63,899 nt of DNA from Octopus bimaculoides (taxonomy: Eukaryota). The stretch's first letter is position 1. Each line of letters begins with the position of its first letter. A program made the translations under genes and the position numbers. The DNA lies in assembly GCF_001194135.2 (NCBI RefSeq), contig NC_068989.1, forward strand, positions 28,973,515 through 29,037,413, given 5' to 3'. The notes under the pieces are model-generated. The model did no database searches. It had not been told where the DNA came from and saw only the letters and a program-made list of their open reading frames with translations. Shown here piece by piece: positions 1 to 63,899 of this stretch.

Positions 1-617
1 TATATACCCTTTATTCTGGGTATTGTTAAGTAAGTTGATATCATGTAGGACCAGAGGGGATTTCATGTGGATTGCTATAGAAATAGTTTACTTGGACAGA
101 CATTTCGAAACAATGTTACCATTTCTGCATTTCTTGGTAGGACAGCCTGCTAGAAATGACAGTCAAATCTCCCTTCACTAAAATTCTCCCTTCTTGAAAA
201 AGAAACAACAGCAAGAATCATGAAGGCCAAGATATACAAAAGACGTGATTGGTCAACTGCTCAATTAGAGATGACTTCAGGTTGTAGGAAAGTGGTTATA
301 CACCATTAGGTGTACACCCGCTTTCCCATATTAAATTCTAAATAATAATGGAACGCAGAACTCTGAACTATCAACACAACAATATTTATTTATGGAGGAA
401 AATAGGCAGCTTTAATCTTGGTTGCTGAGACGCCGGAATGTTGTTGTGAGCTGTCCCCAGAGTTGGAATGTTGGAGAGACAGCTTGATATGACCACGCTC
501 ATGTGAGAGAGCTCTGTTGGACCTGTGTTACCTCTTCGCCGGCTGGCGAGAAAAGAGAATGAAAAGAGCGGGAACGTTTAGATGTTGAATTCCACGCATG
601 CGCATGGGACTCTTCTT

Positions 618-1265
618 NNNNNNNNNNNNNNNNNNNNNNNNNNNNNNNNNNNNNNNNNNNNNNNNNNNNNNNNNNNNNNNNNNNNNNNNNNNNNNNNNNN
701 NNNNNNNNNNNNNNNNNNNNNNNNNNNNNNNNNNNNNNNNNNNNNNNNNNNNNNNNNNNNNNNNNNNNNNNNNNNNNNNNNNNNNNNNNNNNNNNNNNNN
801 NNNNNNNNNNNNNNNNNNNNNNNNNNNNNNNNNNNNNNNNNNNNNNNNNNNNNNNNNNNNNNNNNNNNNNNNNNNNNNNNNNNNNNNNNNNNNNNNNNNN
901 NNNNNNNNNNNNNNNNNNNNNNNNNNNNNNNNNNNNNNNNNNNNNNNNNNNNNNNNNNNNNNNNNNNNNNNNNNNNNNNNNNNNNNNNNNNNNNNNNNNN
1001 NNNNNNNNNNNNNNNNNNNNNNNNNNNNNNNNNNNNNNNNNNNNNNNNNNNNNNNNNNNNNNNNNNNNNNNNNNNNNNNNNNNNNNNNNNNNNNNNNNNN
1101 NNNNNNNNNNNNNNNNNNNNNNNNNNNNNNNNNNNNNNNNNNNNNNNNNNNNNNNNNNNNNNNNNNNNNNNNNNNNNNNNNNNNNNNNNNNNNNNNNNNN
1201 NNNNNNNNNNNNNNNNNNNNNNNNNNNNNNNNNNNNNNNNNNNNNNNNNNNNNNNNNNNNNNNNN
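618..1265. other. Assembly gap (others: 12860-12959, 27344-27452, 36514-36860, 49173-49182)
   Basis: Runs of N. Confidence 1.
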
Positions 1266-1506
1266 AACATCCACTCTAACAGAGTCAAAATAAAACCGCG
1301 CTTGTTGATGTTGGTGTGTCCCTGGTGGTGGGGTTGTTGGCGCACGACATTGTGGTAGACAGTACATTGGTGGTGAAGATGTCGGCGCTGGAACTGGCTG
1401 TAGCTGTGTTCTGTATGTGTGGTGGTAATGATGTTGACAGTGGTGTGTGGTGTTTGAAAAGGTACGCTTTCTCAGACGGCCGACAGACACAATCTCTGTA
1501 CGACCA

Positions 1507-1689
1507 TTAGCGTCGACCTTGAAGAAATTTAACCCAAGACTGCGGGTTGGGCGAGGCGTGTAATGAAGCCTTAAATTGCCTATGAGAACGCTCAACCGTC
1601 CCATTAGAAGCGGGATGGTAGTTGTTGGTGCGTATCAGGAGAGAGAAATTCGACAGGGCGTCTATTTGAGAGGTACCGTTGAGTGGCAT
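1507..1689 (-). pseudogene. Gypsy integrase core fragment
   Basis: Translation matches the rve motif T-x-YHPxSNGxVERxHRQLKAxL of Gypsy integrases. Confidence 0.8.
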
Positions 1690-3121
1690 TGTGAAATGCT
1701 GTCATGAATTCGGAGACTGAAATGTAACTGTGCATTTTGCTGCTATTTTCAGCAAGTAGAGGACGCTGTGTAAGAATGAATTTACGTCTCGTGAAACATG
1801 TAGGAAATTGCTCAAAAAGTTGTTAGGATGAAATAACCGTGAAGTTTTTTGTGTGAAAAACCACAAAGGTCTTAGCTGAAAAGAAGTCTTTGGTTATAGG
1901 CTCTGGAAGTCATTGACAAAATGAAAAACTTTACCGTCGAAAAAATTTTCTTAGTTTTTCACTTGTGATAGATGAGAATGTAGAGGCAATCCTGAAGTTG
2001 GACGTCGCGAAACATACAAATTCAATAGCTGTTTAAAACGATGTCTGTGTTTGTTGTCGCGGAAATGAGTGTTACGTGTAAAGATGTGCAGTAAAAAAAA
2101 CATTGAAATAAGCAAAAAATGATAAACTTGGCTAGAAAGTGTCCTGGTCCTGAAAAACTAAAAGGTAGCATTTGAAATGTAAAAGTAGGTGCATGCAAAG
2201 AAAGTTCAATCTATGACTGTCGAAAAACGTTGCTCGTGTGGGCTTCCATAGAGTTATCCGGTTAGTTCTTGGTTGGATAGCTGTTCGAAATGCTGTATTT
2301 ATGTCAGCGGCTTCTCTGGTGGATCTGTGCATCGGGTTGCATTGCATTCTCTGGCAGGTCGAAAGTGAATTGTGGGTGTCCATTGTGTCGGTGAGACAGT
2401 CGAAAGAAAACTATGCAGAAAAAGTTGTTATTCTTGTCTTCGATGTGACGAGCATGTTGAGAGACAGGCGACGGCTCGTGTAGTATCGGTCGGAAATGCT
2501 GTAGAGTTAATATCTCACTGTGGTTTATTTGTGGTCTAGAGTTTCTTCGGCTGCGATTCTCGTCTTCGGGGTCACCAGTGTAAGAAATATCTGGGCTGCA
2601 GTTCATTCTTTTTAGTCGGGGTCACCAGTGTAAGAAATATCTTCTTTATTCAACCTTTAGGTTAAATAACTAATTCCTCACATCAAACTTTAAGGAAAAA
2701 TTTAAGAACGGATAACGCAGTCTCTAAACCAGAAACATAACAATATTTATTTATTGAGGAAAATAGGCATGGTTGCTGAGACGCCGGAATGTTGTGAGCT
2801 GTCCCCAGAGTTGTAATGTTGGAGAGACAGCTTGATACGACCACGCTCATGTGAGAGAGCTCTGTTGGACCTGTGTTACCTCTTCGCATTTCTTTCACTA
2901 ATAATGAAATCAGTTCAGAGGACAGGAAAACCAGGCACCTATTAAGAGTTTATATTCATGAAGTACTAAGAATATATATTAATTTAATTGATCTTACAAA
3001 AAGCAAAATGAAGCTTATTAAAGGTATTCTTTATTAATACTTATCTACAGAATTAGCTAGTTTTGTTTGAATAATCTATGATATTGTAGATATAATCTAG
3101 TTTTGCCACATCAATTTATAG

Positions 3122-3214
3122 GTAGAATTTGAAGATGGATCTGAATTAACTTTCAAACGAGAAGAATTATGGAAAGAAAATGAAGAATTGCCTCAATATG
3201 TTAAATCTCGATTG
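3122..3214 (+). CDS. KDM4: KDM4/JMJD2-like lysine demethylase, penultimate coding exon (Tudor C-terminus)
   Basis: AG at 3120-3121, GTGAGT at 3215; 93 nt phase 0-0; VEFEDGSELTFKREELWKENEELPQYVKSRL resembles KDM4A [31 protein letters not shown]. Confidence 0.88.
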
Positions 3215-4019
3215 GTGAGTTTTTTCTTAAATATGATTTTATGTCATTTTATCTGTGGTCTGCTTGAAATGGATGATAATTCTCATTCTACTACATTTTC
3301 CTATTGTAACATTACCAAGGATGTAGCAAAGTAAATCAAAAGATTCACTCTTCTGTAATATAAGCTACCTTGTTGCTTGTGGCTTCCACTGCAATTTTAG
3401 AAGTTCAGTGTAAAATACATGTACCCTTGCAGTTGTGACAGATGGTTCAAAATTTGTTTATTTCTGAGTTTCTTCGTTGTCTGCTTCTTCCATGATGGCA
3501 TGAATTGGATGAGACCTCTTAAGACAGTATTCTATAAGTGGATGCACTTCCTGATGGCAATCTTTACTTCCTTCTATACTTTTGCACATTAAATCACTGC
3601 CAAATGTGGGAGATAGAAACAATGGACTGCTGTTGTAACAGTGTCAATGCAAAGGCATGTGGATACAGACATACACACATGCATGGATAAGATAGTGTTG
3701 TTTTACACACACTGTTATAAGAAACTTTATAGGTTTACATGTTCAAGTTCAATCCCACTGCCTGGAACCTTGTGCAGCTAACTTCTACTATAGCCCTAGG
3801 CTGACCATAGCCTTGTGAGTGAACTTTGGTAGAGGTAAACTTGTTTCATATATTATTGTGCATGTCTGTGTTTGCATTTCTTGAAAAGTCACTAAGTGGT
3901 AATGTTATTGTCATTTTCCCTGTCAACAAAAACATTTACTGGCTTTGTGCCTTCAAAGAATAAGAGATCCTTTACTTGAAAAGCAAGTAAGGATTAGCAG
4001 CAAAAGGTTACAGTCATCT

Positions 4020-5222
4020 AGAAGATGCATGGAAGTGCCATTGTGAAAGGTTCTTAAATGTGGAGAATGCATGGGAGAAAGAGAGTTTTCAAATATAAAC
4101 TCAACTAAGTTAGGGATCAGCCATCAGAGTTGACAGCAGTATAATAGCTAAGACAATTAAGAATATGAAGACAGGGAAAGCATGTGGAAAAATGGATGTG
4201 ATATGAAACAAAGTGTTACATATGTATTGACTGTAACCTTCTGTTGCTACCATTTCTTTCTATGTTAGGATATTTTTCATTCACTGTTATATTATGTTTG
4301 TTAATCTATCATGAAGTTGTTTATATTGTTTTAGTTTTTGTCATAAAGTCCACTAATATCTGCTGAGATGCAATAAAGATAACATTTAACTGATGATTTA
4401 TTTGAACCTGTTCTTTCCATCTCTTCTAATGCTATCACATTGGATTGGTAGCAGTGGGCATAAATGGCATGCAATATTGAGTTACATTATGAGTTCCATT
4501 TCTGAAGAGGTCAACTTTATATTAAAACGATAGGACAGGACTCATCATTTAACGTCTTTCATGCTGGCATGGGTTGGAGGTTTGACTGGAGCTGGTGAGC
4601 CAGAGGATTGTACCAAGCTTCACTGTCTACTTTGGTCTTTTTTTAATGGTTGGACACCCTTCCTAGCGCTAGCCACTTTACAGAGTGGACTGGGTGCTTT
4701 TTACATGACACCGTCACCAGCAACATCTGCTTTGGCATGGCTTTTATAATTGGATTGCCCTTCCTAAATGTCAACAGAGTGGACTGGATGCTTTTTACAT
4801 GGTATCAGCAGGAGTGAGATCACCAAGGCAAAGATCCCTCGAGAAGGGGTAGTAGTATTGACGGAGGTGGCTTTGTGCCAGGTGATGAAAGGTTAGAATA
4901 TTACCTCCATATTTGTTTCTAAGGCATCATCTTGTAATAGCTATTACTACACCAGTCATTGGGGATGACATCTTCCTGGATAGCCTGACTAACTATACGA
5001 CTGATTAGGACATATCCACCAGGTATTTTAAGCATCTCAGTGGTGATTCCTGATGGTCCAGGAGGCTTTCCTTGTCTTCATATCCTTGTCTTAGCTATTA
5101 TACTGCTGTCAACTCTGATGGCTGAACCCTAACTTAGTTGAGTTTATATTTGAAAACTCTCTTTCTCCCATGCATTCTCCACATTTAGGAACCTTTCATA
5201 GTGGCACTTCCATGCATCTTCT
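4020..5222. mobile_element. RTE LINE fragments in opposite orientation plus an RTE-type 3' tail (~4545-4850, -)
   Basis: 4020-4181 (+) encodes GSAIRVDSSIIAKTIKNMKTGKA; 4920-5222 (-) is the same RTE segment continuing into GPSGITTEMLK. Confidence 0.75.
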
Positions 5223-5773
5223 CTGAACCTGTAAGTGCAAGCATACCAGTCATTATTCATTTGCACACATTTCTCACCCACAACATTTTGATATTGTTCC
5301 AACAAGAAATAGAAATAATATAATAGAGTTATTATATTTGGATCTCCTTGAGGTTAAAACAAGTTATTTTGCTAAGTTAAAATGATTATCCACCAATCCT
5401 GAACTTTAAATTGTTAACTACTGCTCTCCAACCCTTTTCAATACAATTTCCTTATGTTTGTAGAAGACAGTATTTGATACACTAACTGCAGCATGAAATA
5501 TCAATAGTTATAGCTCTACCCATCAATGGGATTACAAAGAAAAACATTTTTAGGGTTACTCTAATTTGATTAATAGCAATTTAGTTTTAAATTTCAAATC
5601 TCTTTTTTAATAGTTTACATTCTATGAATTGGTGTCAAGTTCTTTTGCCAAAATGGGAAATTGTGTATGTGTGTCAGAGTATGATTTTAACATATATTCT
5701 TTAGCATGCCTTTGTTATATCATTGGTGAGTATCTGCGTAGCATTAACAAGTCTTTCTCTTTCTGCATTTCAG

Positions 5774-5881
5774 TCTGTTGCAACAGAACGAAAATATGAT
5801 ATCTTCTATGTTGATGGGGTTATTTCAAAGAACCGGCGGCCGAAACCAAAGAATCGTTCCTATTCCATATATTCTTCATAA
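5774..5881 (+). CDS. KDM4: KDM4-like terminal coding exon
   Basis: Pyrimidine tract + CAG at 5771-5773; SVATERKYDIFYVDGVISKNRRPKPKNRSYSIYSS*; continues in frame and mirrors KDM4A ...KSRL|SVASDMRF. Confidence 0.8.
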   Translation, partial: SVATERKYDIFYVDGVISKNRRPKPKNRSYSIYSS

Positions 5882-8800
5882 CTTTTAACATCATACCCAT
5901 GTTCACTAATTACTTTGTAACATTTCCCATCAGTTTAATATTTAAATTTTGACTATTTTTGCTCTAATTTTAGTTCTTTTGCACCCCTGTTCAAACTTTC
6001 TATTTGTTTTGTGTACATTTCAGTATCAGTGGGAAGTTCAACAAATATATAATAGAGAGACTCCACCTCTAATTTCCAACACCTGGTTTTGCATCTTCTC
6101 TCTTCCACATGTGCAGAGAAGACTCCCCTCCCCCTTTTTTTATCTCCTTTTCAATTGGCTCTGTAATATTTATGTTGTACATCATAGCCATGTGCTCATT
6201 GTTTAACTAGCAATACAACTATACAGAACTGAAGTTAAGATGATCACTGATTTATTGCTCAACCACAAGTCAATCATTTCTTTGGATCAGGACTCTTAAA
6301 AGACCTTTTGTAAATTTGTAGAAGAAATATCTTGAGTGAAAAGAAAAAGAAAAACTCTCTATTACAAGAATCCCTCCCTCTTCATTATATAAAAGGCAGC
6401 AACATCATTACCAGTTCATTCCACATACATTTCACCACTTCCCACATCTTCTGACATTTGATGCTGCTTCAACCATATGATGTGCATGTGTAAATATAAC
6501 TGTACTCTTTCTCAAGAAATGAAGCATTGTTAATAATTTTGAGAAAACTCAGTTTTTATTACAAATAATAACAAATATGGCATTGTTAGTGTAGCAAACC
6601 CAGGTTAATAAATTTTGAAGCAAAAAAGGCAAATATCCTTGAGGTATATTAGTGTGAATTATGTGGCAGTCTATCCTAAAAGAGGAACCTGCTTTGAAGG
6701 AAACCGATTTCTTCTCACAGCACACTAACATGCCTTCTTTATTTTTCTTTTGTGAATTGATTCTTGCCAACTCAGACCACTACTTCTCTCTTGGAATTCT
6801 AGTAATTATATTTAAAGTTGTAACTTTTATTAGAAGAGGGATACATTTAGAAAAATTCTATAAACAAAATCAATTAAAAAGTGTGATGAAAATTTACTCA
6901 AGAGGTTCTTTTTCTTATTAGTGGTCAACCTTCTGAAAAAAAAAATAAAATAAAAATAAGGCCCACCAATTCTGTATTCTCAGTGCTGATGGTTTTATTG
7001 CTAAAAATATTAATACAAAAAAAAACTACTAACCACAAAGATCTTAACAGAATGTCTTGTTTTACCTTAAAAAAAAAAAAAGAAAAAACATTTGATATGT
7101 TTCTGTGCTTTCTTGTTTTGTTTTTCTACATTAAGGAATAACAAAACAAAAACAAAGTGAGAACAGGAATTTTTCATTAGACTCTGCCTTATATGGCAAG
7201 AGCACAATATTGTAGTACAGCTATTTGCAAATCCCAACTCTAACTATTTCACCTCACTTTTGTTTACTAATATCACAATTTGAATAATCTCTTTCCTTAA
7301 AGACCAATTTCACACAACAAACTGTTGAAGTAGTGAGGGTAGAGAGAGAAGAAACAGCAAAAGGGCATGTTTGTGAGTCATTGATTGTCACATGTTTGTA
7401 AATTTTGCCAATCAACTGACTGATCTTTTGAATGCTTTCTGTTATGTTTGTGTGCACAATACCCCAGTCTGAGCTTTATGTGAACTTTGTAGGGGTCCAG
7501 CAATGTATCAGTATTTCTTGGCTACACTTATAAAAATGTATTAGTGAGATTAGAAATTGATAGGCATAACATTTGTAGCAAATTTTAAGATTTTACTATG
7601 TAAAGTGTGTATGTGAGAGGGAGAGAGATACCAGACCATGTCTTGCACTTTGTGGCATGAATTGTCTACCTATGTAAGGTTGGCACTTGTCACAGGTCAA
7701 TGCTGATTCAATCAAATGTATTCCAGTTATGACCAACCTATCTTTTTGCTTCCTTCATTAGCTAATGTGTCCTTCCTGTTTTTAAGAAAGTAGCATGGAG
7801 TTTTGGCTGTTCTGTCTGGCACATCAGGCAATTATGTAGAAGTTCTTTTAGTGGTTTGAAATAGGTGTTGTTAAGAAGACATCAAAGTTGTTAGCATGTT
7901 GGGAGAAACCACAATTATTAGCAGAGAGACCACTACTAGCACAAGCTAGCAGAGAGGAGTCACAGGACAATCCAATGGAGGTTCTCCATATGGTCAATAG
8001 TTTTGATGGTATTGTTTTGCCACTGTTGTGGGAAAGAATGAGAGGTGCTTGAAGTTTTGGTGGTGCTAAAAGGTAGAGTGGTTTGCAGAATCAAAGATAT
8101 TCTCATTGTTTCTTGCTGGAGGAAGAAAAAGTATTGAAAAGTATTTTGAGGACAGAAATAATCTCCAATGTGTATAATAGAAAGGACACCTGCAAGTTTG
8201 GCCTCTTAATAGGGTGGGGGTGATTAAGGGTATAGTGATATTACATTTGAAATAGGTGCGCTTGAAGCAAAATGGACAGCAAGTGTGGTAGCTTCATCAG
8301 GTAGGAATATTACTGCATAATTAGAAGAGGCCATCATGCCGATTGATCAGGTTTTGTTGCAATTTGGAGGTGTGGCATCTTTTGCTTTTATGATTGTCAT
8401 TGTTACAGTGGAGGTAAATAACTTTCAGTTGTTAAATTTAACATGTGTCCTTATTTTCAGACATAAAGTAAATCATCTTGTACATCCTTTCATTTTTAAG
8501 ATGATAGGATATTTTATTTAAGAGATAATGTGGCTACTGTTTTTAGCACTGGTAACTTTATTCAATGACAAAATTATAGTATCACAGACAACATTAAAGA
8601 GTTATGGACTAGTAGAAATTGTTGAGTGACTGACTAAATACTTTGAAGTCCTTAACTCCATTCTTTTGTGTTTTTAACTGGAATTTGTTCAGGGTTCATC
8701 CCTTTAATCCATAGTTATTGTAGTCTTAAGTTAGTCAAACGCACACATGATGTAAGTCATTCCAGCTGTCTTTGGCCAATGGCTGTTATTTCTGGCAAAT

Positions 8801-11800
8801 CAAACAACAACAGAAAGGTGACAAAATAGGTTTGAGGAATTAAATACTGGTGACCATTTTCTGGACATTCTGTTACCAACACAAGAAAAATCATTAATTA
8901 AAAACAAACTAAAACAAAATTTTCTAGAAAGAGAGACAACAAAACAGAAAGTAATTGGTACAGCATGACATGTTTATTTCAACTTTGAAATCACTTCTTC
9001 AAATTATCTCCATCCTCTTTTTCTGCTATTAATTTTTTCCCTCCCAAAAGTCAATTTCTAATAATAAAAAAGAAAAGAGAGAAACTTGAGTACCATTTGT
9101 CTTTAACGGACATTTTGCTGCCAAAAATTTGAGAGAGAGAGATGGTACCCCCCCACCAGTTAAGACCAAAAATACAACGGGTTTTCAAATAATAAACTAT
9201 AACAGCTTGTCTGTCAAATTAAATAAAATTTAAGAGGAATAACAAAAGTTCTTTTTTTAAAGAGAATGGCATTTTTGCTTTAACTAATTAAATTGAGAGC
9301 ATCTGATCAGGTTTGTCTGATTGTTGTTGATGGGAAAAAAATGTATAATAATATATATAATTATATAACAATGTATTTACATATGTAAAATATAGAGAGC
9401 TGTGTAAGCAACCAGATCTTGACACATACACTTTCTCCCTCTATTTTTATATATGTGCAAACATAGAGAGAGACAATAATTGGGGAATGAGTTGCAACAA
9501 ACATCCATACAGCACCTCCATGTCTGTGCACGCACCTCACAATTTCATTTACACACACACTAAAAGTGTAATAGTTGTCACACATACATACACACAAGCT
9601 CCAAGACAGTAGTGGTATATCCCTTAGTAAATGTTTTTGTTTTACTTAGTTATTTTAATGAAATATTTGTCTTACAAAATTTAAAAGGATTAATTTATGG
9701 CCCTTAGGATTAAATGTTAAAATAAAATTATTTGAAACAAGTAAAATCTAATATTTTTGTTTCCTGCAATTTTATCTCAATAAGTGTTTAACAATCTAAT
9801 GGAATGAAGACTGAACATTTTGTTAACGATATACATGTATATATATATGTGTGTGTGTGTATACATACATAGATAGCTATATATGTGTGTATACATACAA
9901 ATATGCATATATACATATATGTATACATACACATACATATATAATTTATTCAACAACTGTATATCACAGCCTCTCCCATTTAAGAAATAACAGTAACAAA
10001 AACAATGTTAACAGCATTTTCATCTAACTTAGATCTCTCGGAAGACTCCTCTTCACATGGTTGGAAATTAGTTGTCAATTAAACTTAAGACAAATTAATG
10101 AGTTTCTATACCTTAAGTTTTGGTATAGGAAAAAGGGAATGGAGGGAGAGGGATATATTCCATGATAAAGGCTGCCTGGGTTTATTTAGAGAAAAAGCGA
10201 GACTCCTGGTGAGGTGGTAGGCAGAATAATATTCTCCCTTTCATCAACACATCACACTGTTTTCTTCAAAGTGTTATTATTTAAAGGACACCTGACTCAT
10301 ACAAATTTATCAAAAACGGTTTGCAAGGCAAGGTTGTTTATCTGTTGTCCTAAGGGAGCAGAATGGAAGGACAAAATGGATTTTAAAGATTCACCTTCCA
10401 AATCTTCCAGGTTAGAAAAATCACAGGAATGAAATTAACTTTTAGTTAAAAATAATTCTCTTTTAATTTCCTTTAATTTTGACAAAAAAAAAAAAAATTA
10501 AAAAAATTATTTTTAAAATTTGTATGCAGCAATAACAATAAAATTAGTGGACTGTTTTTTTTGCATTCCAAATAAATCATAACATTAGTGCAGCAGGCTG
10601 AGGAAGGACACTGAGGGCCATCTCTGCTTGCTGCACAAATATAACAAAGATAAGAAAGAAGAGCAGCATTGAGAAGATGATAGCTGAGTGAGTTAGTAAA
10701 TTAGTACTGCTATGAGCAGCAATCTGTAGAGTAATCAGTGCTTTGATTGGCACAACATTTTTCATTATCACTTCTCCTTTCAAACATTTGGAGAGAAAGA
10801 ACAGGCAAGGGTACCTTTAGATGTTTAGAAAGAAAAAAAATACTAAATCTATTTTACAATGAATAACAATAATAACATTATTATTATTATTAATAAAAAT
10901 AATGACATAAAATTGAAAAGGTATCTTGCCCAATGGTTATAATGATACTAGAGCCATTCTTAACAGCAAACAATAACTGATTCTTCGTGTAGAATTTTCC
11001 TTTTCGCTCTTGATTGTTTTGTCAGAAAATAATTTGAAATGTTTGTCTCGAGGCACGTTATTTCTGAACCTTCCATTTTCACTTAATTCCATTTGCCTCA
11101 TGGGTAAACAGAGTACAACAAACACACATACACACGCAAAGAACTTAGGGGTTCTTTGTCTCATCAGCATAAATGCTAACAGAGAGTGAAATGAAATGGT
11201 TTGATTTATTACTTACATTTCTCACCTTATTTTAAAAAATATACTTGGTATATTTCTTCTATCAAATTAGACAACCAAAGTGTTGAATTGTTCAGTGAAA
11301 GAATTGGCAATAATTGGGAAGTTAACTTTCTTAGTTTTTGTTTTTATTTGTTTACTTCTAAATATTTGGCAATTTTATTTGGGTTTTAGTTTTTTAAAAT
11401 CATTTTCTGTTAAATATAAGATTTGGAGAGTAGAAAAGAGACTGGAGTGGCATTTCTTGTAAGGGTGAGGGATAAAGTGGGGTTGGATATTGTTTCAGTG
11501 ATAGATATAATACAAATCTGTTTTATGGAGAGATTTAGGTGATCACAATTTCATCATCAGAATGACCAAATAGCTGAAGCATGAAATATTGATAATTGTA
11601 GCTGAACCCAATGATGAACTAAAAGAAAAGTTGGATTACAAAGAACTGGAGGAAGGCAGTGGGCAGCTTAAGAAAAAGAGAGAGAAGGTGTTGATTGAGC
11701 TCTGTTTAAAATGTTTGAGATATTGAGTTCTTGGAAGAATGCCGAGGCAGTCCAGTCAAACAGACCTCTGTAAAGAAGAAAAGTTAGAGAGAGAGAGTTA

Positions 11801-11989
11801 AAAACCAAGGAGACCCTCCTGCGGTTGCAATGTGCCCCATTAGAGGTATAACTCATCATTGTTTTCCAATGGGAGCTGAAAGAAACAAGCAGTTGGCAGT
11901 ACCCCATTGAAGACCTGCTTCTCTCTTGGGTAGATTGGCACTGACCAGGCTTGTATCGGGAAGCTTTGCTAGATTTGAGGTTATTAAAT

Positions 11990-12005
11990 TCATGGCCGAT
12001 GAAAC
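11990..12005 (-). CDS. PHACTR: PHACTR terminal coding exon (R)FHRP*
   Basis: Minus strand ttttctttccag|G TTT CAT CGG CCA TGA; phase 2 matches the preceding exon; FHRP* is the canonical PHACTR C-terminus. Confidence 0.92.
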
Positions 12006-12454
12006 CTGGAAAGAAAAAAAAAATTGATAGAAAGTGACATTCGTTTAAAATCTGTGGTGACTTGTAAACTTGAGATAATTTAATATTTAGTTCTTTTGAA
12101 CTAAATCAGTGACAGGAAGCCCCTCTACAGATGCAATTAAAAGTCAACTAAAGCTCTGCAAGTCAATACTTGTTTTGTTTTAACTGATATAAAGTTTGGA
12201 ATAGTGTCAAAACAGACATAACAGAAGTCTGATAATGATGAAGAATTAGCTGCTTTTATTATTGGTAAGTAAATGAGTCTCATGTTGGTCTGAACAATAA
12301 ATACTGCAGCTGTTTGGTCAGTGGAACTGGCCCTTAACAGTTACATCTGCTCAATAGCTTTCACACTTGGTAAGGGGTAAACTGGAGATTGATTGATAGA
12401 GGAGTAATTTCTTGATCTTCAACCATGACCTGTGTCCACCTAGTACCTTTTACC

Positions 12455-12810
12455 TGTTTCAATCATTTAGACTGCAGCCATGCTGGGGCACCACCTTCCA
12501 TTTTTAGTAGAATGAATCGACTTATTTTTTTAAGCCTGATACTTATTCTAGCGGTATCTTTTGCCGAACTGCTAAGTTACAGGGACGTAAACAATAATGC
12601 TGGTTGTCAAGTGGTGATAGAGGGATACAAGCACAGACACACACACATATATAAACAATGAGCTTCTTTCAGTTTCCATCTACCAAATCCACTCACAGGC
12701 TTTGGTTGACCCGAAGCTATAGTAAAAGACACATGCCCAATGTATCACACAGTGAAACTGAACCCAGCAAAGTTGAGGTTGAGAAGCGAGCTTCTTCACC
12801 CAGCTACTCC

Positions 12811-12816
<6 letters not shown>
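12455..12816 (-). mobile_element. tRNA-derived octopus SINE, near full length
   Basis: Reverse complement of the element at 33945-34340 (head gcacaggagtagctggg..., tail ...gactgaaac). Confidence 0.8.
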
Positions 12817-12846
<30 letters not shown>

Positions 12847-12959
12847 TATATATATATATNNNNNNNNNNNNNNNNNNNNNNNNNNNNNNNNNNNNNNNNN
12901 NNNNNNNNNNNNNNNNNNNNNNNNNNNNNNNNNNNNNNNNNNNNNNNNNNNNNNNNNNN

Positions 12960-13002
<43 letters not shown>

Positions 13003-13661
13003 CCAGAGAAGTAAATTTAACATGTCTTTAGTGACCAGTTACAATTGTTTCTGTACCAACTCTGCTTGCAACGCCAGTTAATGATAAAGTTCGAAGTGAT
13101 AATTTATGCAATATTTGTGGTTTTAGACATTTGAGTGGCACTTTATCAGACATGCATCAAAGGTCTTTCCCATTTGTCTCTTTAATGTTGTCACTAGTGG
13201 TAAACTGAAATAGTTCTATACTCATGAAATTTGATACTGGTGACTACATACTGGCCATTCCGAAAATTTACCCCTATCTTTCATCCAAACACACTGATTA
13301 GCTCTCTTTTGCTTTTACTGTACCTCCTTCCTCCTCACTTTCATATTTGTCGTAATCATGTCCTTGTTTTCTTTCTTCTTCTTCTATATCATTTTCTTTT
13401 CACATGCTCTCTATACTAAATATTCAACCCCCTAACCATACTTTTATTTGCATTTTTTTTTTTACTCCCGATATAAGCAAAAACAATATCTGGAAGTTGC
13501 ACAGTGTAAGAGCAGACTTTTAATGCAAGTCTGATGAAATGCCACTAATGTCTAAAACTGCAAATATTGTGTAAATTTTCAACTGGTGGTGCAAGCAGAG
13601 TTGGTACAGAAACAATTGTAACTGATCATTAAAGATGTTTTAAAGTTATTTCCTTCTCTTC

Positions 13662-14345
13662 ATCATCATCATCATCGTTTAACGTCCGCTTTCCATGTTA
13701 GCATGGGTTGGACAATTTGACTGAAGACTGGTGAGCCAGATGGCTACACCAGGCTCCAATCTAATTTGGCAGAGTTTCTACGGCTGGATGCCCTTCCTAA
13801 CGCCAACCACTCCGAGAGTGTAGTGGGTGCTTTTACGTGCCACCAGCACAAGTACCGGGAAGGCCACACTGGTAATGATCACGCTCAAATGGTGCTATTT
13901 ATGTGCCACTGGCACGGAAGCCAGACAACTGCTCTGGCAACAATCACACTCAGACAGTGCTCTTGGCGCTCCACTGGTAGTGCCATCACGATTTCGCATT
14001 CACTTGCCCCAACAGGTTTTCGCAAGCCGAGTTCAATGTCCAATGAAGGAGACGGCATGGGTGCCAGTCGTCGAAGTTAGTTCGATTTTGATTTCACTTG
14101 CCTCAACAGGTCTTTGCAAGTGGAGTTTAGTGTCCAATGAAGGAAAGGTACACATAAGTGGGCTGGGTACACCCCTGGCAGAGGCCTTGGATTATGATCT
14201 CACCTGGCTTGCCAGATCTTACGCACAGCATATTTCCAAAGGTCTCGGTCAGAAGTCATTGCCTCGGTGATGCCTAATGTTCGAAGGTCGTGCTTTACAA
14301 CCTCATCCCAGGTCTTCCTGGGTCTACCTCTTCCACAGGTTCCTT
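13662..14345 (-). mobile_element. 3' end of RTE LINE with (GAT)n tail
   Basis: On -, GRPRKTWDEVV-like ORF end, then 3' UTR aggaagggcatccagc...catggaaagcggacgttaaacgatgatgatg; same tail at 24000-24160, 46586-46782, 47870-48015, 61630-61830. Confidence 0.8.
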
Positions 14346-14513
14346 CTCATTATTTGGATTATATTTTACTCATTGCTAAATCCATACAACAGTTTTACTG
14401 TCATGTACCAAGATGTTCTACACTTGAAGAATTAGTCTGAAATCTGACAGCATTGATAGCCCATTGATAGCTTCATTGGAAATACACTGTCTTTATGCCC
14501 TGCCAGGACCGAC

Positions 14514-14550
<37 letters not shown>

Positions 14551-15399
14551 CTATGGTAGGCACAGAAACAGAAGATGATATGGAAACTAAAAGATCTTGT
14601 AGTTCCCAATTCCAGGATCTTTTATTTTAGGTTTAGAGAAACCATAAATGATGCATGTGAACTGTTCAGAGAATTAGATACTCCTAGCAGAGATGAAAAC
14701 TGAGAATTTCTACAAAATAATTTTGTTAAAGCTATACAACAGATGCGAAGCTGAGCAAAATAACATGGTGGTGGAATGATATGGTTGATTGGGCAGTAAA
14801 GGATAAGTGACAGGCTTGGAAAATCTGGGGAAGGTAGTAAGTAGTAGGGAGAGTATGTCCAAATGGCTAAAAGGGCATCTAGGTGACAGGCATACTAGGC
14901 AAAAGGTGAGGTGGAAAGGAAGAAATTCACACATGTACTGCAGCACAAGGTTCAGATCATGAAATGTTCAAGTTTCAAAGACAATGTATAAAACAGAACA
15001 GAGATGTCATTGGTGAGAAGTGTATGCCGAATGATGCATACTTGCTGTCAATATAGAAAAGAAGGCAGTGTGGAAGTGCTATTATGAGAAGCTGATGAAT
15101 ATACAGAATGCATAGGATAAATGGGCTAGCTCATGCTGACCCTACAGCAGGACTGGTAATTCAAGTTGGTAACAGCATAGTAGATAAAGCAAGATGAACC
15201 CAACAAGGATAGTTGCAAAAATGCTCGAAGTATCTGGTGATGAAGGTAGAGGGGGGTGGGATGTTATTTTAATGTCTTTGAGTGTCTTTTTGGAGAACCC
15301 CACTGAAAAGTTATGGTTAGGATCACACAAAAAATGATATAAACTTTTTCAGCAACCCCTCTATAACGATGGTGAAGTGTATGCAGGTTGAATATTATT

Positions 15400-18200
15400 T
15401 TCGTATACAAGGTCTCCCCAGCCAACACCTTCCACATCCCTAGAGTTGGCTCATTGGAAGGTAGGTCTGGTGAGATTGTTGAGATGCAGATTTGTGTTGC
15501 ATCCAAGAAGTAAGGTGAAGAAGAAGGTCTGCTAGGTTTCTCACAAACAAAGAACATAGGTATAAGATTTTCTGGGCAGGGAACACTGACGGGATCGGGG
15601 GCATGGGTATATTTCTTGCAGAGAAATGGTTTGATAAGGTATTTGAGGTAGTCAAAGTCTGTGATAAAATACTTAAGCTTAGACTAGTGCTGCAACCATT
15701 ATCTCAGCCAGGGCTACCTGATGAACAGAAAGACCGATTTTATAGCACACTTGCAGACTACCTTGTCGATGAATGACAGGGACCTTCTCTTTGTGGCTGG
15801 TGACTTCAATGAGCATGTTGGACAACATCCAGGGAGCTTCCATGGTGTAAATAGTGGCAATGGTTTTGGTTCCCGCAATGAGGATTGACCAGTCTGCTGG
15901 AGTTCTGGGTAGGGAACACTGATCTGTAATACTAACTTCAGGAAACCTGCCACTCACCTGTTCACCTACCAGTCTGGTGAGCACACTAGTCAGATTGACT
16001 ATATTCTCATCAGGAAATAAGAAAGATGGCTACTTATAAATGCCCAAACTTTCCCAAGTGAAGAATGCACCCCACAACATAGGTTAGTAGTTAGTGACTT
16101 CAGGATCAGGGCTAAATGGCTGCCCAGAAGATGACCAGTGTGGAAAAGAAGGGCCTGCAAGCTTAAGGATCCTCTGAATGGACAGAGATTTAGAGAAATT
16201 ATGTCAAGATTCTAATGAAAAAGTGGCGGATATAGCATCACATAATGTGGAGGACAACTGGAGGTTCCTACAGGACGACCTGTTGAGGGCTACTGACCAT
16301 ATCTGTGGCCGGTGCAAAGCCCCCTCTTGACCTAAGGTGACATGGTAGTGGAACAATGTAGTTGACAGGGCCATTAAGGAAAAGAAACAGGCATGGAAGG
16401 ACTGGAAGTGTGGTGGTAGCAAGAAACTGTATCAGATTGCCAGAAGGGAAGCTAGGAGAGAGGTTTACTTAGCCAGAGAAGAAGCAGATAAGAAAAAATT
16501 TGCCAACGTTCTGCGTCATGAGGGCCAGAGACTTGAAATGTTCCAAATTGCAAGACAGTGTGTGAGAAAAAATTGCGATGTCATAGGAAAGAAATATATC
16601 CGCATGGATGATGGGTCACTTGCATTTAATGGTGCTGCAAAGAGAGAGTCTTGGAGATGCTATTATGAAAGTTTGCTAAATAAAGAGAATGAATGGGAGA
16701 CAGTGTCAAATGTTGACCCAACAAAGGGACCAGCAATCGAAATCAACAGTACCTTAGTAGATAAAGCAATTAAGGGTATGAAGACAGGTAAGACCCCAGC
16801 CCATCAAGAATCACCGCTGAGATGCTTAAAATATCTGGTGGTGTAGGGTAGTCACCTGTATAGTTAACTAGGCAATACATGGAGTCAAACCCAATGATGG
16901 GTGTAGCAGCACCATAGTCAACTGCTACAAAGGTAAAGGTGAGCTTTTAGATAGAAATAATTACAGAGGTTTCAAATTGTTGGATCACGTAATGAAAGTA
17001 ATAGCCCAACTAATTAGGTAGAGAATTAGTTAAGATGATATGCAGTTTGGGTTTGTGTCAGGGAGAAGCACCACTGACGCTATATTTCTGATAAAACAGC
17101 TGCAGGAGAAATCCCTAGCCAAAGATAAACCTCTGTGCTTGGCTTTTGTTGACAGGGTACCTTGATCCCTTATCTGGTGGTCAATGTGGAAACTAGGAAT
17201 AGAGGTGTAGTTTGTGAAAGCTGTACAGCGATGCTATCAGTAAGGTGAGGATTGGCAACAACTATAGCAAAGAATTCCAGGTAGGAGCTCATTGCACTCT
17301 TGTTCATCATAGTCCTCCAGGCAATAACAGAGGAATTCAAGACAGGCTGCTCTTGAAAGCTCCTCTATGCTGATGATCTTGCTCTAATTGCTGAGTCACA
17401 ACCAGAACTAGAGAAGAAATTTCAGGTGTGGAAGCGAAGTCTAAAATCGAAGGGCCTCAGAGTTAACCTAGCTAAAACCAAAGTCTTAGTAAGTAGGAAG
17501 GCAGACAAATCACAGATCCTTTCAGGTAGATGACCCTGTTTGATCTGTAGAAACTCCATAAGATGTACCCAGTATAAGCTATGGACACATAAGAGGTGCA
17601 GCAATATCAAAGGAAGGTTAACTTGGAAGATAGTTTTTGTGTGTGGAAGATGCACAGGTGCAATAAACACTGAAAATGTACAGAAAACGGATTCCATCAC
17701 ATGCTTGGGGGAAAACTAGAAATAGTTGATAGTTTCCGTTACCTAGGTGGCCAAATCAGTTTTGAAGATGGATGCTGCTAGAATAAGAATAGCCTGGGCA
17801 AAGTTCTGAGAGAAAGGTAGACTGTATGATGCCTGTGTGCAAACAGCCGTATTACATAGCAGTGAAACATGGGCTGTGACTGCTGAGGACATGCTTGAAA
17901 GAAATGAAGTTAGTATGCTCCGCTGGATGAGTAATGTCAGTGTGCATACACGACAGAGTGTAAGCACCCTGAGAGAAAAGAGAAGCATCAGATGTGCTGT
18001 GCAGGAGAGATGATTGTGCTGGTATGGTCATGTGATGTGTATGGATGAGGACAGCTGTGTGAAGAAGTGTCACACCCTAAAAGTAGAGGGAACCCGTGGA
18101 AGAGATGGGATGAGGTGGTGAAGCATGACCTTCAAACGCTGGGCCTCAGGGATGCAATGACAAGCAGCCGAGACCTTTGGAGATATGCTGTGCAAGAGAA
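15400..18200 (+). mobile_element. Decayed RTE-clade LINE (AP endonuclease + RT)
   Basis: APE motifs (FVAGDFNEHVG; YQSGEHTSQIDYILIR), RT motif LLYADDLALIAESQPELEKKFQVWKRSLKSKGLRVNLAKTKVL, RTE-type C-terminus; many stops and frameshifts. An older fragment lies at ~14950-15260. Confidence 0.9.
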
Positions 18201-19042
18201 GATCCAGCAAGCCAAGTGAAATCATGGTCGTGGCCAATGCTAGTGTTGCATAACTAGCTCATTTAAAAGCACCCTTCAATCGTTGGGTGATATGCCATGC
18301 TTGTGTAGATATGTTGAACCGAGTAAAATTGTAGTCGTGGCAGATGCCAGTACTGCCTGACTGGCATCCATGCTAGTGGCTTGTAAAAAGCACCATTTGA
18401 GTGTGGCTAATGCCAGTACAGCTTGACTGGCAACCATCTTTGTCAAAAAAAGCTTTTAAATGTCTCTGAATTAAGAAAAACTTAACAAAACTTAAAAATA
18501 TAAAGCAGATGAGATGAGCACATTTTGGTGGGTTGACGTCATCACTATTGGTCTATGGGTATTCTTAGAATTCACTCTACTTCTAATATTTGCACCAAGT
18601 GCTCTCTTGATAACATGATGTGCTGTATCCTGCTGCAGCACAATGCAACATTGTGGTTCCTTTCTCTCCAGTGATGTGAATTTCTACTAAAGAGATCAAA
18701 TGTTTACTGTAGCTCTCTTAATTAAGTCTGTTACCCAAGATAATTTTGATATTTACAGATGGAATACTGTTATATACTTTATGATTAGGAACATGAATTT
18801 ACAATTTGACTGATTCAACTTCAACACTTGTTTGGTACATCATTGGTTCACAACTAGGTGGGGGAACTCAATAAAAAGGAGAAATCATGAAGCATATAAC
18901 AAAGTTTTGTAGCTAAATGTCAACAGATATTTATCTCATAGAATAACGGGATGTTAATGGAAAGGTGACAGGGCTTCTAAAAAGGTAGACTATAGAGAAG
19001 TCAAGAAGAAATATTCTGAAATTAGCTAATCTAACTAATTAC

Positions 19043-19119
19043 CTTGTTAAATGTCGACTATCTTCATGGACTTCCATTTCTTTACTTTTGTATTCATTTA
19101 ATTCCTTTCGGATGGCAGC
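19043..19119 (-). CDS. PHACTR: PHACTR exon, PP1-binding C-terminal helix
   Basis: tttcag|[25 protein letters not shown](R)|gtaatt, 77 nt; close to vertebrate [26 protein letters not shown]. Confidence 0.95.
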
Positions 19120-19976
19120 CTGAAAACAAACAAACCAAGTACTGTCACTAAAAAAGAAGTATCTTGTGCATGGATTTCATACAAGAATTCATACAAATGA
19201 TATAAACACTAATTTGTGATAGGAAAAGAACAATTGGCTCTCAAAAGAGTAAAACTCACATATCTATTGTTTCCAAAGGCAACTGTTTTCTTGCTCTTTG
19301 TCAAATTAGGTTTAATTTTTTATAATTCATTAGTTACCCAATATCCAAGCAGATTATTTAAGAACAGTCTAACATAGTGACGTATCACAGTTTTTTTTTA
19401 CATGATGAAATAGTGGTTTCTCTAGTTACTTTGATGAATGAAAGTTCAGAAAGACACAACTGAGGTACAAAATCTACATTTGCTACAGGTCTGTAGAAAA
19501 CAATCATCACCCTTTGGCTACCTGGCTGCAGGGTCAGAGCTGAAGACTTCCAGTAGCATCCTCTACCTGTCTCTATCACCTCTTTCCCTATTGCCATTAA
19601 CAGAAAAATTTGTACAAGTGTGTAAGGTTTGTACAAAGCCAATCCCATTCTCTTGTCCTTCAAACTTGTACAGGTCAGGTTCAACAGTGTCATGTGGCCA
19701 GAAGTTACCAAGATGCAGGATTTGTATAGAGTTATCTTGTCTTAGATAAGCAACAAAAAGTGCTAGAGAGCATCATCTGCCCTAGGTCTGGTGAGTGACC
19801 TTTAGAAGGCAATTCTATGACATGTTAATTAACCTATAGTTGGGACCCTCAGAGGGTCAGAGAGAACTGGAAACAATAGTGGTTAAGAAGTGGTCTTACA
19901 CTCCCCAAAACCCTGAAGATACTAAAAGAGGGCCCAACTACCAGATTCAGTTTGAAGTCATGCATACATATATATA

Positions 19977-20356
19977 GGTGCAAGCATGGCTGTGTGGTAA
20001 GAAGTTTGCTTCCCAACCTCATGGCTTCATGTTCAGTTCTGCTGCATGGCACCTTGAGTAAATGTTTTTTACTATAGCTCTGGACTGACCAATGCCTTGT
20101 CAATAGATTTGCTTCATGGAAAATGAAAGAAGCTTGTCTCACACACACGCATGAATGTGTACGTGTGTTTGTTACTGTTTCCTTGTCGTGATAATTGTAA
20201 ACAAGTGTCAGTCATTCAATTCTGATCTTCCATGAAAACAAGTGAGAGTTGGTGAGAGGAAGGGCATTTGCCTGTAGAAAAATATGCTTCAACAAATTCT
20301 GTCTGACCCATGTGATCATGGAAAAGTAGATATTAAAACAATGATGATGATGATGT
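19977..20356 (+). mobile_element. tRNA-derived SINE with RTE-like (GAT)n tail
   Basis: Head matches 33945; 3' part aggaagggcatttgcctgtagaaa...catggaaaagtagatattaaaacaatgatgatg matches the RTE 3' tail. Confidence 0.7.
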
Positions 20357-20523
20357 GTATATATATATATATATATATATGTATATTTTAAATTTCTTAA
20401 TAAAATGTAGCCACTACAAAAATGAATGTTGTTGATGTTAGTATATTGCTACAATCAGCACAAAAGACTGGTAATATTTAGGACAACTTGCTGTTATTAG
20501 TTGAAAAACTAGCATTACTTTAC

Positions 20524-20661
20524 CTTATCCTTCGGGGTCAACCGGGTCCAAGGTTTGTCAGCCCGCCGGTCATAATCTTGAGCTTCAGTCACCTCCACAT
20601 AATCATTAAATTTTATAATTTTTCTCTCCTTTAATTCATCTATACTAGGTCGGAAACTTAG
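20524..20661 (-). CDS. PHACTR: PHACTR exon, third C-terminal RPEL repeat and RVxF-type PP1 site
   Basis: ttccag|[46 protein letters not shown]|gtaaag, 138 nt phase 0-0. Confidence 0.96.
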
Positions 20662-21654
20662 CTGGAATAAAGAATGTGCAAAATGTGAAATATCTACAGA
20701 CAGCTCATTTATAATAAGCCTGATATGTTGCGTACCATTACATACAACAACCCTTTAACATATCAGTCATAAAGTAAGAAACTAATATTCTCAAGTTAAA
20801 TTGCAGTGATTAAATTTCCCAACAGAAATTTGTTTAATAGAGGTTTACAATTTCATTGAAGAATATCAATGTGCATATCTGTATTAACATGTATAAAGAG
20901 TAAATTGGATTAATTAAATTGTATCTTGTTAATTCCAGACTACCTATCATATTCCTTCTCATTTCCATTTCAACATCAAGAAAATTTCTCTTTCATTCAC
21001 ATGAATGAAATATTTTTGAACAATCCCCATTTATCCAAAATTATGTTTTATATTGGTTCACTATATATGTAGTGCTGTGTCTTTATATTATGATTCTAAG
21101 AAGTCAGTCTCACAGAACCATGTTCATCTTGTCCTCTGCATTTGTCTAAAACTTTGTCACTTCTTTCCTCTTGTTCTTTCAACCATAGCATCACCATAGC
21201 TGTCCATGTCGATAAAGAACTGCCTTGTTATAAAGTGTTGAAAAGACTGAATAAATGTGTTGTAGGAACAAAGGGTAAGAAATGACAAAGTTTTAGATAA
21301 ATGCAGAGAACAAGGCGAACATGGTTCTGTGAGAATGACTGGTTGGAATCACAGTATAGACAAAGCACTACACATATAGTGAACCAATATAAAACATAAT
21401 TTTGGACAAATGTGGTGAGTGGTGGTGGAGAAAGAATCTTTCTGAGGATTGTTCAAAAATATTTCATTCATGTGAATGAAATAGAAATTTTCTTGAGGTT
21501 TAAATGGAAATAAGAAGGGACATGACACACATGCAATCAAAAGATGGGGGGGGGGCATACAAAATGAGAGAGGGGGGAGAGGGAGAGGGAGAGAGAGGGA
21601 GAGGGAGAGAGAGAGAGAGAGCGAGGGGGAGAGAGAGAGAGAGAGAGAACTTAC

Positions 21655-21716
21655 CTTCCGAATGAGGTATCGTTTCTTTTCTTCCTTTTCTTGTTTAGCT
21701 TCTTCTGCTGATTTAT
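21655..21716 (-). CDS. PHACTR: PHACTR exon, RPEL linker
   Basis: ttaaag|(N)KSAEEAKQEKEEKKRYLIRK|gtaagt, 62 nt phase 1-0; fits both neighbours. Confidence 0.92.
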
Positions 21717-23487
21717 CTTTAAGAGATAGAAAAAAAAAAAGAGGATAAAGATAGGATATAGTAGTCTACAACTGACTGTAGGCCATAGTAGTTTACCACT
21801 GAATGCCCATAACTGGACATATCTCTTCATTCCTGAATGTACCACTGCTGCACTACCCATGACTGCTCTGTTAGCTTTAAATTCATTTTGCCAGCTGAGT
21901 AAACTGGAGCAACATGAAATAAAGTGTTACCTAATGACACAATGTACCTCTCAAACTAGGAATCAAAACCACAATGTTATGAAGAAGAATCTAAACATCT
22001 AACCACTAGGCCAAGTACTGTTTCAAATATAAAGACACACAAAGAATAGACAAAAGTCAAATGTTGATATGAAGAAGTGAGTCAGTGAGTAAAACCTGAT
22101 TGTAGTAGAGGGCATGCAGTTTAAGTAGTAAGACAACGTAAGTCCACAGAAGTTGAATTTATTTTCTCATTATGGCATTGGAAATGATGGGAGGAAGTTT
22201 TATGAGAAAAAATTTTGGAAGATTTGTGATTTTATTTCACCCTCCCCCCATCCTCCAGACTGATTTAGGCCTATTTCTTTTTTGGCACTAGGTACTTAAA
22301 AAGCAATGGGTGAAGCCTTTAGAGTAGGAAAAAAAATTATGAAAATATTTTGAGACAAAAAAGTATGTAATTTAAGGGAGATTTAGCTGCTGTTTCCAGT
22401 TCATTACAAGGTCTTCAAGGGATGTGCTAGAAACAGCAGCTAAATCTCCCTTAAATCACATACCTTTTCATCTCAATTCAAATTTGTTTTTTCCTACCAT
22501 AAAGGCTTCTCCCATTGTTTTTTAAGTGCCTATTGCCCTCAAAATTGGCCTAAATCAGTTTGGGGTAGAGAAGATGGGTAAAAAACTATTTGCAAGGCTC
22601 CGGTGAAAAAAAAAGGGAAAAATTTCCATCAAAATGGAGGAAATCCAACATATGTGGTGTTCTGATTCAAAACTCAGCCCTACAAATGAAATTACAGCTA
22701 TTGCAAGCATTTCAGACATGGTTATATTGTGATGCATTATCTGTAAGGGGCTCCATTTTGTTACACTGGTATAGGGTATAAAACTGAATCTTCTCTAAAT
22801 TTAGAGCTTTACAATAAATTTAATAATATCCTTGGAGAGCTCTGTGGAAGGGGTGGCACACAGTTTGACTATGCAGAAACTCATTTTTTGGTACATCATG
22901 ACAACATACCTATTTTCCTTGGAAAATCATATATCACTTGAAAGTTCTGGATGTGAACTTTGTTCTCATGTAGTTTTATCAAAATCTGACACTTACCTAA
23001 GATGTCAGGGTGCTTCAAACACCCTGGTATTTCCACCCATTCACAAAGTTCATCTGGAATTTTTTTCTTTTTTTGATTGCTGAATGGTAGCCCTAGATCT
23101 AGTTCAATGTTCTTGAGTGCTATAACTCAAGTTATGTTAATAATCATACAAGCAGGTAGAGGAACTTTTTTAGATTTATTTTGATATAAATCTCGATAGT
23201 GGTAGGTCAGTTAAATTTTTGTGATAAGTTGTTAATAATAGAAGACGTATTAGCTTCTATAATACAGTTGCAAAAACTGTCCGATTTTACCTTTTTTAAA
23301 ATTGAATGAATGGTTGGAGTTGTTTGACTTATGGGACCTCCCCATAAGTCAAAAAAATTAATGGCTGTCCTACAAGTGAAAATAACTCAGCAGCTGAATT
23401 GAAGAAAACATTAAAAAAAATTGTTTCCTGAAGTGCTGTCAGATAAATTAGGTCTCTGTTCTAAGACTGAGGCCTGTTTTCAAATAA

Positions 23488-24160
23488 AGTGTGTAGTGGG
23501 GGTGGATGCTCAGAGAATGCTACCACTAGAATAAGAATAGCCTGGGCAAAGTTCAGAAAGCTTCTAACCCTACTGGTGACAGGGAGACGTTTGTGTTGGT
23601 ATGGTTATGTACTACAGATGGATGAGGAGAGCTGTGTGAAGAAGTGCCACTCCCAAACAGTTCAAAGAATCTGGGATGGAAGGAGACCTGGAAGACATGG
23701 GATGAGGTGGTGAAGCATGACCTTCAAATGTTGGGCCTCACAGAGGCAATGCCGAAAGACCGAGACCTCTGGAGATATGCTGTGAGTGAGAAGACCTGGC
23801 AATTAAAGTGAGATCATAGCCGTAACCTACACCAGTGTCGCATAACCAGGCCACTCAAAAGTACCTTAGATTGTAGGGTGACATGCTGTGCTTGAGGAGA
23901 CCTATCGAGTCAAATACATCAAAATCAAATGGAAATTGTAGTTGCAATCCCCGTGTCGGTGGCATGTAAAAAGCACCATCCGAACGTGGCCAATGCCAGC
24001 GCCACCTTGACTGGCTTCCATGCCGGTGGCACGTAAAAAGCACCAACTGATTGTAGTCGTTGCCAGCCTCCTCTGGCCCCTGTGCCGGTGGCATGTAAAA
24101 AGCACCCACTACACTCTCGGAGTGGTTGGTGTTAGGAAGGGCATCCAGCTGTAGAAACAC
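23488..24160 (+). mobile_element. RTE LINE 3' fragment
   Basis: RIRIAWAKFRKL and RRLCWYGYVLQMDEESCVKKC, followed by the shared 3' UTR. Confidence 0.8.
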
Positions 24161-25002
24161 TGCCTGACTAGACTGGCGCCTAGTGTTGATAGTTTTACCA
24201 AGTGGCCAGAAGTATACAGAAGTATGCAAGAACAGACTTGACCGAACAACTATAAGTTGTAGCAGCCTGAGTGAGAGATGGAGAGAGTAGGCATTAATCA
24301 CAGAAAATTGTAAGGTGTCTTGGTTCGTGAATAGTTCGTGGAGAGTTTATTGGATTGTTACGTTGTTGTTACCCTGCTTTGTTATATGTTTATTGTTACT
24401 ACATGGTTATAGTGAAAAAAAGTATCATTATAACAATTGGTGAAACAATAAATACAATGATTACATGCCAATTTTGGACTCTAGAGGCCCTATTTAACTC
24501 AATTTAGTGCAAATTCTTGTAGAAATATGTTTACTTAGCAATTAATTTTTCTGATGATATAAAATCTTTTATATTTTGTGATGATTATCTGACTGACCCC
24601 CATTGAGTTTCATATCAAAGTAAAGCTAAAACATTCACCTACATGCATATATGATTTTTAACACATCTCAAGTTATGGCACTCAAATGCACTGAATTAGA
24701 ATGAGGACTACTGTTCAGCAGGCAAAAAAAAAAAAAAAAAAAAAAGAAACATGGCACCACTTTGAAAATGCATGAAAATTCCAGGGTGTTGTTTAAGGGA
24801 TCCTGACCTGATATGTAGCAGTCAGATTTTAATTAAAACTATATGGAAAGAAAGCTCAAAACCAAAGCTTTCAAATGATAAATAATTTTCCATGGAAAAA
24901 CCTTTTGACATGGAAATGAAAGAGCAAAAAAATGTGTTTCTTTTGTGTTCAAACAGTGTTTGTCTCCATTATAGAGCCCAAAAATGCTCTATTGTTTAAT
25001 CT

Positions 25003-25212
25003 TTTCTACTCTAGGTACAAGGCCTGAAATTTGGGGGGAGGGGACCAGTTGATCAGATCGACCCCAGTATGCAACTCTACTTAATTTATTGACCCCAAAA
25101 GGATGAAAGGCAAAGTCGACCTTGGCAGAATTTGAACTCAGAATGTAAAGACAGATGAAATACCTCTAAGCATTTTGCCTGGCATGCTAACATTTCTGCC
25201 AGCTCACCACCT
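25003..25212 (-). mobile_element. Second tRNA-derived SINE family (copies also near 43915-44030, 56300-56540, 57700-57885, 57930-58140)
   Basis: On -, ggtgagctggcagaaatgttagc (A box) ... gagttcaaattctgcc (B box) ... gtcgactttgcctttcatcc. Confidence 0.7.
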
Positions 25213-26108
25213 TAAAAATAGATAGAATATTATCTCTTGTCATATTGTAATATTGTCATATTATATCTATTTTATAGATATTATATTTATTTAGATCCCA
25301 TCACATAGCAATAAGCTATGTGATGGGATTTAAATAAATAGAGAGAATACTTAGACAAAATATATCTGCATATAAGAGATGAGAAGATCATTTTCTGTTT
25401 GAAAATATGCAAAAGAGAATATAAACATTTAATAAGTTATATTATCAAATATTGCAAAATATCCACTTTTTATGTGAAGACATGTTTTTGCTAAAGTCTT
25501 CAACCAACATTATATGATCTGATATGAAAGCATGTGGTCTGATGGTTAAAGGTGTTGGGCTTATGAATGTCGGGTTGTGAGTTCAATTCTCAGACTAGGC
25601 AGTAAGTTGTTTTTCTCAATAAGGCAATTCATTTCACATTGTTCCAGTACATTCAGCTGAAAACAAGTACCAGTGGCACTAGGGGTAGCGGGATTTCAAC
25701 CCTGCAACATTTGGGGTAGTGGGAGTAGATTCTTATACTCCAGCCTAAACACCTTGAAAATCTGGAGAAGACCCTATCTGTTGAGGTAAAAACAAATAAT
25801 GCGATAACATGACCAAAGTTTATATTTTGGTCATGTTATCGCATGTTATAGCAATGTTTAATTAATCAAACTGTACAGGAATTAAACCGATCTCATACCA
25901 TACATCGATATGACTGACTAAATATACAGGACTTTTTACAACTTTCAGACATGCTAACAAGAAATACAATCCCAATCAACTTCTAATCAGAAAGATAAAG
26001 GTAATGTTAATGGTGAAACAGTCTAACCAAATCACACAAAATGAAAGATGATATAGAACTTTTACAAACAAGCAAAGGGTATAATGAAGTGTAAAACCAA
26101 GTACTTAC

Positions 26109-26164
26109 TGTGTAAAATATTTCTTTGCTCAAGTTCTTCAGGTGTTGGCCTCAAACTTAAACGT
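26109..26164 (-). CDS. PHACTR: PHACTR exon, second C-terminal RPEL repeat
   Basis: ttgacag|(R)RLSLRPTPEELEQRNILH|gtaagt, 56 nt phase 2-1. Confidence 0.95.
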
Positions 26165-26481
26165 CTGTCAAAACAAACAATTATAGAGTATTTTTTTTAA
26201 AGAGAAACATAAAAATAATCCAATTTTTCTGAAGTACAACAATATCATTTTTATTTTCAAACAAGCTATGGTTTAATGTTACTTGTACTTTCTGATAGGA
26301 AGGATTAAAGATTAAAAAATGACAAAAGTAATGCATCATTGAACAAAATTGACGTAATCACTTGTCAGCTTCTGTTTTAAATTTTAAATGTTCACCAATC
26401 TGTTTGGAAGCCTGTCATATGTGTGTGATTGTAATCTCATGGACCAGAAAGAGCATGTTTAGGAAAACTACACAACTATAG

Positions 26482-26720
26482 GTGCAGGAGTGGCTGTGTG
26501 GTAAGGTTCAGTCCCAATGCATGGCACCTTGGGCAAGTGTCTTCTATTGACAATCGATGCTGGTGTGCTTGCATCGCCGTAACTTAGCGGTTTGGCAAAA
26601 GAGACCAATAGAATAAGTACTAGGCTTACAAAGAATAAGCTCTGGGGTTGATTTGCTCAACTATAAAGGCGGTGCTCCAGCATGGCTGCAATCAAATGAC
26701 TGAAACAAGTAAAAGAGAGT
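26482..26720 (+). mobile_element. SINE of the 33945 family, internally deleted (partial copies also at 3755-3845, 28856-28990, 31853-32010, 49985-50293)
   Basis: Head and tail match 33945-34340; the central part is missing. Confidence 0.75.
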
Positions 26721-27265
26721 AACTACTTCTTTAGAATACACATCCCAATCAACTGTAACTCAGAAGAGCCTAGAGCTGAAATATTTTGAAATATCGAGAC
26801 CAGGAGTATTATTAACTGCAGAAGAAGCTACATGCAACAAATAGAGTGTAAAGAAATACTGACAAAAGGATGAAGTATGGTGAAGGTTGAAATATATAAA
26901 AATCTAATTATTAAAAAGTTGATAAATTATAAGAAAAGCTATTTCTATTCATTTTTCCAAACAGAACAAAGTTGCAGTTTTACCTTGTATTTCTATATTT
27001 CAGGGTGAAGACCCATTCCTCAGGACATTCGGAAGAACAATTGTTGGAAGAAGTTGGCAACAGACTTTTTCCAATCACCACTTTTCTGAATCTCTTGAAG
27101 ATAGGCTCTTCACCCCAAAATATAGAAATATAAGATAAAACTGCAACTATGTTCTGTTTTCTTTTCATTTTGTAGTGTACTTTGCACCTTCACACATTGT
27201 TTTGACTTTACACATTCTTTAAATTTATACCTCACACTGCTTCACAAAATCCTCATTTTATTTTA

Positions 27266-28704
27266 TCTTATATATTAAAAGGCAAGCTCTCTGTGTTGTG
27301 TGAACCACTTCTACTCCTACAATTTTCAACCGAATTTCACCAANNNNNNNNNNNNNNNNNNNNNNNNNNNNNNNNNNNNNNNNNNNNNNNNNNNNNNNNN
27401 NNNNNNNNNNNNNNNNNNNNNNNNNNNNNNNNNNNNNNNNNNNNNNNNNNNNAATACTTTACTGTGTTAGCTTTGGCAAGCACTTATCGACTGCTTGCAC
27501 AGTACTGCCAGCAGTATTCATTTGCGAGTTACAACTTGCCTCTGTTTTCACATGAGCGCTCTTTTTCATATAACTATTCCAACTTAAAACTAGCCACTTC
27601 AAAACTCTTACCCAAAATTAAAAATCCTTGATTCGATCTGTTTGATTAATATTTTTGCCAACTACATTTTATTATTTTTTGGGTGCTACACATTCACCGC
27701 TTTTTCCTTAGGACTTTTTCTATTGCATAAACTGATAATTTTAAACCATGCCTCGATGCAAAAGATCCAATATAGGTTAGCAAACAAATGCTGCAAAGGA
27801 AAGTAACCATATATGTGCAAATGAATCTGCTGAGGATGCTGCCAGGAAGAACTCTCTCAATGCACTTAGGATGGCTTCAGCGTGAAGAAGAGAAAGTGAA
27901 GAGCAGCGTTGTGATTGGTTAGCACGTTTTGCTGTGCAACGAGCTGCAATGAGCAATGTTCAGCACATCGAACAAGAAACACTTCCTCTACTGCTGCTGC
28001 ATGAGCTTCAGAGACTTCAACACAAGGCGCAGGTTGACTTACAAGAGATGCTTCCTGAACTGCTGTTGCATGAGCTGCAGATACTGCAGCACAATGCACA
28101 GATCGACTTAAAAGAGATGTAACTGCTGCTGTGTGTGCTACGGAGACTACAGGGCAAAGACAACAATGGATGTTGTTCTATGCGGCAAACAGGAAAACAT
28201 CAGGTAACCATACCCTTGTCACATTTATTTCATTAGTGTAATCTTCACAGTATGCTCTCCGTTAAGTGCCGCCAATTGTGAGGTAGGCAACTACACTTTT
28301 CATCTTTTTTGCACAGGCCACATGTCAAATTTTTTGTTCAGATAATGCTGTATGTGCAACCCAGCGAAATAGCAGATAAACATACTATTTCTCTTTATGT
28401 CATATCTTTAGGCTCAACCTTTCTATCTGCTAAGCAGCACATGTCAGCAGTTATGTGGTAAGGAAAATAAACCCAATTACTGCCGGTTTTTTACAGATCG
28501 ACCTACTGTCCCAATGGAAAACAATGACAATGGTGTGGGCATATGACTCTGCATGTTCACTATTGCGCTAAATAAATCAAATGCAGGGAACATCTGCCAT
28601 TATGATTTCTTTCATTCAGTTCAGAGGTGCATCTGTGAATGGGCTAATAACCAAACAGGCATACTTAACAAACAGCCCTGGGCAACGCCGGGTATGCCTG
28701 CTAG
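27266..28704 (+). mobile_element. Non-autonomous/decayed Helitron
   Basis: 5' A|TCttatatattaaaa. Remnant N-terminal ORF from 27748 (MPRCKRSNIG*QTNAAKE...RRESEEQR) resembles the R/E/A-rich N-terminus of Helitron RepHel proteins. 3' ccctgggcaacgccggg hairpin followed by CTAG (28701-28704). Confidence 0.7.
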
Positions 28705-29323
28705 CATATGTATAAGCAACACTTGCAGCCACCCCAGTGGGGTCCGCTTGAATGGACAGCCACGTTGGGGTGGCTGTGAGTGTTGCTTGTCAGTGCAGCT
28801 ACTGCATTGATCTGGAGAGATTTTGGAGTTGGCATTTTTGCTTATATATATATATGATAGGCTTCTTTCACTCTCCATCAACCAAATCCACTCACAAGGC
28901 TTTGGTTGACCTGAAGCTATAGTAGAAGACACTTGCCCAAGGTGCCATGCTGTGGGACTGAACTTGGAACTATGTATTTGGGAAGCAAGTCTCATACATA
29001 TATTTATAAAAAATGCATATATAAACAGATAGCCATTAACACATGAACACATACATACATATATGCTGAACTTTCAACCCACTGCCAGTGGGTTGAGTGA
29101 CAACAAACCATAACTTTTACTCCCAATCTGTCACACACACACACACACACATAACTTAGCAGGTTCAGTGACCATAGAGAGTACCTCTCACTATTAACCT
29201 GTCAGTCACATCTGTCTCTACACTGACATTTGCCCTTCCTCTATATCTGATAATTTTATTTACTCTTTTTATGTATGTAACTGTATTGTATCAGCAAATA
29301 CGTCTCCAAAGAGGTTGATACAT

Positions 29324-29513
29324 TTATCCTTTTGCTACCATATTTCTGTTGAAATACACTGCTTTTTTCTATAAATTTATAAAATAATGAATAATTCAGT
29401 GAAATAACTTTGGAATATAAATTAACATGAAATTTTAATGGAAAGTCTTAATTTAGCTCACTTTAAAACAGGAACAAAAATGGTTTAAAGCAGGTTGGCA
29501 TGAAAAGGGTTAA
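29324..29513. mobile_element. Small TTAA-associated MITE (piggyBac-like ends)
   Basis: Ends tta(t)ccttttg ... gaaaagggTTAA; short imperfect TIRs; no ORF. Confidence 0.5.
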
Positions 29514-30323
29514 GTGCATTGGTATGTATGTGCTGTCTGTATTTAGTGTTTACGTATGTACTTATGTCTCATTATATGTGTTTTGTGTGTTTATATCTAT
29601 GCTATGTGTATGTACATATCCCAAAGTGACACACACACTTGAGATGACATCAGTATGTTAGTGTTCAAGCATTGAAAGAAAAATGACAGTTTCCACAGAG
29701 AGATATATAATTCTAATTACAGTAGGAGAATATATATGTATATATACTTATCTACTTGAAGTCAACGATTCACTGAACTATTGCTGAAAGTTTCTTGCCC
29801 TGTAATCCTTTTGTCGCACATAACAAGTAAGTGGAGAACAGCAGAATGAAACATCACTGCTCTACTGTGTTGAGCAATTTAAATCTTTTTCTTTATCCAC
29901 ATGCATCTCTCTCATTCTCTTTACACACGCACTCACATACATACATATACAAGAGAGAGAGGGAGGGAGAGAGTGAGAGAGAGAGGGGGAGAGGGAGAGA
30001 GAGGGGCTGAATTTTGTATTTGGATCAAAGAAACACTTGATTCTAAAAACTTAGTAAGATAATTTTCTAGGAGACATTATCTTTGTAGCACTTATCACAT
30101 ACCTACATATATGTCAGGTGCATTTAAATGCACCTGACACATACAGTAGAAACCTAACATCATTTTGATATTTTAGCAAGTTGTTAAAAAAAAAGAAGAA
30201 AGAAACTTAATAGAACAATATAGATTTAGAAGAGTGAGCAGAAAAAAAGGTAGAAAATAGTGCTTTGAATTTTAAACACAATTTAATTTATCAATACATC
30301 TCATGTTGGTTATTTATCAATCA

Positions 30324-30600
30324 TCTATATATATAAAACTGAGAATGTGCCTGTCTGTATGTATGTGTGTGTGTGTGCATCACTAAAACTCGACAACTAC
30401 CCAACCAATTTCATTCAAATATTACACATGCCTTACTTAGGGTCTATGCAGTGTCATGGCCCAAAAATATTTTCAATTTCTTGCCTAATGTGAGATCAGC
30501 AATCTCTTATCTCTTACACTGTTTCCATATTACATGTCAAAAGTGAAACAATAACATCTCTATTAATACTTTCACTATTATATGGTTTCAATTTCAATTA
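30324..30600 (+). mobile_element. Helitron-like 5' fragment
   Basis: A|TCtatatatataaaactgagaatgtg, then tgtctgtatg microsatellite and accaatttcattcaaa core, typical of Helitron/DINE-like 5' ends; no 3' end seen. Confidence 0.5.
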
Positions 30601-30624
30601 CTTTCATTATGTATCTATATATAA

Positions 30625-31807
30625 TAGGGGCTGGATAAAATAATGGAAACACCTAGCATCATAGTATCATAATTTTGAAATATCTATAAAACCATCAAAA
30701 GCTTGTTTATTTTTATGCTTTTTGCTTAATATGCTTTGCTAAAATTGCTGTTTCTTTTCAGATATCAGAAAAAGGTAATTGAAATTCATTAAACTTACAG
30801 ACCTATCAGACTTTCAAAGAGGTCAAATAGTAGGTACTCATATGGCAGGCGCTAGCATAGCGAAAACAGCCGAAATGTTTGGTGTATCAAGAAGTATTGT
30901 CTCCAAAGTAATGACAGCCTTTGATAAAAGAGGGAAAAACCTCCTTGTTGAAACAAAACTCCGGAAGAAAACCAAAACTTTCAGATAGGAACTCTTACGT
31001 GAATTGTTAGAAAGGATCACTAAAGTACAGCTCCCAAAGTTACTGCAGAGTTTAATGACCACCTTGAGAACCCAGTTTCCACAAAAACTGTTTGCCGGGA
31101 GCTGCACAAAACTGCATTTCAAAGGAAGGCTGCAATCAGAAAACCACTACTTTCAAAAACAAACATTGCAAGGTGTTTAGAGTGGAGTAAAAACCTACAG
31201 AATTGGTCTCTAGAGCAGTGGAAGAATGTTATTTTCTCGGCTGTGTATACGTATGGAGACAGCCAGATTGCTTTCTTCTAACTGTTAAACATGGAGGAGG
31301 ATCTGTGATGATCTTGGGGGCTATATCTTGGAAATCTGCCGGCCCAATGGTTTCCCTTCATGGCAGAATTAATAGTGAAGATTGTTTAAGCATTTTATCT
31401 AATCAAATTCATCCAGAACTGTTTGCGGAGGGAAACACAATCTTTCAGGATGACAATGCACCAATTCATACAGCTAAAGTCGTTACTAAATGGCATGAGG
31501 AACATTCTAGTGAAGCTGAACATCTCATCTGGCCACCAGTCCCCAGATCTCAATATTATTGAAAATTTATGGTGCATTTTAGAAAAATAAGTGAGGAGTC
31601 GATATCTTCCACCATCATCACTACAAGAACTGGAGACGGTTTTAGCTGGAGAATGGACAAAAATTCCTTTGGAGAGAACTCAAATTTTGTACGAGACCAT
31701 ACCTTGTAGAATTCAAGCTGTAATTATTGCCAAAGGTGGTCCTACTCCATATTAAAATAAATTTGTTTGAAATTTTAAGGTGTTTCCATTATTTTGTCCA
31801 ACTCCTG
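30625..31807 (+). mobile_element. Tc1-family DNA transposon, full length, frameshifted
   Basis: ~30 bp TIRs (taggggctggataaaataatggaaacacct / aggtgtttccattattttgtccaactcctg) with TA flank. Transposase 30779-31755 with LSDFQRGQIVG HTH, KHGGGSVM, FQDDNAPIH, WPP(Q)SPDLNIIENLW. Confidence 0.93.
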
Positions 31808-32949
31808 TATATATATATATATATATTAAATATATATATATATATATATAACAGTCTTCTTCAGTTTCCGTCTACAAAATCCACTCACAAGGCTTTGTGC
31901 AACCAGAGGCTATAGTAGAAGACACTTGCCCAAAGTGTCATGCAGTAGGACTGAACCTGGAACCATGGAGTTGGGAAGCAAGCTTCTTATCACACAGCCA
32001 ATCTTGCGCCCATATATACATACATATATATATGCACAGATATATATATACATATATAAATACATATATACACATATAAATACATATATATATACATATA
32101 TACACATATACACACACACATATATATATTACATATTTATCAGGATGAATTTATCTTCAACCTTTAATAGGAATTTGTTGCGTACATTTCTAATGTCTTT
32201 TCTTCATATGTTATTTACGAATTTTTAAATCGTATAGGTATGAAAGTATGTAAAGATATAATCAATATCAGACTTAATTTATGAAAGAAAGTTCAATAAA
32301 TTTCATCAAATAAATGAAATCAAGTAGATAGGATGTTAAAATGGAGTATGCTTTCATATTTCCAGACAATAGTTTCACAGAAAAGGACCAAGATTTCCAT
32401 AAAGAGAACATCATAAAGGTCAATTTTGTACTCTTCAGTAGGTGAGATTTAAAGGAAAATAAAAATAAACAAAAGACATCTAAAATATACAGAGAATTTT
32501 CTCTTAGTTCTCATTATTATTTAGGTATTTGTATATTCATACTTCCACTCACAAATATTTGTACATTCATACTTATTTCTATATCCATCACAACTATTTG
32601 TATAATCATACTGCCACACACAATTTTTTGAATCGAGTCTCAATTCAAATAATTGTGAGTGGAAGTATGAATATACAAATACCTAAATAATAATGATAAC
32701 TAAGAAAAAATTCTATGTATAATTTCAATGTCTTCTTGTTTATTTTTTTAATTTTTCTTTAAATCTCACCTACTGAAGAATACAAACTTGACCTTTATGA
32801 TGTTCTCTTTATAGAAATCTTGGTTCTATTGTCCAAAACAATTGTCTGGGAATAGGAAATAAAAGCATAATCTATTTTAATATCCAATCTGCTTCATTTC
32901 ATTTATTTGATGAAATTTATTGAACTTTCTTTAATAAATCAAGTCTGAT

Positions 32950-32997
<48 letters not shown>

Positions 32998-33161
32998 GTG
33001 TATATATATATATATGTTTATACATACATATACATATATTTACACATACATACATATATCTATTTATACGAACATACATATGCATATATTTATTTATACA
33101 TATACATATATATATATATATATACACACATACATACATATATATATATATATATTTATTT

Positions 33162-33203
<42 letters not shown>

Positions 33204-33237
33204 TTATACATACATATATATATATACATATTTATTT

Positions 33238-33280
<43 letters not shown>

Positions 33281-33944
33281 TACACATATATAATTACTAT
33301 CCCATGAAAACTCCTGCCTTGTTCGTCTGACTTCATCATGTGTTTGGTGATTAAACTATTTGTTCCTTTCTACTGATCATATTATATATGTTTGTAATGG
33401 CTTTTATGTAAGTCTCCTAATTATATACCCACTAGAAACTATAAAATCATATATGTAATAGTGCCTGTAACATTGCAATTCCCACTTATTTACTTTTTTA
33501 AAATTTTCGTTGCGTCTTGCAACCTTTCCAATAGTTGTTGAGTCTGTTATTCAATCTGCGTTCTTTTTGTTTGTTCGTGCACATACTCACACACGTATGC
33601 ATGCAAGTGTGTGTATGCATGTATGTATGTGTGTGTGTTTGCATATATACATATGTATGTGTGTATGTTTGTATATATGTATTCTGCATATTCATGTGTT
33701 TCTGTTTTTATGTGTGTCCATGGGTTTTTGTGACTATGTACTGTGCTTCTATGTATGGATGTGTATCTCCATATGTGTCCTTGTGTGAAGTGAAGTGTGT
33801 GTGTGTATATGGTCATGCATTTCAGTCTTCATTTGTGTATGTGTGCTTGTCCATATAACCTGTGTACCTATCCGTCTGTATGTGTATCTGTTTACTTTCA
33901 TATCCATATGCCTACATACATGTGTATATAAATATATACATATA

Positions 33945-34340
33945 GGCGCAGGAGTGGCTGTGTGGTAAGTAGCTTGCTTACCAACCACATGGTTCTGGGT
34001 TCAGTCCCACTGCATGGCACCTTGGGCAAGTGTCTTCTACTATAGCCTCGGGCCGACCAAAGCCTTGTGAGTGGATTTGGTAGACGGAAACTGAAGGAAG
34101 CCCATTGTATATATGTATATATATATGTATGTGTGTATGTTTGTGTGTCTGTGTTTGTCCCCCCAACTTCGCTTGACAACTGAGGCTGGTGTGTTTACGT
34201 CCCCGTAACTTAGCGGTTCGGCAAAAAGAGACCGATAGAATAAGTACTAGGCTTACAAAGAATAAGTCCTGGGGTCGATTTTCTCAACTAAAGGCGGTGC
34301 CCCAGCATGGCCGCAGTCAAATGACTGAAACAAGTAAAAG
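33945..34340 (+). mobile_element. Full-length tRNA-derived octopus SINE inserted downstream of the Penelope-like ORF
   Basis: Pol III A box (tggctgtgtggtaag) and B box (ggttcagtccc), central gcaccttgggcaagtg domain, internal TATG/TGTG microsatellite, (AG)n tail. Confidence 0.85.
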
Positions 34341-34476
34341 AGAGAGAGAGAGTAAAGAGAGTAATACGCACACATACACACATGCATCTATCTACATAAC
34401 AGTTCACTAACTATTCTACCTGTACATAAATATAAACTGTGGACATGGGAGTGTGATTATCTACTACGTATATTTC

Positions 34477-35712
34477 CTATTTAGTACTGGGGATGTACTC
34501 CTGTATTTGTGTGAGTGTTGGGTCCTTTGGATGCTTGAATAAAATGTGGATGTCAAGTTGACCCAGGTTGCCTCTATGTTGATCCTTGGCATGTTTGTAG
34601 AGTATGAAGGACTGTTTTTTGTCGTCATATTGTCTCAAATGTTCATTTAGTATTTCCACAATGCCCCTAGATGTCTCCCCTATGTATGTCATGTTCATGT
34701 CTTTACAAGCACCTTCTATGCATCTTATGCTGTAGACTACATTTCTAGTTCTACAGTTCATGCCAGGCTAATCCTATGTACCATGCAGTTATCATTGGTG
34801 CATAGGGTATTCTCAAAGGGGTACATCCTGCATAGTTGTAATCTGATGGAATTCCCTGGCTTTTCAACAATCTTAATGTTGAGTTTGGTCTCCTTCAGAG
34901 CTTTCTTAAATCTACGAGATAGTTCTCCATGGGCTGTGGCCTCTACAAACATCACTCCTTGATATTTGTGGATTTTATACTACATGTTTGCCTTTTTTGC
35001 TTTGTCACAAGCTCTTGTATCCTATTCCATTCTTTGCTTCAAAATCTAGGGCAGGTACCACTGGTATCATTACATATAATTTTATCTAACTTCTTTGTAG
35101 CACCCCTGTATACTTGAACCCTATCTTTCTGATCGTATCCAGAGAATTGCATGCAGTGCATGAAGTTCTGTACATGTTTCTTTATTTCATAGGGTTTGCA
35201 TAGTGGGAACACGTTGTTCATTATCCTAACTAAGTCTGCTATCAGTATGTTAATTTTCATGTTATGTGTCAAAGCTGAGTTCTTGTGAACAACATATTTT
35301 GAAGCTATGGGTTTCATGTAATAGGAGTGGAGGAGGAACTGCACTCTGTTGTTCACAGTCTCTAACCAAAGTTCAGTATCAAGGACAGGGAGTCTATTGT
35401 TGGGGTAATCTATAGTTACCTTATGTTCCTCTCAGTTTCTACATTACTGTTACTAGAGTTGGTCTTAACTATGATATTAATGTCATCTACATACCTACTG
35501 TAAAGTAGAAGAGTTGTGGACTGCTCTACTAAGGATTGCTTAAGTTTTCTGTCCCACCAGGTCATAAAGAAGCAAGCTACATCTCCAGCTACACCGACAC
35601 CAATGGCTGTACCTTGAACTTGCATGTATAGTTTCTTGTTAAACTTTACAATGTGGTTCTTGAAGGCGGTTCTTACATTAGCCCCTATTGCACGTGCAAT
35701 CATTCCTTTCAC
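34477..35712 (-). mobile_element. Penelope-like retroelement (RT followed by GIY-YIG endonuclease), 5' truncated
   Basis: RT: QVQGTAIG...LLYSRYVDDINII; thumb LPVLD...YYMKPIASKYVVHKNSAL; C-terminal GIY-YIG: CRTRNVVYSIRC...YIGETSRG...NEHLRQ; frameshifts between segments. Confidence 0.88.
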
Positions 35713-35922
35713 CTGATTGTTGTTCTCAGGGTCTTGGGTGGGTACAGTCCAGCAACTTCAGTGCTCTGTGGTGGACAGAGTCAACAACTATTGAAAAGGC
35801 TGCAAGACGTAATGAATATTTTAGAAAAAAAAGAAATAAGTAAATGAATGGAAATTTCACTGGAGAGTGTGTTAAATTATTAGGCACCAAAAGAGAATGA
35901 CTCACCCCAGACACAACAGAAT

Positions 35923-35955
<33 letters not shown>

Positions 35956-36013
35956 CATACATATATATAAATATATATACATATATACACTCATACATAT
36001 AAATACATACACT

Positions 36014-36074
<61 letters not shown>

Positions 36075-36187
36075 ATATATATATATATATATACATACAT
36101 ACATACACACATATATATATATACATATATACAAACACACACACATATATAGATACATATATATATATATACATATGTACATAAGGA

Positions 36188-36513
36188 GGTGCAATGGCCC
36201 AGTGGTTAGGGCAGCGGATTTGCTGTCATAGGATCACGGTTTCGATTCCCAGACTGGGTGTTGTGAGTGTTTATTAAGTGAAAACACCTAAAGCTCCACG
36301 ATGCTCCGGCAGGGGATGGTGGCGAACCCTGCTGTACTCTTTCACCACAACTTTCTCTCACTCTTACTTCCTGTTTCTGTTGTGCCTGTAATTCAAAGGG
36401 TCAGCCTTGTCACACTGTGTCACGCTGAATATCCCCGAGAACTACGTTAAGGGTACACGTGTCTGTGGAGTGCTCAGCCACTTACACGTTAATTTTACGA
36501 GCAGGCTGTTCCG
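36188..36513 (+). mobile_element. Third tRNA-derived SINE family, runs into a gap
   Basis: A box tggcccagtggttagg, B box ggtttcgattccc, followed by a long non-tRNA body. Confidence 0.75.
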
Positions 36514-36986
36514 NNNNNNNNNNNNNNNNNNNNNNNNNNNNNNNNNNNNNNNNNNNNNNNNNNNNNNNNNNNNNNNNNNNNNNNNNNNNNNNNNNNNNNN
36601 NNNNNNNNNNNNNNNNNNNNNNNNNNNNNNNNNNNNNNNNNNNNNNNNNNNNNNNNNNNNNNNNNNNNNNNNNNNNNNNNNNNNNNNNNNNNNNNNNNNN
36701 NNNNNNNNNNNNNNNNNNNNNNNNNNNNNNNNNNNNNNNNNNNNNNNNNNNNNNNNNNNNNNNNNNNNNNNNNNNNNNNNNNNNNNNNNNNNNNNNNNNN
36801 NNNNNNNNNNNNNNNNNNNNNNNNNNNNNNNNNNNNNNNNNNNNNNNNNNNNNNNNNNNNATATGTACATATATATATATGTACACATATATGTACATAT
36901 ATATGTACACACACATATATATACATACATATGTACACATATATATATATACATATATATACATACACATACATATATATACATAC

Positions 36987-37027
<41 letters not shown>

Positions 37028-37034
37028 CACATAC

Positions 37035-37065
<31 letters not shown>

Positions 37066-37114
37066 CATATATATATACATACATACATATATATATACAT
37101 ACATACATATATAT

Positions 37115-37167
<53 letters not shown>

Positions 37168-38005
37168 TACATACATTCTTTCTCAGTTTATTTCCACGTT
37201 CCTTTCTGTTGAAATGCATAGGCTTGAAACGTAAAAGACTTTCTCACCTTCCTGAGCATCAAAGTAATACACCTGCTTGTTATTTATACACCTGTCTTCA
37301 TCTTTTGTTTTTCTGTAAATTTCAACTATATATATATATATATATGAAAAAATTAAATATTGCAATACAAATGCATTACTTTCCAGTAAAATAAAGCACC
37401 GTAAAGGTAGAAGTATAAATATAGAATAATGGTACAAGGCACCAATTTTTACTGGAAATAGCAGTTGATTAATTTACAACACTATAGTAAAGCTCCACTG
37501 TATATATACTGGCAAAGACCTGTGCAGGCAGTGAACATAAAACTTTCGTCTTACCTCAAGGAGGAACATTAGATAAATGGACAACCCAGAATCAGATAAG
37601 TTAGTACCTAGGTTTCAGAGTCTTCAAATACGATTGTTATCGTAAATTCTTCAGTTAGATTTACTTGGACAATATTTCACTGTTCTTGGTTCTGTTAACA
37701 GCTAGGTGTTCAGGCAAGTATAATGGCACTGATGTAGCAACATTTGAAATAATGTCCTGGTAAATCCAGCTGAAGAAGACTAATCAAATTTATAATAACA
37801 AACGTATTTGAAGAGGCCGAAACCTAGGTACCAGATTATCCGTTTCTGGGGTTTCCATTTATCTAATGTTCTTCCCAGAGGTAAGACGAAATTTTTATGT
37901 TCGATGCCTGCACACATCTTTGCCAATATATATACAGCAAAGCTTTACTATAGGGTTGTAAATTTATTGAACCATTATTCTATATATATATACATATATA
38001 CATAT

Positions 38006-38054
<49 letters not shown>

Positions 38055-38908
38055 CATACATACGTGTATATATTATATGTATAAATATATATATTTATAC
38101 GCATACACACATTCATATACTAACACAGATTGAAGAAATTTTTTAGAATGGCGTTAAAGCATATATCTATTTCTCTTTTTATTCATTTTCAATAGTTATA
38201 ATTTCTTAAAAATTGCTATATATATATATGTATGTATATATATATATGTGTGTATATATATATATATATATTCCTACTTTATATCTTATCTTTAATAAGA
38301 ACTGAGTTAACAGGATTTCACTAAAACAATCAACATATAGGATCTTTCAAGTCTAATGAGAAGTAAGCTAATATGTAGAGAAAAATGAAGAGTAAATTAA
38401 TTCATAGATTCCAGATTTTATAGCTTTGTGTGTGTGTGTGTGTCTGTGTGTGCATGGAGGGAAGTAATTGCTATTTAGTAACTAAGTTTTAACAACATGC
38501 CAAGATATAGAACATTAAAATTATGTATGGCAGGCAACAGAGGTGGTGGTGGGAAGGAAAAAAGGAATTTAAACATTGATTCTCAGCAAATACACCTATA
38601 CTATTTCCTCATATCCCTTACACACACACATTTTAGATGGATATCTCTACAGTGAGGAAGAAGAGAAAAAAAATCTATGAGCCACATATGAAACAACCAG
38701 CACATTGGTACTGCATCATTAGATTCTGACAAAGAAATCTGGCTGCCATTGTTAACTTTAGTCAATTATTTGTTTATTTTATTTTTGTTTTTATATACAT
38801 ATTTCCAGTCGAACATTTTTAGTATTGACAACTATTTCATTCAGGAAATTAAATAAAAGTTCATTATAACCTGAATGCTATTCTGTAATAACGATTAACA
38901 TTTTTTTA

Positions 38909-38958
<50 letters not shown>

Positions 38959-39618
38959 CAGCAATAATCTTAGTTCAAGGCCACCTACCTCTAATTGAAT
39001 GTTTAACTTCATTAATGCTAATTTTTTCCATAATTCTCTCTAGAAGTTATATTAGACAATAAAGATCTTATTACTTAATGAGGTGAATTACAGTAATTTA
39101 TTATTTGTTTTGTTTTTTGTTAATAACAAATATGACATGCTAGGTAATATACTACTACTACTACCTAAATATATTTAGTGGCTGAAGGCAATTTTTTCTG
39201 ATAAATATATTATTATGATGTATTTTTAATATAAAATTTAAAAAAAAAAAAAACCTTCAGTCAGTAAGTAATTATAAAGTCACTTTATAAACAACAGGTA
39301 TTCAAAGTAATTAGTGAACAGGTGAAAATGTCTATGAAGAAAATACTAATAATAATGCTACCTGACAGAACAACAGATGGCAATCCAAGCAATGTATATT
39401 CCTCGTACAGGTTTATATCTGCAGTATTTGCCATAAATGCTACACTTTAGACAGGCACTCAGGTAAAACCAACTATCCACCGTCATCAGGATAAGTCAAG
39501 TGCATCAGTTGTGTTTGGATGGAATTGTTGTAATTCAGAAAATAACAACAACAAAGCATATAGCTGCTGTGAGTGGTCTTACTTGAAATAGTGGTGTGAA
39601 CAATAGCAGCTGTAGCAA

Positions 39619-39654
<36 letters not shown>

Positions 39655-39871
39655 TAGCAGTAGCACACAATGTAAATGGCAACAGTTGCAATATTGATAA
39701 GAAGGCAAACAGCAGCAATAATATTGACACTGCAGAAGTAATTGGTAATCTGTGTTCACACTAAAATGTTCAACACTTAAAGTTTTGTATGTATGTAATT
39801 TCTGACAGTGATAATATGATTTGAGTTAAGTAGTGTACAGATAATAAGTGAGGAAGTGAGGATGAGACGAG

Positions 39872-39917
<46 letters not shown>

Positions 39918-40961
39918 CACTGATGAACAAGTGAGGATAAGAGAGGTAGATCACACACACAAGCACACACAAATCAACACAGACTGGTCACAAGTTTGCA
40001 AGAGGAACCATTTACTAGAAATTATAGCTGTATATGATAAAGAAATGAAAAACTGAGAATATCTGTTTCGCATTGAAAATTTTTCGAAAAATCATATTTC
40101 TAATGTTTTTCCTGGCCTACACCCACCCCCAACAAAACCCCAGTCACCATCACAATATAAGCCGGTAACACTGTATTCGCAAATTGTTTTAGGTGACTAT
40201 GTAGTCATTCATAAATGCAGACAGCATCTTAGCTCTTCTATTCTTGAGGATGCAATGGCTGAAGGGAGAAGGGTTGTACCAGCTTGGTCAGAACTCATTT
40301 TCAGCTGAATAGAATAGACAATGTGAAATAATATCCCTTGCTCAAAAACACAAAGTACTGCAGGACCCAAGAATTGAACCCAACATCCTAACTAGGGTTG
40401 AAAATATATACAATACTGGAAAGAAAGTATAGAGACAGTCCTCTGTATTTTATTATCAATATTATTAAAGTAATTGATTTTTTTTCACCCTAATTAAAGT
40501 AATTGGTTTTTTTCTCCCTAAGCAATCTTCTGCTGAAAATATTCCATTTTAGACACCTTCTCAAAAGACATTTTCATACATTGCTATAAAAAAATTGACA
40601 AAATCTTTTACTAATCTACTCTATTCAATTCCTACAATTAAATTCTATAACTATTATTCAACTTACTATAAATACGCACTTTACTATATTATGTAATTGA
40701 ATGTATACACCTACACAGAGATTTATTTACCATTGCACCCAAGCTATGTACACACTGGACATCTTTTTATAATCTATTGATATTTATGTGGGAATACACC
40801 CAGAGTCACGTGTACAAACTTCTTAAGACTGTATAAAAGTAATAATTTTTTAAATACGCCAGTTATATACATGAAACACAAAAAAAAAAAATTCTATTAA
40901 CATTGTCAAAATGATTAACTCAAACATCTTTTAACTGTAGAGTTCACTGAACCAAAGAGTG

Positions 40962-43560
40962 GCACTTTATTGTGCACAAGAGAAGAATTGGATGCTCGTA
41001 TCAAAGTAACCTACAGCGATCCACACTGTAACCAGCCACTGCCACCTCTAAATGGGCAAAAGCGTCTCTTAGAACCTGATATTGAGTTTCAAATTGGGGG
41101 CATCAGAGAGAAAGAGGAATGATTTCGTGAGAAAAGCTAGAGCAAAGAGTGCCCCAGGAGGTGATGGCATCTCATATAAAGTATATAAATATTGCAATCA
41201 TTTGCGAAAAAAGCTCTTTGTCATACTTCGACAGCTGTGGTGTGAAGAGACTCTAGTAGAGGATTGATGGAAGGCAGAAGACATATACCTGCCGAAGGAG
41301 GCCAATGCAGAGACTATAAAACAGTTTTTAGGGAATTCTCTCAAGGAGAATAGTGGTGTATTTACAGAGTAATGGATATGTTGATGAATCTGCTCAAAAG
41401 GCTGGAGACCCTGGGATCCTTGGATGCGTTGAACATTGTTTTGCGATTTGGAAAGCTATCCAGGATGTTAAACAAGAAGACAAGTCTGAACATGGTATGG
41501 TTTGACCTAGCTAATGCATATGGCTCAGTGTCATGCAAATTACTGAGGAGAGTCATGGATCACTTCCACATTCCAGACAAAGTAACCAGATTAATTAGGA
41601 TATATTACGACAGTTTCGAGATGAGGTTTACAGCTGAAGATTTTACAACAGATTGGCACCGATTGGAGAGTGGCATTGCTGCTGGTTGCACAATATCTGT
41701 CACATGGTTTATCTTAGTCATGGAGATGATTTTCAAAGCCATGGATTTTTCAGAACAAAGTGCCCATGTATAATCACCTAAGGCCTTCTTGGATGACATG
41801 ACACTTCTATCAACAGACAAGCAAATCATGTAGAGTGCCCGCTTGAGACTAGATGAGCTTTTGAAGTGGTCAGGGATGTGATTTAGAGCAAAAAAGTCAC
41901 ATAGTCTAACATTTATTAAGGGAGTGCAAAAAGAAGCTAAGTTTCAAATAGCTGGAGAAAGCATTCCAACAGTCAAGGAAGAACCCGTCAAGAGCCTGGG
42001 GGTGAGTATACGCTGGAACATTGTCAGGTACGAGTCGCAGGATGTAAATTATGAAACAAGCTGAGGTTAGATTAACAGCAGTTGATAACTCAAAGCTACC
42101 GAGTAAATATAAAATTTGGTGCTTAGAGTTTGGCTTACATCCGTGACTTTTGTGGCCACTTCTAATATATGAGGTAGCACTGTCACAAGTTCAAATCACT
42201 GAATTGTAATGTGCTCATTAGAAAGTGGCTAGGCCTACCTTGGATTTTGAACAGTTCAGCTCTCTATCATAAAAGAGGTTTGTTGCAGTAACCACTGGTG
42301 TCAATAGTCAAAATTCATAAACTAGGGAAGGTATGAATGGTGATGATGCTGAGAGAATTGAAGGACATGGAAATCAGGCATAATCCATCAGATGTAAAAA
42401 CAGCCAGGAAGTGAAAAGCAGAAGCAGAGACTGATGACATGTTGTCTTCTCTTACACACCGAGATATGGTGGGTGGAACACAAATTCATCAGAAGAGACC
42501 TAGTTTTGGTGCAGATTGGTTCAGACTGTTTGCAAGTATGATGTGGAGTGAACGCAGATCTGTTGTTAGCTACAGCATCAAAACAAGGGAAACTAAGAGA
42601 AGAGAGCTTCATTTGATCCAATGCACTCACCAAGAACAGATGACGAGATGGGAGGAACATGTTGTTGAGAGAAAAATAAGTTGGAATGAGATATGGAGGT
42701 GGACTACATCGCAGCGAAGTTTTCTGATTCGTTCATCCTATGATATCTTGCCATCTCCTACAAATCTAGTAAGATGGAATGTCTCAGAGAATAACATATG
42801 CAAATGCAGAAAGGTTGGAACACTGAAACATATTTTTTCTAGCTGCTCACTAGCATTGAATAGATATAGATGGAGACACAACCTGGTCTTTAAGGTTATC
42901 TTCAATGCTATAAAAAACCAAATTGATTTCATCAACAGTGAAAAAAAACCATTGAGAGTACCAACCAGAGATTTCATTATCTTCATGTGCTTGGGACAGC
43001 AGATCCGTTTCAAGAAGAACAAGAAGAAACTTCCTGTGAGTGATGAAAAATGGAATGGCTATTGAGAGGTGGCTGCAAATTTACCAGGGTACCAAGGACT
43101 CTTACCCATCCCAGCTCCAAAAAAAATGGACATTACAATGTGGTGTGAAAGAAAGTGGTGAATCTAGTTAACGGTTCCTCATGAACATAACATAGATGCC
43201 ACTTGAGGAATGTGAAAATGCAGGCTGGAAAGCGGAGGATTTTCCAATTAAAGTCGGATGTAGAGGATTTGTTGGACACAGTGTGAGGCGACTGTTGTTA
43301 TCATTAGGCCTAACTCATTGTAAAGCAAATACCACCATGAGAGATATCCAAACTACAGTGGAAAAGGCTAGCCACTGATTTAATTAAAAAGAGATGAATA
43401 GCAATGGCTAGAAGAATATTGAGCTTTATTTGATAACCAGTTGATCTAGCAAGTGGGGCCTCATATCAGTGGGGGGAGGGGCAGTGTGCAATGATGCCAT
43501 CAAGAGGTAAGCCCCGAAATGATGCACATTCTCTCCTGATGACCCATAAACTTGCTGGCT
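40962..43560 (+). mobile_element. HERO-like (R2 group, RLE endonuclease) non-LTR retrotransposon, 5' truncated and decayed
   Basis: KARAKSAPGGDGISYKVYK; VWFDLANAYGSV; GIAAGCTISV; KAFLDDMT; CCHC C-K-C...LKHIFSSC; RYRWRHN; degenerate (P)D...TVP; FPIKVGCRGF; EKASHW. Many stops. Confidence 0.88.
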
Positions 43561-44141
43561 ACTAGTATGTGGAGCTTTCGACTAGTAATACTTGCATGTG
43601 CAAGCTGTTTGCAAAACAACACAGTCCCAAACAAGGGTAACAAAATGAAGAACTTCTAGTCATCTGTGTGCCATCAAACAACATAAACATATAAAAGAAT
43701 AATTTCTGTTAACCAGAAGATGTGCTGTAATGGTATACTGTTCTTTCAACCATGCTACCTCTTGTTTATCTAGACGGATTTTGTAGAAGAGATTGCTAGC
43801 CCCTTGTTCAATCTCTGCTTCCTGCTTCACTTTTTAGAGGTAAAGGTCAATGTGAGTGGTTCCCCATCCCTCACCATCTCAGTACAATGTAACTGGTTCT
43901 AACAGAAATACTCCAGCACTTCACTGGTAGTTTATTCATTGACATTAGATGGATGAGAAAGTTGATTTAAGTGGGATTTGAACTCAAAAACCCAAAGAGC
44001 CAGAGCAGATACAACAATGCATTTAACCAAATGCATTGCTGTAGCAATGCATGTACATAAATGTCTAGTGCTCTAACAAATTGTTAGAGCATGAGGCAAA
44101 CATCTAGTGACAACAAGTTTGTCAGCTGACTGCCTTATATA

Positions 44142-44175
<34 letters not shown>

Positions 44176-45301
44176 AAGAGAGAGAGATATTTGTTGTGTA
44201 ATAAATGGATTTATAGAATCGCATAGCTATTACAGAAAGCTCCTCAAACGGATTCGGCTAACAGACCACATAGTAATCCAATACAGAGGAGTTTATAAAC
44301 CATAAAAAGTCTGGAGGTATGAGAGGTGAATATAGTTATTTAACCACTTGTCATCCTTAGGATTACAGCTGTTTCACACCATTATGTAATAATAATTTCA
44401 GTGTATAATGAATTATATTTAAATGTCTGCATTAAAATGCATGCTACATATTATACAATACAATTGTATATTTACAAATCAGGGTAGATAAAGCTATCTT
44501 ATTAGATCACCAGAACATTATGGGGATCTTTCTGATTTGGTGGGCGCCACTTGTTTTCTTAACAAAACACTTTCAAACTTGGGACACTGGTAGAATGTTT
44601 CATATAAAACATCTTTTACTCTTAGTGTCATTGAGAAAATTTTATCTTTTTAAAGTTATTTCATGTTAAAATTGTCGCATTTTGGTAATTTCAACCAATC
44701 ACTGAAGTCTATTGAGGTGAAAACAATTACTGCTGTGGAATGTAAACAACACGTTCTAGCGGTGTAATGGGATCTTTTCCCTTAAATAAAATTAGTGCCG
44801 TTGTTTGTCGACAACAACTATCGGCAGTACTATTATTTATGACATTGTTCATGCATTTGTACTGGTTTTCTCTGCTAGTTCCTCAACAGTTACAATGAGA
44901 TTTTGTTCCACCATGGTTTGTAGGACATCCTTGTCGAGATCTACAGATCTTCCAAGATGACATTCATCTTCTAGGCTGTAGTTTCCAGCTTGGAATTTTT
45001 GGAACCACCGTTGTCAATAGCTTATGCTTATTGTTCAATCCCTATACACTGCATTAATATTCCTCGCACTTTCCATTGTGTTGCTGTCTTTATTGAACTC
45101 ATAAAGCAAAATATGCCAAATATTTGTCACTTCCATTATAGCTTTGGAAAAATAACTGTTAAAATCAAACTGCACTCTTCAAAACTTGCTCTAAGAATAA
45201 GGACAAGGTAAAATTACTATCTGGTTTTATAGCAAGTTTATCCTGCCTACCTCTGACTCTTAGTTCATACAATTGAAAACAACAGCATTATTTATGAGAT
45301 G

Positions 45302-45351
<50 letters not shown>

Positions 45352-47159
45352 TTGAATTTAAAGTTAAAGAATGATGGTTTAGAAAGTTGGCATTAAATGT
45401 AATATCCAAACCTTGTTTCAGGGTAAGTCACAGGTAGTGTGTCTGTGGAGTACATTCACCACTTATGGCTACCAGGCATCATCAGTGATACTTTACATTC
45501 ATCATTGGACTATGTCCAGAAATTCAAGGGTTCACGCAGGGTATATTTTAAAGATTAAAAGAGAATACAGAGTGTAACTAAAAGCATTTATAAACACAAC
45601 AATCATTTCGGCTCTATGTTGGACTGCTCCCTAATGTGTGCGGAATGATGCAATAACACCAAATGCAACACACAGTGCAAAAGAGTTTCTTCAGGTGGTA
45701 TAGTATACTTTTGAGTTTACAGAATTACATTTTGATTTTGCTTTAAGATAAATGGTGGTTTTGAAAGATTCTAGCAGTTTGGATGCATGTTTCCTAGTGA
45801 GGAGGATTTGATTAGTAAGAAAATATAAGAATAAAAACACAAATCATATAACATGAATCAGGTGGGGGTATTAATATTTGTGGACATGATGTTATTACTA
45901 TGAATAAAAATAAAGAAATATAAAGAATCTAGTGTATATGGAGGGGCATTAGATTGAGTGGCTCAGCCTGTGTAAGCCTTTGATTTCTAGTGGCTATGGC
46001 AGTAAAGCATAATGCTATGGTCAGATTCAGGCTTTGTGGCTGCGAATGTTTAAACATACGCACAGGCAGACAGACAGACACACATCCATAAGTATACACG
46101 CCTGTATATATTCATATGTATGTGTATCTGCCTGTCTGTGCATGTACATTCATATGTACCCACAGACATCAGTCATCCTACCAATAGGCACAGATATTCA
46201 TTGTTGTGCTTTTTGTTACACTCCATCTTCTCTATTAATCTTTAAAATATACACACACACAACCTGTAGGGACATGGTATTTCATTATGCAACCATAATA
46301 TAAAATATATTAAACATTTTTGTAAGTCAACACTGTGTTGGCAGCACTGTTTACATCATTTGTTAAGGTTATCTCTACAGATATTCTATAGAAATTATAG
46401 CCAGCACTGATTTTTGTTATGGCGTTTCACATCTGAGACACCAGATGTAAACAATGAGCTCCCAGGAATGTGTTTAATATGTAAAATTGGTATATCCAAT
46501 AACATTACACTACTGCATTTAGTGGCTGTTTAAGCAATGTGTTCATGGATGATTAATGGGTTAGAGGGGTGATGATGAAGAAACAAATCATCATCATCAT
46601 TGTTTAACGTCCGACTTCCATGTTAGCATAGGTTGGACGATTTGACTGAGGACTGGTGAAACCAGATGGCTACACCAGGCTCCAATCTGATTTGGCAGAG
46701 TTTCTACAGCTGGATGCCCTTCCTAACGCCAACCACTCAGAGAGTGTAGTGGGTGCTTTTACGTGTCACCCGCACGAAAGCCATCTCATTGTTTGTTTAC
46801 ATCTGACATATTGGATATGAAACATCATAACAAAAATTAGTGCTAACTATAATTTCCATAGAATATCTGCAAAGATAACTCTAACAAGTGATATACATAT
46901 ATGCTTGTTTCTGTATGGTCTATATGTAAGAGTATACAGCTGTGTTAGCGTGGTAGTGTATTTTTTAATATGTTAATGCTTATGTGTGTGTGTGCTCCTA
47001 TGTAGGTGTAAGTATTGATTTGATTTCACTACAGTTCATTGAGAAAGAAAGTATTTTGAGGTGTAGTTAGAGAATGTGATTAAATTAAGGAGCATAAGCT
47101 TTTATGTGTGGTCTTATTTGAAATTTACTGTAGTTAAATTCTATTGGCAAATGTGCAGG

Positions 47160-48015
47160 TACAATAAACAGTAAAAATGCACAAAGAATAGACTTCCTCA
47201 AATACTTGAGAGGATCCTTAGAAGTAATAGACAGTTTCTGTTACTTAGGTAACCAAGTTAGCAGTGGAGGAGGAAGTTCTGAAAGCATAGTTAATAGAAT
47301 ACTACCTTTGTTAGTCACAAAGAACCTCTCCTTCAGAGTGAAAGGAAGATTGTATGATGCCTGTGTACATACAGCCATGCTACATGGCAGTAAAACATGG
47401 GCTATGACCACAGAGGACGGGAAAAGGCTTGAAAGAAATGAAGCAACATGCTCTGCTGGAGCACATATGACAGAGTGTAAATGATTTAAGAGGAAAACTA
47501 AATACAAGAGGCATCAGATGTTGTGTGCAAGAGAGAAGACTGCACTGGTATGATCATGTGATGCATGGATGAGGACAGCTGCATAAAGTGCAATCTCTAA
47601 TTGTGGAGGAAACCTGTTGAAGGGGTAGATCCAGGGAGATGTGGGATGAAGTGGTGAGAAAGGATCTTCAGATGCTAGGCCTCACTCGTGCTGATTTGCT
47701 GTACTTGACAAGACACATCAAGTTGAGTAAAATTGTGGCTGTCCATACATACAGGCATATCCTTTATGGCCATGCTCCCTCCCTCTCCTAGCTGAGAGAT
47801 CTTTGTCTTGAAGGTGTGGGTTCCACGTAAATTGCTGGTGGTATGTAAAAAGCACCAAGCACACTATGTAAAGAGGTTGAATTTTGGAAGGGCATCCAAC
47901 CACAGAAACCAAACCAAAACAGACAATTGGAGTCTGGACAGCTCTTTGGCTGGCCAGCTCCTATCAAACTGTCCAACACATGCCAGCATGGAAAATGGAT
48001 GTTAAACAATGATGA
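47160..48015 (+). mobile_element. RTE LINE 3' fragment with tail
   Basis: LEVIDSFCYLG, FRVKGRLYDACVHTAMLHGSKTW, then the (GAT)n tail. Confidence 0.8.
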
Positions 48016-50664
48016 TGATAATTGTGTTCCCATCATTACAGAATCTTCCAATAACAAAACAGAATAAGTAAAATTAGTATTGATCCTAGTATTGATCCTA
48101 GTATTGACCAATACAAATATTGAAAGACAATTAGGCAAAATAACAAAGGAACATTATGGCAATACTGAACAAGTAGAAAAATCAATAAATTGAATATTTT
48201 TTACAATCTAGCATTTTTATTATATTTTTGACTTGAATTGAGAGAAAGGATTCAAAGCCATTTGAAAAGTAGATATCTGAGATTAAGAGAATAATTAGTG
48301 CATGTAAATAAAAGTGAAACAAAAGTGAAGTATGAAGACTTTGGATAAAGAATTTTTTGTTGATTTTTAACAATGCCAGCAGGTAGAACAACATGGAGAG
48401 AAAATATGTGCAATGGTCAACCCAAAAAATATTCTCTGAAATAATGGCTATTGGCTGATAATACTATAATTCAGGTCTGTGAAAGATGATAAATCAAACC
48501 TTTTGTTTGAAATATTCTCTGGGTAGAACACAACATTGGTTTCAAGAACTGTTTTATTCTCCTTTTCCTACTAAACCATTGTTTCTATAAGGAATAAAAC
48601 TGAAATTATCTATCTTTGGGCTACCAGTTTTATTTCAACTTTTTAGACTACTTTAATCCAAATTTTAAACTAAGCTTCAAGATTTCTCCAAACTGGAAAA
48701 TAACTAAGACTGTATCCCCAAAATTAGGCTTCTGTTTCTTGTTTTAAGAAATATTTTAGCTCTGAAAATTTTTACCCCCACCCTATTTCACTATCCTGTA
48801 AAGCAAAAAGAATGCCCACATATCTATGACGCAGCAGCTAACATACATAGACATTTTAAACACATTTTCCCTAACAGGAACACATTTCTCTCTCTCACTC
48901 TCTCTCTCCAACTATCTTTTATTCCTTGGTCTCTAATAAAAACTAATCTAAACCCTCTGTCAAAGCATTACTGCAATATGTAGAAGTTCAAACTGAACAT
49001 TAATTGCATCAGCAGTACCAGGTCTGGGAGAACCTACAAACACTAACCTGTCTTTAAAAAAAATCAATAATTCTTAATTATTATTATACACACAGTATAA
49101 TGTACACACATATATTTGCATGTATATACATGTAAATTTACATGTATTTACATATATATATATATATATATANNNNNNNNNNGGCTGTACAAGCTATGTA
49201 CAAAGATGAAGTAAATAAAATGAGAATCAGCAATGATTTTAGTGACAAATTTATCATTGACATTAGGAAGGGCATCCAGCCATAGAAACCATGCTACAAC
49301 AGACAGTTGGAATCCAAACAGCTCTCTGCCAAACGTTCTGAAAAATTGATGTGTATGTACACACACATACACGCACACACACACAACATCGATTGTTTAT
49401 ATAATATTATATTACATTACATACATACACGCTCCTCATTCTACACACTGATCAACAGAAATATAATGATGAGGTGAACTATAGGCTGTATATACTAGTG
49501 GACAGCAATATTAACTTCAACAGCCTGTTGAAGATGTTCATATTAGTTAAGCTGTCATACCTGTGGTCCTGTGATTGTTGACAGAAACTCTTGCTGTGGT
49601 TGTGATCACAATCCAGACTGTCACTGATGGAACCCAATTCTGTCACTGTTTGGTGGATTGTATTACAACTACTACTAATGACTAACAGATATTAATAAAG
49701 ACTAGAGTAGATATGAATTGTTTGAATAAGGTTTCTAAACAGAAAATGCAGGCAAGACAACTTAGTTGAAAGCGAGAATATATTAACAGATTAAAGCTAT
49801 GACTCCTGGTCAGATTTTCAGATAAGCTGCTTACTATTTTGCTGATAAAAATCAACAAAAGGCAATAAAAATATTAAGGACAAAATGCTACGCGTATAGC
49901 TTAGTGAACAGTAGTAGTTATGAACTTCGAGACAGTGAGTTACAACAAAGCAGGAAATATAAATTATATTGTACAATAATTCTATTTATCATTCTTTAAC
50001 TTGTGTCAGTGATTGGACTGCGGCCATGCTGGAGCACTGCCTTGAATGGTTTAATCAATCACAGTGACTCCACTACTTATATTAAATAAGTTTGCTACTT
50101 ACTCTCTTGGTTCTTTTTTTGCCAAACTTTTAAGTTATGGTGATAGAAAAGCAACACACACACACACACAGAATTTCTCAAGGTATTGGTAAGCATAAGA
50201 CAAGTAGAAGACACTTGTCAAAGTGCCACACCGTGGAACTGAACCTGAAATCCCATGGTTGCAAAGTAAACTTCATAACCACAGCCATGCCTGTTTGAAC
50301 TAGCAATTGTACTTTATTTATTTAGCAGCTCAGTGTAGATGAAGTTAATGCGAAAATAATAGCATTAAGGATTTCAACAGCATCAACATTTTAAGTCACA
50401 GATCTCTCAATGATATAGCACTTTAATAAAAAATGTTAAAATAAGATATTAATCCAAACACCTTCCATGATCATACATTAAGATTCTACAATCACTGCTA
50501 ATATTGGTTTATAAAATGAAGTTATAATTTTACATTTCGCAACTTCATCCAAGAAACAAAAGCCATCTATACTTGAGTTTCACAAAGTCATCAATGACTT
50601 TTATGATGACAGTTGAAAGGGCTAAATATCATCAGAAAACAACTAATTATGTTAGATATTTTAC

Positions 50665-50812
50665 CTTGTCAGTTTAGTACCAATTGCCTCTCGGTCTTCC
50701 TGTTTCTCCTTCTCTGTTTTAATCGGAATGATATTTTTCTCAACAAGTTCTCGTCGAGATGGACGATTGTTCAAGAATCGAGCAAGGCTGTCATGTCGAG
50801 CGACTTTGGCAC
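50665..50812 (-). CDS. PHACTR: PHACTR exon, first C-terminal RPEL repeat
   Basis: ctttag|(S)[48 protein letters not shown](R)|gtaaaa, 148 nt phase 1-2. Confidence 0.95.
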
Positions 50813-51581
50813 CTAAAGAGTCTGGAATAAATAAATAGAAAATAAAGAAACAGGGAAGATGTTAGCTTTCACAGATATTATGCTGAAATGTCTATTTTAA
50901 ATAAGTGAGAAATAATGCCAATATAATTTATTAAGTGCAGTTGATGTAATTCATTTTCCCATTAGACTACTAAATATCTGTATGATATGGCCTATTCCAT
51001 TATAAAAAATTGTGTCATTTCTCATGGTCTGCCTTGCATAACTTGCAGTTTATCAGGGATACAGCCTCCTTCTGCTTGATCATTTCCCCCATGTTTTTCT
51101 TTCTTTCTTTCTTTTTTTTTTTTGGTAATAATCATCTCATTTAACTAGTTAGAAGGTGTAACATAATGTACAAAAGGTCTGGCTTCAAAATAGCCCTGAA
51201 GTGGAAATTGGGATGAGTACTTTTAAATGTGCCACATCTAAGCTGCTCAAACAGGAAGTATCCTTTGTCAATCTACACTTATCCATCTGAGACATATTAA
51301 AAAGAAACTATACAGCTACATATAGTTTTAATCTCAGCACTGGGTGCTAAAGAAATTATCCCTTTAACTTAGACTCAACATTGACAATACATACCTAAAG
51401 TGGCAGACACTGACTTTCTACTGTTGTATGCAGTAGAGTCCAGATTTCACTACTGTACAGGGATACCTTTTACCATGTAAGCCATGTAAATGCTTATTTG
51501 TTAGTGTACAGGACAAGTTATCATTGCTGTAGACTCATTTAAATTACTTTGTGTCACAAATAATAAACAATTAACCAATTA

Positions 51582-53995
51582 CACAGGTCAAGAAAGAATT
51601 TGTACAAAAAAAAAGAATACGTGTATCATAAATGTTTTTGCATGCAGAATTCAACTATAAAGTCAAATTAGCTGTATCACCCACAGTTTCTCTGTTCCAC
51701 GATATTCCTCTCAGTTCCTGTTACATGGGCTAAATTTCAGTTAAGCTGTTGAAATGTGAAGCTAACGGTTTAAGAAATACTCCTAATTTAAATGTTTATG
51801 AATAGAATTAACCTAATGAAATCATAAATCTAGCTATTTGAGTCAATGAGTCACTGAAGCTTGGCAACAATGAGTCGATGAGTCGTCAATGTTTGTCAGT
51901 ACTGTGCTTGAAGTGTAGGCATGCGGTTGTGTACTAAGTTCACATATTCCATTCACCTTCATAATGCCAAGAAACTATAAACATTGCAAACAACTTTTGC
52001 TATATTTGTGGTGACTTAACATTCAAGTCACAAAGACAGCATTTCATGCCATTGATTAAAAAGTGTTACGAGCATTATTTTGACTGCAAAGTGGGTGACC
52101 AGGATAAAAACTGGGCACCTCATGTGTGTTGTGTAACCTGTGTCAGGCTTTTCAATGCATGAGCCAATGGTTCACACCATATACCTTCTGCCATTTGGAG
52201 AGAGCTCAAAGCTCACATTTCAGATTGATATTTCTGCATGACGAATATACAAGGTATAACATCAAAATCCAAACATACTGTAAAATATCCTAATTTACAA
52301 TCTACTATGAAACCAGTACTTCACAGTCAACACTTACCTGTATCTGACCCTCCAAAACAAATGAAACTTAGTGATGATGAGTCAAGTGATGAAGATGTGG
52401 AGAGAGAAACAGAAGACATGGATTTTGAGCCTAACTGTTCTTCAAGTGAACCACCTTTATTGAGTCAGGGAGATCTGAATGATCTTGGATGGGATTTAAA
52501 CTTGTCAAAAAAGCAAGCTAAACTTCTTGGTTCCAGGTTCCCGGCTGGAATCTTTTCCAGAAAGAGACCAAAGTTAGTTTTTATTGTGCTCAGCATGGTG
52601 ATTTTGCAAATTTTTTCTTACTTGAGGATGGTGTGGTGTTTTGTAATGATGTATATTCTATTATGGAGGAACTTAACCACAAATATAACACAAATGAGTG
52701 ACATTTGTATATTGACTCCTCAAAAGTAAGCTTGTAAGCAGTTTTAATCCACAATGGAAATAAGTTTCCTTCTGTTCCTCTGGCCTATACAGCTAACATG
52801 AAGAAAACATATGCAAGTATGAAGCTTCTGTTGCAAAAAATTAAGAACGAGGAACATAAGTGGAATATTTGTGGTGACTTACAGGTCGTGGCACTTTTAC
52901 TTGGAATGCAGCTGGGTTACATCAAGTTTTGTTGCTTTCTCTGTGAGTGGGACAGTTGGGATAAGAAAAATCATTACGAAAAGAATGTGTGATCAAAACG
53001 ATCTCTGAGTCCTGGACGGAAGAATGTCATCAATCCTCCCATTGTTAATTCTGAGAAAATTTATCTGCCTCCTTTGCATATTAAGCTAGGGTAGATGTAA
53101 AATTTCATCAAAGATATGGATAGAACTGGCAAGGGATTCACATATTTGAAAACTAAATTTCCAAGAGTAAGTGATGCAGAAATCAAGGAAGGTATTTTTG
53201 TTGGGCCACAGATTAGGGAGCTGATGAGACACCAAAAGTTTGATGAAGAGCTCAATGATGTTGAAAAAGCTGCATGGTTGTCGTTTAAGAAAGTTTGCAG
53301 AGAGTTTTTAGGGAATCACAGAGCAGAGAACTATTCTGACATTGTGAAAGAGCTACTGACATCACAGCTCATACTGCTTTGGAATGCAATATGAGACTAA
53401 AAATCCACTTCTTGAACTCTCACTTGAACATTTTCCCTGAAAATGTTGGGGCTGTCAGTGATAAGCATGGTGAGAGGTTTCACCAAGACATTCTGAACAA
53501 GGAAACCTGGTACCAAGGAAGGTGGAGCTCTTCTATGTTGGCTGATTATTGTTAGTCACTAAAAAGGGACATTCCAGAAGCCAAATACAGTTGAAAATCA
53601 TACACCTCTATATTTTAAAGGTAAGTTTCCTTGTAATGTGAGCCTGATTTTTGAATTCATGAAATGCAATTGTTTTACAAATTACATATGCTATCCCAGA
53701 AACACTATGACTAATAGAAAAAAATCTGAAGAAATACTTGAATTCTGCATATAAAATGCTATTAAGTTCACCTACTTTTGTTTGTGGGGCAGAATTTTTC
53801 ATTAATTTTCTTGACCAATTTCTGCATTATTGTATAATTTAATTACTGTTGACCCATTTCTGCATTATTGTATAATTTAATAACTCTGTCACATAAAAAC
53901 CATGCCTGATAGAAAAATTCTAAAAGCAGATTCAAAATCTGCCATAAAAGTACTATAAAGTTCACAGCAAAAAGTTTGAATTTTGTTGACCAGTG
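51582..53995 (+). mobile_element. Sola-like DDE DNA transposon, near full length, pseudogenised transposase (51964-53618)
   Basis: Imperfect TIRs cacaggtcaagaaa / ttttgttgaccagtg, TTA on both flanks. Protein motifs CYICG, WAPHVCC, DCYFC, IDSSK.SLKAVL.HNGN, ICGDL, CFLCEWDS, LPPLHIKLG, GIFVGPQIR, KIHFLNSHL, SDKHGERFHQDI, MLADYCW. Superfamily assignment from recall only. Confidence 0.7.
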
Positions 53996-55097
53996 TTATC
54001 AAACAAGTTCTAGTTATACAAATAGTATTACGGTGTTACTACACACTTCAAACAACAGTCAGATTTCTATCTAAATAAATGTGACATACCATAAAAAATA
54101 AATTAAAGGTTTATGATTAGATTATGTAAACCAATAACTGCTGGCTCAATTGCAGGCAGTTAACTGGTTTATCAACAAAATCTAACTGGAACAACTTGAA
54201 AAATTTTATGACAGTTGTTAAAAATGTCTTTCAGTAGCTCTATCTGTCTGTCTCTCTCAAACACTGGATTCCTCACACCTCACTCTTCTTCATTTGTTGC
54301 TTCTCCTTCTATCTAGCTTGTTCTCTCTCACCTTCCTTCCATGTCTCCTTTCAATGTCTTTGCTTTTTTCTTTTATTCCCCTTCTCTCTTATTAGTGATT
54401 ACTATTCTATCTATCTCAGTGTAGCCACATCTCTCTCACTCTGTCTCTTTTACTAACAATCTCTCACCAGCTCTCTCTCCGAAGTCTACTACCTCACCTC
54501 ATTTGCAAGCTAGATTCTCATTTCTCTAGCATATTACCCCTTCCCCTTTTGACAGTTACTGATGTTAATTTTAAACACACATACATGTACACAAACTTTG
54601 TATTTATTGATTATAAAATTATAAAAGTGTTTATAAGTGAGATGAGAAAGAAGGAAAGAAATAGCTAGTTTGATAGGGAAATATAAAGACAGACAAATGC
54701 ACACACATACCTCCATTTCAGAAAATTCCTGCTGGCCTTTTGGAATCTAAATGGCAGCACCACAGCCAGAAACCAATAGCCAAGGCTGAAGGGAGACAAT
54801 CGTTTACCTTTGTGGTGCTTTGGTGACTGCAAAATGGCAGCACAGCTGAAGATCGATGGACAATGGCGAAGGGAGATAATCACCTACGGTTTTACCCTTA
54901 AAAACAAGGCTTTTTTCCCTCCATATTTTAAAGAGGTCTCAGGCCAGCAGTGTTTGGGATCTGAAGATATGCTGTAAGGCTATGAGTGAGAAACCTAAGG
55001 TAACCCCATAAACCAGCCTACACCACTATAATATATAAATAGATAGACATGCAAACTGGCAGATAGACAGATAGATTAATAGATAAGTAAACATATA

Positions 55098-56250
55098 CGA
55101 GGTGGTATTAGAAAGTTCCTGGATTAGTTATGTTTAATAAAAAATAACTTATTTTCCTAAGTTTTAACACCATCTCCTTCAAAATAGTCACCTTGCACAG
55201 CAATACACTGGTCCCAGCATTCCTGTCACTTTTGGAATCCGGCCTGGGAGTCATTTTCTGCGATTCACACTGGATCTTGATAATGGTGTTAAAACAGTGA
55301 CCTTTGAGCTGCGTTTCTATCTTGGGGAAGAGATGGAAGTTTGCAGATGCTAAATTTGGCAAATAGGGTGGGTATGGAAGTGATGCCATGTTTTTGGCAA
55401 GAAACTCACAAGTCAAGAGAACTCAGTGATGGGGTGCATTGTCATCATGAAAAATTCAATTCTTCACGCGCCACAGATCCAGTCACTTTTGCTGAATGTC
55501 CTCAATCAAATGCTTTAGAATGTTGCAGGACTTTTGATTGCCAGACAAATTCTTGATATACAATATCGTGGATGTTAAAAGAAATGATGAGTAAGCTCTT
55601 GATTGAACTGCAGCTCTGTTGTGCCTTCTTCTATTGTGGAGATGAAGGGCTCTTCCACTGTGATGACTGCTGCTTCATCTCAAGATTGTACCCGTAGGCC
55701 CAACACTCATCCCCAGTGATAATTCTTGACATAAAGGATGGCTCATCAGCAGTATGCTAGCAGAGATCTTGACAGACTTCAAAGCAATGTTCTTTCTGCT
55801 CAGTAGTCAGCAGCAGGGGACAAGCTTGGCAGAGATATGCTGCATGTTCAATTCAGACATTAGGATTGTCTGCACGGAGCCATACAACAGACTAAGAATA
55901 TCAGCAATGCCATTGATTGTCCTCCGACAATCCTTATGCACAAGCTGATGAATTTTTCTCCACATTTCTGGGGGTGACACTTATGACAGGTCTTCCAGAT
56001 TGCTCAGAGACATTATTCTGCTTTTGAAGCACCCATACCACTCAAAACATTGTATATGACCCGTTACCTCATCACCGTAAGCTTGCTCAATGTCTGTGTA
56101 GCAGACTTCTAAAGTTTAATGCAAAATTTCATGTTGGCTCTTTGTTCCAACTTTCTGTCCATGACAAAATTACAGACTACAGCATACATGTGATGACAAA
56201 ATACAAATTTCACAACTTGCAAAGTAAACACGAGGATGTCACTCAGCACT
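55098..56250 (-). mobile_element. Mariner-type transposon, decayed, one TIR visible
   Basis: TA|cgaggtggtattagaaagttcc end; YPPYLPNLASANFHLFPKIETQLKG corresponds to HPPYSPDLAPSDF.LFP.LK..L.G of D,D34D mariners. Confidence 0.8.
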
Positions 56251-57119
56251 CCAAGATGCCAGGTAGTGATATTACACTGGCCGATGGATTAAGTCTACCA
56301 CTCATGTAGGCCATAGTGGGATTTGAACTCATAATGCAAGGAGCTAGAATGAATACCACAAGGCATCCAGCCTGACATTCTAAGAGTTCTGCCAATACAC
56401 TATCCTGGATTGGTACTTCTTTATCAACTATGAAAAAAGAAAAGTAAAATTGGCCTTGGCAGGATTTGAACTCGGCTCATTTTGGAACAAAAATTGCAAG
56501 CTACTTTATCTGATGCTCTAACAACCCAGCTGATTCATTGCCTAGTTAACTTTATGCTGATGACATAACTGCAATACAACTAGGGATAGTCAGATCATTG
56601 TTGATAAACAACCAGAGAGCATACAAGAAAATAATAGGATAATGTGATTTTTAATGAAAAGAGATTCCAAGCAAGAGGCATCATGTGACTCAACCACAGC
56701 CAGAAATACAAAGAGCGAACATGTAAGAGAAATGGCCCAAATGCTTAAGTGAAAACTGGAACCATATTGTAAGCATAGCTTTCTGTGTGTTTACCATCAC
56801 CACTCTACAAGACAGGTACTCCAACTTACTATTCCTTGACACTGTACATGCAAAGCTTCTTCTTCCCCAAGAAATCGCTTTGAAAAACAACCCTATTAGG
56901 TGGATTAATTCTGGAATAAAATGAAATACAACTTGGTATGTTGGAATAACGGAATAAAGGAAGAGAATGTTGTTGTTGATGGTGTAGTTGAACAATAAAA
57001 ATATAAACATGTTAGAAACAAGGCTGAACATTCATAGGAAACAAACAAACACACACACACACATACACAAAAACACAGAACAAAATACAAACACAGAATA
57101 TCAATGACAGCAAACCTAC

Positions 57120-57286
57120 TTGGATCTTTATCTATGTAATTAATATCTTCCTCATCTGAAGAGTAATTGTCATCCTCTTCATTATCGTCGTCCTGCTCAC
57201 TATCCCCATCGTCTCCTGGCAAATTGTCATAGTCAGGGTAGTAAGTGCCAGCTGGAAGATTCTCCTTGTCACTATCATTACCAGAA
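57120..57286 (-). CDS. PHACTR: PHACTR exon, acidic region preceding the RPEL triad
   Basis: ttgcag|SGNDSDKENLPAGTYYPDYDNLPGDDGDSEQDDDNEEDDNYSSDEEDINYIDKDP|gtaggt, 167 nt phase 2-1; an acidic tract and SDKEN motif are typical at this position in PHACTRs. Confidence 0.85.
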
Positions 57287-58156
57287 CTGCAACAATGGAC
57301 ACACACATATATAAGTTATACAATTATAGCATCATGTGTGTATAAAGGGAGGTGTGGATATGTGTGGAGATTAGGTGTATGTGTGTGTGGAGGTTAGATT
57401 ATGTTTAAGATTATTGGGAAGTGTGTGTGCACTTCCCAATAATCTTAAACATATGGCAATATGTAACCCTAAAGGTCTCAATTCTTTCTTAGTACACCAG
57501 AATCATTAATACATAGCCTTTCCATAAGCTTGATGAGATCACTGTGATGATATGTTTGATGTCTGAAATGGAATAACTTGATGACTAGTTTTCCTTGATT
57601 TAACAAAATTAAGGCACAAAACCATGATTAGCAATTAGGAAAATATCATTCAATTTAGTCTTTAAAAGAACATCTACAAAATGATAATAGTTATTATTGT
57701 AAACACAAGGTCTGAAGTTTAAAAGAGCAGGGCATGGTCAATTAAATCAACCCCAGTACTTGACTGGTACTTTGTTTCATCAACTCCAGAGGGATGAAAA
57801 GTAAAGTTGACTTCGATAGGATGTGAACTCAAACTATAATTCGAAGGAAACTGCAAAGCATTTTATCCAACTTTCTAACAATTCTGTTGATCCAATACCC
57901 TGAACATCGCCATCTTCAACATAGTAATGGCTTCAAATTTTGGCTCAAGACCAACAATTTTAAGGGGAGGGATAAGTTGATTATATCAACCCCAGTTCTT
58001 GAGTGGTACTTTCTTTTATCAACTCCAGAGGGAGGAAAGGTAAAGTTGATCTTGTTGAGATTTGAATTCTGGGTGTAAAAAATGAATACTACAAGGCATT
58101 TTGTTCAGTTTTCTTACAATTTTGCCAATCCACTGCAATAATAATAATAATAATAG

Positions 58157-58430
58157 AGAGGTGAAAATCAATAGAGGAATCTTCCAGGGGGATAGTGTAT
58201 CCCCACTGATCTTGGGAACAATACACATGCTGGGAAATAGTACAGAAAACAAAGTTGGGGTATGATTTAGGAAAAGGCTAGGGAAAACTGAACCACTTGC
58301 TATTCATAGACGACTTGAAGCTGTTCCACAAAAAGTAAGGCAGAACTGGATAGCCTAGTCCAGTCTGTGTGAGTTTCTTGAATGATATTAAGATGGAAGA
58401 AGGGGACTGATAAGTGTGGAAGACTGTTAC
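58157..58430 (+). mobile_element. R4/Dong-like non-LTR RT fragment
   Basis: RGIFQGDSVSPL and LNHLLFIDDLKLF...ELDSLVQ motifs. Confidence 0.6.
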
Positions 58431-60340
58431 AACTAACATCAGTGAAACTATGTAACTCTGTCATATGACAATGTTGTAAAAAGTTGTCATTATTTGGTAG
58501 AGAGCCAGCCTAAATTCTTTACTACACAAGCTAATTTGCTGTGCTAGCTTCTCAAGTTCATATTATCTTCAAACTAATAGGGAATGTATTTAAACATGAC
58601 TTTCATTTCCATTCAATTAGGCTTTGTGTAATAAAAAATATAAACTGAAATGTAGCTTAGATAGCAATAATACCTCTAGTTGGTTGTTGTTTGATAAATA
58701 TTATTCCAACTAGAATTGGTGGCTGTGAAATATATGTAGAAGTGTGTGATTTTAATAACAATATAAGCAGGGGAAGTATAAATACAAACAAAAGCTACAG
58801 AAACAATGTTTTAACAATAACAACATTTTCAAAGTGATGAAACCAAAAGCTTTCCAAGATTTCATGCATTTTTTTTAATACTGAGGGCATTAACACACAC
58901 ACACACACACATCTCTGAAGTCGATCATTAAAGTCCAACAACTGGCACTGATAGCATAACAGTCTTTTTCTTACAATCTGAGTGTTTACTGACCGGGCTC
59001 TTCTCCAACCTGAAGTCTTTAATTCACTAACTACTGAGTCAACAAAGAAACCACTACATGACTACTCAACTTGCTAGAAATATAGCTGCTAACTGAGCTA
59101 AAATGTTACTTATTGTTTCCAAAAAGGAAGGCCACATTAGACAATGACGTCCTAGATATACAAAAATATAGCATGGTCATGGTTGCAATATATTTGATCA
59201 TGGGTTTGCTCTGACACGGCTGATATGAGACTAAACTTCTGTATGCTCAGTAATACAGATACAGTTAAATACTTGCTAGCATAGAAATGCAGCAATGCAC
59301 AGCTATAAACTCAGTAATACACAAATACAGCAATGTTCAGTTAAATACTCAGCAATTCAGAACTATGTATTGATCTTAAAAAAAAGAAGACAACTTCAGG
59401 CCATCATTTTTATCTCTAAGCTGATAAAACTGATCATAGACAATCATGTCTTATAACGCCTTGAACCACTTTCCCCACTCAACAACCCAATCCCAACAAG
59501 GGTCCTTAAGTTATATTCTCTGAAGTTCTAAGTTTCTTTCAACCAATGAAGAAATCTTTATGCAGTCACTGGACTTGCTAAGAGTAGCAACTAAATCTTC
59601 CTTAACTCACATTTTACTATCTTAAAAGAAAAGTTTGATTAGATATTGTCCTAATTATACAAAAATGTAGGATGGCCATCGCTGGAATGCCTTTGATAAA
59701 AGTCTGCATGTGGGGGCTAAACAACAACCACAATGATGATCTAAATTTCCAACATCACACATTAATAATATTCTCTTGCTCTTAAGAATTCCATAGAAAA
59801 GTAACATCATTTATCCTTGATATCAATTAACAAAACAATCTAGTTTGTCTTCTTTAGGAAATTTGGTAAAACTGTTCATCTTTGAGCTCAATCATACATT
59901 ATGATATGGACTGGAATCTTTTTAAGAAGTTGCTCTATTGCACAACTAGTCTCAATGGTCCCTTTTCAATACCCTAAAGCACAGCCATGCCTTCTATATT
60001 AGCAACATATTCACCAACATCTTACAATTCAAAAACTATCATGAGCCAACTTTGCCTTTCTTTCATCTCCCTAAAATTACTGAAATAGTTCGCAATAATA
60101 TACTTACTAATACTCCTCTCTCAGTATCAATTATAAACTGGGCTTCATTTAGTTACCTGTACACCTCTTCTTGTATCAGTAATATACTGAATTTGATTCA
60201 GTTATCTATATCACTCTCCATGTACCACTAATATATTAGGGCCAATTCAATTCCCTGCATCTCTTTCTGTACCAGTAATATATTGAACTTGCTTCAGTTA
60301 TTTATATACATATAAAACACAAAGAAATATAACAACTTAC

Positions 60341-60809
60341 ACTTTAATCCTGAGTTTTGGTCGTGGAATCTTATTGGATGAATTGGACTGTGATGTATGA
60401 ATAGTTGTGGGTATTATCTGAACAGGCCTTTCACTGAAACCCACTTTTGATGGCAGGTGAGTATGTCGATGATGATGCTGCTGAAAGTGTTGATGTATTG
60501 CTAACGGGATTCCCACACTAGGGAGCTGATTGCAACGCGCTGTAGGAGACTGCAGAGTCGGGTCATTACCAAAATTCCTTTTCAGAGCACTTTTTTTGGG
60601 TATAAGATTCAAGTTGGGCTCACATGCTGGTATAGACTCAAATGTTTCTGCTCCTGTTAAATTATCATAGTCATCTGCTGATGGACTTTCGGCACTGTTT
60701 TCATCCCTGTCGTAGTCTTTTGGATGGCATCTAAAAATACCATGACCCTCATGTCTTTCATTGTCTTTCCGAGACCTCATATTGTTACGCTCATTTTGGC
60801 AGCTATCTC
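60341..60809 (-). CDS. PHACTR: PHACTR upstream coding exon (low-complexity region); the gene continues 5' beyond it
   Basis: tttacag acceptor (60810-60811), open for 469 nt (DSCQNERNNMRSRK...PKKSALKR...PKLRIK), gtaagt donor; phase 1-2 joins the next exon. Confidence 0.8.
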
Positions 60810-62409
60810 CTGTAAACAGTAAGGTGGTACATGTACAACATTTGAAACATTAATTATAACTGGTGTGTCTGTGTGTGTGAGAGAGAGGGAAACAGAGAGA
60901 CAGACAGGAAGACAGTAAAATAAGATAGTTTGAACGATGTACTTTTGATGGTAATGACAGGCATGTCTTTGACTATAAGCCTGCTTGATCAAGCTTGTTC
61001 TATTTTTTGGTAGTGCAAATAACAAGCAGTCACTCAACATGTAAGAAATAGCAGCCAAATCACTTTCAAATAAAAAAGAAAGAACACATTGGATAATGCA
61101 GCCCTATAAAATGTCTGAAGTCTGCAAGGGATATCTCAAAATACATTAGTTGCAACACAAATGCATATGATCATAGATTTGTCTGCCATATCAGGACTTG
61201 CATGGAGCCAAGCAGAAACTATTAATATCATTGGAGATGTTAAATTTGCTTAACTTTGAGTTAAACTTCAATCACTGATCAGATTACACAAAAAAGTTCT
61301 TCAGTGCTGTAGTTTTAAATTTAATGCTAGCTAGGTAATATTGTTTTAATATAATTCTAATTTAGCAGTATGGTCTTAATACAATACTTGGTGCCATAGT
61401 TTTAATATAATACTAACTTAATATTCCATGTGAAAGAAGAAAGTCATGCCACATTTTAAAAATATTCAAGTTTTGAAGGAAGTAATTTACTCAAAAAATG
61501 TTTGTCAGAAGTGATTAAAATGGACAGCTTCCCTAGCAGTTAACTAGAGTAGTATATGTGTGTGTGCGTGTGTTAGTATGTGTGTTGTTGATGATCTTCC
61601 AAAGATTAACAACAATAAACTGACTAACAGTTTGAGAATTACATATCAACGCCATCATTTAAAGTCCATGTTCCATACTGGCATGAGTTGGACAGTTTGA
61701 CAGGATCTGATAACTCCAAGTACTACAGTGTGAGTAGAAAGGACATCCAGCCATAGAAATCATGCTCTGGTTTGATTTCTATGGTTGGATGCCCTTCCTA
61801 ATGCCAACCACTTTACAGCATGTATCAGGTGCTTTTTCCATGCCTCAGCACTAGTGAGGTCACCATGCAACTAACAAAATCATGATTCCTGAACAGAATG
61901 ATCTTATGCTAAAAGATGAGGGTTAAAGCAAAAGGAGGGTCCAGAGCAGAACAGATTACTTGCTGTAGAGAGCCTGCATGGCAACTTAGATTTCAGAAGA
62001 AAGGGTGGGGTGTGAGTTTAGACCAATGCATGCGTGTTTTCAGCTTTTGTCTCTGGTCTGCAGGATTCTTTATGTGAAGTCATATGTTGAAACAAATTTT
62101 GTTATGTCTAGGGACAGTCATTATGCCAATATTATTAACACACACACACTGGTTCAATTCCACTTCTTTATTATTAGTTAATTGGTTAAATATCCAACTA
62201 ACTAATTGATTATTTGTTTAATTTGGTCATTCAAAGCTCTTTCATTGTTACTTGCAACCTTTACAATGACTTTTGACTTAGTCTGTTATGGAGGCCACTT
62301 TTGCTTGAGTTTTTGTTGCGTGCGTGTGCATGCCAGTGTACATGTGTGCTCGCATATGTATGTGTGTATATATGTATTCTGTATGTGTGCGTGCTTGTCT
62401 GTGTATGTA

Positions 62410-63641
62410 CAGGGATTGGACAAAATAATGGAAACACCTTAAAATTTCAAACAAATTCATCTTAATGGGGTAGGACTGCCTTTGGCAGTAATTACAGCTT
62501 GAATTCTATGAGATATGGACTTGTACAAAGTTTGAATTGTTTCCAGAGGAATTTTTGTCCATTCTTCAGTTAAACAGTCTCCAGTTCTTGTAGTGATGAT
62601 GGTGGAGGATATCAACTCCTTACTTGTTTTTCTAAAATGCACCATAAATGTTCAATAAAATTGAAATCTGGGGACTGTGGTGGCCAGATAAGATGTTCAA
62701 CTTCACTAGAATGTTCCTCGTGCCATTCAGTAACAATTTTAGCTGTGTGAATTGGTGCATTATCATCCTGAAAGATTGCGTTTCCCTCTGGAAACACTTC
62801 TGCAACCATAGGAGGAATTTGATCAGATAGTCTTCACTATTAATTCTGCCATGAAGAGAAACCATTGGGCAGGCAGATTTCCAAGTTATAGCTCCCCCAG
62901 ACCATCACAGATCCTCCTCCATGTATAAAAGTCTGCGTCAAATGCTTCTTTTGGCTGTCTCCACACATATACTTGGCCAGTGATCGGAAGAAAACATGGT
63001 AAAGGATGACTCGTCCAAGAAAATAACATTCTTCCACTGCTCTAGGGACCAATTCTGTAAGTTTTTACTCCACTCTAATTGCTTTGCAACATTTGCTTTT
63101 GAAAGTAGTGGTTTTTTTTAGTGCAGCCCTCCCGTGAAATCTGGCTTTGTGCAACTCTTGGTGAACAGTTTTTGTGGAAACTGGGTTCTCGGGGTGGTCA
63201 TTAAGCTCTGCAGTAACTTTGGGAGCTGTACTTTTGTGATCCTTTCTAATAATTCGTATAAGAGTCCAATGGTCCCTATCTGAAAATTTTGGTTTTCTTC
63301 CATTTTCTTTCGATGAGGAAGTTTTTCTTTCTTTCTCAAAGGCTGTCGTTACTTTCGAGACAGTACTTCATGATACACCAAACATTTCGGCTGTTACACT
63401 AGTGCCTGCCATACATGAATCAACAATTTGACCTCTTTGAAGATCCAATAGATTTGTCATTTTAATGAATTTTAATTACCTTTTTCTAATGATATCTGAA
63501 AAGAAATAGCAATTTTAGCAAAACAGAATAAGCAACACTAATAATAAATCAACAAGCATAAAAATAAACAAGCTTTTGATGGTTTTATAGATATTTCAAA
63601 ATTATGATGCTAGGTGTTTCCATTATTTTGTCCAACCCCTG
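62410..63641 (-). mobile_element. Second copy of the same Tc1 family, opposite orientation
   Basis: TA|cagggattggacaaaataatggaaacacct ... aggtgtttccattattttgtccaacccctg|TA; transposase with FQDDNAPIH and WPPQSPDFNFIEHLW. Confidence 0.93.
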
Positions 63642-63899
63642 TATGTGAGTGTACGTTTGCTTCCTTGTGCATGCATGCTTTAGTCTGTCTATGCACATGG
63701 GTTTGTGTGTATATGGATGTGCACCTGTTGTGTATGCATGTGTGGAGCGTGTGTGTGTATGGTCATGTGTTTCTGTCTTCTTGTGTATGTGTGTGCAGGT
63801 CCATACTACCTTCCTATGCATGTACGTACATACCAACCTATCTATCTTTCTACCTACTTACTTATCTATCTATCTATCTATCTACCTACCTACATAATT

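Follow-up and report, generated by a model that had tools for sequence, protein, structure and literature searches.

The long fold-backs found in and beside the introns of a PHACTR gene in 63,899 nucleotides of Octopus bimaculoides DNA (the window) are, with a probability of roughly two in three, neutral inverted duplications of mixed age, derived from mobile-element insertion and local rearrangement and neither built nor kept for the host genes. The evidence comes from the anatomy of the individual fold-backs, the pattern of decay of their arms and the overall density of such structures in the window.

Structure and setting of the fold-backs

The eight fold-backs of the original prediction (FB1-FB8) were all reproduced when each arm was locally aligned with the reverse complement of its partner, the arms being 75-94% complementary. 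BLAST of the window against itself recovered them with E-values of 1e-21 to 0, and the fold energies of the hairpins are 13 to 49 SD below those of mononucleotide shuffles, so that chance expectation is far exceeded. The list was incomplete: there are two further long fold-backs, here termed X1 and X2, together with several short ones (10446-10516, 25799-25844, 57400-57453 and 61735-61800).

The contiguous fold-backs measure about 170-690 bp. FB3 (20947-21525) is palindromic over its whole length of 579 nt (73-78% complementarity), FB6 (32266-32950) is a palindrome of 685 nt (82-88%, 25% G+C) and FB7 (37468-37967) one of 500 nt (76-85%); FB4 (22235-22583, 349 nt, 75-81%), FB5 (26959-27159, 201 nt, 77-80%) and the AT-rich palindrome X2 (25224-25396, 173 nt) are hairpins with apical loops of just 4, 7 and 5 nt, respectively. 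The remainder have separated arms, i.e. FB1 (4020-4181 and 5065-5222, 883 nt apart), FB2 (12998-13666; arms 12998-13166 and 13514-13666, about 75%, with a loop of 347 nt), X1 (22810-25008; arms 22810-23214 and 24585-25008, 68-70%) and FB8 (46352-46895; arms 46352-46454 and 46793-46895, 82%). Weakly paired centres, proposed for several of the fold-backs, were seen in FB3 (~85 nt) and FB7 (~90 nt), but in FB6 the centre consists of a 34-nt unit that is triplicated on one arm, the left arm having three copies in tandem and the right a single copy.

The proposal that all eight fold-backs are intronic holds for seven of them, which lie in PHACTR introns on an exon map built from homologues; FB1 is located downstream of the last KDM4 exon that could be placed, a Tudor exon at 3122-3217. 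FB2-FB8, X1 and X2 are within the PHACTR transcription unit. The region between the KDM4 and PHACTR stop codons, described as free of fold-backs, is free of long ones, but contains the short palindrome 10446-10516 (79%). Likewise, the arms are mutually unrelated, as had been claimed, but the fold-backs are not entirely without common sequence, in that the loops of FB1, FB8 and X1 hold copies of one SINE, R1, which also adjoins FB2.

Origins of the fold-backs

The right arm of FB1 lies in the interior of a fragment of LINE reverse transcriptase (4880-5304, minus strand; at least 425 nt), the translation of which includes a KxGKPPGPSGITTEMLK-type motif, and which aligns with a second LINE (16561-16990) on either side of the arm. 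The left arm, 94% complementary to the right over 162 columns, is an inverted copy of the inner 162 nt only of this fragment; it has ~70% identity with the LINE at 16652-16791, a similarity that does not extend into its flanks. With its right arm embedded in a longer LINE and its left arm a partial inverted copy, FB1 is thus well supported, on sequence comparison, as an in-situ local inverted duplication of an internal LINE piece. It is the only fold-back in which one arm can be recognised as part of an older, longer sequence and the other as a partial inverted copy thereof, a distinction that in the others would require an outgroup. Twin priming of the LINE was considered for FB1 and rejected: its sense and antisense segments have neither the order nor the extent required, and both arms consist of internal coding sequence.

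Others are different. The inner ~70 nt of both arms of FB4 correspond to an old dispersed repeat, R4, of which four single-armed copies occur elsewhere in the window (59566-59709, plus strand; 59064-59198; 7700-7802; 8494-8549), so by sequence FB4 is an inverted dimer of R4. FB2 has an (AT)20 array on one side and the (CAT)n end of an R1 copy on the other; in four of seven other copies the SINE (CAT)n end and the (AT)n array adjoin directly, and FB2, the arms of which are unlike either neighbour, appears to interrupt a SINE tail. FB5 is flanked by a 12-bp direct repeat (TCTATTCATTTT / TCTTTTCATTTT, 11/12 matching; P=0.007 for a single element, P=0.07 over ten elements). The right end of FB6 adjoins a (CA)n(TA)n array (32948-33292), and that of FB7 is 13 nt from a (TA)n array (37981-38099). 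Overall, three of the 20 fold-back ends are at TA-rich tandem arrays compared with 0.13 expected (P=0.0004), and R4 occurs in one inverted pair (FB4) and two direct pairs, though both this association and these arrangements have other possible explanations. A Penelope-like remnant adjoining (AT)n is also present in the window. Insertion-type origins are thus hinted at for FB2, FB4, FB5, FB6 and FB7; of the two origins originally offered, a common in-situ inversion process or insertion of several transposon families, the former stands for FB1, whereas the latter may apply to these five.

The R1 copy in the FB1 loop (4542-4809, plus strand), a later insertion, matches copies at 13672-13852, 46597-46770 and 47837-48012, as well as several in L001, a 25-kb control locus of O. 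bimaculoides in which the SINE families of the window recur. Later SINE insertions are likewise present in the loops of FB8 (an R1 copy at 46569-46783) and X1 (SINE-type insertions at 23580-24186). Loops are not enriched in SINEs, with 3-4 events compared with about 2.6 expected, on a hand estimate allowing for the lengthening of loops by the insertions themselves. The window also contains inverted SINE pairs, e.g. 31827-32123/33831-34129, and one R1 pair, 13746-13928 and 24007-24186, has a cross-intron geometry. A candidate tail-to-tail SINE palindrome in L001 (11714-11839) proved too weak on re-alignment.

The arms of FB2, FB3 and FB5-FB8 have no second copy in 89 kb of octopus DNA (the 64-kb window plus L001), a result that bounds their copy number at some tens of thousands and so rules out SINE-like abundance only. 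Concatenated reading frames from the FB2-FB8 arms gave no match at E<=10 when compared with 5.8 billion protein sequences. SINE reading frames, employed as a positive control, matched only O. bimaculoides proteins, from 25 gene models; since the control itself reached so few, the negative result with the arms excludes only very high copy numbers. A 24-mer from FB6 gave nothing in JGI metagenomes, where a SINE 21-mer was found in 19 contigs that share a common core of only 34-42 nt and are not octopus; SINE patterns gave nothing in a collection of prokaryote genomes or in a viral collection.

It may be that most of the zero-spacer hairpins (FB3-FB7 and X2), and also FB2, arrived as palindromic units. 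Possible sources are palindromic non-autonomous DNA transposons, or 'twin' insertions in which a 5'-truncated retroelement lies beside its own inverted copy, as in Penelope-like elements. SINE insertions have entered loops at a later stage, tandem duplication has remodelled the centre of FB6, and the arms are decaying by substitutions and indels irrespective of pairing on the transcribed strand. The long introns would be transcribed within the pre-mRNA of PHACTR (minus strand) or of KDM4 (plus strand), where the fold-backs would be expected to snap into long imperfect hairpins of the class subject to bulk hyper-editing by ADAR in octopus; such editing would be a passive consequence and not a function of these loci.

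Decay, density and alternative explanations

Consistent with neutrality, mismatches between the arms are not skewed towards G·U: transitions that are wobble-compatible on the transcribed strand number 72 compared with 81 that are not (p=0.52), in a test that has 153 informative sites, no outgroup and modest power. In total the arm comparisons contain 153 transitions, 137 transversions and 139 gap columns. The lack of wobble bias, the near equality of transitions and transversions, and the many indels together argue for neutral decay. When PHACTR exon peptides were used as queries, no orthologue from a cephalopod was retrieved; the best match was 88% identical, over the conserved C terminus only.

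The proportion of 50-mers in the window with a near-perfect reverse-oriented partner (>95% identical over >=40 nt, within 2 kb) is 0.0058-0.0075, close to the value of 0.0044 reported for the O. bimaculoides genome as a whole, where bulk hyper-editing is attributed to such repeats (PMC5625713). Background density was among the findings that the original prediction had named as contrary to its own proposal, and it is what is observed. The L001 locus contains no comparable long unique palindrome in its 25 kb, and older fold-backs may thus be more frequent in the window than in some other regions.

A competing possibility, unlikely as a general account, is an origin in place for most or all fold-backs, through a template switch in replication or repair that copied unique intron DNA onto its own complement (i.e. 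fold-back priming, for which hairpin-prone TA microsatellites may have been the sites). It implies single-copy fold-backs and an unusually active palindrome-generating process in the octopus lineage. In its favour, FB1 has exactly such an anatomy, nine of the ten long fold-backs are without a target-site duplication, all are mutually unrelated and each is found once in 89 kb, and the 4-7-nt apical loops of FB4, FB5 and X2 fit with snap-back synthesis. Local inverted repeats (10-15) also far outnumber non-TE local direct repeats (3), fold-back ends are associated with TA-rich arrays, and four fold-backs cover 61% of a single 5.4-kb intron. Against this, folding back does not create a direct repeat like that at FB5, FB2 seems to break a SINE tail yet has arms resembling neither neighbour, the arms of FB4 come from a dispersed family, and the single occurrences in 89 kb limit copy number only to some tens of thousands. 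In other animals, moreover, mobile DNA is the usual source of such structures. That the palindromes are assembly artefacts, i.e. chimeric inverted reads or mis-joins at gaps, can for practical purposes be dismissed. The scaffold is gapped, with five runs of N (618-1265, 12860-12959, 27344-27452, 36514-36860 and 49173-49182), one of which sits inside an (AT)n array and ends 39 nt before the left arm of FB2, and an apparent repeat at 12804-13011 was traced to the latter run. However, no gap is within any arm or loop, no fold-back contains or spans one, loops have received independent SINE insertions, and the arms differ at 6-25% of positions, with indels, which excludes a technical chimera.

The proposal that the hairpins are retained by selection as dsRNA scaffolds for ADAR, splicing or back-splicing of PHACTR/KDM4 gains no support, and is very improbable. 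The claim that either strand would fold into long imperfect dsRNA is borne out by prediction, which pairs 62-89% of the bases at z values between -13 and -49; such very stable hairpins in the pre-mRNA, the location of FB3 277 nt upstream of the acceptor of PHACTR exon 20521-20670 and of FB5 766 nt upstream of an acceptor, and the exceptionally high level of editing in octopus (PMC5625713) are all in keeping with a selected role. Sense and antisense fold energies are near equal, the sense strand being slightly the better folded in six of nine cases. By contrast, pairing on the transcribed strand has left no mark on the substitutions, indels are frequent, arm identity declines in a continuum from 94% to 68%, SINEs have disrupted several loops, and the density of near-perfect reverse complements is near the genome-wide value. 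No arm has an inverted match with exons 11992-12004, 19042-19161, 20521-20670, 26098-26193, 50664-50828 or 3122-3217, so intron-exon pairing of the exon-complementary (ECS) type is not apparent for any of them. Both arms of each fold-back are in one and the same intron, an arrangement unsuited to back-splicing, where pairing is between two flanking introns; in circular-RNA formation a hairpin within a single intron competes with back-splicing rather than promoting it. Rfam yielded nothing at gathering score, and at E<=5 only miRNA-family pseudo-matches, far under threshold and driven by hairpins or microsatellites, and interpretation as a miRNA or hpRNA gene was rejected. Molluscs, furthermore, show no dedicated endogenous siRNA pathway (PMC12479628). 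As judged from their predicted folding, the fold-backs are probably substrates for ADAR hyper-editing.

Significance and comparison with known systems

Octopus DNA is already known to hold unusually many local sequences capable of forming near-perfect dsRNA, which are the targets of bulk hyper-editing (Porath et al. 2017, PMC5625713); with the window at about the published density, the present observations have little significance as they stand. What they may inform is the nature of such sequences, which here are mostly contiguous palindromes whose sequence is not abundant, rather than paired copies of an abundant SINE, with at least one made by local inverted duplication. If genome-wide they belong to many low-copy palindromic transposon or Penelope-type families, their description becomes one of routine repeat annotation. 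If most are single-copy in-situ products, a lineage-specific mutational mechanism would feed the ADAR system. The strongest form of the latter proposal, improbable on present evidence, is that fold-back template switching, maybe seeded by TA microsatellites, is an active, orientation-specific mutational process in the octopus lineage that makes long palindromes of unique sequence in situ, and that this process, and not repeat families, supplies much of the exceptional amount of intronic dsRNA that accompanies the exceptional hyper-editing by ADAR.

Cephalopod genomes are dominated by DNA transposons and LINEs (PMC6962438), and palindromic MITEs are an obvious comparison, e.g. the ~200-bp, heavily hyper-edited, Harbinger-derived repeat of Xenopus tropicalis. 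Palindromic repeats of this type make dsRNA without a neighbouring inverted copy (PMC5625713). The fold-backs resemble them in being small, non-coding and mostly intronic, with terminal inverted repeats and, in some cases, very short loops. They differ in that no fixed-length target-site duplication, no common terminal motif and, in the 89 kb compared, no repeat copies could be identified; the sole flanking direct repeat is that at FB5, though a 2-bp TA duplication would be indistinguishable from the palindrome itself, and FB6 and FB8 end in TA. The ten fold-backs would require ten MITE families, and FB1 and FB4 are built of retroelement-type sequence rather than TIRs. Derivation from the Tc1/mariner copies in the window, the terminus of which is TA followed by CAGGGGTTGGACAAAATAATGG, was rejected, since none of the fold-backs has a similar end.

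Further comparisons are palindromes formed in situ, such as the palindromic AT-rich repeats of human (PATRR11, 22 and 17), and palindromes that have been stabilised by rearrangement following a break at the centre. The fold-backs are similar in being unrelated palindromes of several hundred bp, some of them intronic, with a rearranged centre in FB6. They differ in that an in-situ origin is apparent for FB1 alone, and AT-richness is not a general feature, with only FB6 and X2 AT-richer than their surroundings.

Penelope-like elements produce complex insertions, in which a 5'-truncated copy is accompanied by an inverted one and pseudo-LTRs can be direct or inverted, with a bias for (TA)n targets (PMC8557442). 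The fold-backs are likewise twinned in inverted orientation and have no classical terminal repeats; TA-rich microsatellites adjoin three of their ends, R4 is present in inverted and direct pairs, and there is a Penelope-like remnant in the window. By contrast, no arm has homology to a Penelope-like reading frame at the protein level, each fold-back adjoins a microsatellite at one end at most, and equal arms with loops of 4-7 nt are unlike the products of two independent truncations. No hammerhead ribozyme was detected in the window at gathering score or at E<=5, but Naiad-type Penelope-like elements do not have the motif, so its absence is compatible with this type (PMC8557442).

Inverted Alu/SINE pairs in the introns of human and other metazoan genes, the principal substrates of ADAR hyper-editing, are considered neutral by-products of repeats, with ADAR editing as a bulk response (PMC5625713, PMC9989829). 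The fold-backs are alike in forming intronic, intramolecular, long and imperfect duplexes. However, whereas in an Alu/SINE pair two members of an abundant family have inserted independently, with hundreds of nucleotides between them, the octopus fold-backs are for the most part contiguous palindromes of non-abundant sequence.

Reality, extent and setting of the fold-backs

The eight long inverted repeats (fold-backs FB1-FB8) of the original prediction are all present where it placed them, i.e. FB1 (4020-4181/5065-5222), FB2 (12998-13166/13514-13666), FB3 (20953-21177/21265-21520), FB4 (22247-22396/22430-22578), FB5 (26959-27159), FB6 (32266-32950), FB7 (37468-37967) and FB8 (46352-46454/46793-46895). 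Their arms are 75-94% complementary, indels allowed, and, as had been proposed, are mutually unrelated on comparison, and the set is heterogeneous; predicted RNA energies lie 13-49 standard deviations under those of shuffles, whichever strand is folded. The 6-25% divergence between arms, together with their indels, rules out assembly chimeras as the source. All fold-back arms and loops are free of the window's five N runs. One of these, at 12860-12959, ends 39 nt from FB2 and is the source of one spurious 'repeat'.

The list of eight was not complete. Self-comparison of the window revealed two further long fold-backs, X1 (22810-23214/24585-25008) and X2 (25224-25396), and four short palindromes (10446-10516, 25799-25844, 57400-57453 and 61735-61800). 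The first of these lies between the KDM4 and PHACTR stop codons, so the proposed absence of fold-backs from that interval holds for long ones only. Together the ten long fold-backs make up 11% of the window, and a single 5.4-kb intron (exons 26098 to 20670) is 61% occupied by X2, X1, FB4 and FB3.

The PHACTR (phosphatase-and-actin-regulator) gene, with RPEL repeats confirmed, is on the minus strand of the window; the exon map includes exons at about 50664-50828, 26098-26193, 20521-20670 and 19042-19161, and a stop near 11992. An exon match at about 60568-60666 (minus strand), inside a large reading frame (60340-60849), is weakly supported. No octopus PHACTR orthologue was found in the protein collection searched. 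FB2-FB8, X1 and X2 are intronic, all in PHACTR; FB1, downstream of the last verified piece of KDM4, the end of its Tudor domain (3122-3217, plus strand), is only putatively intronic.

Proposed constraint on RNA pairing

The hairpins had been proposed to be retained as editing or splicing scaffolds. Where the arms differ by a transition, one strand forms a G·U pair and its complement an A·C mismatch, so selection on a pre-mRNA hairpin would skew transitions to the transcribed strand. Wobble-compatible arm transitions number 72 (plus) versus 81 (minus; p=0.52), and sense and antisense fold energies are nearly equal. Transitions and transversions between arms stand at 153:137, with 139 gap columns. 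Among inverted matches within the window, no fold-back arm is complementary to an exon, and both arms of each hairpin are confined to a single intron. Pairing within one intron competes with back-splicing rather than promoting exon circularisation. With no transcribed-strand bias, no exon pairing and single-intron geometry, the scaffold proposal is unsupported, and we regard a retained function as very improbable. The picture is one of neutral decay, by a test of modest power that used no outgroup.

Two SINE R1 copies in inverted orientation (13746-13928 and 24007-24186; 81% over 184 nt) occupy separate introns of PHACTR and flank exons 20521-20670 and 19042-19161, a cross-intron geometry without counterpart among the fold-backs. 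Such cross-intron inverted pairs are known to favour exon circularisation.

Origins of the fold-backs

The right arm of FB1 (5065-5222) sits within a fragment of LINE reverse transcriptase; the alignment of this fragment with a second LINE copy runs from 5304 to 4880 and so extends past the arm at either end. The left arm is a copy of the inner 162 nt alone, with non-LINE flanks. As an internal coding piece the arm is neither a transposon terminus nor a normal retrotransposition product, and the arrangement does not fit twin priming. Judged from these alignments, FB1 is therefore an inverted duplication made locally; at 94% it is the youngest fold-back, with FB6 also counted among the youngest. 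In FB4, about 70 nt of each arm, beside the axis, is an old dispersed repeat (R4). Single-armed R4 copies also occur as direct pairs, 59064-59198/59566-59709 (370 nt apart) and 7700-7802/8494-8549 (690 nt apart), reminiscent of pseudo-LTR-like partial tandems.

For the arms of FB2, FB3 and FB5-FB8, no second copy was found within the 89 kb of octopus DNA searched (the window plus L001, a 25-kb O. bimaculoides chromosome locus), and arm reading frames gave no protein matches; this excludes only SINE-like abundance. The two commonest SINEs of the window have many copies in L001, and frames across them match O. bimaculoides proteins only, marking the window as cephalopod DNA. SINE insertions inside the loops of FB1, FB8 and X1 postdate the fold-backs, and the same SINE adjoins FB2. 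Apical loops are 4-7 nt in FB4, FB5 and X2; the weakly paired centre described for several fold-backs applies to FB3 and FB7 (85-90 nt, partly paired), but that of FB6 is a 34-nt unit, three in tandem on one arm versus one on the other.

In situ fold-back duplication is shown for FB1; as the sole origin of the whole set, which would likewise consist of non-selected by-products, it is unlikely. Local inverted repeats number 10-15 versus 3 local direct repeats (known repeats excluded). Parts of the data are fitted by two insertion-type models. Palindromic non-autonomous DNA transposons agree in size and structure, and cephalopod genomes are rich in DNA transposons (PMC6962438). Paired insertion of 5'-truncated retroelements as inverted twins is on record for Penelope-like elements, for which (TA)n is also a target (PMC8557442). 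Three of the 20 fold-back ends, the left one of FB2 and the right ones of FB6 and FB7, adjoin TA-rich tandem arrays (expected 0.13, P=0.0004). FB2 is flanked by a SINE (CAT)n end on one side and an (AT)n array on the other, features that directly adjoin in four of the seven further copies of this SINE; this suggests insertion of FB2 between them, though ambiguously, since an (AT)n end is also present on the SINE upstream and the gap falls at this point. Neither a consistent target-site duplication nor a shared terminal motif is present at the fold-back ends; FB5 alone has a flanking direct repeat (12 bp, 11/12; P=0.007 per element, 0.07 across ten elements). Nor did fold-back termini match Tc1/mariner termini in the window, where hammerhead ribozymes were likewise not found. 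Of the origins originally offered, in situ inversion accounts for FB1, and several transposon families may account for others. We favour, with a probability of about two-thirds, a mixed origin, the fold-backs being neutral hairpins of differing age that derive from repeats and rearrangements and are non-selected by-products.

Several other features of the window were observed. The gap near FB2 lies within an (AT)n microsatellite (12816-12999), with (AT)22 to its left and (AT)20 to its right, so it is uncertain how long the array really is and how the upstream SINE connects to FB2. A 5'-truncated Penelope-like remnant (34480-35757, minus strand; weak Pfam RVT_1 match) directly adjoins an (AT)n array (35921-36176); its VVYSIRC...YIGETSR was read by eye as GIY-YIG, Pfam giving no confirmation. 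Two degraded Tc1/mariner copies (30626-31813 and 62404-63640) are in opposite orientation, 80% identical and carry a DDE_3 domain; their terminus reads TA followed by CAGGGGTTGGACAAAATAATGGAAACACC, and a (TA)n array is the insertion site of the first. Old local tandem duplications (70-73%) at 57671-57894/57911-58132 and 60116-60211/60214-60307, the latter just below the 60340-60849 reading frame, are with a gap-spanning pair (343-539/2703-2887) the window's only non-repeat direct duplications.

A transposase-like gene (51971-53600, plus strand) is present as broken reading frames that gave no Pfam match, and no terminal inverted repeats were detectable around it within 49200-57500. JGI metagenome contigs L002-L020 (samples Ga0210059, JGI24021J15306, JGI24022J15233, JGI24158J21664 and JGI24159J19872) encode a transposase-like protein 33-44% identical to it; in L016 and L017 such proteins belong to elements that have long terminal inverted repeats. 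These contigs (36-43% G+C) are rich in long whole-length palindromes (600-2400 nt, 62-86%), and share with SINE R1 (46694-46734) a common core of 34-42 nt only.

Inverted-repeat density and probable dsRNA editing

Porath et al. (2017) measured what fraction of random 50-mers has, within 2 kb, a reverse-oriented partner that is >95% identical across 40 nt or more; the O. bimaculoides genome-wide value, 4.4e-3, ranked among the highest for the 19 species compared and was tied to exceptional hyper-editing (PMC5625713). The same statistic is 0.0075 in the window (0.0058 once simple repeats are removed), i.e. about the genome-wide level, and 0-0.0009 in L001, which has no long unique palindrome in its 25 kb. 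Density thus varies locally, one 25-kb control being too little for a claim of enrichment.

Porath et al. also noted that editing of a palindromic repeat need not involve a partner (PMC5625713). The fold-backs, transcribed within long introns, are probably bulk ADAR substrates. The residual interest lies in whether octopus dsRNA-forming loci are mostly unique in situ palindromes or repeat families, bulk ADAR editing of such sequences having already been described for octopus.
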